This document shows positions 1 to 64,000 of a stretch of 64,000 nucleotides of DNA, one piece after another. A program made the translations under genes and the position numbers. Each line of letters begins with the position of its first letter. The stretch's first letter is position 1. The notes beneath the pieces were generated by a model. It ran no database searches. It saw nothing but the letters and a program-made list of their open reading frames with translations, and was not told the origin of the DNA. The stretch spans positions 1,568,001 to 1,632,000 of the forward strand of contig OZ241883.1 of the NCBI GenBank assembly GCA_965203445.1. The letters are read 5' to 3'. The stretch comes from Candidatus Oxydemutator sp. Its GTDB lineage: Bacteria; Pseudomonadota; Gammaproteobacteria; Poriferisulfidales; Oxydemutatoraceae.

Positions 1-2571
1 ATAGGTGCCGACGCCGGCGTTGCGCCAGGCGCCGGCGATGAGATAGTGGAGGCCGGTGTCGCGCGCCACGTAGCCGATGCGGGCGTCGCGTCCGCCGCCG
101 CCGTCGTCGTCCTCTCGCAGGAGCGCGCCGGTGCCGTCCGTCAGGCGAAGATACGGATCGGCGAGCGTGCCTCTCGCGCTATCGTGACCTTGCAGATCGA
201 AGCGGTAGCCGCGCCCGGCTTCAAGAGGCGCGCCGAACCAGTCGCGGTCGCCATAGAAATCAATCGTGCCGGTCGTGGCGACCGCGATGGCCGCGATGGC
301 GATAGTCGCGGTACTGTCACGCCGCCCGGGGTAGTCGTCCAAGCGCTCCGCCGAGTTTTCGGCGACCGTCAGCGTGTAGCTGCCGACGTAGTCGTCGTTC
401 CAGGCGTCGGCGACTATGTAGTAGAGGCCGCTTGCAGGCGGCGCATAGCTCAGGCGCGAGTTGCGCTGGACGCCCGGAACTACGTCGTCGCCGTGCAGCA
501 GCGGTTCGCCGTCGCTCCCTCTGACGGAAAGGAACGGGTCAACCAGCGTGCCTTTCGCCGTCTGTGCGCCTTCGAGGTCGAAACGGTAGCGCCGTCCGGC
601 CGCAAGCGTTGCCCGAAACCAGTCCTCGTCGCCGGGGAAGTCTATCGTGCCAGTGGCGGTGGTTGTGGCGCCCGCGGCGACGGCGATGGTCGCGGTGGTG
701 TCGCGCCCCCCCGCAACGTCGTCGCGCGCCCGCGACACCGACAATGTATAGGTGCCGGTGCCGGCGACCGCCAGAACCCTCAGGTAGTAGTCGCCGGCGA
801 CGGGCGGTGCGTAACCCAGGCGGGCGTTGCGTCCGCGCCCGCCGTCGTTGTTCTCCGCCAACGTCCTGCGGTCGGTGCGCGTCAAGTAAAGATACGGGTT
901 GGCCAGCGTGCCCCTCTGGCTGTCTGCGCCCTCCAGGTCGAAGCGGTACAGTCTCCCCTCCTCGAGGGTGACCTGAAACCAGTCCCTATCCTGCGTGCTC
1001 TCGATGGTGCCGGTTACGCTGCCGCCGACGGAGACGCTTCCCTCCAGGGGCGGGTAAAGGTGGGGGGGGCCTACGTACTCGTAGTCCGGACTCGCGCTGT
1101 CGTCGAAACCGGCCGCGGCTCCGTCGCCTTTGTAATACGCGGCCCCGTACGTCAGCGCGCCGCGCACCCTGCCGTCCTCGTAGATTTTGGCAAACGCGGA
1201 GGCGTTTCCCCGGCATGAGCCTGCGTCCACGTGCGTGAGCACTCCGACGATGCGCGCGGCATTCCCGCCGCCGCGCACTACGGACGCGCCCGAGGCGCCC
1301 GCGGTACCTTTGCCCAACGTGTAATTTATCTGGTAATGCGAGCAGCCGTCCGCCATACAACCCGAGGAAAAAACGGTTCTACCTTGCTCCTGGCCGCTCA
1401 AGTGCCAGCGGGATTCTATCGTCGCCTCGGCGTACTTCTGGTTGTTGGTAAAAAATCGCCCGGCGCTTGCATGGTGCACCGTGGATACCGTCGTGCCGTT
1501 GGGCTGAAAATCGGGATCCCATCCCGACAAGGTGTAGCTTCCGGCGCCGCTCAGGGCGCCCTCTATGCGCAGCAGCGCGTAGTCGCCTCGCCGGTGCGCG
1601 ACGACGAAGCGGGCGTTTTCCCCGGTAACGCGCGGCGAACCGCAGCCGTCTTGGGAGAATTCAAACGTTGCGTTTATGAACTTGCCCCTGGGGGTTCCGA
1701 CGGATTCGACGACGTCGTCAACGCAGTGCCACGCGGTCAGGAAGTAGAGTGTCCCGTCGCCGCTTTCGTTGTTGATCAGGGTGCCGGTACATGCGCCGGA
1801 TCTTCTGCCCATGGAGTTGACCGTCCAGTAACGCGCGGTGCTTCTCCTGCTCTGGGTCGAGGCCTGCGGATAGTCGCACACCGAGTTGAAAGCGGGACAG
1901 GGATCCTCCTGTGCGCCGCCGACGCCGACGCCGGCGTCGGCCCCCGGCGCCGGCGCGATCCCTTGCAGCGATCCGTCCTCGCGCCGGAACGTGTGGCTGA
2001 TTCTGGCGTTTGCGAACGGGAACGCGTGCGGCTTCAGGCGCGCCGCCACGGGCGTCCAGAACTCGACGACGATAACGTCGCCCGTCGTCGGTTGCGACCA
2101 GAAGCGCCCGCCGTCGCCCGGGCCGCGCCCGGTGTAGCGCTGCACGCGCCGGCGCGTCGCGGCCACGGAATAGACGTTGACAAACGACCGCTCGTCGAGA
2201 TCAAAATCGGAGAAATGCACCTGCAATTCGACCGCCTGCGGCGAGCGTATCTGCACCTGCCACACGTCGAAGCCGTCGCGTCGCCCGACGCGCACCCAAT
2301 TCCGCGGCGCAAGCGACAACTCGCGGCCGATGCCGGAGTACATCGGGCGCGTGCGCGCGGCGAGCGCGCGGATGCGCCTTTGCTCCTCGGCGCTGAACGT
2401 CGGCAACTCGTAGCGCGCCGACAACGGATAAGCGGCGCGCGCCAGATCGAGCGCGTTGCGGGGTTCGACGTCCGGCGGCTCGGCCTCCATCACCTTGCCG
2501 GGCGCGCCATGAACCTCGCTGAAGATCGGCAAAAGCAGGGAAAAAATAGATAACAACAATCGCAAGCGCAT
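1..2571 (-). CDS. Secreted trypsin-like (S1, lysyl endopeptidase/Achromobacter protease I-like) serine protease with at least 3 C-terminal PPC domains; 3' end lies outside the window
   Basis: Not in the ORF track; translated by hand from ATG 2571. Signal peptide MRLRLLLSIFSLLLPIFSEVHG; prodomain WQVQIRSPQAVELQVHFSDF...RFWSQPTTGDVIVVEFWTP; CTGTLINN; catalytic-triad motifs LTAWHC (~1725-1745), GDYALL (~1570-1590), GTAGASGAS (~1282-1308). Then three repeats of TGTI...DxDWF...YRFDLEG...GTLxDPxL...NDGGxGxNAR. The + strand ORFs 46..1218 and 1231..2553 share its codon boundaries and are antisense shadows. Confidence 0.88.
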   Translation of the reverse strand, partial: MRLRLLLSIFSLLLPIFSEVHGAPGKVMEAEPPDVEPRNALDLARAAYPLSARYELPTFSAEEQRRIRALAARTRPMYSGIGRELSLAPRNWVRVGRRDGFDVWQVQIRSPQAVELQVHFSDFDLDERSFVNVYSVAATRRRVQRYTGRGPGDGGRFWSQPTTGDVIVVEFWTPVAARLKPHAFPFANARISHTFRREDGSLQGIAPAPGADAGVGVGGAQEDPCPAFNSVCDYPQASTQSRRSTARYWTVNSMGRRSGACTGTLINNESGDGTLYFLTAWHCVDDVVESVGTPRGKFINATFEFSQDGCGSPRVTGENARFVVAHRRGDYALLRIEGALSGAGSYTLSGWDPDFQPNGTTVSTVHHASAGRFFTNNQKYAEATIESRWHLSGQEQGRTVFSSGCMADGCSHYQINYTLGKGTAGASGASVVRGGGNAARIVGVLTHVDAGSCRGNASAFAKIYEDGRVRGALTYGAAYYKGDGAAAGFDDSASPDYEYVGPPHLYPPLEGSVSVGGSVTGTIESTQDRDWFQVTLEEGRLYRFDLEGADSQRGTLANPYLYLTRTDRRTLAENNDGGRGRNARLGYAPPVAGDYYLRVLAVAGTGTYTLSVSRARDDVAGGRDTTATIAVAAGATTTATGTIDFPGDEDWFRATLAAGRRYRFDLEGAQTAKGTLVDPFLSVRGSDGEPLLHGDDVVPGVQRNSRLSYAPPASGLYYIVADAWNDDYVGSYTLTVAENSAERLDDYPGRRDSTATIAIAAIAVATTGTIDFYGDRDWFGAPLEAGRGYRFDLQGHDSARGTLADPYLRLTDGTGALLREDDDGGGGRDARIGYVARDTGLHYLIAGAWRNAGVGTY

Positions 2572-2594
2572 CGGCCACAACGGATATGCGGCGA

Positions 2595-2728
2595 ATTATA
2601 GAGGATGAAGCGACCGCCCCACCAACCCTTTCCCTCTGGGAGGGAGTTGGGGTGAGGGCCGTTCCGGTCTTATACACCGGTAAGGGAACGCCCCCACGGC
2701 GTTTTCGAGCGGTTCCTTACTATATAAT
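2595..2728. promoter_or_regulatory. Divergent sigma70-type promoter region (protease / acetolactate synthase)
   Basis: Perfect TATAAT on the minus strand at 2600-2595 and on the plus strand at 2723-2728 in a GC-rich background; GGAG RBS at 2765-2768 before ATG 2780. Confidence 0.5.
2626..2658. repeat. REP-like palindromic intergenic element, copy 1
   Basis: CCCTTTCCCTCTGGGAGGGAGTTGGGGTGAGGG; the core TCCCTCTGG(G/C)AG(G/A)GA recurs at 59468 and 62641. Confidence 0.6.
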
Positions 2729-2779
2729 TGTGCCGCACCTTGGGCGCCCGCCGGGCGCGGCGCCGGAGCAGGCATCCTT

Positions 2780-4438
2780 ATGAAAGCATCAGAGTTATTC
2801 GTGCGCGCGCTGGAGAACGAGAACGTCGAATACATCTTCGGCATCCCGGGCGAGGAAAACATCCACATTATGGATGCGCTGCTGGACGGCGGTATCCGTT
2901 TTCTGGTGACGCGCCACGAACAGGGGGCGGCGTTCATGGCCGACGTCTATGGGCGCCTGACCGGCGAACCGGGCGTGTGCATGGCGACGCTTGGCCCGGG
3001 CGCCACCAACCTGATCACCGGTTTTTCCGACGCCAACATGGACAACGCGCCCATCGTCGCCGTGGCCGGGCAGGGCGCGACCACGCGCATGCACAAGGAG
3101 AGCCACCAGATACTCGACCTGGTGCGCCTGTTCGAGCCGATCTCGAAGTACAGCGTCGGCATCCGCTCGCCGCAGACGATACCCGAGGTCGTGCGCAAGG
3201 CCTTCAAGGTCGCGAAGACCGAGAAGCCGGGCGGCTGCTTTATTGATCTGCCCGAGAACGTCGCCTCCAGCGACCTGCCGGCCACGTCGTTCCTGCCCAG
3301 GGACGACGCCGGCGTGCCGGCGGCGCAGCCGGAGCGGATCGAGGAGGCGGCGCGGCTGATCGGCGAGGCGCGCTTCCCGATCCTGATGGCCGGCAACGGC
3401 GTCGTGCGCAACCGCGCGTGCGCGCAACTGGTCGAGTTTGCCGAGAAGCTCAACGTCCCGGTGGCCAACACTTTCATGGCCAAGGGCTGTATGCCGTTTC
3501 TGCACCGCCTGAGCCTGGGCACCGTCGGCCTGCAGGCGCGCGACTACGTCGCCTGTGGTTTCGCGCGCGCCGACGTCGTCATTTGCGCCGGCTACGACAT
3601 CGTCGAGTATCACCCGTGGCTGTGGCACCCCGACAAGAACAAGAAGATCATCCACGTGGACGCCCGCGTGTCGGAGGTGGACGAGCACTACGTGACCAGA
3701 TGCGAGGTCGTGGGCGACGTCGGCCTGTCGCTGAAGCGCATCGCCGAGCGCGTGCAGGCCGCCGGCGGCGAAAACCAGTACCAGAAGATGTCCGATTACT
3801 CGGCCAATCTGAAACACCTGATATTAGGCGAATTCGAGAAACACGCAGCAGACCTCGGCGCGCCGGTCAAACCGCAGAAGATTCTGTGGGACCTGCGCCA
3901 GGTGCTCGATGACGACGACGTGGTCATCTCCGACGTCGGCGCCCACAAGATGTGGGTCGCGCGCATGTATCAGGCCGAGGCGCCGAACACCTGCATCATC
4001 TCCAACGGTTTCGCCTCGATGGGCATCGGCGTGCCGGGCGCGGTCGCCGCCAAGCTGGTGTATCCGGAGCGCAAGGTGGTTACGGTCACCGGCGACGCCG
4101 GCTTCATGATGAACTCGCAGGAGCTCGAGACCGCGATCCGCGCGAACACGCCGATAGTCGTGCTGATCTGGCGCGACGACGCCTACGGCCTGATCAAGTG
4201 GCACCAACTGAAGGCTTTCGGCCGCGAGAGCAACATCCGCTTCGGCAATCCCGACTTCGTGCGTTACGCCGAGAGTTTCGGCGCGCGCGGGTTTCGCGTC
4301 GAAAACGGCGCCGAACTCGAGGGCATACTGCGCGAAGCCGTCTCCTGCAACACCGTCGCGGTCATTGACTGCCCGGTGGATTATTCTGAGAATATGAAGT
4401 TCACCGAGGAGATGGGGCAGCTGGTCTGCCCGATCTGA
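2780..4438 (+). CDS. Acetolactate synthase large subunit-like TPP enzyme
   Basis: FGIPGEEN, TRHEQGAAFMA, TLGPGATN, TPP motif GDAGFMMN...DDAYGLI; no small regulatory subunit adjacent. Confidence 0.9.
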   Translation: MKASELFVRALENENVEYIFGIPGEENIHIMDALLDGGIRFLVTRHEQGAAFMADVYGRLTGEPGVCMATLGPGATNLITGFSDANMDNAPIVAVAGQGATTRMHKESHQILDLVRLFEPISKYSVGIRSPQTIPEVVRKAFKVAKTEKPGGCFIDLPENVASSDLPATSFLPRDDAGVPAAQPERIEEAARLIGEARFPILMAGNGVVRNRACAQLVEFAEKLNVPVANTFMAKGCMPFLHRLSLGTVGLQARDYVACGFARADVVICAGYDIVEYHPWLWHPDKNKKIIHVDARVSEVDEHYVTRCEVVGDVGLSLKRIAERVQAAGGENQYQKMSDYSANLKHLILGEFEKHAADLGAPVKPQKILWDLRQVLDDDDVVISDVGAHKMWVARMYQAEAPNTCIISNGFASMGIGVPGAVAAKLVYPERKVVTVTGDAGFMMNSQELETAIRANTPIVVLIWRDDAYGLIKWHQLKAFGRESNIRFGNPDFVRYAESFGARGFRVENGAELEGILREAVSCNTVAVIDCPVDYSENMKFTEEMGQLVCPI

Positions 4439-4457
4439 CGGAGGGCGCGACGGAACG

Positions 4458-5894
4458 ATGACGAGACGACACTGGGAGCCGCTAGTCGTCAAGGGCGGCG
4501 GCGGCAAGACCGTCGAGGTGACGCGCCCGTGGGACGGCGACACCATGGCCACCGTGGCCACCGTGGACGGCGCCACCGCGTTGCAGGCGCTGGAGACGGC
4601 GCATTCGATGTACCGCGACCGCGACGCGTGGCTGCCGCAGGCAAGGCGCATAGAGATATTGGAGAAGGCGTGCCGGCTGTTGACCGAGCGCGGCGACGAG
4701 CTTGCGGTGCAGGCCGCGGCCGAGGGCGGCAAGCCGCTGCCCGACTCCAAGGTCGAGCTTGCGCGCGCCGTGGTCTCGCTGCAAAGTTGCGTGGATTGCC
4801 TGCGCTCCGAACTCGGCCACGGTCGGCGCGTTCCGATGGGTGTCAACGCCGCCTCGATGAACCGCCTCGCGTTCACGATCAACGAGCCGATAGGCGCGGT
4901 GCTGGCGTTCAGCGCGTTCAACCATCCGATCAATCTGATCGCGCACCAGGTCGGCCCGGCCATAGCGGCCGGCTGCCCGGTCGTCGTCAAGCCGGCGGAG
5001 GCGACGCCGCTGTCGTGTTTCGCGCTGGTCGAGCTGCTCTACGAGGCGGGCCTGCCGCAAACCCACTGCCAGGCGTTTCTGGCCGAGGATCACGACGTCT
5101 CGGCGCGACTGGTGTCGGATGAGCGCGTCGGGTTCTTCAGTTTCATCGGCAGCGACCGCGTCGGCTGGATGCTGAAGAGCCGGCTGGCGCCGGGCGCGCG
5201 CTGCGCACTCGAACACGGCGGCATGGCGCCGGTCATCATCAGCGACGACGCCGATCTCGAGGACAGCCTGCCGTTGATCGCGAAGGGCGGCTTTTATCAC
5301 GCCGGCCAGGTTTGCGTGTCGGTACAGCGCGTCTTCGCCCACGCCTCGATCGCGCGCCGCGTCGCCGACGAACTGGCGCGCTTAGGCGGCGCGATGACGA
5401 TAGGAGACCCGACGTCGGCGGACACCGAGGTCGGCCCGCTGATTCGCCCCGGCGAGGTCGACCGCGTCGAGCAGTGGGTGGCCGAAGCCGACGCCGAGGT
5501 GGTCCGCGGCGGCGCGCGTTTTTCCGACACCGCGTATCAATGCACCGTGCTCTACGACCCGCCCGCCGAGGCCAAGGTCACGTGCCGCGAGGTGTTCGGC
5601 CCCGTCGTTTGCGTCTATCCGTTCGATAACGTCGCCGACGCCGTGCGCCGCGCCAACGACCTGCCGTATTCGTTCCAGGCCGCGGTCATCACGCGCGACC
5701 TCGATACCGCCGCCTACTGCGTGCGCCGTCTCGACGCGGCGTCGGTCATGGTCAACGACCACACCGCCTTTCGCGTGGACTGGATGCCGTTCGCCGGCCA
5801 CAAGCGTTCCGGCTACGGCACCGGCGGCGTCCCGTACACCTTCGACGACGTGCAGGCCGCCAAACTGGTCGTGATGCGCTCGAAGAATTGGTAG
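4458..5894 (+). CDS. Aldehyde dehydrogenase family protein
   Basis: AFNHP, VKPA, FIGS, LEHGG, GQVCVS (catalytic Cys), EVFGPV, MPFAGHKRSGYG. Confidence 0.92.
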   Translation: MTRRHWEPLVVKGGGGKTVEVTRPWDGDTMATVATVDGATALQALETAHSMYRDRDAWLPQARRIEILEKACRLLTERGDELAVQAAAEGGKPLPDSKVELARAVVSLQSCVDCLRSELGHGRRVPMGVNAASMNRLAFTINEPIGAVLAFSAFNHPINLIAHQVGPAIAAGCPVVVKPAEATPLSCFALVELLYEAGLPQTHCQAFLAEDHDVSARLVSDERVGFFSFIGSDRVGWMLKSRLAPGARCALEHGGMAPVIISDDADLEDSLPLIAKGGFYHAGQVCVSVQRVFAHASIARRVADELARLGGAMTIGDPTSADTEVGPLIRPGEVDRVEQWVAEADAEVVRGGARFSDTAYQCTVLYDPPAEAKVTCREVFGPVVCVYPFDNVADAVRRANDLPYSFQAAVITRDLDTAAYCVRRLDAASVMVNDHTAFRVDWMPFAGHKRSGYGTGGVPYTFDDVQAAKLVVMRSKNW

Positions 5895-5918
5895 GCCTCG
5901 GCGGGCCTCGGTAGGCAC

Positions 5919-7271
5919 TTGGGGCGATCGCCGCGGGTGAACGCTGCGAACGGTGGCGCCGGCGACAGCCGCGGTCATCTGCGCCGCGACCGCGCCTCGC
6001 GGTTGGGGCTGACGCCCGCCGCGGTGTGTGCGCGCGCGCGCGACGTCATCGAACGCCTGCAGCAGGCCGGTTACGAGAGCTACCTGGTCGGCGGCGGCGT
6101 GCGCGATCTGCTGCTGGGCGAGACGCCCAAGGATTTCGACGTCGCGACCGAGGCGCGTCCCGAGGAGGTGCGCGCGTCGTTCGACCGGTGCCGGCTGATC
6201 GGACGCCGTTTCCGCCTGGCCCACGTCTATCGCGGCGGCGGGATCACCGAAGTGGCGACGTTCCGCGCCGGCGGCGACGACGGCGCCGGCTTTCGCGCCG
6301 CCGCCGGGCGCATCGTGCGCGACAACGTCTATGGCAGCCTCGAGGACGACGCGCTGCGCCGCGACTTCACGATCAACTCGATCTACTACGATCCGTTTTC
6401 CGATAATTTGATCAGCCACGAGCGCGCGCTCGAGGACGTGCGCGCGCGCCGCCTGCGCACCATCGGCGAGGCCGAGCGCCGCTACCTGGAGGATCCGGTG
6501 CGGATGTTGCGCGCGGTGCGCTTTCTGGCCAAGCCCGGCCTCGTCGCCGAGGAGCGCACCGGACGCCAGATCATGCGCCAGCGCGCCCTGCTGCGCGAGG
6601 TGTCGCCGGCGCGCCTGTTCGATCAACTGCTCAAGCTGTTCCACGGCGGCGCCGCGGCCCAGGTGTATCGTCTGTTGCGCGAGCACGGGTTGTTCGGCGT
6701 GTTGTTCCCGCAGACGATGAAGGCGCTGGAGCACGACCCGCAAGGCGCCCTCGACGATTTTCTCACCAGGCTGCTGGCAAGCACCGACGCGCGCGTGCGC
6801 GACGATCTGCCCTCGACGCCGGCCTTTGTGATCGCCGGCTTGTGGTGGCGCCCGGTGGCCGCCGTGGTCGAGCGCCAGGCCGGGGCGCACGGCCGCCGGG
6901 CGCCCGGTGGCTCGTCGGAGGAGGCGCTGTTGCGCGCGGTGCGCGAGGTCGCGCGGCACCAGAGACAAAGCGTCGCGGTGCCGCAGCGCCTGATCGCAAT
7001 CGCGCGCGACATCCTGCTGTTGCAGCGCCTGTTCACGAGTCCGGCGAAGAGAGACTTGCGGCGACTGCTGCTGCATCCGCGCTTTCGCGCGGCCTACGAT
7101 TTCTTCGACCTGCTGGAGCAGGCCGGTCTCGCCGACCGCGGCACCTGCCCCGGTTGGGCGCGCATCGAGGAGGCCGAGCGCGCCTCTCGCGCGCGCGACG
7201 GGCGGCGCCGAACGCGGCGGCGGCGGCGCGGCGCCCGTGCCCGCGCCGGCGCCGAGGGCGATGCGCGATGA
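5919..7271 (+). CDS. pcnB: Poly(A) polymerase I
   Basis: YLVGGGVRDLLLG..PKDFDVAT, LIGRRFRLAHV, DALRRDFTINS, EDPVRMLRA, HPRFRAAYDF, Arg-rich tail; upstream of folK. Start uncertain (TTG 5919 or GTG 5937). Confidence 0.93.
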   Translation: MGRSPRVNAANGGAGDSRGHLRRDRASRLGLTPAAVCARARDVIERLQQAGYESYLVGGGVRDLLLGETPKDFDVATEARPEEVRASFDRCRLIGRRFRLAHVYRGGGITEVATFRAGGDDGAGFRAAAGRIVRDNVYGSLEDDALRRDFTINSIYYDPFSDNLISHERALEDVRARRLRTIGEAERRYLEDPVRMLRAVRFLAKPGLVAEERTGRQIMRQRALLREVSPARLFDQLLKLFHGGAAAQVYRLLREHGLFGVLFPQTMKALEHDPQGALDDFLTRLLASTDARVRDDLPSTPAFVIAGLWWRPVAAVVERQAGAHGRRAPGGSSEEALLRAVREVARHQRQSVAVPQRLIAIARDILLLQRLFTSPAKRDLRRLLLHPRFRAAYDFFDLLEQAGLADRGTCPGWARIEEAERASRARDGRRRTRRRRRGARARAGAEGDAR

Positions 7272-7756
7272 CGATGGCGGCCGTGGCCCTTGGCGCGAAC
7301 CTGGGCGCCGCGCGCGACAACGTCGCGCGCGCGCTCGAGCGCCTCGCGGCGCTGAAAGACACCCGCGTATGCGCGCGCTCGGCGCTGTACCGCAGCCGCG
7401 CCGTGGGGCCGCGCCAGCCGGACTACGTCAACGCGGCCGCCATAGTGGAGACCGATCTGTCGCCGTTGTCGCTGCTGGACGAGTTGCAGCACGTCGAACG
7501 CGCCTTCGGACGCCGCCGCGGCCAGCGCTGGGGGCCGCGCACGCTCGACCTCGACGTGGTCGTCTATGGCGATTCGATCATCGCCGACGAGCGCCTGACG
7601 GTGCCGCATCCGCGCGCCCACCTGCGCGCCTTCGTGCTGCGCCCGTTGGCCGAGATCGCGCCCGATCTCGTCGTGCCCGGGCGCGGCGCGGTGTCGCTGC
7701 TGTTGTCGCGGCTGCACGCCGACGCCGACGCCTGCCGCAAGATCAACGATGGCTGA
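7268..7756 (+). CDS. folK: 2-amino-4-hydroxy-6-hydroxymethyldihydropteridine diphosphokinase
   Basis: ALGANLG, QPDYVNA, RWGPRTLDLDV, LTVPHPR; ATG 7268 overlaps the pcnB stop. Confidence 0.95.
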   Translation: MTMAAVALGANLGAARDNVARALERLAALKDTRVCARSALYRSRAVGPRQPDYVNAAAIVETDLSPLSLLDELQHVERAFGRRRGQRWGPRTLDLDVVVYGDSIIADERLTVPHPRAHLRAFVLRPLAEIAPDLVVPGRGAVSLLLSRLHADADACRKINDG

Positions 7757-8426
7757 GGCCGGCGCCGGCGTGCAACCGGGCTATCTGGTCGTCGAAGGCC
7801 CGGTCGGCGTCGGCAAGACCAGCTTGGCGCGGCGCCTGGCCGGGGATTTCTCGTGCCGGCTGGTGTTGGAGCAGGTCGAGGACAACCCTTTCCTCGAGGA
7901 GTTTTACCGCGATCCCGGGAGGATGGCGCTGCCGACGCAGTTGTATTTCCTGACGACGCGGCTGCGCCAGCTCGACGAGATACGCCAGTTCGACTTGTTC
8001 GCCGAAAGAACGGTCAGCGATTTTCTGTTCGAGAAGGACCGCCTGTTCGCGCGCCTGACGTTGGACGACCGTCAGTTCGAGTTGTACCGGCGCATCTACG
8101 ACGCCCTCGCCGGGCGCGCCGTCGAGCCGGACCTGGTCGTCTATCTGCAAGCGCCGGTCGAGGTGCTGGCGCGGCGCATCGAGAAGCGCGGACGGCGTTT
8201 TGAACGCCTCGTCGGGAGCGACTACCTGCGCCGCCTGAGCGCCGCCTACGGCGACTTCTTCCACCACTACGACGGCGCGCCGCTGTTGATCATCAACACC
8301 GGCGGCATTGACTTCGTCGCCAACGAGGGTGAGTACCGCAACTTGAAGGAGCAGATCCTGTCGCGCCGCGCCGGGCGCAACTACTACAACCCGGTGCCCA
8401 GCCCGCTGCTGCCGGAAGGTCTATAA
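7749..8426 (+). CDS. Deoxynucleoside kinase
   Basis: VEGPVGVGKTSL P-loop, NPFLEEFY, PDLVVYLQA; typical position between folK and panB. Confidence 0.9.
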   Translation: MAEAGAGVQPGYLVVEGPVGVGKTSLARRLAGDFSCRLVLEQVEDNPFLEEFYRDPGRMALPTQLYFLTTRLRQLDEIRQFDLFAERTVSDFLFEKDRLFARLTLDDRQFELYRRIYDALAGRAVEPDLVVYLQAPVEVLARRIEKRGRRFERLVGSDYLRRLSAAYGDFFHHYDGAPLLIINTGGIDFVANEGEYRNLKEQILSRRAGRNYYNPVPSPLLPEGL

Positions 8427-8434
8427 TTTCGGTC

Positions 8435-9244
8435 ATGACCGAAGGTGCCGTGACGGAACCGGAGCGCCGCACGTTGGCGGTGCTCGCGGCCATGAAGGCC
8501 GCGCGCGAGCCGATCGCGTGCCTGACCGCGTACGACGCGACGTTCGCGCGCGCGATGGACGCCGCCGGAGTGGATCTGGTGCTGGTCGGCGACTCGCTTG
8601 GCATGGTCGTGCAGGGGCGGCGCACGACGATCCCGGTGTCCGTGCGCGACGTCGCCTACCATTGTCGCTGCGTGGGGCGCGTCGTCGAGCGCGCGATGGT
8701 CGCCGCGGACCTGCCTTTCCTGAGCTGCCCGACGCCGGCGCAGGCGCTCGCCGGCGCCAGGCGCCTGATGCAGAGCGGCGCGCAGATCGTCAAGTTGGAG
8801 GCGGCCGAGGGGGCGCCGCAGATCATCGCCGCGTTGAGCGGCCAGGGCGTGCCGGTGTGCGCCCACGTCGGCTTGAAACCGCAATCGGTGCACAAATTGG
8901 GCGGGCTGCACAGGCAGGGCGAAGATCCGGCGTCCGCCGAGATGCTCGTGCGCCAAGCCGAGGAATGCGTCGCGCACGGCGCCGACCTGGTGCTGGCCGA
9001 GTACGTGCCGGAAGAGTTGGGCGGGCGTCTTGCGCGCACGCTTGCGGTGCCAGTCATCGGCATCGGCGCCGGCCGCGATTGCGACGGCCAGATCCTGGTC
9101 ATGCACGACGTGCTGGGGGTCAACCCGCGGGCGCCGAAATTCGCCGGGAATTTCCTGCGCGACGGCGCTTCGATAAAGGGCGCGTTTGCGGCGTACGTGC
9201 GCGCCGTCAAGGCGCGCGACTTCCCGCCCGCGGCGCGCGCTTGA
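8435..9244 (+). CDS. panB: 3-methyl-2-oxobutanoate hydroxymethyltransferase
   Basis: LTAYDA, LVGDSLGMVVQG, ADLPF, VKLE, HVGLKPQ, IGIGAG..CDGQILV. Confidence 0.96.
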   Translation: MTEGAVTEPERRTLAVLAAMKAAREPIACLTAYDATFARAMDAAGVDLVLVGDSLGMVVQGRRTTIPVSVRDVAYHCRCVGRVVERAMVAADLPFLSCPTPAQALAGARRLMQSGAQIVKLEAAEGAPQIIAALSGQGVPVCAHVGLKPQSVHKLGGLHRQGEDPASAEMLVRQAEECVAHGADLVLAEYVPEELGGRLARTLAVPVIGIGAGRDCDGQILVMHDVLGVNPRAPKFAGNFLRDGASIKGAFAAYVRAVKARDFPPAARA

Positions 9245-9269
9245 ACGCGGCGCGCGCACCGGTTTCGGC

Positions 9270-10142
9270 GTGTTGCGGGTAACCGCCGCGGGCGCGGCGC
9301 GCGCGCGCGCGCGGCAATGGCGCGAGGCCGGCGCGCGTATCGTGCTGGTGCCGACCATGGGCAACCTGCACCGGGGCCACCTGGCGTTGATCGAGCGCGC
9401 CAGGCGCGAGGCCGGGCGGGTCGCGGTCAGCCTGTTCGTGAACCCGCTGCAATTCGACCGCGCCGATGATTTTGCGGCCTATCCGCGCAGCGAGGAGCGC
9501 GATCTGAGGCTGCTCGAGGAACACCGGGCCGATCTGGCGTTCGTGCCGCCGCGCGACGAGATTTGCCCGCCCGCGTCGAGCGCGCTGGGCGCCGTCACGG
9601 CCGGGGCGCTCGCGGCCGACCTGTGCGGCGCCCGCCGCCGCGGCCACTTCGACGGCGTCGCCGTCATCGTCGCGTCGTTGTTCGATCTGTTCCGCCCGCA
9701 CGCGGCCGTGTTCGGCGAGAAGGACTATCAGCAGCTGTGCATCGTGCGCGACCTCGCGGCGCGTCTCGCGGCGCGCCTCGGTTACGTCGTCGACGTCGTC
9801 GCGGTGCCGACCGTGCGCGCCGCCGACGGTTTGGCGCTGAGCTCCCGAAACGCGTACCTGACGCCGCAGCAGAGGTGCGGCGCGCCCGCCCTCTACCGCA
9901 ATTTGCAGTGGCTTGCCGCGCGCGTGCGCGCCGGGTGCCGCGATACCGGGGCGCTGGCCGCGCAGGCGCGCCGCCGGCTCGCGGCCGCCGGCCTGCGTCC
10001 CGAGTACGTCGAGGTGCGCAACGCGCTGACGCTGGCGCCGCCGCGCGCCGCCGACGAGGCGTTGGTCGTGCTGGCCGCGGCCTGGCTCGGCAAGGCGCGG
10101 CTGATAGACAACGTCACGGTGCGCCGCGAGGCGTCGTCGTAG
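9270..10142 (+). CDS. panC: Pantoate--beta-alanine ligase
   Basis: VPTMGNLHRGH, FVNPLQF, GHFDGV, FGEKDYQQ, DGLALSSRNAYL, RLIDN; probable GTG start at 9270 (uncertain). Confidence 0.95.
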   Translation: MLRVTAAGAARARARQWREAGARIVLVPTMGNLHRGHLALIERARREAGRVAVSLFVNPLQFDRADDFAAYPRSEERDLRLLEEHRADLAFVPPRDEICPPASSALGAVTAGALAADLCGARRRGHFDGVAVIVASLFDLFRPHAAVFGEKDYQQLCIVRDLAARLAARLGYVVDVVAVPTVRAADGLALSSRNAYLTPQQRCGAPALYRNLQWLAARVRAGCRDTGALAAQARRRLAAAGLRPEYVEVRNALTLAPPRAADEALVVLAAAWLGKARLIDNVTVRREASS

Positions 10143-10165
10143 CGGCGCGTCTGCGGCCGCGGCCG

Positions 10166-11830
10166 TCAGGTGTGCCGATAGTGCAGCAGCAGCAGCAGCG
10201 CCAGTGTGCCGAGGATGAGCGCGAACAACAGCGACGATCTGGTCGCGTGGCGCGCGCCGCCCGCGAGCGCCGCGTAGAGCGCGCGGCGCGGAATGCGCCC
10301 GCGCAGCGCGCGCCACGCGGCCACGGCCGGCGCCAGCGCCGCGCCGAGCAGCGCCGGCAGCGCGCGGTAGAACCAGTCGGTGTCGAGGCTGATCGTCGCC
10401 GTGCGCCTCAGCCACGGCAGCAGCAGGAAGAACGCCAGCGCCGACGGCAGCAGCAGTTGCAGCTGTGCCAGCACGTGCGCGACGGTGTACGGCGCGTAGT
10501 CCACCGGGTGCGGCAGCAGGCCGTAGAGCAGCGACGGGAAGACGCCGACCGTCAGGCACAGCAGCGCGAACAAAATCATCGCCAGCTGCATGTTGATCGG
10601 CGGGTCGTACGGTTCGCCGCCGCCCGGCCGTCTTTGGAAAAACACGAACCACGGGAACTTGATGCCGGCGTGCAGAAACACGCCGGCACTGGCCGCGAGC
10701 AGCGCAAGCCAGGTGTACGTCATCGCCGTGGCGTGCGCCGCCTCGCTGATCAGCGCCTTCGACACGAAGCCGGAGGTCAGCGGCACCGCCGAGATCGAGA
10801 CCGCGCCTACGACGCCGCAGATCGTCGTCACCTTCATCGTCTGGTAGAGGCCGCCGAGTTCGGTGCACTTGCGGCGCCCGCTCATGTAGAGCACGCTGCC
10901 CGCCGACATCAGCAGCAGCGCCTTGTAGATCACGTGCGCCGAGGCATGGGCGGCGGCGCCGTTGACCGCGGTCTCGGTGCCGATGCCGGCGCCGACGACC
11001 ATGAAGCCGACCTGGTTGACGATGCTGTAGGCGAGGATGCGGCGCATGTCGTTCTCGAGCAGCGCGTAGACGATGCCGTAGAAGATCATGTACAGGCCGA
11101 CGGGCACGAGCACGCCGCTGCCGGCGAACGCCGCGAGCAGCGCATAGACCGCCGACTTGGTGGTGAACGCGGCCAGAAACACCATGCCGCCGGGGCTGGC
11201 CTCGGGGTAGGCGTCGGCGACCCACGCCGACAACGGCGGCGCGCCGGCGTTGATCAGGATGCCCGCGAGTATCATCCATCCGTGCGGGGTGTCGAGCGCG
11301 ACCGGGCGCAGCGTGGCGTCGCCGCTTTCGACGACCAGCCCGACGATGCCGTAGAGCAGCACGACGCCGCCCAGCACGTGCAGCAGCGCGTAGCGTTTGC
11401 CGGCCGCGGCCGCGGCCGGCGTCGCCGCGCTGAAGATGATCAGCGCCGAGGCCGCGGCCATCAGTTCCCAGAACACGAAGAACGTGATGAAATCCCCGCA
11501 CAACGTGAGCGTGATCGCGCTGCCGGCGCACGTCAGGGCGCCGGCAAGCTCGCTTTTTTTCGCCTGGCGCAGCGCGAACAACGTGCCGCCTAACGCCATC
11601 AGCGAGAACGTGATCGCAAACAGGCGTCCCAGTGCCGTCACCTCGAGCGGCGCCACCGTGTGTCCCAGAAAGCGCAGGCGCAGCGCCGCGCCCTCCGGCA
11701 GCAGCAGCGCCAGCAGCAAGGCCGCCAGCGGCGCCAGCAGCAGCCACGCCCGGGCGCGCCCGGCGACGCATACCAGCGGTGCCGCGATCAGCAGCACCAG
11801 GCCGGGGGGGATGAGCATCCAGCCGGTCAT
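10166..11830 (-). CDS. Mrp/Mnh Na+/H+ antiporter subunit D-like (third D-type subunit)
   Basis: Polytopic membrane protein; FVFWELMA, WVADAYPEA, AFTTKSAVY, RRILAYSIVNQVG. Confidence 0.88.
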   Translation of the reverse strand: MTGWMLIPPGLVLLIAAPLVCVAGRARAWLLLAPLAALLLALLLPEGAALRLRFLGHTVAPLEVTALGRLFAITFSLMALGGTLFALRQAKKSELAGALTCAGSAITLTLCGDFITFFVFWELMAAASALIIFSAATPAAAAAGKRYALLHVLGGVVLLYGIVGLVVESGDATLRPVALDTPHGWMILAGILINAGAPPLSAWVADAYPEASPGGMVFLAAFTTKSAVYALLAAFAGSGVLVPVGLYMIFYGIVYALLENDMRRILAYSIVNQVGFMVVGAGIGTETAVNGAAAHASAHVIYKALLLMSAGSVLYMSGRRKCTELGGLYQTMKVTTICGVVGAVSISAVPLTSGFVSKALISEAAHATAMTYTWLALLAASAGVFLHAGIKFPWFVFFQRRPGGGEPYDPPINMQLAMILFALLCLTVGVFPSLLYGLLPHPVDYAPYTVAHVLAQLQLLLPSALAFFLLLPWLRRTATISLDTDWFYRALPALLGAALAPAVAAWRALRGRIPRRALYAALAGGARHATRSSLLFALILGTLALLLLLHYRHT

Positions 11831-11836
11831 CGCCGG

Positions 11837-12037
11837 TTAATCGTCATAGTAGTCGTCCTTGCGCTTGACCAGTTTGCCGAGCGCCAGCGCGCCGATGATG
11901 AGGCCGACGCAGGTTGCGAATCCGAACCAGGCGTAGAAGCCGAAGACCGCGTCGGAATAGCCGCCGCTCATCGCTTCGAGCAACAGCAGCAGCGCGATAC
12001 CCGCGCCGATCACCGCGAATACGGGTTTCAGGTTCAC
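11837..12037 (-). CDS. Small two-TM membrane protein within the mrp operon
   Basis: GTG 12037 overlaps the upstream TGA; 66 aa MNLKPVFAVIGAGIALLLLLE...GFYAWFGFATCVGLIIGALALGKLVKRKDDYYDD. Confidence 0.75.
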   Translation of the reverse strand: MNLKPVFAVIGAGIALLLLLEAMSGGYSDAVFGFYAWFGFATCVGLIIGALALGKLVKRKDDYYDD

Positions 12038-13500
12038 GGCGCCGCTCCCGCGAGCGCGGCGGCGCCCGTCGCCGGCGCCGCGAAAGCGACGACCGCGTCG
12101 GCCGCGAACAACAGCGCGGCGCAAAACAACGCCGGTATCAGCATCGCGATCAGCATCGCCGCCGGCGCCTCGCCGTGCGCGGCGTCGCCGCCCGCGGCGT
12201 CCATGAAAAAGGCACGGTAGAGCACCGGCACCAGGTAGGCCGCGCTCAGGGCGCTGCCGGCGATCAGCACCGCGGCCGCGAAGTAATCGTCGCCGGCGAC
12301 CGCGCCTTCCAACAGAAACCACTTGCCGACGAAGCCCGCGAGCGGCGGCAGGCCGATGATCGCGAGCGCCGCCACCGCGAACAATCCCATGGTGCACGGC
12401 ATACGGCGTCCGATGCCGGCCATTTCGTCGAGGCGCGTCTTGCCGCTCGCGGTCTGAATCGCGCCGGCCGCGAAGAACAGCGTGATTTTTGCGAAGCCGT
12501 GCGCGAGCACGTGCAGCACCGCGCCGAGCAGCGCCGCCGGTTTCAGCAACGCCGCGCCGAGCAGGATGTAGGAGAGCTGGCTTACGGTCGAATACGCGAG
12601 CATTTTTTTGAGGCTGACCTGGCGCAGCGCCATCAGCGACGCGGCGATGATCGTAAAACCCGCGGCGTAGGCCAGCCACCGGCCGCCGTCTTCCAGCAGC
12701 TCGGTGCCGAAGACGTAGAGCACGCTCTTGATGATCACGAACACGCCGGCCTTGACCACGGCGACCGCGTGCAGCAGCGCGCTGACCGGCACCGGCGCGA
12801 CCATCGCGCGCGGCAGCCAGCGGTGCAGCGGCATCAGCGCGGCCTTGGAGGCGCCGAACGCGACGAGCAATAGCAACCACGTCGCCTGCGTCGTATCGAG
12901 GTGTTCGGCGAGGATGCCGCCGGGCGTGAAATCGAGCGTGCCGGCGACGTGGTAAATCCAGACGATCGCGGGCAGCAGCAGCAGCGCCGACGAGCCGACC
13001 AGGACGCCGAGATACACCCGTCCGGCGGCGAGCGCGTCGGCGCTCCTGTCGTGGGTGACCAGCGGATACGTGCACAGCGTCAGCGCCTCGTAGAAAATGA
13101 ACAGCGTCAGCAGGTTGTCCGCGAACGCGACGCCCAGCGCGCAGCCGATGGCTACGTTGTAGTACGTCAGAAACGACGTGATTCGGCGCACCTTGTTCTG
13201 GTGCAGATACGCCAGCGAGTAGAGCATGCTGAGCGGCCACAACACGCACACCAGGGCCGCGAACACCAGGCCCACCGGCTCCGGCGCGAACGCGATGCCG
13301 GCGCCTTCGACGATTTGCGCGACGTGCACGGTCGTTTGCGGCTGCATCGTAAGCAGCGCCAGCGCCGCCGGCGAGACGAACGGCAGCAACAGGTTCGCGG
13401 CGTCGCGCACGCGCGGCCAGCGCCGGCACGACGCGCTGATCGCGGCCAGCGCGAACGGGCTTGCGAGGCACGCGCTCAGCAGCGTCTGCGCCGCGGTCAT
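12034..13500 (-). CDS. Mrp antiporter subunit D family protein
   Basis: DNLLTLFIFYE, KAALMPLHRWLPRAMVAPVPVSALLHAVAVVKAG, KKMLAYSTVSQ. Confidence 0.9.
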   Translation of the reverse strand: MTAAQTLLSACLASPFALAAISASCRRWPRVRDAANLLLPFVSPAALALLTMQPQTTVHVAQIVEGAGIAFAPEPVGLVFAALVCVLWPLSMLYSLAYLHQNKVRRITSFLTYYNVAIGCALGVAFADNLLTLFIFYEALTLCTYPLVTHDRSADALAAGRVYLGVLVGSSALLLLPAIVWIYHVAGTLDFTPGGILAEHLDTTQATWLLLLVAFGASKAALMPLHRWLPRAMVAPVPVSALLHAVAVVKAGVFVIIKSVLYVFGTELLEDGGRWLAYAAGFTIIAASLMALRQVSLKKMLAYSTVSQLSYILLGAALLKPAALLGAVLHVLAHGFAKITLFFAAGAIQTASGKTRLDEMAGIGRRMPCTMGLFAVAALAIIGLPPLAGFVGKWFLLEGAVAGDDYFAAAVLIAGSALSAAYLVPVLYRAFFMDAAGGDAAHGEAPAAMLIAMLIPALFCAALLFAADAVVAFAAPATGAAALAGAAP

Positions 13501-13513
13501 CGCCCGTTTCCAG

Positions 13514-14986
13514 TCAGCGCAGCAGCGCCGCGCCCGCGTCGAGGCAGGCGCGCGTCAGCCACGACGGTTGAACGCCGACGAACAGATTGACGCCGACCAG
13601 GGCCCAGGTCGCCGCCAGCATGGCCGGCGGCGCCTCGCCGGCGCGCCCCTCGCGCTCCGGCGCGGGTTCGCGGAAATAGGCGGCCTCGATCAGGCGCCAG
13701 CCGTAGGCGAGACTCAGCAGCGACCCGGCGAGCACGACGAACGCGAGCAGCCACGCCTGCGTCTCGAGCACCGCGATCACCAGGTACCATTTGCTGATGA
13801 AGCCCGAGGTCAACGGTATGCCGACGAGGCTGATGGCGCCGACGACGATCGCCGCCGCGCTCCACGGCATCCGTCGCGACAGCCCCGCCAGATCCGAAAG
13901 GTCGGCGGCGCCGAGCCGCCACACCACGCAGCCGAGCGCCATGAACAGCGACGCCTTGATGACCGCGTGGTTGAACACGTGCACCAGGCCCGCGGCGACG
14001 CCGGCGTGCGTCGCCAGACCGAGGCCGAGCGCGATGTAGCCGACTTGCGCGACGCTGGAGTACGCCATCATGCGCTTGACCTGCCGTTGCCGGAAGGCCG
14101 TCACCGAACCGACGACGATGGCCGCGGGCGCCAGCACCAGCAGCGCGTCGGTCAGCGGCGGCGCGCGCGCGTCGGCGTCGAAGATCTGGAACAGGACGCG
14201 CGCCAGCAGAAACAGAGCGATTTTGGTGCTGCTGCCGGAAAGCACCGCGACGATCGCCGACGGCGCGTGGGTGTAGGCGTTCGGCAGCCACGGGTGCAGC
14301 GGAAACAGCGCGGCCTTCAGCAAAAGCCCGGCGCCGATGAAGCTGGCCGCGGCCACCACCGCCGGCGACGTCGGCGGCATCCGCGCCGCCACGTCCGACA
14401 GGTTCAGCGTGCCGGTCAACAGATAGAGATAGCCTATGCCAAGCAGGAACAGCGCGGCGCCGACGGTGCCCATCAGCAGGTAGCGGTAGGCGGCGGTCAG
14501 GGCCCTGGGCGTGCGCGCCGCCGCCACCAGCGCGTAGCCCGCTATCGAGGCCATCTCGAGAAACACGAAGATGTTGAACAGGTCGTCGCTCAGGGCGACG
14601 CCGAAGAAACCGGACTGGCAGATGAGCAGCGCCGCGTACACCGGGTAGAGGCGCCGCCGCGGCAGCTCGCGCGCGAGGCTGCGCCCGGCGTAGAGGACGC
14701 CGGTTACGAACACCACGCCCAGCAGCAGCGCCATCAATGCGTTGATTTGCGCGACCCTGTAGGCGATGCCCCACGGCGGCGGCCAGCCGCCGACGGCGTA
14801 GTCGAGCACGTCGCCGCCGGCGGTGCGCGCGAACAGCACCAGCGACGCCGCCAGCGCGCCCGCGCCGATGACCAGCGTCGTCGCGCGCACCGCGCGCGCG
14901 TCGCGCAGCAGCAGGCACAGCGCGGCGCCTATCAGCGGCACGACGACCAGCAGCAGCGGCAGCTGGGCGAGCAGTGCGTCGTTCAC
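13514..14986 (-). CDS. mrpD: Mrp antiporter subunit D
   Basis: GGWPPPWGI, DLFNIFVFLE, KAALFPLHPWLPNAY, KRMMAYSSVAQVGY. Confidence 0.9.
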   Translation of the reverse strand: MNDALLAQLPLLLVVVPLIGAALCLLLRDARAVRATTLVIGAGALAASLVLFARTAGGDVLDYAVGGWPPPWGIAYRVAQINALMALLLGVVFVTGVLYAGRSLARELPRRRLYPVYAALLICQSGFFGVALSDDLFNIFVFLEMASIAGYALVAAARTPRALTAAYRYLLMGTVGAALFLLGIGYLYLLTGTLNLSDVAARMPPTSPAVVAAASFIGAGLLLKAALFPLHPWLPNAYTHAPSAIVAVLSGSSTKIALFLLARVLFQIFDADARAPPLTDALLVLAPAAIVVGSVTAFRQRQVKRMMAYSSVAQVGYIALGLGLATHAGVAAGLVHVFNHAVIKASLFMALGCVVWRLGAADLSDLAGLSRRMPWSAAAIVVGAISLVGIPLTSGFISKWYLVIAVLETQAWLLAFVVLAGSLLSLAYGWRLIEAAYFREPAPEREGRAGEAPPAMLAATWALVGVNLFVGVQPSWLTRACLDAGAALLR

Positions 14987-15001
14987 CGGCCGCGTACGCG
15001 C

Positions 15002-15364
15002 TCAATCGCGCGCGCGTTCGAGTTCCCCGATCAGACGGTCGTCGAGACTGCCGTACGCGCGGTTGATGCGGATCGCAAGCGCCAGCCCGAGCGCGGTCGA
15101 GGCGACGCCGACCACGATCGCCGTCAGGATCAACACGTGCGGCAGCGGGTTGGAATAGACCGCGACCGCCGGCGTCAGGATCGGGGCGCTGCCGTCGCCC
15201 ACCTTGCCCATCAGGATGAAGAACAGGAACACCGCCGTTTGCAGCAGGTTCAGGCCGATCAGCTTCTTCACCAGGTTGTCGTAGGCTATCAGCACGTAGA
15301 AGCCGGCCATCATCAGGAACACGATGGCGAGGTGGTGATAGCCTTGCAGCAGTTTTTCAATCAC
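15002..15364 (-). CDS. mrpC: Mrp antiporter subunit C
   Basis: NLVKKLIGL, NPLPHVLILTAIVVGVA. Confidence 0.93.
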   Translation of the reverse strand: MIEKLLQGYHHLAIVFLMMAGFYVLIAYDNLVKKLIGLNLLQTAVFLFFILMGKVGDGSAPILTPAVAVYSNPLPHVLILTAIVVGVASTALGLALAIRINRAYGSLDDRLIGELERARD

Positions 15365-15791
15365 GCGCGGCCGCGTCCATCAGCAGGTAAAATATCAACA
15401 TGACGACGCCTGCGATGGTCACGCCGACGCCGAGTTCGATCGCGAAGATGCCCAGGTGTTGTCCCGACAGCGGCTCTTCCGCCAGCACCGTGTAGTCGAG
15501 GAAGGCGCCGCCGCGCGCGATGCCGGCGACGCCGGTCAGCGCGTAGAGCAACACGCCCGCCGCCGCCAGCACCTCGGCGGTGCGTCGCGACAGCACCGCG
15601 CCGGCCCGCTCCACGCCGTAGGTCAGCGCGTAGAGTATCAGTCCGACCGCAAAGATGACGCCGGCCTGAAAGCCGCCGCCGGGGCCGTAGTCGCCGTGAA
15701 ACTGCACGTAGAGCGCGTAGAGCAGCGTCGTCGGCGCCAGCGTGTGGGCGGTCTCGCGCAGGATCGGGTTTCTGGTGATAAAGGTGGCCAC
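15357..15791 (-). CDS. mrpB: Mrp antiporter subunit B
   Basis: HGDYGPGGGFQAG, IELGVGVT. Confidence 0.92.
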   Translation of the reverse strand: MATFITRNPILRETAHTLAPTTLLYALYVQFHGDYGPGGGFQAGVIFAVGLILYALTYGVERAGAVLSRRTAEVLAAAGVLLYALTGVAGIARGGAFLDYTVLAEEPLSGQHLGIFAIELGVGVTIAGVVMLIFYLLMDAAARD

Positions 15792-15792
15792 G

Positions 15793-16338
15793 TCACTTGC
15801 CGGCGTCGCGCGCCGCCGGCCCCAGACCGAGCACGATGAGGACGCCGACGCCGGCGGTGAAGATCACCGCGACCTCGCCCAGGGTGTCGAAGCCTCGGTA
15901 GCTTGCGAGCACCGACGTCACGACGTTCGGCGGCCCGACCTCGGCCGCCGAGTTCTCCAGATAATGGCGCGCGACGTGGTCGTGCAACGGCAGCGAGGCG
16001 TCGCCCAGGTACGGGAAGTCGAGCATCGAATAAAACATCAGCCAGCCGACGACGCCGGTCAGCGCCAGTGCCAGCGTCTTTCTCGACGCCGAGTACGCGT
16101 AGTGCGTGGCGGTGGCGGCGATGGTCGCGAGAAAGAATATCGTGCCGACGCCGGCGCCGACCGCGGCTTCGGTGAAGGCCACGTCCGGGGCGTCCAGCGC
16201 CAGGAACAGCGACGCGCTCAGCAGGCTCGACATGCCGGCCAGGAAGGCCGCCGAGAACAGGTTGTCGGTGCGCGCGATGATGACCGCCGTTATCGCCGCC
16301 AGGGTCAGCAGCGCACACGTCAGCAGTTGGCCGCTCAC
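15793..16338 (-). CDS. DUF4040 / MrpA C-terminal-like (MnhB-related) subunit
   Basis: APDVAFTEAAVGAG, NVVTSVLASYRGFDTLGE. Confidence 0.88.
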   Translation of the reverse strand: MSGQLLTCALLTLAAITAVIIARTDNLFSAAFLAGMSSLLSASLFLALDAPDVAFTEAAVGAGVGTIFFLATIAATATHYAYSASRKTLALALTGVVGWLMFYSMLDFPYLGDASLPLHDHVARHYLENSAAEVGPPNVVTSVLASYRGFDTLGEVAVIFTAGVGVLIVLGLGPAARDAGK

Positions 16339-16350
16339 GCCGTCGCCTGC

Positions 16351-16671
16351 TTATTCGCCGGGTGCCGGAGGCACGGCGCGGTGTCGTAGATAGGTCTTGA
16401 AAATCGCGTGTATCGCCGCCGGCGCCGTGATCAGCAAAAATACGATGATCAACGCAAGCTTCAGCGACACCGGGTCGCCGCCCGAACGCTGGACGCCCGC
16501 CAGCGCCAGCGCGGCGATGATCTGCATCGTGCCGAACACGTCTATCAGGCTGGCGGCGTGCGCGCGCGTGGCGAAGTCCGGCATCCGCAGCATGCCGACG
16601 GCGCCGATCAGCACGAACGCGCAGCCCGAGACCGCGAGCATCCAGGCGGCGGCGTCAATCCACGGTGCCAT
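16351..16671 (-). CDS. mrpG: Mrp antiporter subunit G
   Basis: GAVGMLRMPDFATRAHAAS, LITAPAAIHAI; ATG at 16671. Confidence 0.88.
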   Translation of the reverse strand: MAPWIDAAAWMLAVSGCAFVLIGAVGMLRMPDFATRAHAASLIDVFGTMQIIAALALAGVQRSGGDPVSLKLALIIVFLLITAPAAIHAIFKTYLRHRAVPPAPGE

Positions 16672-16954
16672 CGTCGCTCCGCGGCCGCGGCCAGCGCAAA
16701 CGGCGCTTGCTGAACAGGCGCAGGATGGCGATGGTCGCGACAAAATTGACGAGCGCGTAGAGCAGCGCGATGTCTATGAAATAGCCGCGCCCGGACAACG
16801 CCCCCAGGCCCGCGATCAGCGCGATCGCCAGCGTCCCGAACACGTTGATCGCGAGGATCTGGTCGAACAGTCCGGTGGCGCGCCAGGTGTGCACCAGTAC
16901 CAGCAGCATCGCCGCCGTCAGCGCCGCGACTATCATGACCGCCATCGCCGTCAC
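16655..16954 (-). CDS. mrpF: Mrp antiporter subunit F
   Basis: FDQILAINVFGT, IDIALLYALVNFVATI; GTG 16954 overlaps the mrpE stop. Confidence 0.88.
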   Translation of the reverse strand: MTAMAVMIVAALTAAMLLVLVHTWRATGLFDQILAINVFGTLAIALIAGLGALSGRGYFIDIALLYALVNFVATIAILRLFSKRRLRWPRPRSDDGTVD

Positions 16955-17457
16955 CCGAGCCGCGACACCCGGGCCGCGAATTCGCCGCGCCGCAGATTTT
17001 GCGCCGCCTCTTCGCTCAGCGCGTGGACGCGAATGACGCCGTCGCCGAAGTCGGCGCTGATGGTGCCCGGCGTCAGCGTGATCGAGTTGGCCTGGACGAC
17101 GCGCGACAGCGCGCCGCCGGCCACCGCCTCGACCTCGACGAAGCACGGGCTGATCGGCAGCTTCGGATGCAGTATCCGGCGCGCCACGTCGCAGTTGGCG
17201 ACGACGATGCGCCACAGCAGCCATACCGCGTAGAGCGGCAGTCTCAGATAAAACCCGGCGCGGTGCCGCCCGGTGCCGATGACTCTCATGCGCGACGACA
17301 ACGCGGTTACAAGCGCCGCGCAGGCGCCGCCGAGCGCGACCATGGGTGCGGCGTAATGTCCGGAGAGCGCCAACCAGAAGCCGAGCAGCAGCAGGAAAAC
17401 CGCGCTTCGGTGCGCGCCACGCGGCGTTGTGCGCGCGCCGCCCCCGGTTTCGTTCAT
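16951..17457 (-). CDS. mrpE: Mrp antiporter subunit E
   Basis: FWLALSGHY, IVVANCDVA, ANSITLTPGT; ATG at 17457. Confidence 0.9.
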   Translation of the reverse strand: MNETGGGARTTPRGAHRSAVFLLLLGFWLALSGHYAAPMVALGGACAALVTALSSRMRVIGTGRHRAGFYLRLPLYAVWLLWRIVVANCDVARRILHPKLPISPCFVEVEAVAGGALSRVVQANSITLTPGTISADFGDGVIRVHALSEEAAQNLRRGEFAARVSRLG

Positions 17458-17565
17458 GAGGTGCCGCGCGCGGTCGGGCCGCCGGCGCGGGAGATCGGAA
17501 AGGTCATGCGTCGGCATTATACAAAAGGCCGCGCGCCGCCGTAAGCGAGGTCGCGGCGGCGGCGC

Positions 17566-18339
17566 TCACGACGCTGCTCGGCGCCAGCGCACGACGGCGT
17601 CGCACAGGTCCTCGTCCAGCGGACTGGCGGCGACAATCGGCGGCGCGGTGAAACCCAGCTCCGCGTGCAGGCGCGTCATCGCGGGCGCACCGAGCGCGAC
17701 CGGGATCTTTTGCAGCGGCGGGCGTGACGCCGCGTCGGTCAGGTGCCACAGGTTGCGCAGACTGTGGTTGCTCGCCGACAGGATCACGCCGGGGTCGCCG
17801 GCGCCGCCGAAAGCCAGGCGCACGCCGGATGGCCGGCGCCGCCGATAGACTTCGGCGTAGTCTACGGCGACGCCGCGCGCGCGCAGCGTCCGCGCGAGCA
17901 ATTCGTTCCCGCCGGCGCCGCGAAACACCAGCACGCGGCCCGCGCCCAAGTTTTTCACCAGGTCGGTTTCAAGCAGCGCCTCGCTGCCGGTCATGCGCCC
18001 CGGATGGACGACGTCGCCGACGCCGAGGCGCCGCAATTCCTCGACGGTCGCGGTGCCGACCGCGGCCGTCGGCGCGCGCGGCGGCCATCCGGCGCCGGCG
18101 CGCCGCAGCAGATCGTATGCCGCCGCCACCGCGTTGCGGCTGACGAACACCAGCAGCCGATAACGCGCCAGCCCGCGCGCCACGGCGAGGTTCGCCGGGG
18201 TGTCGCTCAGGGGTATGATTTCGAGGCACGGGCGGCGGATGACTTCGGCGCCTTCGGCGGCCAACAGCGCCGACAGGCGCCCGGCGAGATGCGCCGGACG
18301 GGTGACCATCGCGCGCAGGCCTTTGAGAGGCGGCGTCAC
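17566..18339 (-). CDS. hemD: Uroporphyrinogen-III synthase
   Basis: LKGLRAMVTRP, FVSRNAV, AVGTAT, SEALL, RGAGGNELL, EVYRR; probable GTG start 18339 directly after hemC. Confidence 0.9.
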   Translation of the reverse strand: MTPPLKGLRAMVTRPAHLAGRLSALLAAEGAEVIRRPCLEIIPLSDTPANLAVARGLARYRLLVFVSRNAVAAAYDLLRRAGAGWPPRAPTAAVGTATVEELRRLGVGDVVHPGRMTGSEALLETDLVKNLGAGRVLVFRGAGGNELLARTLRARGVAVDYAEVYRRRRPSGVRLAFGGAGDPGVILSASNHSLRNLWHLTDAASRPPLQKIPVALGAPAMTRLHAELGFTAPPIVAASPLDEDLCDAVVRWRRAAS

Positions 18340-18343
18340 GCTC

Positions 18344-19291
18344 TTAGCCGGCGCCGTGCGCGAGCAGTTCGGCGGCGCCTTTCTCCAGCAGCGCGTCGGC
18401 GGCGGCGCGCGCCAGGCGCGCGCCGCCACGCGCCGCGCCCCGGCGGTCGTCGCGCAGCAGGCGCTCGCCGTCGCCGTCGCCGACCAGCGAGCGCAGGCGC
18501 AGCCGGCCGTCGGCCAGCGTCGCGTACGCCGCCAGCGGCCAGCGGCAGTCGGCGCCCAGGTGGCGCGCGAGTGCCCGCTCGGTTTCGACGCAGACGCGCG
18601 TGTCGTGGTCATCGAGCGCCGCCAGCAACGACAACGCGCCGTCGTCGTCGGCGCGGCACGTGATTCCGATCGCGCCCTGGCCGGCGGCGGGCAACACCAC
18701 GTCGCACGGCAGCACCGCGCGGATTCGTCCGGCCAGGCCCAAGCGTTCGAGACCGGCGCAGGCGAGAATCAGGCCGTCGTAGTCGCCCGCGTCTAATCTA
18801 TCGAGGCGGGTGCCGACGTTGCCGTGCAGGTCGTGCATCGCAAGCCACGGATAGCGGTGTTTTATCTGGCAGCGGCGGCGCAGGCTGGCGCTGCCGACGA
18901 GCGCGCCGCGCGGCAGGTGTTCGAGGCTGGGGTAGTCGTTCGAGACGAATGCGTCCGTGGGTTCGGCGCGCCTCAGGACGGCGGCCACGACCAGGCCGTC
19001 GGGGATGGTTGCGGGCACGTCTTTCATCGAGTGCACCGCCAGGTCGGCATGCCCGTCCAGCAGACTGCGGTCGAGTTCCCGGGTGAACAGTCCCTTGCCG
19101 CCAGCGGCGCCCATGGTGCTCGAGGCCCACGCCGTCGGCGCGTCGCCGCGCGTCGCCATGGGCGTTATCTTCGGCGCGAGCCGTGCGTCGCGCGCCCGCA
19201 GGGCGGCCGCGACCAGCTCGGCCTGGCGCAACGCGAGCGGGCTGTTGCGCGTGGCGACGCGTATCTGTTCGTGGTTCGGTGTCATCGGCAC
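18344..19291 (-). CDS. hemC: Hydroxymethylbilane synthase (porphobilinogen deaminase)
   Basis: IRVATRNSPLALRQ, GGKGLFTREL, AVHSMKDVP, SLRRRCQ, GNVGTRL, LPAAGQGAI. Confidence 0.96.
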   Translation of the reverse strand: MPMTPNHEQIRVATRNSPLALRQAELVAAALRARDARLAPKITPMATRGDAPTAWASSTMGAAGGKGLFTRELDRSLLDGHADLAVHSMKDVPATIPDGLVVAAVLRRAEPTDAFVSNDYPSLEHLPRGALVGSASLRRRCQIKHRYPWLAMHDLHGNVGTRLDRLDAGDYDGLILACAGLERLGLAGRIRAVLPCDVVLPAAGQGAIGITCRADDDGALSLLAALDDHDTRVCVETERALARHLGADCRWPLAAYATLADGRLRLRSLVGDGDGERLLRDDRRGAARGGARLARAAADALLEKGAAELLAHGAG

Positions 19292-19346
19292 CCCGTCGGC
19301 GCATGGTACGCGATGCGCCGGCGCGCGTCATCACGCGCGCCGGCGC

Positions 19347-20123
19347 TCAATAATAGTCGTGCGCGTCGTGTCCTTCCGGTTCCCGCAGCACCACCTCGAA
19401 TTGTTTCATGAAGTCGCGGATCTTGGCGACGTGGCGCCGGCTCACGTACAGTTTCTGCTGAAAATCCTTGAGCGACACGCGCACGCGCCCGCCGGCGTCT
19501 TTTTCAAACGACTTGATGAACGCCTTGTTGACCAGCGTGTTGCGGTGTATGCGTATCACGCGGTCGGCGAATTCCTGCTCCAGATACTTGAGAGGGTCCT
19601 CTATCAGGTTGCGCCCGGCGGTGTGATAGACCACGGTGTATTTGTGGTCGGCGCGAAACAGGATGACGTTTTTTATCGCGATCAGTTCGAGCGCCTTGCC
19701 GACGCGGCAATAGACGTGGCTGCGGGTTTTCTTGCCGGGCGGCGGTTCGCGCACGTCGAACGCGTGCATGCCGCGCAGCTGTTCGAGCTTGTCGTTCAAG
19801 CGCTCGCGCAGCACCGGCTTCAACAGATAGCCGGCGGCGTTGAGACCGAACGCGGCGAACGCATGCTGCACGTAGGCGGTCGTGAACACGATCCGCGGCG
19901 GGTGCTCGGCGTGGCCGATGTGGTACGCCGCCTCCAGGCCGTCCATGCCGGGCATGTGTATGTCCATCAACACGACGTCCACGCCCAGCTCGTCCACCTT
20001 GCGCACGGCGTCGAAGCCGTTGCCCGCGTGTCCGGCGACGCAGCACCCGGGCGCGTCGCCGACCATCCGGCTCAGGCGTTCGCAGGCGCTCTTGTCGTCA
20101 TCCACGATCAATATGCTCATCAT
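19347..20123 (-). CDS. algR: LytTR-family response regulator (AlgR-like)
   Basis: REC domain (ILIVDD, LMDIHMPGMDG, FTTAY, YLLKPV) plus LytTR (FRADHKY, RIHRNTLV); argH-fimS-algR-hemC synteny. Confidence 0.85.
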   Translation of the reverse strand: MMSILIVDDDKSACERLSRMVGDAPGCCVAGHAGNGFDAVRKVDELGVDVVLMDIHMPGMDGLEAAYHIGHAEHPPRIVFTTAYVQHAFAAFGLNAAGYLLKPVLRERLNDKLEQLRGMHAFDVREPPPGKKTRSHVYCRVGKALELIAIKNVILFRADHKYTVVYHTAGRNLIEDPLKYLEQEFADRVIRIHRNTLVNKAFIKSFEKDAGGRVRVSLKDFQQKLYVSRRHVAKIRDFMKQFEVVLREPEGHDAHDYY

Positions 20124-20943
20124 CGTCTCTCTCCAGAGGAATGTTGATTTTCACGCGGTATTCCCGCGCTCGCTGTCCTCCGGAAAAATCGAAATCGGCG
20201 CCGTAGGCGTCGTGCAGGCGCAGGCGGATGTTTTTTTGCGCCATGAGGTTGCCGTGCCGATGGTGGTGCGCCGGCTGCGCCGGGTTGCGGACGTCGAACG
20301 TCAGGCGCCGTCCGCGCACCGCCACGGCGACGTGCACGTCGCCGCCGTCCGGGCGCGGCTCGACGCCGTGATAGATCGCGTTCTCGATCAGCGGCTGCAA
20401 GATCAGCGACGGCACGAGTATCGCCGCGGTATCGCCGCAACGCAGCCGCCACTTGACGCGCAGCCTGACCCCCAGCCGCCGGCGCTCGATCTCGACGTAG
20501 CGCCGTGCCACCCGGACTTCCTCGGCCAGCGTCGTTCGCTTTTTCTGGGACAGCATCATCCTGAAAATTTCCGACAGGTGTCCAAGATTAGCCTCGGCTA
20601 CGTCCGGGCGCGTCTTTATCAGATGAACGGTAGCATTTAGGGTGTTGAACAGAAAATGCCAGCGGATGCGCTGTAGCGGGGCGTCGTCCTCGGCGTCGCG
20701 CCGCCGGGCGCCGCGCAGGCGCCGCAGCATGAGCGCGGTCAGGGCGCAGCCCGCCAGTTGCAGTGCCACGATCAGCGGCGCCAGGAAACCGGGGGAACCG
20801 CCGCCGAGCGCGAAGTGCAGGGAGACGAGGACGACGACGGCGAGCGAGGCCGCACAGGACAGGTATATAATACCTCTGGCGGTCGTTCGGCCCAGTTGCT
20901 TTAACAGCGCGTCGCCCCCGCCCCGAACGGGTATGGAAGGCAT
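20098..20943 (-). CDS. LytS-family sensor histidine kinase (FimS/AlgZ-like)
   Basis: RIRWHFLFNTLN, IERRRLGVRL, LILQPLIENAIYHGVEP; two N-terminal TM segments. Confidence 0.85.
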   Translation of the reverse strand: MPSIPVRGGGDALLKQLGRTTARGIIYLSCAASLAVVVLVSLHFALGGGSPGFLAPLIVALQLAGCALTALMLRRLRGARRRDAEDDAPLQRIRWHFLFNTLNATVHLIKTRPDVAEANLGHLSEIFRMMLSQKKRTTLAEEVRVARRYVEIERRRLGVRLRVKWRLRCGDTAAILVPSLILQPLIENAIYHGVEPRPDGGDVHVAVAVRGRRLTFDVRNPAQPAHHHRHGNLMAQKNIRLRLHDAYGADFDFSGGQRAREYRVKINIPLERDDDEHIDRG

Positions 20944-21035
20944 TATTATCCTTGTTTTTGTTGCCTTGCGGGGCGCAACCCCATGCGTTGCGCGGTCACA
21001 ATGGTAGCCGCTGCCACCGCCGCCTTTTTCATCCG

Positions 21036-22457
21036 ATGAGTGAGAAAACCAGCCAATCTAAACCGTGGGGTGGGCGTTTCCGGGAGGCGGTGGAGCGCCG
21101 CGTCGAGTGCTTTACCGCGTCGGTGGACGTTGACCGGCGGCTGTACGCCGAGGACATCGAAGGCTCGATCGCGCATGCCCGGGCGCTGGAGAAGGTCGGC
21201 GTGCTGACGCCCGCCGAGGCGCGCGCCATCGCCCGCGCCCTGGCCGAGATTCGCGCCGAGATCGAGGACGGGCGCTTCGCGTGGAAGGAGTCGCTCGAGG
21301 ACGTGCACATGAACATCGAGGCGCGCCTGATAGAGATGACGGGCGACGCCGGCAAGAAGCTCCATACCGCGCGTTCGCGCAACGACCAGGTGGCGACCGA
21401 CCTGAGGCTTTATCTCGACCGCCAAGCGCTTGCGATGCGCCTGGAGATACGCCGCCTGCAGGCGGCCGTCGTCGGCGTCGCGGCGCGCGAGAGCGACAGC
21501 GTGATGCCCGCGTTCACGCATTTGCAGGTGGCGCAGCCGGTCACTTTCGGGCACCACATGATGGCCTGGTTCGAGATGCTCAAGCGCGACGACGCGCGCT
21601 TTTGCGACGTGCGCGGGCGTATCGGCGTGCTGCCGCTCGGCAGCGGCGCCGGCGCCGGCGTCAACTACGCGCTCGACCGTGACGGGATCGCCGCGGCGCT
21701 CGGTTTCGACGCGGTCTCGGACAACTCGCTGGACGCCGTCTCGGACCGCGATTTTGCGATCGAGTTTTGCGCCGCCTGCGCGTTGCTGATGATGCACCTG
21801 TCGCGTTTTTGCGAGGAGCTGGTGTTGTGGGCGTCGCCGCAATTCGGTTTCATCACGCTGCCCGACCGCTACTGCACCGGTTCCTCGATCATGCCGCAGA
21901 AGAAGAACCCGGACGTGGCCGAACTGGTGCGCGGCAAGAGCGCGCGCGTGTACGGCGCGCTGATGGCGATGCTGACGCTGATGAAGGCGCAACCGCTGGC
22001 CTACAACCGCGACAACCAGGAGGACAAGGACATCCTGTTCGACGCGCTCGACACGACGCTCGCCTGCGTCGGCGTGCTCGCCGACGTGCTGCCGGCGATG
22101 CGCGTTATGCGCGCGCGCCTTGCCGAGGCCGCGCAAAGCGGCTTCTCGACCGCCACCGACCTTGCCGACTATCTGGTGTCGTTGCAAGTGCCGTTTCGCG
22201 ACGCACACCGCGCCGTCGGGCGCGCCGTTGCGCTGGCCGCCGACAGCGGACGCACGCTGCACCAGATCAGCGCGGAGGAACTCGCGCAACTGTGCCCGCA
22301 AGCCGCGATCGAGGTCGCGCCGGCGAGTGTCGCGCAACCCGCCGACTCGTTGCGCGCGAAGCGCGCCCACGGCGGCCCGGCGCCGGAATTGGTCAGGCGA
22401 CAGATCGCCCGCGCGCAAGAATACCTGGCCGAACCGCTCGCGGGTGAGCGCAAATGA
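21036..22457 (+). CDS. argH: Argininosuccinate lyase
   Basis: WGGRF, LEDVHMNIE, HTARSRNDQVATD, TGSSIMPQKKNPD, PLAYNRDNQEDK. Confidence 0.97.
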   Translation: MSEKTSQSKPWGGRFREAVERRVECFTASVDVDRRLYAEDIEGSIAHARALEKVGVLTPAEARAIARALAEIRAEIEDGRFAWKESLEDVHMNIEARLIEMTGDAGKKLHTARSRNDQVATDLRLYLDRQALAMRLEIRRLQAAVVGVAARESDSVMPAFTHLQVAQPVTFGHHMMAWFEMLKRDDARFCDVRGRIGVLPLGSGAGAGVNYALDRDGIAAALGFDAVSDNSLDAVSDRDFAIEFCAACALLMMHLSRFCEELVLWASPQFGFITLPDRYCTGSSIMPQKKNPDVAELVRGKSARVYGALMAMLTLMKAQPLAYNRDNQEDKDILFDALDTTLACVGVLADVLPAMRVMRARLAEAAQSGFSTATDLADYLVSLQVPFRDAHRAVGRAVALAADSGRTLHQISAEELAQLCPQAAIEVAPASVAQPADSLRAKRAHGGPAPELVRRQIARAQEYLAEPLAGERK

Positions 22458-23143
22458 AAGTGAAACGGCGAATGTTGGGGGATGCGAAAAGAATGCTCCT
22501 GAGAATGATTCTGCGCACCCCCTGGCTCGGGGCAAGGTATGTATCGTTCAGCGAATGGCGCGCATCGAAGCGGATAATCTCCGCATGGGAGAGAGATGGA
22601 AGGCCAGTGCCTCCGCCGCCCGAGGTCAAACATCGGACTTTGATAGATTACGCGCGCAAGTATGGACTTTCGATACTGGTCGAGACCGGAACGCTCATGG
22701 GAGGCACGGTTGCGGCGGTGGAACACGCTTTCGATCGGGTATATACTATCGAAATAGATGATACCTTGTTCAAGGCGGCCAGCAAAAGATTCGAGCAAGC
22801 GCGAAATATAGAGGTGATTCATGGAGACAGTGGCGTCGTGCTCGGAAAATTGATGGCTATGATAAGAGAGCCCGCCTTGTTCTGGCTGGACGGGCATTAT
22901 TCCGGCGGCATCACCGGGCGCGGTGCGAAAGACACGCCCATCCTCGAAGAATTAACGGCTATATTCAACGCTCCGGACCTAGGGCACGTGATCATTATTG
23001 ACGACGCCCGTGACTTCGGAACCGGCCCCGATTATCCGGGCCTGGGTGAATTGATCGAGTTTATCCAATCGGGCGGGTCGGGATATGACGTCGTCGTTCG
23101 GGATGACAGCATCAGGGCAACGCCGCGCGCGCCCGGGGGATGA
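22454..23143 (+). CDS. Hypothetical SAM-dependent methyltransferase-like protein
   Basis: LVETGTLMG, TIEID, HGDSG, FWLDGHYSGGIT, IIIDDAR; lower GC than its flanks; ATGA overlap with argH. Confidence 0.65.
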   Translation: MKVKRRMLGDAKRMLLRMILRTPWLGARYVSFSEWRASKRIISAWERDGRPVPPPPEVKHRTLIDYARKYGLSILVETGTLMGGTVAAVEHAFDRVYTIEIDDTLFKAASKRFEQARNIEVIHGDSGVVLGKLMAMIREPALFWLDGHYSGGITGRGAKDTPILEELTAIFNAPDLGHVIIIDDARDFGTGPDYPGLGELIEFIQSGGSGYDVVVRDDSIRATPRAPGG

Positions 23144-24081
23144 AAACGACGAAGTCACCGACGTGGCTGTCGGAATACAAACGCGACGTATATTCGCAGA
23201 CCGGCGAAGACGGAATTATTGAAAAGATACTGGAGGTAATTCCTGAAAATGACCAGTGGTGCGTGGAATTCGGCGCATGGGACGGGAGGCACCTGAGCAA
23301 CACGTGCCATTTGATTGAAGGCAAGGGATATTCGGCGGTCCTGATCGAAGGCGACGAGGAAAAATTTCAGCGTTTGCAGGAAAGGTTTGGTGGCATGGAC
23401 GCCGTGATTCCGATAAACCGCTTTGTCGGATTCACGGGGTCGGACAATCTCGATCAGATTTTGGGGCGCACCCCGGTGCCCGTTGATTTCGATCTGCTTT
23501 CGATTGATATAGACGGAAATGACTACCACGTCTGGAAAGCCACCGAGAAATACAGACCGAAGGCGGTCGTTATCGAGTTCAACCCCACTGTTCCCACGTG
23601 TGTGCGGTTTGTCCAGCCCGCGCATCCGTCCGTCGCCCAGGGAGCGAGTTTATTGTCTCTTGTCGAATTGGCGAAGGAAAAAGGCTATGAGCTCGTGTCG
23701 GTGCTGCCGCACAATGCTTTTTTCGTAAGGCAGGAGTACTACGAGAGATTCCAGATCGAATCGAACGCCCCCGAGGTTCTTCGAACCGACCTGAGTTGCG
23801 TTACTTGGCTGTTCTCGGGATATGACGGTACGGTTTTCCTGACGGGAAGTTGCAGGTTGCCCTGGCATGGCTACCCCATGAGGGCCTCGAGCATTCAATG
23901 CCTGCCGAAGTTTTTTCGGACTTATCCGGCGGATTGGAGGATGCGAAAACGACTTGCCTATTACTTGTACCGGCTGTTCCTACTCAGAGATCGAACCGAT
24001 CTCTTGCTATCTTCGAGCGAGATCAAGATGTTTTTGGGCGAGACCAAGCGGAAGATTCTCAGGCTGATAAAACGCACTTGA
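23140..24081 (+). CDS. FkbM-like methyltransferase family protein
   Basis: VYSQTGEDGII, CVEFGAWDG..LSNT, FDLLSIDIDGNDY.VW, VVIEFN, KGYELV...NAFF; ATGA overlap with the upstream gene. Confidence 0.7.
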   Translation: MKTTKSPTWLSEYKRDVYSQTGEDGIIEKILEVIPENDQWCVEFGAWDGRHLSNTCHLIEGKGYSAVLIEGDEEKFQRLQERFGGMDAVIPINRFVGFTGSDNLDQILGRTPVPVDFDLLSIDIDGNDYHVWKATEKYRPKAVVIEFNPTVPTCVRFVQPAHPSVAQGASLLSLVELAKEKGYELVSVLPHNAFFVRQEYYERFQIESNAPEVLRTDLSCVTWLFSGYDGTVFLTGSCRLPWHGYPMRASSIQCLPKFFRTYPADWRMRKRLAYYLYRLFLLRDRTDLLLSSSEIKMFLGETKRKILRLIKRT

Positions 24082-24151
24082 CGCCGCGCCCGGGTCGGCG
24101 TCGCGGCCCATCGTCCGCCGGGGTCGGCGCGACGCAATCCGGCGTTTTCCG

Positions 24152-24466
24152 CTAGCGGATTTGTTCCTCGTGACTTTCCGAGCGGCCGAGATTGTCCGCC
24201 CACGTGAGCGTGACGTTCTCGCCCTTGTCGCCGCCGTCGAACTTGAAGGCGACGAACGGGTTCTTCGACACGCCGGTTCCCCAGTACGCCTCGAACACCT
24301 TTTCGTCCTTGTATTCGCATACGATCCGCTGGATGAAATGCGCCGGCACGAGTTCGCCGCTGTCGCGATCGCGTCGTCGCCCGGTCTCCATCGGGTGGGT
24401 GATCAGCGCCTTGACGGTCACGCCGTCGCCGTCCTTGCGCGCGCGCATCTTGATCGAGTCCGCCAT
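24152..24466 (-). CDS. soxZ: Thiosulfate oxidation carrier complex protein SoxZ
   Basis: VKALITHPMETGRR, PAHFI, VSKNPF, WADNLG. Confidence 0.93.
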   Translation of the reverse strand: MADSIKMRARKDGDGVTVKALITHPMETGRRRDRDSGELVPAHFIQRIVCEYKDEKVFEAYWGTGVSKNPFVAFKFDGGDKGENVTLTWADNLGRSESHEEQIR

Positions 24467-24479
24467 CGCCGCCCCCGCC

Positions 24480-24926
24480 TCAGCCGCAGCCGCCGGCGGT
24501 CACGCGCACCGTCTCGCGGCGGCTGTACCAGCGCCCGTCGGCCTTGACCAGCGCGACGACGTCGGAAGTCTCGCGCACTTTGAGATTGGTCGCGACGTAC
24601 GGGCGGCTTTGCCCGTGCATCACGAATTGCGACGTCAGCGGAACCGGGTTTTTCTCGACCAGCAGGCTGATGGATTCGACGCCATCCAGTCGCGCCTCAA
24701 CCTCGACGCGCACGGCGCCGCCGTCCTCGGCGACCCCGGGCACCTTCAGCCGGATCGCGTCGCTGTCGCGCGGCTGGCCGCCGGCGAGCAGGGCCAGCGT
24801 GCGGTCGAACTCGGTCGTCGTGAACAATTCTTTCGGCCAGTTCGCGAACAGCCGCGCCGGCGCCGCCGCCAGCAGCGACAACAGCGCGGCGCCCCCGCGC
24901 AAAAATTTTCTTCGATACTCGTTCAT
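24480..24926 (-). CDS. soxY: Thiosulfate oxidation carrier protein SoxY
   Basis: Tat signal MNEYRRKFL, AEDGGAVRV, EKNPVPL, C-terminal swinging arm VRVTAGGCG. Confidence 0.92.
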   Translation of the reverse strand: MNEYRRKFLRGGAALLSLLAAAPARLFANWPKELFTTTEFDRTLALLAGGQPRDSDAIRLKVPGVAEDGGAVRVEVEARLDGVESISLLVEKNPVPLTSQFVMHGQSRPYVATNLKVRETSDVVALVKADGRWYSRRETVRVTAGGCG

Positions 24927-25000
24927 GATGCGGCGTCCGGGCGACTTCACGTTAATGTGATGATACACTCGACACCCCAATCATACCACGGCCCCCCGAC

Positions 25001-25120
25001 GTGACGACACGAATCCTGGCATTCCTGGCCGCCGTGCTCGGCGCGGCGGCGCTCGCCTCGTGCGGGAAGACGGGCGATCTCTATCTGCCGGACGAGGAGC
25101 GGGTTTCGCGCCGGCAATGA
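25001..25120 (+). CDS. lptM: LptM (YifL/LppL) family small lipoprotein
   Basis: Not in the ORF track: [39 protein letters not shown]; lipobox LAS-C plus CGxxGxLYLP motif; stop overlaps the lysA ATG; canonical position upstream of lysA. Confidence 0.85.
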   Translation: MTTRILAFLAAVLGAAALASCGKTGDLYLPDEERVSRRQ

Positions 25121-26412
25121 GCGATCCGGAGACGAGCAGCCCGGAAGCGCGCGGCGGGTTCGGCGCCTGCCCGTTGTTGCGCCGCGCCGCCGACGGCCTG
25201 CGCCTCGACGGCGTGCGCCTTTCCGACGTCGCCCGCCGCTTCGGCACGCCCGCCTACGTTTATACGAGAAGCGGCATCGAGAACAACTGGCGGCGCGTGG
25301 ACGCAGCCTTCGGCGCGCGCGCGCACCTCGTCTGCTACGCCGTCAAGGCTTGTTCCAACCTCGCGGTGCTCGGCGTGCTGGCGCGTCTCGGCAGCGGTTT
25401 CGACGTCGTCTCCGGCGGCGAGCTTGCGCGCGTGTTGCAAGCCGGCGGCGACCCGCGAAAGATCGTGTTTTCCGGCGTCGGCAAGCAACGCTGGGAAATC
25501 GAGCGGGCGCTCGCCGCCGGCATCGGCTGCTTCAACGTCGAGTCGGCCGAGGAACTCGGCCTGCTTGAGCAAATCGCGGGCGAGCAGGAGCGCGTCGCGC
25601 CGGTGGCGGTGCGCGTCAACCCGGACGTGGACGCCGACACCCATCCGCACGTCGCCACCGGATTGCGCGAAAGCAAGTTCGGCGTCGCCGCGGTCGAAGC
25701 CGGGGCGCTCTACGACGAGATCCGCCGCAGCCCGTTGCTCGAGGCGCGCGGCGTGGATTGCCACATCGGTTCGCAGGTGACCGAGACCGCGCCGTACCGC
25801 CGGGCGCTGCAATCGGTGCTGGAGCTTGCCGACGAGCTCGCGCGGCGCGGCGACGACCTGGCCCACGTCGACGTCGGCGGCGGTTTCGGCATTGCCTACG
25901 CCGACGCCAGTCCGCCGCCGGTCGAGGACTACGTGCGCGTGATTGTCGACGCCGTCGGCGCGCGTCCGTATCGCATCCTGGTCGAGCCGGGGCGCTCGAT
26001 CGTCGGCGACGCCGGCGTGTTGTTGACCACGGTGCTGCGCTGCAAGCGCAACGGGGGCAGAGACTTCGCGGTGGTGGACGCGGCGATGAACGACTTGGCG
26101 CGGCCGATGCTCTACCAGGCGCGCCACGACGTCGTCGCGGTGCGCGAGCGCGGCGGCGAGCCGCGCGCGTTCGACGTCGTAGGCCCGGTATGCGAGAGCG
26201 GCGACGTGCTGGGACGGGCGCGCCTGGCCGGTGTGCGCAGCGGCACTCTGCTCGCGATCCTGTCGGCGGGCGCCTACGGCTTCTCGATGGCCGGCAACTA
26301 CAATTCGAGACCGCGCCCGGTCGAGGTCATGACGCACCGCGGTGCCGCGCACCTCGTGCGCCTGCGCGAGAGCATCCGGGATCTTATGCAGGGCGAACGC
26401 CCGTTGCAGTGA
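25117..26412 (+). CDS. lysA: Diaminopimelate decarboxylase
   Basis: [58 protein letters not shown]. Confidence 0.97.
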
Positions 26413-26444
26413 CGCCGGCGCCGTTCGTATATAATGTCGCCGCA

Positions 26445-26861
26445 ATGGACTTGCTGTTCCTGAAATCGAAACTGCATCGGGCGCGGGTCACGCACGCGCG
26501 TCTCGACTACGAGGGTTCGTGCGCGATAGACGGAGAGTTGCTCGAGCTTGCGCAAATCGCCGAACACGAGCGGATCGAAATCTACAACTTGTCGAACGGC
26601 GAGCGCTTGGCCACTTATGCGATCGCCGCCGAACGCGGCAGCCGCGTGTTGTCGTGCAACGGTGCCGCGGCGCGCAAAGCGGTGCCCGGCGATCTGGTGA
26701 TCGTGTGCGCCTACGCGATTTTGTCACGGCAGGAAGCCGCGGCGCACGTGCCGGTGTCGGTCGCCGTCGACGATGCCAACAACCCCGTGCGCGTAACCGG
26801 CGGCGGGCCGGTGCCGGTCGCACGGGCGCGCTCGGCGGGCGGGCGTCCCCGGCCGGTGTAA
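26445..26861 (+). CDS. panD: Aspartate 1-decarboxylase
   Basis: [11 protein letters not shown]...YEG/SCAID (pyruvoyl cleavage site), [14 protein letters not shown]...GDLVI; ATG 26445. Confidence 0.95.
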
Positions 26862-26982
26862 CCGCCGGCGCCCCCCCGGCTTCCACTTTACTCTTATGTA
26901 TTTGATTATTGTAGGATTACTTATCGGCAGGGGGGCACTTGGCCGCCCTGCCAGCCGCTTTGCGGTGCGTGGGGACGAGGAC

Positions 26983-27010
26983 TTGATTATGGCGGCCATT
27001 GGTGTATGAT
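26983..27010 (+). promoter_or_regulatory. Putative sigma70 promoter of the giant surface-protein locus
   Basis: TTGATT (26983-26988), 16-nt spacer, TATGAT (27005-27010), about 60 nt upstream of ATG 27071. Confidence 0.45.
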
Positions 27011-27070
27011 GCGCCCCTTGATTGCAGGCCTTTGCTTTGTTTTAACACCACAGTCATGGGAAGAACCCAT

Positions 27071-30000
27071 ATGAAATCAGCAGCGAGATTTATCGCTACC
27101 GCGCTCCTCGCGTGCGTGGCGAACTCTGCCCACGCCATTCTTCAGGCTACCGTTTCCGTGGAAAATGAACGCGTCGAAGACACCGAGTTCTACGTCTTCG
27201 ACGTTTATCTCGAATCGAGCAGCAATGACGTGCTGTCGAACACAAACCCCGAGACGACGATACGTCTCGACACGCTGCAACTCCTTTTCAACTTCAGTAG
27301 CAATACCGCGGTAACCGTAACCGGCGCTGACATAACTTCCTACTTTGACTGGTCCGCGTACGGCAACGCGAGCGGCACCGTCACGGGCGTGCAATACATA
27401 CTGCGCGATTACCAGGCCGCGGGCGCCGCCACGACCGCGCTGAATCCGCGCATAGTGATAGACGCGTGGGAACTGGAAGACGCCACCGCCACCGACCTGT
27501 TCCAGCTTGCGCACGGCAGCGACGGCAAGACGCGGCTTTTCACCGTGCGCCTGCCGATTGCCGACCGCGACCGCCTGCCCGGCATGGAGATCGATATGCG
27601 ATCTACGATACTGCGCAGCAGCCAGAGCGAGATCCAGGAGCGGGCCATGTCGGTTGTCAGCGACGGCGCGGGCGGTTACCGCGCCGGTAGTTTGACGCAA
27701 AGGCCCCGTCCGATTCAGAGCCTGCGCCCGATGGCGACGATAACGGCGCGGACGCCGGTCGCCGCCGAAGGCACGAGCATCGCGTTCGACGTGCAGGCGC
27801 CCGGTGTCACCACCGGCACCTACGTCTTTTATCGGGTAAGCGGTTTCGGGGATGAGCCGGCGGACAACGATGATTTCCAGGGTCAGACTTCCCTGCCGTT
27901 CATGGGCACGTTGGCACTGCGCGAAGGCTCGACGCGCGGCGTGATCAACGTGTCCTTTAACGACGACGTGGACTCGGAACCGGAAGAGGGTTTTGTCGTG
28001 ACGCTGTTGACGTTGCAGACGTCGGCGTCGGAGAGCGCCGCCGTTCCTCTGGCCGTGCAATCCTCGGCTTCTGCGGCTATCGCGCCGAGTGATCCGCAGT
28101 TGGATCTGGCCCCGGTGCAGGCGACCTCCAGAGGACAGCCCGTCGTTTTCACCGTCAATTTGTCGCGTCCTTCCGACGGGCAGGTGCGATTTACGTGGGA
28201 GATTTCTGATGGCGGTAGCGGGTCTAATCCCGACCGGGTGGAACCGGGTGATTTTGACTATGACGAAGATAGGTCGCCGGACGCCGCTTTTCCCACGAGT
28301 CGTACGACGGTTCCGTTCGGCCAGAACAGTATCACTATAAGCGTCGCTACCTACGACGATCCCGATAATATAGAAGTGGCGGAGCAGTACTACGTGTCAA
28401 TTACCGCGTCGGCTGCCGCGACAATCGGGGTTTCTGACGGCGAGCAAGACCTTATTGACGTTTCCGTTCCGGTGGTCTCCATCAGAGGTCCTCTAGATGC
28501 GGTGTCCGAGGCGAGTAGTGCGTCGGCGGGTTTTGTTGTCGCACCCACCCCGCCGGGAGATGTAACCGTCTACTATAGAGTCGCCGGCGTGGGAGATACC
28601 ACCGGCACCGACGTTGAGAGTGCTGATTTGCGGCCTGCCGACAGAAACTGCTTTGGCGCGACGGCGAGGTGCCAGGCAGCGGTAAGAGACGGAAGTGATA
28701 CCACTTTGCTAGGGTTCGAGAATGACGACCTGGTGGAGCCGAGGGAAAGTTTCCGGATAATTCTTTTGTCCGGCGACGGCTATGCATTGGGCGCCGTCAC
28801 CAGTGCCGTGGGCAGCGTCGAGGCGAGCGACCGCGCGTTGACCATAGCGGCGTCGGATGCGACGTCCGCCGACGAGGGAGAAGCGCTGGAATTCACCATC
28901 GGGCTGACGGCGCAATCGGTCACGCTGACGGAGGCGATGCAGGTGTCGTACCGGGTTACCGGCACGGACGTCACTGCCGAAGACTTCGAAGGCGCGCTTG
29001 AGGGCATGGTTATGCTGGCCGCAGGCGAGAGAAGCACGACGTTTTCGGTAACCTTGCGCGCCGACGACTACGGGGAGGGGGTGGAAAGCTTCCGCGTAGA
29101 AGTCACGGAAGCGACCGGCGGTGGCGGCGACCACACCAACAATCTGCCGGTCGCGCCGGCGACGGCCGAGATCAACGCCGAAACCCGGTTGATAGCGAGG
29201 GCGATTGTGCACCATCGGAACCAGCACGCCTATTACCGGATGGGCGAATTCAGCATCGCCGAATCCAGCACCGACACCATTGGTATCGGTGTGGAACTGG
29301 TGGATACCAACGGCACCCCTATGGATCCGTCAGAGTCGGTTACGGTGCGCTACAGGCTGTCCGGATCGGCCACTGACGGGGAGGATTACACGAGGTCGGG
29401 TTCGGGGAACACGTTCACGGTCGGCACCGACAACAGCACTGCGACCGTCATAATCACGCTGATTGACAACAAGCTGAACGAGTCCGACGAAGACGTCGCG
29501 ATAGAGCTGCTCGCGATCACCGCGGGCACCGAGACGGCCGTATTGGCCGCCGCGGCCTCGTCCAGGAGCACCGCGTTCACGATCAACGACGACGACGAGT
29601 TGGAAGTCTCGATTGCGCGCAGCGACTCGGGCGATCTGGTCGAGGGTGCGCCGACGGCGGGCGGGCGCACGGCCGAGTTCGTCGTAACCGCGAACTCGAC
29701 CGCCACGGCGACGCTGACGATCCCGTTTACGGTGAGCGGAGGGGACGCCGGCGACTACACGCTGACGCCTTCGACGGCGGTGGAAATAGTGGAAGATGAG
29801 ACCACCGCTACGATCACGCTCGAGGTGGTGGACGACGCGCTCAACGAGGGCGCGGAGACGCTGACCGTCGGGCTGGTCGAGGTGCGGGGAGCGCTCGGCG
29901 CGGCCTCGGTGTCGGCGGACGAGGGTTCGGCGTCGGCGACGATAGCCGCGAACGACGAGATCACGGTGTCGTTGTCGGATCTTGTGTCCGGCGGTGCGGA

Positions 30001-33000
30001 AGGCACGACCGCGCGGTTCGCGGTGTCGCTTGCGGGCGGCGAGGCGACCGAGGAGACCGTGGTGCCGTGGCAAGTCGTGTCGGGTACCGTCGGCGGTGCT
30101 TCCGCCGCTGATTTTGCGGTCGGTGCCGGCGAGTTGCGCTTTGCGGTGGGTGTCACGCGGCAGAACATAGATTTGTGGATAGTTGACGACGAGTCGTACA
30201 TGGAGCCCGACGAGTCGTACATGGTGAGAATCAATCAGCCGACGGGCGGCGGCAGCGGTTCCGTGACTTTGGGCACCCCCTCCACGGTGACGGCGGTGAT
30301 TCCTGCCGATCTTCCGGTGGTCTCGATAGAGAGCGTCGTAGCGGACGTCGCGGAAGGCGATGCCGTGGCGATGACGTTGACCGCCACGTTTGTGACGATG
30401 AATATGAGCGTCAACTACCGGGTGGTTTCCCCGACCGCCGGCGTCGGCATAGACTCCGGTGACCTGGCGGCGGGCGCGCAAGGCGCGGACTGTTTCGGCG
30501 CCACGGCGACGTGCGAGACGTCCGTCGGCGCGAGCACGAATATTCTGACCACGGTCAACGACGCCGCCGTCGAGCCGTCGGAGGGTTTCCGGGTGGTATT
30601 GCTGCCGGGCGACGGTTATGAATTGGGTGAGCCGAGCAACGCGGTGGGCAGCGTCGAGGCGAGCGACCGCGAGTTGACGATAGCGGCGTCGTCTGCGTCC
30701 GCCGACGAGGGGGAGACGCTGGACTTCACCGTCGGGCTGACGGCGCAATCGGTAGGGTTGACGGAGGCGATGCAGGTATCGTACCGGGTTACCGGCACGG
30801 ACGTCACTGCCGAAGACTTTGAGGGCGCGCTTGAGGGCATGGTTACGCTGGCCGCAAGCGAGAGAAGCACGATGTTTACGATAACCTTGCGCGCCGACGG
30901 CATGGAGGAGACTGCGGCGGAGAGCTTCCGCGTAGAGATCACCACGGCGACCGGCGGTGGCGGCGACCACACCAACAACCTGCCGGCCGCGCCGGCGACG
31001 GCCGAGATCAACGCCGACAACCGACTGATAGCGAGGGCGTTTGTTTACCGGCAGGGCATGTTTTACCAGGTGGTGGACAGAGGTCTTGCCGTCAACGAAA
31101 ACGAGGGTCAGGGCACCGGTGTCGTTCAAATCGGTGTGGAGCTGGTGAATGTCAGCGGCACCAAGACGAATCCGCGAGAGTCGGTTACGGTGAGCTACAG
31201 GCTGTCCGGATCGGCCGACGGCGCGGACTATACGAGATCGGATTCGGGGAACACGCTCACGGTCGGCACCAACACCAGCACCAGAACCGCCACCATCACG
31301 CTGGTTGACGACAATCTGAACGAGTCCGCCGAAGACGTCGTGATAGAGCTGCTTGCGATCACCGCGGGCAACGACGCGGCCATATTGGCCTCCGAGGCCT
31401 CGTCCAGGAGCATCGGGTTCACGATCAACGACAACGATCCGGCCACCTACGCGATCACGGCCGACAAGGACAGCGTGTCCGAGGGCGACGATCCAGGCTA
31501 CCGGGTTACTTTGGACCGGCTGTCCGCGGGCGACATCACGGTGTCGTACACGGTAAGCGGGATCGGCGCCGACGGTTACTCGGCGGGCACCGAGACGACC
31601 GTGTTGAGTGGCGAGACCAGCGCCGCCATTGCGCTGACGATAGTGGACGACGACGTCAACGAGGCGACGCAGACGCTGGTTGTAACCATAGGCGACATGC
31701 CGCGGATCGGCGCGGGCGCGGGCGAGGCGTTGCGCGCCGCCGACAGTTCGCGGCAGTCGGTCGAGATAGCGCGGAGCGATCCGCTGACCTACGCGGTCGA
31801 GTCGCTGACGCCGAACGTGTCCCAAGAACCCGGGACTGCGCGCTTTCGTCTTACGCTGACGGGTGGCGTTGCCGGCGCGCGGACAACGGTGACGTACACG
31901 CTTTCGATATCCGCGAGCAACGCCGGCGGCGAGACCGCGGATTTCAGCGATAACGACGACGGCAATTTCGTCTTCGTCGCCGGCAGCACCCGCGCCGAGA
32001 TAACCGTGAGCATCCTGGATGACGGGGTGGATGAGCAGGCGGAGACGCTGACGCTCAGCACCACGGCGACGGCGACGGTCGCCACCGGCGGCGGCATCGT
32101 CAGCCGTTCCGCCGAAACGCAGGATCAGACGGCACAGGCGGTCATCGCCGCGAACGGCGCTGCCGTTCGCTGGTTCCATATCACGGCGCTGCCCGAGGGC
32201 ACCACCAGCGTGGCCGAAGGCGCGCAGGCTACCTATGCGATCAGTTACGACGGCACGACGCCGTCCGCGGGCGAGACGATTACCGTGACCTGGGAGGTGG
32301 CCGGCACCGGCACGCGCGCCGCGTCCGCCGCCGACTTTGCGCAGAGAACGGGTACCGTGGCGTTTTCTGATTCCGACGCTCCGGGTGCTCCGCGCACCGT
32401 TACGCTTCAGATTGCGGAGGACACTCTGAACGAAGGCGACGAGACGTTCACGATCACGATCACCGAGGACAATGGGTTTTCGACGGTGTATTCGACCCGC
32501 GCGATGGTCGAGACGACGATCAACAGCGACGCCGACGACGCGCTGGTAGCCTCGATTGCGCGCAGCGATTCGGGCGATCTGGTCGAGGGCGCACCGACGA
32601 CGGACACGCGCACGGCTCAGTTTGCCGTCAGTTTGAACTTGACCGCCACGGCCGTGCTGACGATACCGCTTATGGTGAGCGGGGACGTCGGCGATTACAC
32701 GCTGACGCCTTCGACGGCGCTGGAGATACCGGAAGGGGCGAAGACCGCCTCGATCACGCTCGAGGCGGCGGACGACGCGTTCAACGAGGGCGCGGAGACG
32801 CTGAGCGTCGAGCTGGGCGGGGTGCAGGGAGCGCTCGGCGCGGCTTCGGTGTCGGCGGACGCGAGTTCGGCCGCGGTGACGATAGCCGCGAACGACGAGA
32901 TCACGGTGTCGCTGTCGGAGCTTGTGTCCGGCGGTGCGGAAGGCACGACCGCGCGGTTCACGGTGTCGCTTGCGGGCGGCGAGGCGACCGAGGAGACCGT

Positions 33001-36000
33001 GGTGCCGTGGCAGGTTGTGTCGGGCACCGTTGGCGGTGCTTCCGCCGCTGATTTTGGAGCCGGAGCCGGCGGTGGCGAGTTGCGCTTTGCGGTGGGCGTC
33101 ATGCAGCAGAGCATATACGTGCGGATTGCCGACGACGACGTGCTCGAGCCCGAGGAGTCGTACATGGTGAGGATCAGCCAGCCGACGGGCGGCGGCAGCG
33201 GTTCCGTGGCTTTGGGCACCCCGTCCGTGGTGACGGCGGTGATTCCTGCTGATTCTCCGATGGTCTGGATAGAGGACGTGACCGCGGAGGTCGCGGAGGG
33301 CAGCGCCGTGGCGATGGCGTTGACCGCCACGTTTGCGACCAATGTGAACGTCAACTACCGGGTGGTTTCCCCGACCGTCGGCGTCAGCATAGACTCTGCT
33401 GATTTGGCGGCGGGTGCGCAAGGCGCGGATTGCTTTGGCGCCACGGCGACATGCGTGACGTCCGTCGGCGCGAGCGCGAATATCCTGTCCACGGTCAACG
33501 ATGCTGCCGTCGAGCCGCCGGAAGGTTTCCGAGTGATGTTGCTGCCGGGCGACGGTTATACGTTGGGTGAGCCGAGCAGCGCGGTGGGCAGCGTCGAGGC
33601 GAGCGACCGCGAGTTGACCATAGCGGTGTCGTCTGCGTCCGCCGACGAGGGAGAGACGCTGGACTTCACCATCGGGCTGACGGCGCAATCGGTAGAGTTG
33701 ACGGAGGCGATGCAGGTGTCGTACCGGGTTACCGGCACGGACGGTATCACCGCCGGAGACTTTGAGGGCGCGCCGCTCGAGAGCATGGTTACGCTGGCCG
33801 CAGGCGAGAGAAGCACGACGTTTTCGATAACCTTGCGCGACGACGGCCTTGAGGAGAGAGCCGAAAGCTTCCGCGTAGAAATCACGGAAGCAACCGGTGG
33901 CGGCGGCGATCACACCAACAACCTGCCGGCCGCGCCGGCGACGGCCGAGATCAACGCCGAAACCCGGCTGATAGCGAGGGCGATTGTTCACCGTGCGGGC
34001 ACCTATTACCGGATGGGCGAATTTGACATCAGCGAATCCGCCGACGGCACCGTCGGTATCGGTGTGGAATTGGTGAATATCGACGGCAACCCCACGACTC
34101 CGCAAGAGTCGGTTACGGTGAGTTACAGGCTGTCCGGATCAGCCGGCGGAGAAGACTACACGAGGTCAGGTACAGGGAACACGCTCACGGTCGGCACCGA
34201 CAAGAGCACTGCAACCGTCACAATCACGCTGATTGACGACAATCTGAACGAGTCCGCCGAAAACGTCGCGATAGAGCTGCTCGCGATCACCGAGGGCACC
34301 GAAACGGCCGTATTGACCTCCAAGGTCTCGTCGAGAAGCACCGCGTTCACGATCAACGACAACGATCCGGCCACCTACGCGATCACGGCCGACGAGAGCA
34401 GCGTGTCCGAGGGCGACGATCCGGGCTATCGGGTTACTTTGGACCGTCCGTCCGCGGGCGATATCACGGTGTCGTACACGGTAAGCGGGATCGCCGCCGA
34501 CGGTTATTCCGTGGGGGGCGCCGCGACTGAGACGACCGTGTTAAGTGGCGAGACCAGCGCCGCTATTGCGCTGACGATATTGGACGACAACGTCAACGAG
34601 GCGACGCAGACGCTGGTCGTAACCATAGGCGACATGCCGCGGATCGGCGCGGGCGCGGGCGCGGTGTCGCGCGCCGCCGACAGTTCGCGGCAGTCGGTCG
34701 AGATAGTATGGAGCGATCCGCTGACCTACGCGGTCGAGTCGCTGACGCCGCGCGTGCCTGATGAACCCGCTACCGCGCGCTTTCGTCTTACGCTGACGGG
34801 TGGCGTTGCCGGCGCGCGGATAACGGTGCCGTACACGCTTTCGATAACCGGCACCAACGCCGTCAACGCCGGCGGCGAGACCGCAGATTTCAGCGATAAC
34901 GACGACGGCAGTTTCGTCGTCGTCGCCGGCAGCACCCACGCCGAGATAACCGTGAGCATCCTGGATGACGGGGTGAACGAGCAAGAGGAGACGCTGACGC
35001 TGACGGTCGGCGCCACGCCGATAGTCGCCGCCGGCGGCGGCATGGTCAGCCGCTCCGCCGAAGCGCAGGATCAGACGGCGCAGGTGGTCATCCCGGCGAA
35101 CGGCACCGTCGCTCGCTGGTTCCGTATCGCGGCGGTGCCCGAGGGCACCACCAGCGTGACCGAAGGCGCGCAGGCCACCTATGCGGTCAGCTACGACGGT
35201 GCGAGGCCGCTCGCGGGCGTGCCCATTACCGTGACTTGGGAGGTGGCCGGCGCGGCCGGCACCGGCACGCGCGCCGCGTCCGCTGCCGACTTTGCGCAGA
35301 GAACGGGTAGCGTGGAATTTTCTGATACCGACGCTCCGGGCGTCGCCCGCAACGTCATGCTTCGGATTGCCGAGGACACTCTGAACGAGGGCGACGAGGC
35401 GTTCACGATCACGATCACCGAGGACAATCAGTTTTCGCGGGTGTATTCGACCGCTTCGATGGTCGAGACGACGGTTACCGACGATGCCGACGACGCACTG
35501 GCAGTCTCGATTGCGCGCAGTGATTCGGGCGATCTGGTCGAGGGCGCGCCGGTGACGAGCGTGCGCACGGCCGAGTTTGTCGTGACCGTGGGCAACGCGA
35601 CCGCCACCGCGGCGCTGACGATCCCGCTTACGGTGAGCGGCGACGTCGCCGGTGCGGAAGACGCCGACTATACGCTGACGCCTGCGACGATGCTGGAGAT
35701 ACCGGAAGGGATGAGCACCGCCTCGATCACGCTCGAGGCGGTGGACGACGCGCTCAACGAGGGCGCGGAGACGCTGACCGTCGAGCTGGTCGAGGTGCGG
35801 GGAGCGCTCGGCGCGGCCATGGTGTCGGCGGACGCGAGTTCGGCGTCGGCGACGATAGCCGCGAACGACGAGATCACGGTGTCGCTGTCGGAGCTAGTGT
35901 CCGGCGGTGCGGAAGGCACGACCGCGCGGTTCACGGTGTCGCTTGCGGGCGGCGAGGCGACGGCGGAGACCGTGGTGCCCTGGCAAGTTGTGTCGGGCAC

Positions 36001-39000
36001 CGTCGGCGGTGCCTCCGCCGCTGATTTCGCGGTCGGTGCCGGCGAGTTGCGCTTTGCGGTGGGTGTCACGCAGCAGAGCATATATGTGCGGATTGCCGAC
36101 GACGACGTGCTCGAGCCCGAGGAGTCGTACATGGTGAGAATCAATCAGCCGACGGGCGGCGGCAGCGGTTCCGTGGTCTTGGGCACCCCGTCCGTGGTGA
36201 CGGCGGTGATTCCCGCTGATTCTCCGATGGTCTGGATAGAGAGCGTGACCGCAAACGTCGCGGAAGGCGGCGCCGTGGCGATGGCGTTGACCGCCACGTT
36301 TGCGACCAACGTGAACGTCAACTACCGGGTGGTTTCCCCGACCGCCGGCGTCAGCATAGACTCCGCTGATTTGGCGGCGGGCGCGCAAGGCGCAGACTGT
36401 TTCGGCACCACGGCGACGTGCGTGACCTCCGTCGGCGCGAGCGCGAATATCCTGTCCACGCTCAACGACGCCGCCGTCGAACCGTCGGAAGGTTTCCGGG
36501 TGGTGCTGCTGGCGGGCGACGGTTATACATTAAGTGAGCCGAGCAGCGCGGTGGGCAGCGTCGAGGCGAGCGACCGCGAGTTGACGATAGCGGCGTTGTC
36601 TGCGTCCGCCGACGAGGGGGAGACGCTGGACTTCGCCATCGGGTTGACGGCGGAATCGGTAGAGTTGACGGAGGCGATGCAGGTGTCGTACCGGGTTATT
36701 ACCAGCACCAGTATCACCGCCGAAGACTTTGAGGGCGCGCTTGAGGGCATGGTTACGCTGGCCGCAGGCGAGAGAAGCACGATGTTTGCGATAACCTTGC
36801 GCGACGACGGCGTGGAGGAGACTGCGGCGGAGAGCTTCCGCGTGGAGATCACCACGGCGACCGGCGGTGGCGGCGACCACACCAACAACCTGCCGGTCGC
36901 GCCGGCGACGGCCGAGATCAACGCCGACGGCCGACTGATGGCAACGGCGTATGTTCAGCGAGGCAGTACCGCTTACCGAGTGGGCGAAGACAATCTTATC
37001 GTCAACGAACACGAAGGCACTGGAGCCGGCAGCATTTATATCGGTGTGGAACTGGTGGATGACGGTGGTAATCCTACGGATCCGCGAGAGTCGGTTACGG
37101 TGAGTTACAGGCTGTCCGGATCAGCCGACGGGGCCGACTACACGAACTCGGATTCGGGGAACACGATCACGGTCGCAACCGACAAGAGCACCGGAACCGT
37201 CACCATCACGCTGGTTGACGACAATCTGAACGAGTCCGCCGAAGACGTTGTGATAGAGCTGCTTGCGATCACCGCGGGCAACGACGCGGCCGTATTGGCC
37301 TCCGAGGCCTCGTCGAGGAGCATCGCGTTCACGATCAACGACAACGATCCGGCCACCTACGCGATCACGGCCGACGAGGGCAGCGTGTCCGAGGGCGACG
37401 ATCCGGGCTACCGGATTACTTTGGACCGGCTGTCCGCGGGCGACATCACGGTGCCGTACACGGTAAGCGGGATCGGCGCCGAGGGTTACTCGGCGGGCAC
37501 CGAGACGACCGTGTTGAGTGGCGAGACCAGCGCGTCCATCGCGCTGACGATAGTGGACGACAACGTCAACGAGGCGACGCAGACGCTGGTCGTAACCATA
37601 GGCGACATGCCGCGGATCGGCGCGGGTGCGGGCGAGGCGTTGCGCGCCGCCGACAGTTCGCGGCAGTCGGTCGAGATAGCGCGGAGCGATCCGCTGACCT
37701 ACGCGGTCGAGTCGCTGACGCCGGACGTGTCCGGCGAACCCGGGACTGCGCGCTTTCGTCTTACGCTGACGGGTGGCGTTGCCGGCGCGCGGATAACGGT
37801 GCCGTACACGCTTTCGATATCCGGCACCAACGCCGTCAACGCCGGCGGCGAGACCGCGGATTTCACCGATAACAACGACGGCAGTTTCGTTGTCGCCGTC
37901 GGCAGCAGCAGCGCCGAGATAAGCGTGAGCATCCTGGATGACGAGGTGGAAGAGCAGGAGGAGACGCTGACGCTGACGGTCAGTGCTACGTCAATAGTTG
38001 CCGCCGGTGGCGGCGCAGTCAGCCGCTCCACCGAAGCGCAGGATCAGACGGCGCAGGCGGTCATCCCCGCGAACGGCGCCATCGTTCGCTGGTTCCACAT
38101 CACGGCGGTGCCCGAGAGCACCACCAGCGTGGGCGAAGGTGCGCAGGCCATCTATGCGATCAGTTACGACGGTACGACGCCGTCCGCGGGTGAGACGATT
38201 ACCGTGACCTGGGAGGTGGCCGGCGCCGGCATGCGCGCCGCGTCCGCCGCCGACTTTGAGCAGAGCATGGGTAGCGTGGAATTTTCCAATACCGACGCTC
38301 CGGGCGTCGCCCGCAACGTCATGCTTCGGATTGCGGAAGACACTCTGAACGAGGGCGACGAGGCGTTCACGATCACGATCACCGAGGACAATGGGTTTTC
38401 GCGGGTGTATTCGACCGCTTCGATGGTCGAGACGACGGTTACCGACGACGCCGACGACGCGCTGGTGGTCTCGATTGCGCGCAGTGATTCGGGCGATCTG
38501 GTCGAGGGCGCGCCGACGACGGGCGTGCGCACGGCCGAGTTTGTCGTAACCGTGGGCAACGCGACCGCCACCGCGGCGCTGACGATCCCGCTTATGGTGA
38601 GCGGCGACGTCGCCGGTGCGGAAGACGCCGACTACGTGCTGACGCCTTCGGTGGAGCTGGAGATACCGGAAGGGATGAGCACTGCTTCGATCACGTTCGA
38701 GGCGGTGGACGATGCGCTCAACGAGGGCGCGGAGACATTGAGCGTCGAGCTGGGCGGGGTGCAGGGAGCGCTCGGCGCGGCCTCGGTGTCGGCGGACGCG
38801 AGTTCGGCTGCGGTGACGATAGCGGCGAACGACGAGATCACGGTGTCGCTGTCGGAGCTTGTGTCCGGCGGTGCGGAAGGCACGACGGCGCAGTTCACGG
38901 TGTCGCTTGCGGGCGGCGAGGCGACCGAGGAGACCGTGGTGCCGTGGCAGGTTGTGTCGGGCACCGTTGGCGGTGCTTCCGCCGCTGATTTTGGAGCCGG

Positions 39001-42000
39001 AGCCGGCGGCGGCGAGTTGCGCTTTGCAGTGGGTGTCACGCAGCAGAACATATATGTGCGGATCGTCGCCGACGACGTGATCGAGTCCGACGAGTCGTAC
39101 ATGGTGAGAATCAGTCAGCCGACGGGCGGCGGCAGCGGTTCCGTGGTCTTGGGCATCCCCTCCACGGTGACGGCGGTGATTCCCGCCGATGTTCCGGTGG
39201 TCTCGATAGAGAGCGTCGTAGCGGACGTCGCGGAAGGCGAGGTCGTGGCGATGGCGTTGACCGCCACGTTTGCGACCAATGTGAACGTCAGCTACCGGGT
39301 GGTTTCCCCGACCGCCGGCGTCAGCATAGACTCTGCTGATTTTGCGGCGGGTGCGCAAGGCGCGGATTGCTTCGGCGCCACGGCGACGTGCGAGACGCCC
39401 GTCGGCGCGAGCATGAATATCCTGTCCACGGTCAACGACGGTGCCGTCGAGCCGTTGGAAGGTTTCCGGGTGGTGCTGTTGCCGGGCGACGGTTATACAT
39501 TGGGTGAGCCGAGCAGCGCGGTGGGCAGCATCGAGGCAAGCGACCGCGAATTGACGATAGCGGCGTCGGATGCGACGTCCGCCAACGAGGGGGAGACGCT
39601 GGAATTCACCGTCGGGCTGACGGCGCAATCGGTAGAGTTGACGGAGGCGATGCGGGTGTCGTACCGGGTTACCGGCACGGCTGTCACTGCCGACGACTTT
39701 GAGGGCGCGCTTGAGGGCATGGTTACGTTGGCCGCGGGCGAGAGAAGCACGATGTTTTCGGTAACCTTGCGCGCCGACAACTACGGGGAGGGGGTAGAAC
39801 GCTTCCGCGTAGAAATCACGGAAGCGATGGGCGGTGGCGGCGATCACACCAACAACCTGCCGGCCGCGCCGGCGACGGCCGAGATCAACGCCGAAGCCCG
39901 GTTGATAGCGAGGGCGTTTGTGCACCATCGGAACGCGCACGCCTATTACCGGATGGGCGAATTCAGCATCGCCGAATCCAGCACCGACACCATTGGTATC
40001 GGTGTGGAACTGGTGGATGCCGACGGCACCCCCACGAATCCGTCAGAGTCGGTTACGGTGCGCTACAGGCTGTCCGGGTCTGCCGGCGGGGACGACTACA
40101 CGAGATCGGGTGGTTCGGGGAACACGCTCACGGTCGGCACCAGCAACAGCACTGCAACCGTCATAATCACGCTGGTTGACGACAATCTGAACGAGTCTGG
40201 CGAAGACGTCGCGATAGAGCTGCTTGCGATCACCGCGGGCACCGAAACGGCCATATTGGCCGCCGCGGCCTCGTCGAGGAGCACCGCGTTCACGATCACC
40301 GACAACGATCCGGCCACCTACGCGATCACGGCCGACGAGGACAGCGTGTCCGAGGGCGACGATCCGGGCTACCGGGTTACTTTGGATCGGGCGTCGGCGG
40401 GCGACATCACGGTATCGTACACGGTGAGCGGGATCGGCGCCGGCGGTTACTCGGCGGGCACCGAGACGACCGTGTTGAGTGGCGAGACCAGCACGGCCAT
40501 CGCGCTGACGATAGTGGACGACGACGTCAACGAGGCGACGCAGACGCTGGTCGTAACCATAGGCGACATGCCGCGGATCGGCGCGGGCGCGGGCGCGGTG
40601 TCGCGCGCCGCCGACAGTTCGCGGCAGTCGGTCGAGATAGTATGGAGCGATCCGCTGACCTACGCGGTCGAGTCGCTGACGCCGGACGTGCCCGACGAAC
40701 CCGCTACCGCACGCTTTCGTCTTACGCTGACGGGTGGCGTTGCCGGTGCGCAGATAACGGTGCCGTACACGCTTTGGATATCCGCGAGCAACACCGTCAG
40801 CCAGACCGCGGATTTCAGGGATAACGACAACGGCAATTTCGTCGTCGCCGCCGGCAGCAGCCGCGCCGAGATAACCGTGGATATCCTGGATGACGGGGTG
40901 AGCGAGGCGGCGGAGACGCTGACGCTGGCAGTCAACACCACGGCGACGGTCGCCGCCGGCGGCGGCATGGTCAGCCGCTCCGCCGAAGCGCAGGATCAGA
41001 CGGCGCAGGCGGTCATCGCCGAGAACGGCGTCGCCGTTCGCTGGTTCCACATCACGGCGGTGCCCGAGGGCACCACCAGCGTGGGCGAAGGCGCGCAGGC
41101 TACCTATGCGGTCAGTTACGACGGCACGACGCCCTCCGCGGGTGAGACGATTACCGTGACCTGGGAGGTGGCCGGCACCGGCATGCGCGCCGCGTCCGCC
41201 GCCGACTTTGCGCAGAGCGCGGGTAGCGTGGAATTCTCTGATGCCGACGCTCCAGGCGCCGCCCGCAACGTCACGCTTCAGATTGCGGGGGACACTCTGA
41301 ACGAGGGCGACGAGGCGTTCACGATCACGATCACCGAGGACGATCTGCTTTCGCGGGTGTATTCGACCGGTTCGATGGTCGAGACGACGGTTACCGACGA
41401 TGCCGACGACGCGCTGGTGATCTCGATTGCGCGCAGCGATTCGGGTGATCTGGTCGAGGGCGCGCCGACGACGAGCGTGCGCACGGCCGAGTTCGTCGTG
41501 ACCGTGGGCAACGCGACCGCCACCGCGGCGCTGACGATCCCGCTTACGGTGAGCGGCGACGTCGTCGGTGCGGAAGCGGCCGACTACGTGCTGACGCCTG
41601 CGACGATGCTGGAGATACCGGCAGGGATGAGCGCCGCTTCGATCACGCTCGAGGCGGTGGACGACGCGCTCAACGAGGGCGCGGAGACATTGAGCGTCGG
41701 ACTGGTCGAGGTGCAGGGAGCACTCGGCGCGGCCTCGGTGTCGGCGGACGCGAGTTCGGCTGCGGTGACGATAGCCGCGAACGACGAGATCACGGTGTCG
41801 CTGTCGGAGCTTGTGTCCGGCGGTGCGGAAGGCACGACGGCGCGGTTCACGGTGTCGCTTGCGGGCGGCGAGGCGACTGAGGAGACCGTGGTGTCGTGGC
41901 AAGTCGTGTCGGGCACCGTTGGCGGTGCTTCCGCCGCTGATTTTGGAGCCGGAGCCGGCGGCGGCGAATTGCGCTTTGCAGTGGGTGTCGCGCAGCAGAG

Positions 42001-45000
42001 CATATATGTGCGGATTGCCGCCGACGACGTGCTTGAGCCCGAGGAGTCGTACATGGTGAGGATCAGTCAGCCGACGGGCGGCGGCAGCGGTTCCGTGGTT
42101 TTGGGCATCCCGTCCGTGGTGACGGCGGTGATTCCCGCTGATTCTCCGGTGGTCTGGATAGAGAGCGTGGCCGCAGAGGTCGCGGAAGGCGGCGCCGTGG
42201 CGATGGCGTTGACCGCCACGTTTGCGACCAACGTGAACGTCAACTACCGGGTGGTTTCCTCGACCGCCGGCGCCAGCATAGACTCCGATGATTTGGCGGC
42301 GGGCGCGCAAGGCGCGGACTGCTTCGGCGCCACGGCGACGTGCGTGACCTCCGTCGGCGCGAGCGCGAATATCCTGTCCACGGCCAACGACGCCGCCGTC
42401 GAGCCGTCGGAAGGTTTCCGGGTGGTGCTGCTGGCGGGCGACGGTTATACATTGGGTGAGCCGAGCAGCGCGGTGGGCAGCATCGAGGCGAGCGACCGCG
42501 AGTTGACGATAGCGGCGTTGTCTGCGTCCGCCGACGAGGGGGAGACGCTGGACTTCGCCATCGGGTTGACGGCGGAATCGGTAGAGTTGACGGAGGCGAT
42601 GCAGGTGTCGTACCGGGTTATTACCAGCACCAGTATCACCGCCGAAGACTTTGAGGGCGCGCTTGAGGGCATGGTTACGCTGGCCGCAGGCGAGAGAAGC
42701 ACGATGTTTGCGATAACCTTGCGCGACGACGGCGTGGAGGAGACTGCGGCGGAGAGCTTCCGCGTGGAGATCACCACGGCGACCGGCGGTGGCGGCGACC
42801 ACACCAACAACCTGCCGGCCGCGCCGGCGACGGCCGAGATCAACGCCGACGGCCGACTGATGGCAACGGCGTATGTTCAGCGAGGCAGTACCGCTTACCG
42901 AGTGGGCGAAGACAATCTTATCGTCGACGAACACGAAGGCACTGGAGCCGGCAGCATTTATATCGGTGTGGAACTGGTGGATGACGGTGGTAATCCTACG
43001 GATCCGCGAGAGTCGGTTACGGTGAGTTACAGGCTGTCCGGATCAGCCGACGGGGCCGACTACACGAACTCGGATTCGGGGAACACGATCACGGTCGCAA
43101 CCGACAAGAGCACCGGAACCGTCACCATCACGCTGGTTGACGACAATCTGAACGAGTCCGCCGAAGACGTTGTGATAGAGCTGCTCGCGATCACCGCGGG
43201 CAGCGACGCGGCCATATTGGCCTCCGAGGCCTCGTCGAGGAGCATCGCGTTCACGATCAACGACAACGATCCGGCCACCTACGCGATCACGGTCGACGAG
43301 GGCAGCGTGTCCGAGGGCGACGATCCGGGCTACCGGATTACTTTGGACCGGCTGTCCGCGGGCGACATCACGGTGCCGTACACGGTAAGCGGGATCGGCG
43401 CCGAGGGTTACTCGGCGGGCACCGAGACGACCGTGTTGAGTGGCGAGACCAGCGCGGCCATCGCGCTGACGATAGTGGACGACAACGTCAACGAGGCGAC
43501 GCAGACGCTGGTCGTAACCGTAGGCGACATGCCGCGGATCGGCGCGGGCGCGGGCGAGGCATTGCGCGCCGCCGACAGTTCGCGGCAGTCGGTCGAGATA
43601 GCGCGGAGCGATCCGCTGACCTACGCGGTCGAGTCGCTGACGCCGGACGTGTCCGGCGAACCCGGGACTGCGCGCTTTCGTCTTACGCTGACGGGTGGCG
43701 TTGCCGGCGCGCAGATAACGGTGCCGTACACGCTTTCGATATCCGGCACCAACGCCGTCAATGCCGGCGGCCAGACCGCGGATTTCACCGATAACAACGA
43801 CGGCAGTTTCGTTGTCGCCGTCGGCAGCAGCAGCGCCGAGATAAGCGTGAGCATCCTGGATGACGAGGTGGAAGAGCAGGAGGAGACGCTGACGCTGACG
43901 GTCAGCGCTACGTCAATAGTTGCCGCCGGTGGCGGCGTAGTCAGCCGCTCCGCCGAAGCGCAGGATCAGACGGCGCAGGCGGTCATCCCGGCGAACGGCG
44001 CCATCGTTCGCTGGTTCCATATCACGGTGGTGCCCGAGGGCACCACCAGCGTGGGCGAAGGTGCGCAGGCCATCTATGCGATCAGTTACGACGGCACGAC
44101 GCCGTCCGCGGGTGAGACGATTACCGTGACCTGGGAGGTGGCCGGCGCCGGCATGCGCGCCGCGTCCGCCGCCGACTTTGCGCAGAGCATGGGTAGCATG
44201 GGTAGCGTGGAATTTTCCGATGCCGACGCTCCGGGCGTCGCCCGCAACGTCATGCTTCGGATTGCCGAGGACACTCTGAACGAGGGCGACGAGGCGTTCA
44301 CGATCACGATCACCGAGGACAATGGGTTTTCGCGGGTGTATTCGACCGCTTCGATGGTCGAGACGACGGTTACCGACGATGCCGCCGACGCGCTGGTGGT
44401 CTCGATTGCGCGCAGTGATTCGGGCGATCTGGTCGAGGGCGCGCCGACGACGGGCGTGCGCACGGCCGAGTTTGTCGTAACCGTGGGCAACGCGACCGCC
44501 ACCGCGGCGCTGACGATCCCGTTTATGGTGAGCGGCGACGTCGCCGGTGCGGAAGACGCCGACTACGTGCTGACGCCTTCGGTGGAGCTGGAGATACCGG
44601 CAGGGATGAGCACCGCCTCGATCACGCTCGAGGCGGTGGACGACGCGCTCAACGAGGGCGCGGAGACATTGAGCGTCGAGCTGGGCGAGGTGCAGGGAGC
44701 GCTCGGCGCGGCCTCGGTGTCGGCGGACGCGAGTTCGGCCGCGGTGACGATAGCGGCGAACGACGAGATCACGGTGTCGCTGTCGGAGCTTGTGTCCGGC
44801 GGTGCGGAAGGCACGACGGCGCGGTTCACGGTGTCGCTTGCGGGCGGCGAGGCGACCGAGGAGACCGTGGTGCCGTGGCAGGTTGTGTCGGGCACCGTTG
44901 GCGGTGCTTCCGCCGCTGATTTTGGAGCCGGAGCCGGCGGCGGCGAGTTGCGCTTTGCAGTGGGTGTCACGCAGCAGAACATATATGTGCGGATCGTCGC

Positions 45001-48000
45001 CGACGACGTGATCGAGTCCGACGAGTCGTACATGGTGAGAATCAGTCAGCCGACGGGCGGCGGCAGCGGTTCCGTGGCTTTGGGCATCCCCTCCACGGTG
45101 ACGGCGGTGATTCCCGCCGATGTTCCGGTGGTCTCGATAGAGAGCGTCGTAGCGGACGTCGCGGAAGGCGAGGTCGTGGCGATGGCGTTGACCGCCACGT
45201 TTGCGACCAATGTGAACGTCAGCTACCGGGTGGTTTCCCCGACCGCCGGCGCCAGCATAGACTCCGCTGATTTGGCGGCGGGTGCGCAAGGCGCGGATTG
45301 CTTCGGCGCCACGGCGACGTGCGAGACGCCCGTCGGCGCGAGCACGAATATCCTGTCCACGGTCAACGACGATGCCGTCGAGCCGTTGGAAGGTTTCCGG
45401 GTGGTGCTGTTGCCGGGCGACGGTTATACATTGGGTGAGCCGAGCAGCGCGGTGGGCAGCATCGAGGCAAGCGACCGCGAATTGACGATAGCGGCGTCGG
45501 ATGCGACGTCCGCCAACGAGGGGGAGACGCTGGAATTCACCGTCGGGCTGACGGCGCAATCGGTAGAGTTGACGGAGGCGATGCGGGTGTCGTACCGGGT
45601 TACCGGCACGGACGGTATCACCGCCGGCGACTTTGAGGGCGCGCTCGAGGGCATGGTTACGTTGGCCGCAGGCGAGAGAAGCACGACGTTTTCGGTAGCC
45701 TTGCGCGTCGACGACTACGGGGAGGGGGTAGAAAGCTTCCGCGTAGAAATCACGGAAGCGATGGGCGGTGGCGGCGACCACACCAACAACCTGCCGGCCG
45801 CGCCGGTGACGGCCGAGATCAACGCCGAAGCCCGGTTGATAGCGAGGGCGTTTGTTTCCCGTGTCAGCATCAATGAATCCGACAGCCCCAACACCGTTGG
45901 TATCGGTGTGCAACTGGTGGATGCCGACGGCACCCCTACGGATCCGTCAGAGTCGGTTACGGTGCGCTACAGGCTGTTCGGGTCTGCCGGCGGGGACGAC
46001 TACACGAGGTCGGGTTCGGGGAACACGTTCACGGTCGGCACCAGCAACAGCACCGCAACCGTCATAATCACGTTGGTTGACGACAATCTGAACGAGTCCG
46101 GCGAAGCCGTCGCGATAGAGCTGCTTGCGATCACCGCGGGCACCGAAACGGCCGTATTGGCCGCCGCGGCCTCGTCGAGGAGCACCGCGTTCACGATCAC
46201 CGACAACGATCCGGCCACCTACGCGATCACGGCCGACGAGGACAGCGTGTCCGAGGGCGACGATCCGGGCTATCGGGTTACTTTGGACCGGCCGTCCGCG
46301 GGCGACATCACGGTGTCGTACACGGTGAGCGGGATCGGCGCCGGCGGTTACTCGGCGGGCACCGAGACGACCGTGTTAAGTGGCGAGACCAGCGCCGCCA
46401 TTGCGCTGACGATAGTGGACGACGACGTCAACGAGGCGACGCAGACGCTGGTCGTAACCGTAGGCGACATGCCGCGGATCGGCGCGGGTGCGGGCGAGGC
46501 GTTGCGCGCCGCCGACAGTTCGCGGCAGTCGGTCGAGATAGTATGGAGCGATCCGCTGACCTACGCGGTCGAGTCGCTGACGCCGGACGTGCCCGGCGAA
46601 CCCGCTACCGCGCGCTTCCGTCTTACGCTGACGGGTGGCGTTGCCGGTGCGCAGATAACGGTGCCGTACCGTCTTTGGATATCCGCGAGCAACACCTCCA
46701 TGCAGACCGCGGATTTCAGGGATAACGACAACGGCAATTTCATCGTCGCCGCTGGCAGCAGCCGTGCCGAGATAACCGTGGATATCCTGGATGACGAGGT
46801 GAACGAGGCGGCGGAGACGCTGACGCTGACAGTCAACACCACGGCGACGGTCGCCGTCGGCGGCGGCATGGTCAGCGGTTCCACCGAAGCACAGGATCGG
46901 ACGGCGCAGGCGGTCATCGCCGAGAACGGCGTCGTCGCTCGCTGGTTCCATATCACGGCGGTGCCCGAGGGCACCACCAGTGTGGGCGAAGGCGCGCAGG
47001 CCATCTATGCAGTCAGTTACGACGGCACGACGCCGTCCGCGGGTGAGACGATTACCGTGACCTGGGAGGTGGCCGGGGCCGGCATGCGCGCCGCGTCCGC
47101 CGCCGACTTTGCGCAGAGCATGGGTAGCGTGGAATTCTCTGATGCCGACGCTCCAGGCGCCGCCCGCAACGTCACGCTTCAGATTGCGGAGGACACCCTG
47201 AACGAGGGCGACGAGGCGTTCACGATCACGATCACCGAGGACGATCTGCTTTCGCGGGTGTATTCGACCGGTTCGATGGTTATGACGACGATTACCGACG
47301 ACGCCGACGACGCGCTGGTAGTCTCGATTGCGCGCAGCGATTCGGGCGATCTGGTCGAGGGTGCGCCGGTGACGAGCGTGCGCACGGCCGAGTTCGTCGT
47401 AACCGTGGGCAACGCGACCGCCACCGCGGCGCTGACGATCCCGTTTATGGTGAGCGGCGACGTCGCCGGTGCGGAAGCTGCCGACTACGTGCTGACGCCT
47501 GCGACGATGCTGGAGATACCGGCAGGGATGAGCACCGCCTCGATCACGCTCGAGGCGGTCAACGACGATGCCGTCGAGCCGTCGGAAGGTTTCCGGGTGG
47601 TGCTGCTACCGGGCGACGGTTATACATTGGGTGAGCCGAGCAGCGCGGTGGGCAGCATCGAGGCGAGCGACCGCGAATTGACGATAGCGGCGTCGGATGC
47701 GTCGTCCGCCAACGAGGGGGAGACGCTGGAATTCACCGTCGGGCTGACGGCGCAATCGGTAGAGTTGACGGAGGCGATGCAGGTGTCGTACCGGGTTACC
47801 GGCACGGACGGTATCACCGCCGACGACTTTGAGGGCGCGCTTGAGGGCATGGTTACGTTGGCCGCAGGCGAGAGAAGCACGACGTTTTCGGTAGCCTTGC
47901 GTGCCGACGACTACGGGGAGGGGGTAGAACGCTTCCGCGTAGAAGTCACGGAAGCGACCGGCGGTGGCGGCGATCACACCAACAACCTGCCGGCCGCGCC

Positions 48001-51000
48001 GGTGACGGCCGAGATCAACGCCGAAACCCGACTGATAGCGAGGGCGTTTGTGCACCATCGGAACGCGCACGCCTATTACCGGATGGGCGAATTCAGCATC
48101 GCCGAATCCAGCAACGACCTCATTGGTATCGGTGTGGAACTGGTGGATGCCGACGGCACCCCTATGGATCCGTCAGAGTCGGTTACGGTGCGCTACAGGC
48201 TGTTCGGGTCTGCCGGCGGGGACGACTACACGAGGTCAGGTTCGGGGAACACGCTCACGGTCGGCACCAGCAACAGCACCGCGACCGTCATAATCACGTT
48301 GGTTGACGACAATCTGAACGAGTCCGCCGAGGCCGTTGCGATAGAGCTGCTCGCGATCACCGCGGGCACCGAAACGGCCGTATTGGCCGCCGCGGCCTCG
48401 TCGAGGAGCACCGCGTTCACGATCACCGACAACGATCCGGCCACCTACGCGATCACGGCCGACGAGGAGCGCGTGTCCGAGGGCGACGATCCGGGCTACC
48501 GGATTACTTTGGATCGGCCGTCTGCGGGCGACATCACGGTGTCGTACACGGTGAGCGGGATCGGCGCCGAGGGTTACTCGGCGGGCACCGAGACGACCGT
48601 GTTGAGTGGCGAGACCACCGCCGCCATCGCGCTGACGATAGTGGACGACGACGTCAACGAGGCGACGCAGACGCTGGTCGTAACCGTAGGCGACATGCCT
48701 CGGATCGGCGCGGGTGCGGGCGAGGCATTGCGCGCCGCCGACAGTTCGCGGCAGTCGGTCGAGATAGTATGGAGCGATCCGCTGACCTACGCGGTCGAGT
48801 CGCTGACGCCGGACGTGCCCGACGAACCCGCTACCGCGCGCTTCCGTCTTACGCTGACGGGTGGCGTTGCCGGTGCGCAGATAACGGTGCCGTACCGTCT
48901 TTGGATATCCGCTAGCAACACCTCCATGCAGACCGCGGATTTCAGGGATAACGACAACGGCAGTTTCATTGTTGCCGCCGGCAGCAGCCGTGCCGAGATA
49001 ACCGTGGATATCCTGGATGACCAGGTGGACGAGGCGGCGGAGACGCTGACGCTGGCAATCAACAGCACGGCGACGGTCGCCGCCGGCGGCGGCATGGTCA
49101 GCCGCTCCGCCGAAGCACAGGATCAGACGGCGCAGGCGGTCATCGCCGAGAACGGCGTCGTCGCTCGCTGGTTCCATATCACGGCGGTGCCCGAGGGCAC
49201 CACCAGCGTGGCCGAAGGCGCGCAGGCTACCTATGAGGTCAGTTACGACGGCACGACGCCGTCCGCGGGCGAGACGATTACCGTGACCTGGGAGGTGGCC
49301 GGCATCGGCATGCGCGCCGCGTCCGCCGCCGACTTTGTGAAGAGCACGGGTACCGTGGCATTTTCCAATGTCGACGCTCCGGGTACCACCCGCACCGTCA
49401 CGCTTCAGATTGCGGAGGACACTCTGAACGAAGGCGACGAGGCGTTCACGATCACGATCACCGAGGACAATCAGTTTTCGCGGGTGTATTCGACCGGTTC
49501 GATGGTTATGACGACGATTACCGACGACGCCGACGATGCGCTGGTAGTCTCGATTGTGCGCAGTGATTCGGGCGATCTGGTCGAGGGCGCGCCGGTGACG
49601 AGCGTGCGCACGGCCGAGTTCGTCGTGACCGTGGGCAACGCGACCGCCACCGCGGCGCTGACGATCCCGCTTACGGTGAGCGGCGACGTCGCCGGTGCGG
49701 AAGACGCCGACTACGTGCTGACGCCTGCGACGGAGCTGGAGATACCGGCAGGGATGAGCACCGCCTCGATCACGCTCGAGGCGGTCAACGACGATGCCGT
49801 CGAGCCGTCGGAAGAGTTCCGGGTGGTGCTGCTGCCGGGCGACGGTTATGAATTGGGTGAGCCGAGCAGCGCGGTGGGCAGCATCGAGGCGAGCGACCGC
49901 GAGTTGACGATAGCGGCGTCGGATGCGTCATCCGCCAACGAGGGAGAGGCGCTGGAATTCACCGTCGGGCTGACGGCGCAATCGGTAGAGTTGACGGAGG
50001 CGATGCAAGTGTCGTACCGGGTTACCGGCACGGACGGTATCACCGCCGACGACTTTGAGGGCGCGCTTGAGGGCATGGTTACGTTGGCCGCAGGCGAGAG
50101 AAGCACGACGTTTTCGGTAGCCTTGCGCGTCGACGACTACGGGGAGGGGGTAGAAAGCTTCCGCGTAGAAGTCACGGAAGCGACCGGCGGTGGTGGCGGT
50201 CACACCAACAACCTGCCGGCCGCGCCGGCGACGGCCGAGATCAACGCCGAAACCGGGTTGATAGCGAGGGCGGTTGTTTATCAGGCGGGCGCCTATTACC
50301 GGATGGGCGAATTCAGCATCAGCGAAGCCGGCGGCGGCACCGTTTATATCGGTGTGGAACTGGTGGATTCCGACGGCAACCACGTGCATCCGTCAGAGTC
50401 GGTTGCGGTGCGCTACAGGCTGTCCGGGTCTGCCGGCGGGGACGACTACACGAGGTCGGATTCGGGGAACACGCTCACGGTCGGCACCAGCGCCAGCACT
50501 GCAACCGTCACAATCACGCTGGTTGACGACAATCTGAACGAGTCCGCCGAAGACATTGCGATAGAGCTGCTTGCGGTCACCGCGGGCACCGAGACGGCTG
50601 TATTGGCCGCCGCGGCCTCGTCGAGGAGCACCGCGTTCACGATCACCGACAACGATCCGGCCGCCTACGCGGTCACGGCCGACGAGGACAGCGTGTCCGA
50701 GGGCGACGATCCGGGCTACCGGGTTACTTTGGACCGTCCGTCGGCGGGCGACATCACGGTGTCGTACACGGTAAGCGGGATCGGCGCCGAGGGTTACTCG
50801 GCGGGCACCGAGACGACCGTGTTGAGTGGCGAGACCAGCGCGGCCATTGCGCTGACGATAGTGGACGACAACGTCAACGAGGCGACGCAGACGCTGGTCG
50901 TAACCATAGGCGACATGCCTCGGATCGGCGCGGGCGCGGGCGCGGTGTCGCGCGCCGCCGACAGTTCGCGGCAGTCGGTCGAGATAGTATGGAGCGATCC

Positions 51001-54000
51001 GCTGACCTACGCGGTCGAGTCGCTGACTCCGGACGTGCCCGACGAACCCGCTACCGCGCGCTTCCGTCTTACGCTGACGGGCGGCGTTGCCGGCGCGCAG
51101 ATAACGGTGCCGTACGCGCTTTGGATATCCGCGAGCAACACCGTCAGCCAGACCGCAGATTTCAGCGATAACGACGACGGCAGTTTCGTCGTCGCCGCCG
51201 GCAGCACCCGCGCCGAGATAACCGTGGATATCCTGGATGACGGGGTGAACGAGGCGGAGGAGACGCTGACGCTGACAGTCAGCACCACGGCGATGGTCGC
51301 GGCCGGCGGCGGCATGGTCAGCCGCTCCGCCGAAGCGCAGGATCAGACGGCGCAGGCGGTCATCGCCGAGAACGGCGTTGCCGCTCGCTGGTTCCATATC
51401 ACGGCGGTGCCCGAGGGCACCACCAGCGTGGGCGAAGGCGCGCAGGCTACCTATGAGGTCAGTTACGACGGCACGACGCCGTCCGCGGGCGAGATGATTA
51501 CCGTGACCTGGGAGGTGGCCGGTGCCGGCATGCGCGCCGCGTCCGCCGCCGACTTTGCGCAGAGCGCGGGTAGCGTGACGTTTTCTGATGTCAACGCTCC
51601 GGGCACCACCCGCACCGTCACGCTTCAGATTGCGGGGGACACTCTGAACGAAGGCGACGAGGCGTTCACGATCACGATCACCGAGGACGATCTGCTTTCG
51701 CGGGTGTATTCGACCGGTTCGATGGTTATGACGACGATTACCGACGACGCCGACGACGCGCTGGTAGTCTCGATTGCGCGCAGTGATTCGGGCGATCTGG
51801 TCGAGGGCGCGACGATGACGAGCGTGCGCACGGCCGAGTTTGTCGTAACCGTGGGCGACGCGACCGCCGCCGCGGCGCTGACGATCCCGCTTACGGTAAG
51901 CGGCGACGTCGCCGGTGCGGAAGCGGCCGACTACGTGCTGACGCCTGCGACGGAGCTGGAGATACCGGCAGGGATGAGCACCGCCTCGATCACGCTCGAG
52001 GCGGTGGACGACGCGCTCAACGAGGGCGCGGAGACGCTGACCGTCGAGCTGGGCGGGGTGCAAGCGCCCGGCATGGCCTCGGTGTCGGCGGACGCGAGTT
52101 CGGCTGCGGTGACGATAGCCGCGAACGACGAGATCACGGTGTCGCTGTCGGAGCTTGTGTCCGGCGGCGCGGAAGGCACGACCGCGCGGTTCACGGTGTC
52201 GCTTGCGGGCGGTGAGGCGACCGAGGAGACCGTGGTGCCGTGGCAGATTGTGTCGGGCACCGCCTCCGCCGTCGCTGATTTTGGAACCAGTGCCGGCGAG
52301 TTGCGCTTTGCGGTGGGTGCTACGCAGCAGAGCATATATGTGCAGATTGTCGACGACGACGTGGCCGAGCCCGAGGAGTCGTACATGGTAAGAATCAGCC
52401 AGCCGACGGGCGGCGGCAGCGGTTCCGTGGCTTTGGGCACCCCGTCCATGGTAACGGCGGTGATCCCGGCGAGCGACCTGCCTGTGCTGTCGGTGTCGGC
52501 GCTTGTGGCGACGGTGGCCGAGACCGAAGCCGAGGCCTCTTTCAGGGTGCAATATGGCGACGGCACGACGATGCCTCCCCAGGCGGTGACCGTCCGTTAT
52601 CGCTTGTCGGGCACCGCCGAAGCCGTTGACGGCGGAGGCGACTACGAATATCCCGCTGGCTACAACCCCATCGGGGATGCCGCCGGCGGCGCCGTAACGA
52701 TAGGCACGGACGCGAGTTCTGCCAACGTCGTGCTGGCCCTGCGCGACGACGACCTCGATGAGCCTGATGAGACCATCGTCCTCGAGCTGCTTGAGGTTAC
52801 CGCGGGCGACGCCATGCTGCCGGCCGCTACCAGCGCGACCATCACGATAGAGGACGACGACAAGTTGTCGTTGTCGGTGGCGGCGTCGGAGGCGAGAACT
52901 CTCGAAGGCGATTCGGCCGAGATTGCGTTCACGGTGTCGCTGTTGAACGACGGTGTCGAGCCGACGCGCCCGCGCACGCAAGAAGTGCGCGTGGCCTACA
53001 CCTTAGGGGGCACCGCGGCCGGTGCCGGCACGGACTACACCGACCCGAGCGGATACGACGCGGGTGCGAGTTCGGGCGTGGTCGTGTTGAGCGCGGGCAC
53101 CAATAGCGCCGATGTTTCGATAACGGTGCAGGACGACGCGGTGGTCGAGCCCGACGAGACCGTGATCTTCGAGTTGACCGAGGTCATCGAGGGCGGTGAT
53201 TTGGCCGAATTGCGCGCCGCCGACACCACGCGCGCAAGCGTAACCATCATCGACAACGACGAGCCGGCGGGCACAGTAGTAAGCGCGGGCGTGTTTCTGG
53301 AGGGGGCGTATCGTGTCGCAAATGACGACATGGGCACGTTTTTGAATCAAGCGCTGCCACGTATGCAACCGTATAACGTGAGGCCCTGGAACCACGCGGC
53401 GACGACGACGGTGCCGCGTATAGAGGGCGCCACTAACGCCAACGGCATGCCGCCGAATGTGGTGGATTGGGTACTGTTGGAATTGCGGGTGGTGGACGAG
53501 GGTTCCGCGCCGAGTGCTGCGGATCCGGACAGCGTGCCCGCGGGCGGCGTGAAGGCGGGCTTGATTCTGTCCGACGGCAGCATAGTAGGCGTGAACGAGA
53601 ATGCGACCATGACGACGGATGTGTTGGCTCGGCAAGGGGTGCGCTTTGACGCCGAGATAGGGCCGAACCAGGACGTGTATCTGCTGTTGCAGCACCGCAA
53701 CCACCTGTCGGTGTTGTCAGGGCGTCCGTTGTCCGCGGATTGCGGCGGTTCGGGCGCAGACTATTGTATAGACTACCGAGAGGTGGGAGCCTCTGCGGAT
53801 TTGTATAATGGGAGCTGCCCGATGTTCCGTAACAATGACCGTTTGTTCATGGTAACCGGCGACGTGAATGCTGACGGCGTGATAGTAACGGCGGATGCTG
53901 AGTTTGCAAACGAGGCTCTTAGTCGTGCTACCGATTTGAATCTTCAGGCCACAAATAATCCGGCTTCGTTCAGGATTCTCACATTTAGAGGCACGGATTT

Positions 54001-54130
54001 TTATATGCCAAGCGCGAACGTCAGTCTTGACGAGTTGCTAGTCTCATCTGATTTCGATCGTGTGCTGGCGCAATTAAGGCGTCCATCCGGTCTCCTTAGC
54101 GGGCTGATTTGCCGATCAAGTGGGCAGTGA
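27071..54130 (+). CDS. Giant (~9,019 aa) secreted Calx-beta repeat protein with cohesin-like N-terminal domain and dockerin-like C-terminus
   Basis: Sec signal MKSAARFIATALLACVANSAHA; about 69 modules with DDxxxExxExFxVxL Calx-beta motifs (hand count); C-terminal VFLEGAY...DWVLLELR...HRNHL...GDVNADGVIVTAD; acidic, Ala/Thr/Val-rich; single uninterrupted 27-kb frame. Confidence 0.9.
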   Translation: MKSAARFIATALLACVANSAHAILQATVSVENERVEDTEFYVFDVYLESSSNDVLSNTNPETTIRLDTLQLLFNFSSNTAVTVTGADITSYFDWSAYGNASGTVTGVQYILRDYQAAGAATTALNPRIVIDAWELEDATATDLFQLAHGSDGKTRLFTVRLPIADRDRLPGMEIDMRSTILRSSQSEIQERAMSVVSDGAGGYRAGSLTQRPRPIQSLRPMATITARTPVAAEGTSIAFDVQAPGVTTGTYVFYRVSGFGDEPADNDDFQGQTSLPFMGTLALREGSTRGVINVSFNDDVDSEPEEGFVVTLLTLQTSASESAAVPLAVQSSASAAIAPSDPQLDLAPVQATSRGQPVVFTVNLSRPSDGQVRFTWEISDGGSGSNPDRVEPGDFDYDEDRSPDAAFPTSRTTVPFGQNSITISVATYDDPDNIEVAEQYYVSITASAAATIGVSDGEQDLIDVSVPVVSIRGPLDAVSEASSASAGFVVAPTPPGDVTVYYRVAGVGDTTGTDVESADLRPADRNCFGATARCQAAVRDGSDTTLLGFENDDLVEPRESFRIILLSGDGYALGAVTSAVGSVEASDRALTIAASDATSADEGEALEFTIGLTAQSVTLTEAMQVSYRVTGTDVTAEDFEGALEGMVMLAAGERSTTFSVTLRADDYGEGVESFRVEVTEATGGGGDHTNNLPVAPATAEINAETRLIARAIVHHRNQHAYYRMGEFSIAESSTDTIGIGVELVDTNGTPMDPSESVTVRYRLSGSATDGEDYTRSGSGNTFTVGTDNSTATVIITLIDNKLNESDEDVAIELLAITAGTETAVLAAAASSRSTAFTINDDDELEVSIARSDSGDLVEGAPTAGGRTAEFVVTANSTATATLTIPFTVSGGDAGDYTLTPSTAVEIVEDETTATITLEVVDDALNEGAETLTVGLVEVRGALGAASVSADEGSASATIAANDEITVSLSDLVSGGAEGTTARFAVSLAGGEATEETVVPWQVVSGTVGGASAADFAVGAGELRFAVGVTRQNIDLWIVDDESYMEPDESYMVRINQPTGGGSGSVTLGTPSTVTAVIPADLPVVSIESVVADVAEGDAVAMTLTATFVTMNMSVNYRVVSPTAGVGIDSGDLAAGAQGADCFGATATCETSVGASTNILTTVNDAAVEPSEGFRVVLLPGDGYELGEPSNAVGSVEASDRELTIAASSASADEGETLDFTVGLTAQSVGLTEAMQVSYRVTGTDVTAEDFEGALEGMVTLAASERSTMFTITLRADGMEETAAESFRVEITTATGGGGDHTNNLPAAPATAEINADNRLIARAFVYRQGMFYQVVDRGLAVNENEGQGTGVVQIGVELVNVSGTKTNPRESVTVSYRLSGSADGADYTRSDSGNTLTVGTNTSTRTATITLVDDNLNESAEDVVIELLAITAGNDAAILASEASSRSIGFTINDNDPATYAITADKDSVSEGDDPGYRVTLDRLSAGDITVSYTVSGIGADGYSAGTETTVLSGETSAAIALTIVDDDVNEATQTLVVTIGDMPRIGAGAGEALRAADSSRQSVEIARSDPLTYAVESLTPNVSQEPGTARFRLTLTGGVAGARTTVTYTLSISASNAGGETADFSDNDDGNFVFVAGSTRAEITVSILDDGVDEQAETLTLSTTATATVATGGGIVSRSAETQDQTAQAVIAANGAAVRWFHITALPEGTTSVAEGAQATYAISYDGTTPSAGETITVTWEVAGTGTRAASAADFAQRTGTVAFSDSDAPGAPRTVTLQIAEDTLNEGDETFTITITEDNGFSTVYSTRAMVETTINSDADDALVASIARSDSGDLVEGAPTTDTRTAQFAVSLNLTATAVLTIPLMVSGDVGDYTLTPSTALEIPEGAKTASITLEAADDAFNEGAETLSVELGGVQGALGAASVSADASSAAVTIAANDEITVSLSELVSGGAEGTTARFTVSLAGGEATEETVVPWQVVSGTVGGASAADFGAGAGGGELRFAVGVMQQSIYVRIADDDVLEPEESYMVRISQPTGGGSGSVALGTPSVVTAVIPADSPMVWIEDVTAEVAEGSAVAMALTATFATNVNVNYRVVSPTVGVSIDSADLAAGAQGADCFGATATCVTSVGASANILSTVNDAAVEPPEGFRVMLLPGDGYTLGEPSSAVGSVEASDRELTIAVSSASADEGETLDFTIGLTAQSVELTEAMQVSYRVTGTDGITAGDFEGAPLESMVTLAAGERSTTFSITLRDDGLEERAESFRVEITEATGGGGDHTNNLPAAPATAEINAETRLIARAIVHRAGTYYRMGEFDISESADGTVGIGVELVNIDGNPTTPQESVTVSYRLSGSAGGEDYTRSGTGNTLTVGTDKSTATVTITLIDDNLNESAENVAIELLAITEGTETAVLTSKVSSRSTAFTINDNDPATYAITADESSVSEGDDPGYRVTLDRPSAGDITVSYTVSGIAADGYSVGGAATETTVLSGETSAAIALTILDDNVNEATQTLVVTIGDMPRIGAGAGAVSRAADSSRQSVEIVWSDPLTYAVESLTPRVPDEPATARFRLTLTGGVAGARITVPYTLSITGTNAVNAGGETADFSDNDDGSFVVVAGSTHAEITVSILDDGVNEQEETLTLTVGATPIVAAGGGMVSRSAEAQDQTAQVVIPANGTVARWFRIAAVPEGTTSVTEGAQATYAVSYDGARPLAGVPITVTWEVAGAAGTGTRAASAADFAQRTGSVEFSDTDAPGVARNVMLRIAEDTLNEGDEAFTITITEDNQFSRVYSTASMVETTVTDDADDALAVSIARSDSGDLVEGAPVTSVRTAEFVVTVGNATATAALTIPLTVSGDVAGAEDADYTLTPATMLEIPEGMSTASITLEAVDDALNEGAETLTVELVEVRGALGAAMVSADASSASATIAANDEITVSLSELVSGGAEGTTARFTVSLAGGEATAETVVPWQVVSGTVGGASAADFAVGAGELRFAVGVTQQSIYVRIADDDVLEPEESYMVRINQPTGGGSGSVVLGTPSVVTAVIPADSPMVWIESVTANVAEGGAVAMALTATFATNVNVNYRVVSPTAGVSIDSADLAAGAQGADCFGTTATCVTSVGASANILSTLNDAAVEPSEGFRVVLLAGDGYTLSEPSSAVGSVEASDRELTIAALSASADEGETLDFAIGLTAESVELTEAMQVSYRVITSTSITAEDFEGALEGMVTLAAGERSTMFAITLRDDGVEETAAESFRVEITTATGGGGDHTNNLPVAPATAEINADGRLMATAYVQRGSTAYRVGEDNLIVNEHEGTGAGSIYIGVELVDDGGNPTDPRESVTVSYRLSGSADGADYTNSDSGNTITVATDKSTGTVTITLVDDNLNESAEDVVIELLAITAGNDAAVLASEASSRSIAFTINDNDPATYAITADEGSVSEGDDPGYRITLDRLSAGDITVPYTVSGIGAEGYSAGTETTVLSGETSASIALTIVDDNVNEATQTLVVTIGDMPRIGAGAGEALRAADSSRQSVEIARSDPLTYAVESLTPDVSGEPGTARFRLTLTGGVAGARITVPYTLSISGTNAVNAGGETADFTDNNDGSFVVAVGSSSAEISVSILDDEVEEQEETLTLTVSATSIVAAGGGAVSRSTEAQDQTAQAVIPANGAIVRWFHITAVPESTTSVGEGAQAIYAISYDGTTPSAGETITVTWEVAGAGMRAASAADFEQSMGSVEFSNTDAPGVARNVMLRIAEDTLNEGDEAFTITITEDNGFSRVYSTASMVETTVTDDADDALVVSIARSDSGDLVEGAPTTGVRTAEFVVTVGNATATAALTIPLMVSGDVAGAEDADYVLTPSVELEIPEGMSTASITFEAVDDALNEGAETLSVELGGVQGALGAASVSADASSAAVTIAANDEITVSLSELVSGGAEGTTAQFTVSLAGGEATEETVVPWQVVSGTVGGASAADFGAGAGGGELRFAVGVTQQNIYVRIVADDVIESDESYMVRISQPTGGGSGSVVLGIPSTVTAVIPADVPVVSIESVVADVAEGEVVAMALTATFATNVNVSYRVVSPTAGVSIDSADFAAGAQGADCFGATATCETPVGASMNILSTVNDGAVEPLEGFRVVLLPGDGYTLGEPSSAVGSIEASDRELTIAASDATSANEGETLEFTVGLTAQSVELTEAMRVSYRVTGTAVTADDFEGALEGMVTLAAGERSTMFSVTLRADNYGEGVERFRVEITEAMGGGGDHTNNLPAAPATAEINAEARLIARAFVHHRNAHAYYRMGEFSIAESSTDTIGIGVELVDADGTPTNPSESVTVRYRLSGSAGGDDYTRSGGSGNTLTVGTSNSTATVIITLVDDNLNESGEDVAIELLAITAGTETAILAAAASSRSTAFTITDNDPATYAITADEDSVSEGDDPGYRVTLDRASAGDITVSYTVSGIGAGGYSAGTETTVLSGETSTAIALTIVDDDVNEATQTLVVTIGDMPRIGAGAGAVSRAADSSRQSVEIVWSDPLTYAVESLTPDVPDEPATARFRLTLTGGVAGAQITVPYTLWISASNTVSQTADFRDNDNGNFVVAAGSSRAEITVDILDDGVSEAAETLTLAVNTTATVAAGGGMVSRSAEAQDQTAQAVIAENGVAVRWFHITAVPEGTTSVGEGAQATYAVSYDGTTPSAGETITVTWEVAGTGMRAASAADFAQSAGSVEFSDADAPGAARNVTLQIAGDTLNEGDEAFTITITEDDLLSRVYSTGSMVETTVTDDADDALVISIARSDSGDLVEGAPTTSVRTAEFVVTVGNATATAALTIPLTVSGDVVGAEAADYVLTPATMLEIPAGMSAASITLEAVDDALNEGAETLSVGLVEVQGALGAASVSADASSAAVTIAANDEITVSLSELVSGGAEGTTARFTVSLAGGEATEETVVSWQVVSGTVGGASAADFGAGAGGGELRFAVGVAQQSIYVRIAADDVLEPEESYMVRISQPTGGGSGSVVLGIPSVVTAVIPADSPVVWIESVAAEVAEGGAVAMALTATFATNVNVNYRVVSSTAGASIDSDDLAAGAQGADCFGATATCVTSVGASANILSTANDAAVEPSEGFRVVLLAGDGYTLGEPSSAVGSIEASDRELTIAALSASADEGETLDFAIGLTAESVELTEAMQVSYRVITSTSITAEDFEGALEGMVTLAAGERSTMFAITLRDDGVEETAAESFRVEITTATGGGGDHTNNLPAAPATAEINADGRLMATAYVQRGSTAYRVGEDNLIVDEHEGTGAGSIYIGVELVDDGGNPTDPRESVTVSYRLSGSADGADYTNSDSGNTITVATDKSTGTVTITLVDDNLNESAEDVVIELLAITAGSDAAILASEASSRSIAFTINDNDPATYAITVDEGSVSEGDDPGYRITLDRLSAGDITVPYTVSGIGAEGYSAGTETTVLSGETSAAIALTIVDDNVNEATQTLVVTVGDMPRIGAGAGEALRAADSSRQSVEIARSDPLTYAVESLTPDVSGEPGTARFRLTLTGGVAGAQITVPYTLSISGTNAVNAGGQTADFTDNNDGSFVVAVGSSSAEISVSILDDEVEEQEETLTLTVSATSIVAAGGGVVSRSAEAQDQTAQAVIPANGAIVRWFHITVVPEGTTSVGEGAQAIYAISYDGTTPSAGETITVTWEVAGAGMRAASAADFAQSMGSMGSVEFSDADAPGVARNVMLRIAEDTLNEGDEAFTITITEDNGFSRVYSTASMVETTVTDDAADALVVSIARSDSGDLVEGAPTTGVRTAEFVVTVGNATATAALTIPFMVSGDVAGAEDADYVLTPSVELEIPAGMSTASITLEAVDDALNEGAETLSVELGEVQGALGAASVSADASSAAVTIAANDEITVSLSELVSGGAEGTTARFTVSLAGGEATEETVVPWQVVSGTVGGASAADFGAGAGGGELRFAVGVTQQNIYVRIVADDVIESDESYMVRISQPTGGGSGSVALGIPSTVTAVIPADVPVVSIESVVADVAEGEVVAMALTATFATNVNVSYRVVSPTAGASIDSADLAAGAQGADCFGATATCETPVGASTNILSTVNDDAVEPLEGFRVVLLPGDGYTLGEPSSAVGSIEASDRELTIAASDATSANEGETLEFTVGLTAQSVELTEAMRVSYRVTGTDGITAGDFEGALEGMVTLAAGERSTTFSVALRVDDYGEGVESFRVEITEAMGGGGDHTNNLPAAPVTAEINAEARLIARAFVSRVSINESDSPNTVGIGVQLVDADGTPTDPSESVTVRYRLFGSAGGDDYTRSGSGNTFTVGTSNSTATVIITLVDDNLNESGEAVAIELLAITAGTETAVLAAAASSRSTAFTITDNDPATYAITADEDSVSEGDDPGYRVTLDRPSAGDITVSYTVSGIGAGGYSAGTETTVLSGETSAAIALTIVDDDVNEATQTLVVTVGDMPRIGAGAGEALRAADSSRQSVEIVWSDPLTYAVESLTPDVPGEPATARFRLTLTGGVAGAQITVPYRLWISASNTSMQTADFRDNDNGNFIVAAGSSRAEITVDILDDEVNEAAETLTLTVNTTATVAVGGGMVSGSTEAQDRTAQAVIAENGVVARWFHITAVPEGTTSVGEGAQAIYAVSYDGTTPSAGETITVTWEVAGAGMRAASAADFAQSMGSVEFSDADAPGAARNVTLQIAEDTLNEGDEAFTITITEDDLLSRVYSTGSMVMTTITDDADDALVVSIARSDSGDLVEGAPVTSVRTAEFVVTVGNATATAALTIPFMVSGDVAGAEAADYVLTPATMLEIPAGMSTASITLEAVNDDAVEPSEGFRVVLLPGDGYTLGEPSSAVGSIEASDRELTIAASDASSANEGETLEFTVGLTAQSVELTEAMQVSYRVTGTDGITADDFEGALEGMVTLAAGERSTTFSVALRADDYGEGVERFRVEVTEATGGGGDHTNNLPAAPVTAEINAETRLIARAFVHHRNAHAYYRMGEFSIAESSNDLIGIGVELVDADGTPMDPSESVTVRYRLFGSAGGDDYTRSGSGNTLTVGTSNSTATVIITLVDDNLNESAEAVAIELLAITAGTETAVLAAAASSRSTAFTITDNDPATYAITADEERVSEGDDPGYRITLDRPSAGDITVSYTVSGIGAEGYSAGTETTVLSGETTAAIALTIVDDDVNEATQTLVVTVGDMPRIGAGAGEALRAADSSRQSVEIVWSDPLTYAVESLTPDVPDEPATARFRLTLTGGVAGAQITVPYRLWISASNTSMQTADFRDNDNGSFIVAAGSSRAEITVDILDDQVDEAAETLTLAINSTATVAAGGGMVSRSAEAQDQTAQAVIAENGVVARWFHITAVPEGTTSVAEGAQATYEVSYDGTTPSAGETITVTWEVAGIGMRAASAADFVKSTGTVAFSNVDAPGTTRTVTLQIAEDTLNEGDEAFTITITEDNQFSRVYSTGSMVMTTITDDADDALVVSIVRSDSGDLVEGAPVTSVRTAEFVVTVGNATATAALTIPLTVSGDVAGAEDADYVLTPATELEIPAGMSTASITLEAVNDDAVEPSEEFRVVLLPGDGYELGEPSSAVGSIEASDRELTIAASDASSANEGEALEFTVGLTAQSVELTEAMQVSYRVTGTDGITADDFEGALEGMVTLAAGERSTTFSVALRVDDYGEGVESFRVEVTEATGGGGGHTNNLPAAPATAEINAETGLIARAVVYQAGAYYRMGEFSISEAGGGTVYIGVELVDSDGNHVHPSESVAVRYRLSGSAGGDDYTRSDSGNTLTVGTSASTATVTITLVDDNLNESAEDIAIELLAVTAGTETAVLAAAASSRSTAFTITDNDPAAYAVTADEDSVSEGDDPGYRVTLDRPSAGDITVSYTVSGIGAEGYSAGTETTVLSGETSAAIALTIVDDNVNEATQTLVVTIGDMPRIGAGAGAVSRAADSSRQSVEIVWSDPLTYAVESLTPDVPDEPATARFRLTLTGGVAGAQITVPYALWISASNTVSQTADFSDNDDGSFVVAAGSTRAEITVDILDDGVNEAEETLTLTVSTTAMVAAGGGMVSRSAEAQDQTAQAVIAENGVAARWFHITAVPEGTTSVGEGAQATYEVSYDGTTPSAGEMITVTWEVAGAGMRAASAADFAQSAGSVTFSDVNAPGTTRTVTLQIAGDTLNEGDEAFTITITEDDLLSRVYSTGSMVMTTITDDADDALVVSIARSDSGDLVEGATMTSVRTAEFVVTVGDATAAAALTIPLTVSGDVAGAEAADYVLTPATELEIPAGMSTASITLEAVDDALNEGAETLTVELGGVQAPGMASVSADASSAAVTIAANDEITVSLSELVSGGAEGTTARFTVSLAGGEATEETVVPWQIVSGTASAVADFGTSAGELRFAVGATQQSIYVQIVDDDVAEPEESYMVRISQPTGGGSGSVALGTPSMVTAVIPASDLPVLSVSALVATVAETEAEASFRVQYGDGTTMPPQAVTVRYRLSGTAEAVDGGGDYEYPAGYNPIGDAAGGAVTIGTDASSANVVLALRDDDLDEPDETIVLELLEVTAGDAMLPAATSATITIEDDDKLSLSVAASEARTLEGDSAEIAFTVSLLNDGVEPTRPRTQEVRVAYTLGGTAAGAGTDYTDPSGYDAGASSGVVVLSAGTNSADVSITVQDDAVVEPDETVIFELTEVIEGGDLAELRAADTTRASVTIIDNDEPAGTVVSAGVFLEGAYRVANDDMGTFLNQALPRMQPYNVRPWNHAATTTVPRIEGATNANGMPPNVVDWVLLELRVVDEGSAPSAADPDSVPAGGVKAGLILSDGSIVGVNENATMTTDVLARQGVRFDAEIGPNQDVYLLLQHRNHLSVLSGRPLSADCGGSGADYCIDYREVGASADLYNGSCPMFRNNDRLFMVTGDVNADGVIVTADAEFANEALSRATDLNLQATNNPASFRILTFRGTDFYMPSANVSLDELLVSSDFDRVLAQLRRPSGLLSGLICRSSGQ
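28823..52468 (+). repeat. Nine-unit intragenic super-repeat (8 Calx-beta modules per full unit)
   Basis: The ASDR marker recurs at 28823, 30659, 33599, 36566, 39536, 42488, 45467, 47663 and 49889; spacings 1836, 2940, 2967, 2970, 2952, 2979, 2196 and 2226 bp, all multiples of 3. Confidence 0.92.
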
Positions 54131-54186
54131 AGTTCTTGCAGGCTTCGTATTACATGAAAAATAAAAAAACTGGTTGGAGAGAAACC

Positions 54187-57100
54187 ATGAGTATGTTCAA
54201 AAAAGATATATCTTACATTTTGTTCGTGGCAGTATTGCTCGGGGCCAGTTTGCCCTCGGCATCACTTGCCCAGGCTTTGCGTACTTCTGACAGTCCGCCA
54301 TGCCCGAGCACGGGCACAGATTGCTTGATTTTTACTACATACATGGACAATGAGAGAGTTGTACCCAATTCTGGTAGTCCCAGTGGATATGACTATGCCT
54401 TTGATCTCTCCTACTCGGTTAACAGTAACATAAGGCTTGGAGCTCTGGTTGTGGCTAATAGGAATACTGTATATCAATCAGGTGATAGCCTGCCACTTCT
54501 GATGCATAATATAGAGACGATCATCGGATTTGATAGAGATGTATTTGTAGTCACTGAAAGCGCGATAACTATAGCTTATGCCGAGGGTGCGAGCATCTTT
54601 GATCCAGACTCTGAGGATTCTTCGTTTACTAGGGAGGTTGCTCCTGGAGTATCCATAACAGCCCCCAGCTACCAACATCCCTCCCTGGACGGTCGTCCTG
54701 GTGTTACGGCTCGCATACTCCTCAGTGCTGACCAGCGGCTGTCAGTATCAATACAGGGAGACGCTCGAACCCCTATCGGTGCAACTCCACTATATGACTT
54801 TGGCAATGGCAGCAGAAGGGTACTTTTTAACATTCGCATACCTATTAGGAATGCCGCGAATTTCAACGCTGCGGCGACTAGCGCTGACGCAGATATCTTT
54901 ATGAGTAGAGGGGGTGCTGGGATAGGCGAAAGCAGTATTCTAAACTATGCCAATGCTGTGAGTGATAGGGCTCTAGCACGGTTCGGGGCCACAACAGTAC
55001 GCATACGCCGCCCCAACCCCATCCAGAGTCTGGCGGCGCCGGTGAATTTGGCGGTAAGCTCCCAGAGAGTGGAGGAGGGCCAAGATCTGACGATCACCCT
55101 GAACCGGGGTGCCGCAGTAGCCACTGATACGGATATCACTTTAAGATTGTCGCTTGGAGGGGAGTCCGGCGAGGCGGGACGGGAAGATCTTAACCTCACT
55201 GGTTGGGCGACAAGCGGCACGGTGGCCACAAGAACGGTAACAATGGCCAAGGACGAAAGTAGTGTGTCAATCGATATTCCCGTCATAGACGACATGTTGA
55301 GCGAAGGCGATGAGACCTTTCGCGTTGAGTTTCTCCCGAGCTCCACCGTGGGTCAGGGGGATCCGTCCGCGTTGACCGTGACGATACCGGCCAACGACCC
55401 GATAAGATACTCGATCAGTCCGCCTCCGGGAGATGTGATGGAAGGGAGCGACGCTGAATTTGAGGTCACTTTGGGAGCGGAAACCACCCGGGCATTGATG
55501 CTTGAATATACAGTAGCCGTAGCCGGGGACGGCACTCCCCAGGGCACAACGCCAGACTATACCGATCCAAATAGCGGCAGCATTCTCATTGCTGCCGGGA
55601 GCACCAGGACCACGATCACTATCACGATAAATGGCGACGCGCTGGCGGAAGGTCAGGAGACTTTGACGGTCACGCTGACGGGAGATGCCAACGGCATCGG
55701 CACCGTCGTGCAGGCGAGAGCTACTGCTACTGCGACCATCCCAGAAAACGAGGCCAACGTGCGCGAGTTTTTCGTGGTGGATGGCGACTTCACTGCCCTG
55801 GCCGAAGATGCGGCGGCTGCTCGTAGCTATAATGTCAGTTTCCGGCCGGTCGGCGGCATTTCAGCAAATGCCGATCTGCCCAGCACGACGACCGTCCGCT
55901 GGAGCTTGGTTGGTTCGAGCGCTTCGGGCGCCAACCCGATCGAAGCGGCTGATTTTGCCGAGACTTCCGGCACGCTGACGTTCGCCGCCGGCACCAGCAG
56001 CGTGAAGAACTTCTCGGTTACGGTTACCAATGACAACCTGAACGAAGGCGCAGAAAGCTATCGGGTGAGTCTGCGAGTAGTGAGCGGCGACACCGCCGGC
56101 TCCGCCGGTGTTGATTCTCCGGTCGGCACCGTTGCGGACGACGCTGCCGATACGATAACGGTCGCGTTCACGGCTGGCCCCGTCACCACAATTAACGAAG
56201 GCGAGCACTCCACGCAGACGCTCGTCCGTTCGGGTGGCACGCCCACCGCCGAGAACGTCGTCGTGCCGTTGCTCATCACTCCCGTTGCCATGCAGGATGA
56301 GGTCAGGATAACGAATCCCGTCGGCCTGCGCATCCTGCGTGTGCCGGACGATGTTACCGTTACCGGAGGCGAAACCGGTCTGTACGGCTTTGCGGTGTTC
56401 ACCGCAACCGGCGGCCAATACGCAACGAACGCCACCTTCCAGATTATGGCTTTCAACGACAACCTCCTTGAGGATGCGGAGATGGTGAGTGTGACTATCG
56501 GTGATCCGACGGCCGCTGCGTATAGCAGCGTTCCTGGTGTCGGCAGCGCCGGCACGGTTGCCAGAGCCACGCCTGCTCCGACGTACACCGGAACCATTGC
56601 GGCAAACGACCCGATAACGGTCGCGGTGAATCCGGTGCGGGGGCAGGAACGCGGTGTCGGCGAAGGCAGCAACCTGGGTTACACGATAACGTTTTCCAAC
56701 AACCGGCCGACGGCGGATATAACCGTTGGTATGACGATTGAGGGCATTATCGTTGGTAGCACAACTGGTACGGAAAATGCCGATTTTGACGCGGCGGCGT
56801 CGGGATGGAACACCTCCGCGGCGACGGTTACTACCGACGCCACGATCACCGTGGCCGACGTAGTATTGGGCCGGCCCATCGCACTCCCGACCCTGCGCGT
56901 GGTGACGGGTGATACGGACGACAGAGAGGAGACTTTCCAACTGACCGTGGTTCCGAGCGGGGGTGCTCCAGCGCAAACGGCGGCCATCGCTCGCTTCTCG
57001 CCGCCACAGGTCACCACCACCTCGACGATCTTGCGCATAGACACCGAAGCACCGGGTTTGAACGGCGTGGGTTACGCCACCGACGACCCGACCCGGCGCG

Positions 57101-59385
57101 CGTGGTTGAGATCGGGAGATCCGGAGCTTGCCATCCTGTTGCCATCTGAAGCAGCTGCACCCGCGGGTTCCGGCGCACAGACTGGTGCCATGTTGGGCGG
57201 CTTCAGCGTGATGGTGATGAGCCGCCCCACCGATACGAGAACGGTTAGCGTCCAGGCCATGTATAGCTCGCCCAACGTGATAGTTTTGACACTGCCGCCG
57301 GGTGCTGCGCTTACCGCTGATGACATGGGTGTGTTTGCAAGATACGAATATCCGGGAAGCGGTCTGGGCATATTTGACCGCTCGCTGGAGGCGGGCTTGC
57401 GCCCGGCGGATGACCAGAATCGCAACCAGCAACGCGGCCCGTTGATGATAAGTTTGGCAGCTTTCTCGGAAACCGCCGACACCGACGGCGACGGCATCCC
57501 GGATGCCACCGAGGCCAAGTTGAACGGCGATCCGCTGGACTCGGAGTTGCCGGCCGGCGTGCCGCAAGTTTCAGTGGATGAGGACATGCTCTACTTCGCA
57601 TATTCGGGAATACGTCGACACGGGATTGACACCGCCACGTTGATCAGTCACCTTGGCCTCACGACGACGGGAACGGCGTCGTTCCCGGCAGTGTCGGCAG
57701 AGGCCTATTACCTGGATAGAGGCAACTGCACTGGTGGACAATTCCCTGCAAATTATGACGCGCCGATGGGCGGCTGCGAGCGGGTGAACTTTTGGAACAT
57801 GAAAGCCGGCGAGAATCACAAGATAGGCTGGGTGGTGATGGGCGATGATGTGCCGGAGGGCCATCCCGCGCGAGGCTACTGGTTCACCGCGAACACGCCG
57901 AGCAGGTTGCCGGAGCAGACGGTCTATCGCGTGCCGGAGCTGAACATGCTGTCGCAGCACTTGTTCTTTGCGAGTGGCGCGACCGATAGCGATGCTGTCT
58001 CAATTAAATTTGAGCGCGATGGCCGTGAAACGGATCAATTGACATTTGAGTCGTCCGAGGGGAACACCGAGGAGTTGACTGGGGCACGGTTTTCCCGCGA
58101 AGTTAATAAATCTGATCTCGGTGGTGCTTCGCGCACGTATTCGATTGCGGATTTGGTTGATGCGACACTATATGAGCCGAGCACTGCTGGTCATAGGCCG
58201 GGGGAAAATGATTATTCCTTGGGGCTGGTAACGCAGACGCAAGTTGTCGTGGTACCTGACTCGTACTTGTGGCCAAGGTTCGGGGCGCTGAAGTTGACGA
58301 GGATGGGGAGCACCAGCACCTCCGTGGTCAACTTTGTGGTTCGAGGTGATAGCTACAAGCTGACGGTGGAGATGGAGAACATGGACGATGCGGTGAGGAC
58401 GATACCGCACACGGGTTTCACAAATGTGGAGGGCCACCGCGGGTTTGATCGTGATGATATCAGCACTGATGTGGGTACGTTGACTGTAGATTTCACCGTA
58501 CCCACGGACGCCCCCGAATTATTGTCATTGATGTTGACTGCTTATGCTCCTCACGGTGGCGCGACTAGGAGCGCGGTGTATAGCTGGAGGGTGATTAATA
58601 CTAATGACCGTAATGTGGTGAGGTTGGGCATGCCAGACGATGATGATGACGGTGACGGAATTCCGAATACCCATGATAGATATGAAGATATGGCATTGCC
58701 TGTATTGGTGAAAGATACTGCGGGTGAGGATGGTAGTCACCACATGCGCTTGGCGGTGCCGTTACAGCAGCAGTTGCGCGTCGGCGGACATACGCTCCGC
58801 CGCCTAGAAGAACGGAGCACACAGACGGTGACATACGCACTCCACTCTGCGTCGGCGAACAAAGGTGAAAAAGTGAGGTATAACTTCGAGATCCATGGCG
58901 TGGATTACGACGTGGGTGAGGATGGCAACACCACCGGCGGCATGGCCACTGTGTTTGTTAAACTGCCAGAGTCGTCTTTTAGCCGTGGCTTACAGCTGGC
59001 GAAGTTCGCTGACGAGGATATCAGCGCTCATAGGCACCTTTTTTCTGTCTACAAGGCCGAGGGTCATGGCGAGTATGGTTTTGAGTCTTCGCGTCTTGGC
59101 GAAGACTGTCCCGTTCCCAACGGTAATAATTATAAAGCCACGGAGAGGGGAGAGCACGACTGTCTCATGGTGCGGATAAGGGATGGCGGTCGCCACGATG
59201 AGGATTGCTGGAGCGACGGAAGCTACGATATGGAGTGCAGGCCAAACGGCATCATACGCGACCCGCTGGGCTTTGGCCGAGATGCTCCGGGTGGCGGCAG
59301 TGGCGGCAGCGTCGGCCTGTTGGGTATTGCCCTGCTGATGTTGGCCTTGGCGGCAACCCTGCTGCGCCGTCGTCGCGTGCACTGA
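54187..59385 (+). CDS. Large (~1,732 aa) surface protein: cohesin-like N-domain, 5 Calx-beta, SwmB-like domain, TSP3-like motifs, choice-of-anchor-U-like domain, GlyGly-CTERM
   Basis: GGAGA RBS at 54176; signal MSMFKKDISYILFVAVLLGASLPSASLA; DDMLSEGDETF-type motifs; DTDGDGIPD and DDDGDGIPN; IRDGGRHDED...NGIIRDP; ends GGGSGGSVGLLGIALLMLALAATLLRRRRVH. Confidence 0.88.
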   Translation: MSMFKKDISYILFVAVLLGASLPSASLAQALRTSDSPPCPSTGTDCLIFTTYMDNERVVPNSGSPSGYDYAFDLSYSVNSNIRLGALVVANRNTVYQSGDSLPLLMHNIETIIGFDRDVFVVTESAITIAYAEGASIFDPDSEDSSFTREVAPGVSITAPSYQHPSLDGRPGVTARILLSADQRLSVSIQGDARTPIGATPLYDFGNGSRRVLFNIRIPIRNAANFNAAATSADADIFMSRGGAGIGESSILNYANAVSDRALARFGATTVRIRRPNPIQSLAAPVNLAVSSQRVEEGQDLTITLNRGAAVATDTDITLRLSLGGESGEAGREDLNLTGWATSGTVATRTVTMAKDESSVSIDIPVIDDMLSEGDETFRVEFLPSSTVGQGDPSALTVTIPANDPIRYSISPPPGDVMEGSDAEFEVTLGAETTRALMLEYTVAVAGDGTPQGTTPDYTDPNSGSILIAAGSTRTTITITINGDALAEGQETLTVTLTGDANGIGTVVQARATATATIPENEANVREFFVVDGDFTALAEDAAAARSYNVSFRPVGGISANADLPSTTTVRWSLVGSSASGANPIEAADFAETSGTLTFAAGTSSVKNFSVTVTNDNLNEGAESYRVSLRVVSGDTAGSAGVDSPVGTVADDAADTITVAFTAGPVTTINEGEHSTQTLVRSGGTPTAENVVVPLLITPVAMQDEVRITNPVGLRILRVPDDVTVTGGETGLYGFAVFTATGGQYATNATFQIMAFNDNLLEDAEMVSVTIGDPTAAAYSSVPGVGSAGTVARATPAPTYTGTIAANDPITVAVNPVRGQERGVGEGSNLGYTITFSNNRPTADITVGMTIEGIIVGSTTGTENADFDAAASGWNTSAATVTTDATITVADVVLGRPIALPTLRVVTGDTDDREETFQLTVVPSGGAPAQTAAIARFSPPQVTTTSTILRIDTEAPGLNGVGYATDDPTRRAWLRSGDPELAILLPSEAAAPAGSGAQTGAMLGGFSVMVMSRPTDTRTVSVQAMYSSPNVIVLTLPPGAALTADDMGVFARYEYPGSGLGIFDRSLEAGLRPADDQNRNQQRGPLMISLAAFSETADTDGDGIPDATEAKLNGDPLDSELPAGVPQVSVDEDMLYFAYSGIRRHGIDTATLISHLGLTTTGTASFPAVSAEAYYLDRGNCTGGQFPANYDAPMGGCERVNFWNMKAGENHKIGWVVMGDDVPEGHPARGYWFTANTPSRLPEQTVYRVPELNMLSQHLFFASGATDSDAVSIKFERDGRETDQLTFESSEGNTEELTGARFSREVNKSDLGGASRTYSIADLVDATLYEPSTAGHRPGENDYSLGLVTQTQVVVVPDSYLWPRFGALKLTRMGSTSTSVVNFVVRGDSYKLTVEMENMDDAVRTIPHTGFTNVEGHRGFDRDDISTDVGTLTVDFTVPTDAPELLSLMLTAYAPHGGATRSAVYSWRVINTNDRNVVRLGMPDDDDDGDGIPNTHDRYEDMALPVLVKDTAGEDGSHHMRLAVPLQQQLRVGGHTLRRLEERSTQTVTYALHSASANKGEKVRYNFEIHGVDYDVGEDGNTTGGMATVFVKLPESSFSRGLQLAKFADEDISAHRHLFSVYKAEGHGEYGFESSRLGEDCPVPNGNNYKATERGEHDCLMVRIRDGGRHDEDCWSDGSYDMECRPNGIIRDPLGFGRDAPGGGSGGSVGLLGIALLMLALAATLLRRRRVH

Positions 59386-59396
59386 TAACCCCGTTC

Positions 59397-59441
59397 CAGC
59401 CGGCCCGCACCCCCACCTCCGCGGGCCGGCTGCTTTCCTTT
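59397..59441 (+). terminator. Rho-independent terminator after the surface-protein locus
   Basis: 12-bp stem CAGCCGGCCCGC / GCGGGCCGGCTG, 12-nt loop, followed by CTTTCCTTT. Confidence 0.7.
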
Positions 59442-59462
59442 CACCTAGATATCCCCATCAAA

Positions 59463-59482
59463 CTCTCTCCCTCTGGGAGGGA
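59463..59482. repeat. REP-like palindromic element, copy 2 (partial)
   Basis: CTCTCTCCCTCTGGGAGGGA; 15-nt core identical to the copy at 2631. Confidence 0.5.
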
Positions 59483-59509
59483 AACAGCATGCAAACGTGA
59501 ACCCCCGCC

Positions 59510-60034
59510 ATGACTGACGCCCCCGCCACCCCCCTGGTCGGCCTGGTCATGGGCAGTGCCGGCGACTGGCCGGTTATGCGCGTTGCCGCCGAATACCTCG
59601 AACGCTTTTCGGTGGCCTATGAAAAACGCATCGTGTCGGCGCATCGCACGCCGGAACAGATGTTCGACTACGCGCGCACCGCCGACGAACGCGGCCTGCG
59701 CTGCATCATCGCCGGCGCCGGCGGCGCCGCCCATCTGCCGGGTATGATCGCCGCGCTCACGACTCTGCCGGTGCTCGGCGTGCCGGTGCCCGGACGCCAC
59801 CTGTCCGGCTACGACTCGCTGTTGTCCATCGTCCAGATGCCGAAGGGCGTTCCGGTTGCGACCTTCGCCGTCGGCGAGGCCGGCGCCGCCAACGCCGCGC
59901 TGTTCGCCTGCGCGCTGCTGGCAGGTGAGGGCGCGCCCCAGGCCGCGCCCGGTGCCGCATCTTTGGGCGAGGCGCTGCGGCGCTACCGAGACGAGCAACG
60001 CCAAAGCGTCCTGCAAGCGACCCTGCCCGACTGA
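59510..60034 (+). CDS. purE: N5-carboxyaminoimidazole ribonucleotide mutase
   Basis: [40 protein letters not shown]. Confidence 0.97.
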
Positions 60035-61194
60035 TGTTGGCGCCCGGCGCCACGCTGGGAGTGCTCGGCGGCGGCCAGCTCGGGCGCATGTTCGTCGCCG
60101 CCGCGCGCACGATGGGCTATCGCAGCGCGGTGCTCGACCCCGACCGCGACAGCCCCGCGGGCGCCGTCGCCGATCACCACTTGCGCGCCGACTATACCGA
60201 CGAACAAGCCCTCGCGCGCTTCGCGCGTACGTGCGACGCGGTTACCACCGAGTTCGAGAACGTGCCGGCCGCGGCGCTCGAACGCCTGCGCCGCGACGTG
60301 CCGGTGCGTCCCGGCGTGCTGGCGCTGGGTCTGGCCCAGGATCGCATCGCCGAGAAGAACTTTCTGCGCACCGCCGGCATCGCGACCGTGCCGTACGCCG
60401 AGGTGCGCGACGCCGACGACCTGGCCGATGCGCTGCGGCGGCTGACGCCGCCGCTGATCCTGAAGCGCGCGCGCCTGGGCTACGACGGCAAGGGACAGAT
60501 CGAAGTGCGCGACGCGCGCGAGGCGCGGCGCGCGTTCGCGGCCGTGGCCGGCGACGCGGGCGCCGTCGCCTGCGTCGCCGAGCAGCGCGTCGAACTGGCC
60601 GCCGAGATTTCGGTGATTCTGGCGCGCGCGCCCGACGGCCGCTGCACCTTCTTCCCGGTGGCCGAGAACCGCCACCGCGACGGCATACTCCATTCCACCT
60701 CGGTGCCGGCGTCGGTGCCGCGAGCGACGCAGGACGCCGCGCGCGCGCAGGCCGCGCACGCGGCCGCCGCGATGGACTACCAGGGCGTATTGGCGATCGA
60801 GTTTTTCATCACGCGCACCGGCGAGCTGCTGGCCAACGAGTTTGCGCCGCGCCCGCACAACAGCGGCCACTACACGTTGGACGCCTGCGCGGCGTCGCAA
60901 TTCGATCAACAGGTGCGGATGACGTGCGCGCTGGCCGCGGCTGATACGCGCCTGCTGACGCCGGTGGTCATGGTCAACCTGCTGGGCGACTTGTGGGGCG
61001 CGGGCGAGCCGGCATGGGACGTGCTGCTGCGTGAACCGCACGCGCGCCTGCACCTGTACGGCAAACGCCACGCGCGCCGCGGGCGCAAGATGGGACACTT
61101 CTGCCTGCTCGGCGACGACGTCGCGGCGTTGCGCGCGCAAGCCTGCGACATCCACCGGCGTCTCGCCCGCCAGACTTCCCACCAGACACAATGA
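60034..61194 (+). CDS. purK: N5-carboxyaminoimidazole ribonucleotide synthase
   Basis: LGGGQLGRM, TTEFENVP, GYDGKGQ, NEFAPRPHNSGH, HLYGK...GRKMGH. Confidence 0.97.
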   Translation: MLAPGATLGVLGGGQLGRMFVAAARTMGYRSAVLDPDRDSPAGAVADHHLRADYTDEQALARFARTCDAVTTEFENVPAAALERLRRDVPVRPGVLALGLAQDRIAEKNFLRTAGIATVPYAEVRDADDLADALRRLTPPLILKRARLGYDGKGQIEVRDAREARRAFAAVAGDAGAVACVAEQRVELAAEISVILARAPDGRCTFFPVAENRHRDGILHSTSVPASVPRATQDAARAQAAHAAAAMDYQGVLAIEFFITRTGELLANEFAPRPHNSGHYTLDACAASQFDQQVRMTCALAAADTRLLTPVVMVNLLGDLWGAGEPAWDVLLREPHARLHLYGKRHARRGRKMGHFCLLGDDVAALRAQACDIHRRLARQTSHQTQ

Positions 61195-61706
61195 CGCGCG
61201 AGTTCGACGCTTTTCGCATCCGCTACGACGCCGGCGCGTTCCATGCCGGCATCGAGAACACCAGCGTCGCCGCTCCCGCCGCCGGCGCGCTCCACCGGCG
61301 TCTCGCCCGCCAGACTTCCCGCCAGACGCAATGACGCGCGAGTTCGACGCTTTTCGTATCCGTTGCGCCGCCGGCGCGTTCCATGCCGGCATCGAGAACA
61401 CCAGCGTCGCCGCTCCCGCCGCCGGCGCGCTCCACCGGCGTCTCACCCGCCAGACTTCCTGCCAGACGCAATGACACGCGAGTTCGACGCATTCCGCATC
61501 CGTTGCGCCGCCGGCGCGTTCCATGCCGGCATCGAGAACACCAGCGTCGCCGCTCCCGCCGCCGGCGCGCTCTACCGGCGTCTCGCCCGCCAGACTTTCC
61601 ACCAGACGCAATGATGCGCGAGTTCGACGCATTCCGCATCCGTTGCGCCGCCGGCGCGTTCCATGCCGGCATCGAGAACACCAGCGTCGCCGCTCCCGCC
61701 GCCGGC
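61151..61706 (+). repeat. Tandem 140-bp repeat (about 4 copies) made of the purK 3' end plus the acuI 5' end
   Basis: ATGA(C/T)(G/A)CGCGAGTTCGACGC recurs at 61191, 61331, 61471 and 61611; copies differ by point substitutions. Confidence 0.95.
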
Positions 61707-62615
61707 GAGGTGCTGATCGCCGTCGACTATTCCGGCGTCAATTATAAGGACGCGCTGGCCGGCGCCGGCGCCGCAAAAATTACACGCACCAGCCCGCTGA
61801 CCGGCGGCATAGACCTGGCCGGCGTCGTCGCCGAGAGCGCCGCGCCGGCGCTGGCGCCGGGAACCGCGGTGCTGGTTCACGGCAGCGGGTTGAGCGAGAC
61901 CCGCGACGGCGGCTACGCGCCGTACGCGCTGGTGCCGGCCGATCTGGTCGTGCCGATTCCGATGCCCCTCGATACGCGCACCGCGATGATCATCGGCACC
62001 GCCGGCTTCACCGCGGCCCTTGCGATAGAGCGTATGCGCGACAACGGGCAGCGCCCCGATGGCGGCCCGGTGCTGGTAACCGGTGCCAGCGGCGGCGTCG
62101 GCAGCTTCGCGGTGCATCTGCTTGCGAAACTCGGCTTTGAGGTCGTCGCCGCGACGCGCAAGCCCGGCGCGCGCGATTACCTGCACAAGCTCGGCGCGGC
62201 GTGTGTTATCGGCGCGCCCGAATCCTCGTCGCGCGCGCCGGCCCGCGCGCTGGACAAGGCCCAATGGGGCGGCGCGATAGACAACCTGGGCGGCGGTGCG
62301 CTGGCCGTCGCGGTGGCCGCGACGCGCCCGTGGGGCAACGTCGTAAGCGTCGGTCTGGCGCAGTCGCAGTCGCTGCCGCTGACGGTGATGCCGTTCATCA
62401 TACGCGGCGTCAGCCTGCTCGGCGTCACCTCCGCGAATTGCCCGATGCACCGGAAAAGGCACATATGGGAACTGCTCGCGGGAGAAATGCACCCAAACTG
62501 CCTGGACGACATGCTCGCCGATACAAAAACCCTGCAAGACCTGCCCGCCTGCTTCCAACGCCTCCTCTCCGGCAAACAACAAGGTCGCACCCTGATCCGC
62601 TGCCGCAAGGAGTAG
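61611..62615 (+). CDS. acuI: YhdH/AcuI-family MDR oxidoreductase (acryloyl-CoA reductase-like)
   Basis: VDYSGVNYKDAL, GIDLAG, AMIIGTAGFTAAL, VTGASGGVGS, TVMPFIIRGVSLLGV, GRTLI; the real start is the fourth repeat ATG (61611). Confidence 0.82.
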   Translation: MMREFDAFRIRCAAGAFHAGIENTSVAAPAAGEVLIAVDYSGVNYKDALAGAGAAKITRTSPLTGGIDLAGVVAESAAPALAPGTAVLVHGSGLSETRDGGYAPYALVPADLVVPIPMPLDTRTAMIIGTAGFTAALAIERMRDNGQRPDGGPVLVTGASGGVGSFAVHLLAKLGFEVVAATRKPGARDYLHKLGAACVIGAPESSSRAPARALDKAQWGGAIDNLGGGALAVAVAATRPWGNVVSVGLAQSQSLPLTVMPFIIRGVSLLGVTSANCPMHRKRHIWELLAGEMHPNCLDDMLADTKTLQDLPACFQRLLSGKQQGRTLIRCRKE

Positions 62616-62635
62616 CAGCAACCTCCATTCGTACT

Positions 62636-62705
62636 CCTTCTCCCTCTGGCAGAGAGCTTGATCGGCAAGCCCTGACGTAACCCTCTCCCCCTAGGAGAGG
62701 GTGGG
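62636..62705. repeat. REP-like palindromic elements, copies 3 and 4
   Basis: CCTTCTCCCTCTGGCAGAGAG (62636) and CCCTCTCCCCCTAGGAGAGGG (62681), the same CCCTCTCC...GGAGAGGG family as 2626 and 59463. Confidence 0.55.
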
Positions 62706-62874
62706 CGGATTCCATGAGGGCCGCAGGACATTTGTGCTTTCGTTTGATAATCCAGTCCGTTATATACAACTGCACCGCAAGCGTCCGGGTCGTCGATTCC
62801 ATCAATGATCGAACCGCCGTACCGTTCGTCGGAAATTTCTTGCAGGGCGCGCGCGCTGCTATAAAATGGCGGCC

Positions 62875-63702
62875 ATGAACAACGTGCATGACATACGGCA
62901 CTACCGGATTGCCGAGAAGCGCCCGGATCCATATTCGGATGCGGCGTCGCGCGCGCGCTGGGCGCGGATCGAGGCGGCCCAGGAAGAGATACAAAGGGCG
63001 ATAGCGGCGACCGACCGGCAACTGGAAGAGACCGCCAAGGAGGTAAAGGAAGCCGCCAGAGTGTCCCGGGAGTCTATCCAGGAACTCTCCAAGGAGGTAA
63101 AGGAGACCGCCAGAGTGTCCCGGGAGTCCATCCAGGAACTCTCCAAGGAGGTAAAGGAAACCGCCAGAGTGTCCCGGGAGTCCATCCAGAAACTTTCCAG
63201 GCAAGTGGAAGAGACTTCCAAGGAAGTAAAGGAAACCACCAGAGCGGTAAAGGATCTCAACAAGAAAGTCGGGGGCGCGGGGCAAGTTCGGGGGCGCATC
63301 ACCGAGGAGTTTTTCTATAAGGCGTTGCGCGAGGAGCGGCGTATCGGCGCGTTGAAGTTCGACGATATATACCTGAACTTCGAGGCAAAGCGCGATGGTC
63401 GGAGAACCGAATATGACCTGCTGTTGACCAACGGCGAATTGGTGGCGGTGGTCGAGGTCAAGCACAATCTGCGCCTCGACAACGTGGAGGATATGCGCAA
63501 GATACGTGCGCCGCACGCCCGTTATTATCTGCGCCGTTTCAGCGACAAGAAGATGTTGTTTGTGATGGCGTATATGACTGCGGACACCCAGGCGGTGGCC
63601 CTGGCGCACGAATGCGGCTACGCGACGCTGTCGCCGGATGGTCAGAAGGCGCGCGCGGACATAAGTTGCGTGCGCTACGTCGAGTGTGAGGAACAATCAT
63701 GA
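62875..63702 (+). CDS. Coiled-coil repeat protein with C-terminal PD-(D/E)XK nuclease-like domain (DUF3782-like architecture)
   Basis: 18-aa repeats KEVKETARVSRESIQELS, then ITEEFFY...EYDLLLTNGELVAVVEVK (D...EVK). Start 62875 chosen by homology to the downstream paralog; ATG 62866 is the alternative. Confidence 0.78.
   Translation: MNNVHDIRHYRIAEKRPDPYSDAASRARWARIEAAQEEIQRAIAATDRQLEETAKEVKEAARVSRESIQELSKEVKETARVSRESIQELSKEVKETARVSRESIQKLSRQVEETSKEVKETTRAVKDLNKKVGGAGQVRGRITEEFFYKALREERRIGALKFDDIYLNFEAKRDGRRTEYDLLLTNGELVAVVEVKHNLRLDNVEDMRKIRAPHARYYLRRFSDKKMLFVMAYMTADTQAVALAHECGYATLSPDGQKARADISCVRYVECEEQS
63035..63196 (+). repeat. 3 x 54-bp in-frame tandem repeat
   Basis: CCAAGGAGGTAAAGGA(A/G)(G/A)CCGCCAGAGTGTCCCGGGAGTC(T/C)ATCCAG(G/A)AACT(C/T)T at 63035, 63089 and 63143. 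Confidence 0.9.
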
Positions 63703-64000
63703 GCAACGTACACGACATGCAAAGCTACCGGATTGCCGAGAAGCGCCCGGATCCATATTCGGATGCGGCGTCGCGCGCGCGCTGGGCGCGGATCGAGGCG
63801 GCCCAGGAAGAGATACAAAGGGCGATAACGGCGACCGACCGGCAACTGGAAGAGACCTCCAAGGAGGTGAAGGATGCTGCCAGAGTAGCAAAAGAGGCCG
63901 CCAGGGAGGTAAAGGAAACCGCCAGAGTGTCCCGGGAGTCCATCCAGAAACTTTCCAGGCAAGTGGAAGAGACCTCCAAGGAAGTAAAGGAAACCACCAG
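63699..64000 (+). CDS. Tandem paralog of the 62875-63702 protein (partial; runs off the window)
   Basis: ATGA overlap with the upstream stop; MSNVHDMQSYRIAEKRPDPYSDAASRARWARIEAAQEEIQRA..., near-identical DNA with a different repeat content. Confidence 0.85.
   Translation, partial: MSNVHDMQSYRIAEKRPDPYSDAASRARWARIEAAQEEIQRAITATDRQLEETSKEVKDAARVAKEAAREVKETARVSRESIQKLSRQVEETSKEVKETT

Follow-up and report, generated by a model that had tools for sequence, protein, structure and literature searches.

A gene for a protein with a dockerin-type module, followed by a gene for a C-terminally anchored giant protein, is a conserved gene order in the relatives of the Candidatus Oxydemutator sp. genome analysed here. 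Genes A and B of this genome may be an enlarged local version of this two-gene cassette, in which the module of A docks on a B-type anchored protein; we hold this reading tentatively, at just short of an even call. The position of A beside B, in a gene order that relatives keep next to rhombosortase, points to an undescribed mode of attachment of giant proteins to the Gram-negative surface.

Both genes lie on the forward strand of the window (the whole 64,000-nucleotide stretch analysed), in ORFs that are open from 26999 to 54130 and from 54109 to 59385. With the start chosen by the first-pass annotation, gene A (27071..54130; coding 27071-54127) encodes a 9,019-aa secreted giant composed of a Sec-like signal, an N-domain, about 69 Calx-beta-type modules, and a C-terminal module. 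Gene B (54187..59385; coding 54187-59382) encodes a secreted protein of 1,732 aa that ends in an anchor of the sorting-signal type. The N-termini, MKSAARFIATALLACVANSAHA in A and MSMF...ASLAQA in B, are Sec-like by eye. The coordinates bear out the layout annotated earlier, with two co-oriented genes 56 bp apart. The A+T-rich spacer of 56 nt between them (54131..54186, forward strand) carries GGAG at 54176-54179, 7 nt 5' of the ATG of B, and a consensus scan reported no terminator-like site in it. Downstream of B, a 12-bp GC hairpin (59397..59432, forward strand) followed by CTTTCCTTTC folds at -35.1 kcal/mol (z -4.6), a value equalled by none of 200 shuffles, and is likely the terminator of the A/B pair. 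The single closing terminator proposed earlier is thus backed by folding but was missed by the consensus scan, which listed nothing 3' of B.

The N-domain of A (A_N; 228 aa, 27137..27820) is all-β by prediction, and just two homologues were found outside this genome, with 66% and 81% identity. Its AF2 model, built from a 4-row alignment, has a mean pLDDT of 41.3; the Foldseek list obtained with this poor model, which holds no match at E 0.001 or better, is therefore not interpretable. The N-domain of B (B_N; 54277..55120) is weakly similar to A_N. BLASTP gives a marginal E of 0.004 over 132 aa, and MAFFT aligns the two end to end with 28% identity, but phmmer does not recover the similarity at E<0.01, so that the homology claimed earlier for the two domains stands as marginal. 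No homologues of B_N were found elsewhere, save for pieces of contigs from a single further sequencing study, which are ~93% identical, and profile searches of both domains against PDB sequences gave no matches. Among ESM Atlas look-alikes, A_N has two cohesin clusters (0.82 and 0.80) and B_N has autotransporter-type barrels (0.82, low recognition); all scores are <0.9, and both sets are at noise level.

The Calx-beta array of A (27821..53227) is organized in a super-repeat of ~985 aa, with six full-length intervals and two of ~740 aa. Pfam PF03160 scores 442 and 482 bits, over its cut-off, with 35 individually significant stretches (15 + 20); in B it scores 65 bits, also over the cut-off, in 2 stretches. 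A count of the closing motif in A gives 62 matches at a usual spacing of 112-138 aa; about 10 are skipped and about 3 are surplus, which fits the "about 69" modules counted before. The earlier statement that A has no membrane anchor also agrees with our analysis, in which no C-terminal TM segment was found.

The last ~290 aa of A are a divergent copy of a widespread module, in which a β-sandwich of ~175 aa is followed by a dockerin-type loop pair. The sandwich of A (aa 8730-8904; 53258..53782) is covered by no Pfam family, contains an invariant HRNH motif, and was modelled by AF2 with pLDDT blocks of 83-96. Within the sandwich an H, an R, and an H are invariant and 23 further residues are near-invariant. 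Foldseek and VIA-align searches with the C-terminal module found nothing at E ≤0.001, and none of 48,161 chains reached a Z of 5; X-Doc complexes and secretin pilotins are among the matches, at a noise-level Z of 3.6-4.5. In the divergent tail (53828..54127), loop 1 (DVNADGVIVTAD; 53861-53896, DxNxDGxxxxxD) has the canonical form D/N-x-D/N-x-D-G-x5-D, and the degenerate loop 2 (NVSLDELLVSSD; 54017-54052) keeps positions 1, 3, 5, and 12 and lacks the Gly. Both loops start where they had been placed before, at 53861 and 54017, and MAFFT sets them in register with the loops of the paralogues. The AF2 model of the tail (pLDDT 26-55) has one helix starting within loop 1 (221-240) and another just past loop 2 (273-282). 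The best match of the tail to a solved structure is the dockerin 4dh2_B, local via loop 1 and non-significant over the whole sequence (E 0.23), and PF00404 (Dockerin_1) has no match at E up to 10 in the last 120, 300, or 700 aa of A. In contrast, a paralogue tail matches solved dockerins with E 1e-6 to 5e-5. The description of the C-terminus of A as a dockerin is thus carried by its homology to paralogue modules that reach PF00404 and solved dockerins, but not by the tail of A itself, which misses the HMM and has a low-confidence fold.

The ~730-aa C-terminal domain of B (57103..59289) contains two TSP3-like Asp-rich motifs and a sub-threshold match to choice-of-anchor U. It is common to three other giants in the genome, and each sister species has 9-18 matches to it. 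The choice-of-anchor-U model (NF041766) scores 22.6 bits in B and 21.3-27.9 bits in the three paralogues, under a cut-off of 32 (E 1e-4 to 3e-6). This match lies just 5' of the tail in B and two paralogues, and a ~230-aa insert separates the two in the 11,262-aa paralogue. The tail of B (59290..59382) is tripartite, GGGSGGS-VGLLGIALLMLALAATLL-RRRR with a hydrophobic helix at its center, and the pattern is kept in 6 homologues; the C-terminal end reads GGGSGGSVGLLGIALLMLALAATLLRRRRVH. By architecture it is of the GlyGly-CTERM type. The 22-position GlyGly-CTERM HMM (TIGR03501) gave no match at E up to 10 in the last 40, 60, or 70 aa of B and none at B in a genome scan. However, this HMM also misses 11 of 11 tails tested in relatives, five of which adjoin rhombosortase, so its silence on B is weak evidence. 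The GlyGly-CTERM assignment made by the first-pass annotation therefore rests on the tripartite architecture and on the rhombosortase of the genome, and lacks an HMM match.

In this genome, 22 further ORFs have ends that match the last 300 aa of A. A profile of the module gives 26 genome matches, 24 of them at the C-termini of proteins of 1,272-17,496 aa; of the remaining two, one lies N-terminally in a 687-aa ORF and the other is a fragment. These 24 giants are a recurrence that the first-pass annotation had suggested looking for, together with rhombosortase and a type II secretion system (T2SS). Rhombosortase (TIGR03902; 130.9 bits, cut-off 84) is present in a single copy, and GspD also exceeds its cut-off (470 bits, cut-off 351). 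No exosortase was found in the genome. PF00404 has 10 matches in the genome scan, 9 over the cut-off and all at module ends, A not being included. Proteins with a Gly-run/TM/Arg anchor tail (class II) number four, B among them, and all four tails are preceded by sub-threshold choice-of-anchor-U matches. The 24 module-tailed and 4 anchor-tailed giants (28 proteins) account for 21% of the DNA of this 2.38-Mb genome. Directly 3' of the module-tailed genes, an anchored gene is found in 1 of 24 cases (A alone), another module gene in nine, and an unrelated ORF or none in the others. Near the other three class II genes, no module match was found.

The comparison covered 40 relatives, namely 18 genomes of the same family and 22 in three other families. 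The module occurs in 16 and rhombosortase in 17 of the 18 family genomes, and both are found in 0 of the 22 others. In 13 related genomes, a large co-oriented gene directly follows 17 of 17 module-gene cassettes examined, at a distance of no more than about 100 nt. The downstream genes encode 619 to >4,603 aa; 11 end in a Gly run, a TM segment, and a basic tail, 3 have the TM segment and basic tail without a Gly run, and 3 exceed the fetched DNA. Rhombosortase is the next gene after the downstream gene in 7 of the 17 cassettes. In two genomes, gspE lies about 1 kb upstream (661 and 664 bits, cut-off 630). The gspM/N-like ORFs in the vicinity of the cassette and of the rhombosortase of genome G000 have no NCBIfam match, so our statement on the T2SS is limited to gspD and gspE. 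In a sister species (G001), three module genes and rhombosortase flank a gene whose product has a B-like C-terminal domain (E 1.7e-48) and ends 95 nt before rhombosortase; this genome has 18 matches to the C-terminal domain of B, yet one cassette with module genes. A_N and B_N were found in 0 of the 40 relatives, and hence these domains cannot be the general receptor. The conservation in relatives thus extends to a module gene followed by an anchored giant, but not to the N-domains. A relation of the partners' N-domains to B_N or A_N was also considered and rejected (no jackhmmer match; hhalign probability 5% or less).

The module also occurs in other gene settings. In a second, independent lineage (2 genomes), an operon runs from a small module protein through three module-tailed proteins to an IPTL-CTERM protein (28.8 and 31.6 bits, cut-off 20.5). 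The IPTL-CTERM protein and a module-tailed protein have a common N-domain with 48% identity, of which A/B have a weak counterpart. A related-loci scan, with six paralogues as the query and covering records other than those near the genome of the window, found the module most commonly in Bacteroidota-type bacteria. The module ORFs at these loci are of many kinds, and 112 of the 121 have it at the extreme C-terminus; a TM segment with a basic tail was found in 0 of 60 ORFs downstream of it, which indicates that the module needs no such partner in general.

The cassette would comprise a secreted protein with the β-sandwich and the dockerin-type module, and then a giant surface protein with a sorting-signal anchor. 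By analogy with Vibrio VesB (PMC6219818), B may be exported by Sec, with its Gly-run/TM/Arg tail retaining it in the inner membrane. B would then be cleaved by the single rhombosortase, exported by the T2SS, and kept on the cell surface. A would be a Sec-exported rod, stiffened by Ca2+ along its about 69 Calx-beta modules and without an anchor of its own, and its C-terminal module is a putative device for non-covalent docking or retention. The most probable receptor for this module would be a B-type anchored protein, at a site that is presumably not a canonical cohesin. In a wider version, which we regard as doubtful, module-tailed proteins would dock via a non-cohesin receptor onto sorting-signal-anchored giants in an undescribed Gram-negative display system, with GlyGly-CTERM/rhombosortase in one lineage, IPTL-CTERM in another, and export by the T2SS; the 24 + 4 giants here would form a layered adhesive coat.

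Several results stand against docking on a B-type protein. Only one of the 24 module genes here has an anchored gene next to it, the other three class II genes have no module match nearby, and G001 sets 18 matches to the C-terminal domain of B against a single module cassette. The partners share no detectable domain with A_N or B_N, no cohesin was detected in the genome or in any partner, and TM segments with basic tails are absent from the 60 downstream ORFs of Bacteroidota-type bacteria. The tail of A, moreover, misses PF00404 at E 10, lacks the Gly of loop 2, and is modelled at a pLDDT of 26-55. An unlikely alternative is that the module and the sorting-signal tail are two independent, alternative retention devices; the ligand of the module would be another part of the envelope or lie outside the cell (outer-membrane glycan or host matrix), and the adjacency would reflect duplication and co-regulation of paralogous adhesins without contact. 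The 23 module genes here without an anchored neighbour speak for it, as do the C-terminal position in 112 of 121 Bacteroidota-type ORFs with 0 of 60 anchored neighbours, and the invariant H, R, and H with the 23 near-invariant sandwich residues suggest a ligand site of the module's own. In A/B and in the module/IPTL pair of the second lineage, moreover, N-terminal or passenger regions are common to both members and the C-terminus is the main difference, a "choice-of-anchor" pattern. What this alternative leaves unexplained is that an anchor-tailed giant follows in all 17 cassettes of the family, with rhombosortase alongside in 7, and that module and rhombosortase have a matching family-level spread.

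It is improbable that the module is instead an export or maturation helper for the giants, T2SS-targeting or pilot-like, acting in trans as a small protein and in cis when fused. The cassette does adjoin gspE and rhombosortase in relatives, and all giants are Sec-type at the N-terminus by eye and need an outer-membrane route; a T2SS pilotin is also among the best structural matches of the sandwich (Z 4.5). However, that match is at noise level, with 0 of 48,161 chains reaching a Z of 5. Phyla that rely on other secretion systems also have the module in abundance, and docking, rather than chaperoning, is the typical role of a dockerin-type Ca2+-loop pair. The model of the first-pass annotation, in which A_N and B_N are cohesin-like, the tip of B captures the dockerin of A, and A chains head to tail, implies that A extends outward from the far end of B. 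The end-to-end alignment of A_N and B_N (28% identity) favors it, together with the two cohesin clusters among the A_N look-alikes, which are below the level that counts, and cohesins at ranks 12 and 31 of the Foldseek list made with the poor A_N model. In contrast, PF00963 has no match in A_N or B_N at E 10 and 0 matches across the genome at E 1; hhalign of the N-domains against 11 cohesins of the same class gives a probability of 0.4-0.5%, under 1% and no better than reversed controls; and a class-specific cohesin HMM found none at E 1 in all genome ORFs and the relatives' partners. Furthermore, the N-domains are missing from the 40 relatives, among which the cassette is carried. Pfam, hhalign, and the class-specific HMM alike thus give the N-domains no cohesin signal, no support was found for head-to-tail polymerization of A, and we consider the model very improbable. 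A complex prediction for the last 300 aa of A with B_N and A_N together scored 0.00 and weighs neither way. Cohesin modules are already present in this class and hence not new there, with a cohesin over the Pfam cut-off in 14 of 300 sampled genomes.

In cellulosomes, anchoring uses an X-module with a type II/III dockerin and a cell-bound scaffoldin, as in the CipA X-Doc of Clostridium thermocellum and the sortase-anchored ScaE of Ruminococcus flavefaciens; by their titles, we take the PDB entries 2b59, 3kcp, 5g5d, and 2zf9 to belong to this anchoring. The genome studied here resembles this arrangement in a C-terminal β-sandwich followed by a putative two-loop dockerin of the Ca2+ type, in a partner whose C-terminal sorting signal would fix it to the cell, and in one putative docking module common to many proteins of one genome. 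However, next to the 24 dockerin-type proteins no cohesin was detectable anywhere in the genome and no cohesin-bearing scaffoldin was found, so that the components of cellulosome assembly do not occur together. This is a Gram-negative cell, for which a rhombosortase/T2SS route is predicted instead of sortase or SLH, the cargo consists of giant Calx-beta and β-helix adhesin-like proteins rather than enzymes, and the cellulosome X-Doc structures match the module at noise level (Z 3.6-3.7, rmsd 7.4-7.5 Å). LapA-type RTX adhesins pass through type I secretion, with an RTX signal at the C-terminus and a retention plug at the N-terminus. Like these giant Calx-beta/Ig-repeat adhesins, A has a tandem-duplicated array of Ca2+-binding β-sandwiches and an N-terminal/tip domain of separate origin, but it carries a Sec-type signal and a dockerin-type C-terminus. 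Compared with dedicated GlyGly-CTERM/rhombosortase systems (Haft & Varghese 2011, PMC3237569; VesB of Vibrio cholerae, PMC6219818), the tripartite tail is the same, the genome has a T2SS, and relatives have a target gene that adjoins rhombosortase. The differences are that TIGR03501 misses every tail in this family, even those beside rhombosortase, that the targets are giants of 1,369-4,540 aa, and that a third component, the module gene conserved upstream, is not described in the available text of PMC3237569. In the case of the "Dockerin-type giant proteins" of Omnitrophota, for which surface attachment was proposed (bioRxiv 10.1101/2023.11.21.568195), very large secreted proteins likewise carry dockerin/EF-hand and TSP3 Ca2+ motifs. 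As that preprint presents them, their dockerin-like units are repeated along the protein and a C-terminal TM region lies in the same chain, whereas here a single terminal module is found and the anchor is on a separate neighbour.

Of the 21 papers with rhombosortase or GlyGly-CTERM that a full-text literature search listed, none contains "dockerin". To our knowledge, the retention of very large Sec-exported proteins on the Gram-negative surface is poorly understood, and the rhombosortase cargo studied so far comprises enzymes and nucleases only. A conserved third gene beside an anchored target and rhombosortase, encoding a small secreted dockerin-type Ca2+ module protein, offers a concrete candidate new component that can be tested. 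Should the module dock on the anchored giant, the principle of the cellulosome would reach proteobacterial adhesion through dockerin docking without cohesins. Such docking, if true, would also explain what the orphan "dockerin" annotations, of which thousands exist outside cellulolytic bacteria, may do. With a fifth of its DNA in 28 such proteins, this genome lends itself as a natural model of what giant adhesins cost and how they evolve. The window itself contains the 5' part of another module-tailed protein on the reverse strand (1..2580; 1,384 aa), which has a PPC domain and whose dockerin-type end lies just beyond the window.

The frame scan revealed two open frames on the forward strand, at 26999–54130 and 54109–59385, in which we assigned A (27071–54127, 9,019 aa), the Calx-beta giant, and its 3' neighbour B (54187–59382, 1,732 aa). 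Both starts are the first Met ahead of a signal peptide that looks Sec-like by eye. The genes are 56 nt apart, with a GGAG 7 nt upstream of the B ATG, and a 12-bp GC hairpin with a pyrimidine-rich tail (59397–59432, z −4.6) follows B, which a simple terminator scan did not pick up. The pair is flanked by housekeeping genes (lysA, panD, purE, and purK) in a genome (G000) that is a single, 100%-complete contig of 2.38 Mb with 63.6% G+C, on which the window spans C1:1568001–1632000. Individually significant Pfam stretches of Calx-beta number 35 in A and two in B; the closing motif recurs 62 times in A, mostly 112–138 aa apart with gaps at skipped modules, which agrees with the ~69 Calx-beta modules counted in the first-pass annotation. 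These modules are arranged as a super-repeat of ~985 aa. The G+C content is 53.8% in the 5' part of B (54001–56000) versus ~65% in A and 63.6% genome-wide, and the whole of B is low (59–61%); the low value at the 5' part suggests a different history for the region of the B N-domain. Between argH and lysA (22454–25004) lie three co-oriented ORFs of 229, 313, and 270 aa; no Pfam family matches any of them, and the stretch with the first two has 58% G+C. One short-read contig spans 54035–56500 (end of A, spacer, and B) with zero differences.

The last 120–700 aa of A gave no match besides Calx-beta in Pfam and NCBIfam, but phmmer aligned its last 300 aa with the ends of 22 further ORFs in the genome. 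Four of these ends are near-identical (E ≤ 1e-159), and the remainder mostly score E 1e-43 to 1e-24 via the first loop. A profile of this C-terminal module, a β-sandwich of ~175 aa followed by a dockerin-type loop pair, finds 26 matches in the genome, 24 of which are C-terminal in proteins of 1,272–17,496 aa. Nine of the module ends reach the Pfam Dockerin_1 cut-off, and one of these paralogue ends matches solved dockerins (E 1e-6 to 5e-5). The two loops of A start at 53861 and 54017, exactly where they had been placed before, and a MAFFT alignment sets them in register with the paralogue loops DVDRNGVIDERD and DADLDFDGEVLSAD. Given the homology of the ends, the dockerin matches of the paralogues and the loop register, A is predicted to carry a divergent member of the dockerin-type module. 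The earlier call of a C-terminal dockerin is partly supported, by homology and alignment, although for the tail itself the top-ranking solved protein, a dockerin, has a non-significant E of 0.23, and the second loop of the tail is degenerate where the first is canonical. Over the module region (53300–54100) the short-read contigs break up and depth climbs from ~23 to 75–186, as expected from five near-identical module copies. The same module ends a 1,384-aa PPC (pre-peptidase C-terminal) protein at 1–2580 (−), continuing to G000:C1:1566444, which has the best Dockerin_1 score of the genome (33.5 bits). Many module tails finish with a Cys pair right before the stop (C-x-x-C-x-P or similar; for example at G000:C1:156895, 226749, 838794, 1286868, and 1786643), and the subfamily of A ends in ICRSSGQ with a single Cys. 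The sole non-terminal copy lies at aa 54–286 of a 687-aa ORF (G000:C1:893360–895420, +), followed by ~400 aa of uncharacterised sequence.

The sandwich was predicted with high confidence (pLDDT blocks 83–96) and the A tail that follows it with low confidence (pLDDT 26–55). At E ≤ 0.001 Foldseek found no solved structure similar to the sandwich, and none of the 48,161 chains compared by VIA-align reached a Z of 5. Across 45 aligned sequences of the sandwich (53258–53782 and homologues), H-R-x-H never varies and another 23 positions show conservation of 90% or more, the near-invariant residues including QPY, PW, and VDWxLxELR. Such conservation exceeds what a spacer module would need and suggests a putative metal or ligand site. 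The whole module is found in 2,488 clusters (50% identity) at E 1e-3 or better and in 304 at E 1e-10 or better; in a scan of 40 matches, no Pfam family covered the sandwich in any of them, and Dockerin_1 was matched at E ≤ 0.001 in three. A scan of the genome collection yielded 589 relatives, and all but one of the best 78 of these loci have Bacteroidota, Ignavibacteriota, Chlorobiota, Calditrichota, or Rhodothermales titles. In these 78 loci, the module is the very C-terminus of 112 of the 121 module ORFs, and in five of the loci the module ORFs or their neighbours match a cohesin HMM, so the module does occur in cohesin-dockerin company in those phyla.

In the last 31 aa of B, a Gly/Ser run leads into a hydrophobic helix and then RRRR. 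This tail goes unrecognised by the GlyGly-CTERM HMM, which means little because the HMM also misses 11 tails of relatives, some beside a rhombosortase; the GlyGly-CTERM type proposed for B is supported by the build of the tail and by the rhombosortase in the genome, though not by an HMM match. That enzyme is present in single copy (130.9 bits, cut-off 84); gspD (GspD 470 bits, cut-off 351) lies 15.6 kb upstream of it in the same orientation, and no exosortase was found in the genome. The last ~760 aa of B are common to three other giants of the genome (7,672, 2,941, and 11,262 aa), a sub-threshold choice-of-anchor-U match precedes all four anchor tails, and each of three sister species has 9–18 matches to the B C-terminal domain. 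The tails of the homologues have the form GGGSFG-hydrophobic-RRR.

Of the 40 related genomes surveyed, 18 are from the same family, 16 of them with the module and 17 with the rhombosortase; the other 22, from three further families, have neither. We examined 16 loci from 13 family genomes, holding 17 cassettes; all 17, which come from one family and are phylogenetically non-independent, have one to three small secreted module genes followed within ~100 nt by a same-strand large gene of 619 to >4,603 aa. The downstream products end in a Gly run, a TM segment, and a basic cluster in 11 cases and in TM plus basic residues without the Gly run in three, and the other three extend beyond the sampled DNA, with their tails outside it. 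The rhombosortase gene is directly next in seven of the 17, and gspE lies ~1 kb upstream in two genomes (661 and 664 bits, cut-off 630). Five downstream giants gave nothing significant in Pfam. The N-terminal ~350 aa of the downstream giants belong to a single family that spans genera (hhalign 95% and 93%) and is unrelated by hhalign to the N-domains of A and B or to cohesin. In the sister species G001, a giant between three module genes and the rhombosortase has a B-homologous C-terminal domain (E 1.7e-48), and a 5,904-aa B-type giant lies immediately 5' of purE, the position of B. From this gene order and these B-type giants, the A-then-B pair mirrors the conserved cassette, except that its module is part of a giant protein and that both genes are remote from the rhombosortase.

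The sole independent replicate comes from a second lineage (G322 and G140). Class-wide, few genomes have the module (4 of 300 sampled, two of the four from another family). The second-lineage operon encodes a small module protein, followed by module-tailed proteins of 5,248, 1,141, and 977 aa. Its last product, of 814 aa, carries an IPTL-CTERM sorting domain (28.8 and 31.6 bits, cut-off 20.5) and has an N-domain (48% identity) and repeats in common with the module-tailed proteins. Judged by these shared domains, it has the relation to them that B has, weakly, to A. Its repeats are of TSP3 type, and NCBIfam matches the operon, well below cut-off, to the myxobacterial cell-cell cohesion proteins MtsC/MtsD.

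The most economical account, to which we give about an even chance, is a two-part surface system of anchored B-type proteins and module-tailed proteins held by the module. The B-type proteins would be anchored on the cell by means of T2SS export and a tail that rhombosortase processes, for which VesB of Vibrio cholerae (PMC6219818) provides a model, as do the dedicated GlyGly-CTERM/rhombosortase systems already known (Haft & Varghese 2011, PMC3237569); the module-tailed proteins would be retained by the dockerin-type module, with the anchored partner as the probable docking site. Three observations weigh against this reading: only one of the 24 module genes of the genome has an anchored neighbour, the cassette partners have no domain in common with the N-domain of A or B, and Bacteroidota-type module loci show 0 of 60 such neighbours. 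The main rival takes module and tail as alternative means of retention that work independently of each other on paralogous adhesins; it seems rather unlikely to us, and a role of the module as a secretion helper is also less likely than the two-part system.

Less likely, too, is the model of the first-pass annotation, in which cohesin-like N-domains let B capture A and copies of A chain head-to-tail. Cohesins are not foreign to the class (over cut-off in 14 of 300 sampled genomes), but neither N-domain matched cohesin in Pfam at E 10, PF00963 had no match in the genome at E 1, and hhalign against 11 same-class cohesins gave probabilities below 1%, not exceeding those of reversed controls. An HMM built from these 11 cohesins likewise had zero matches at E 1 among all ORFs of the genome and the cassette ORFs of relatives. 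The AF2 model of the A N-domain (pLDDT 41.3) is too poor for fold assignment. The similarity of the two N-domains is weak: BLASTP aligns 132 aa at E 0.004, and identity over their full length is 28%. Two relatives of the A N-domain were found (66% and 81% identity) and no homologue of that of B; neither was found in the 40 related genomes. In a separate study's run, labelled sponge metagenome, pieces are 90–97% alike over the module, spacer, and B N-domain.

The closest known system is the docking of cellulosome X-dockerin onto a sorting-signal-anchored scaffoldin, from which the present one differs in the absence of a cohesin, in its Gram-negative rhombosortase/T2SS setting, and in its giant adhesin-like cargo. 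Compared with the dedicated GlyGly-CTERM/rhombosortase pairs, the cassettes have a conserved upstream module gene that is absent from the available text of their description (PMC3237569), and among the papers that a full-text literature search listed for rhombosortase or GlyGly-CTERM, none also mentions dockerin. Giant genes with module tails (24) and with anchor tails (four), encoding proteins of up to 17,496 aa, make up 21.3% of the DNA of the genome, and same-family relatives have 0–5 module matches each, on small ORFs of 265–650 aa; the giant surface proteins are a lineage-specific explosion.
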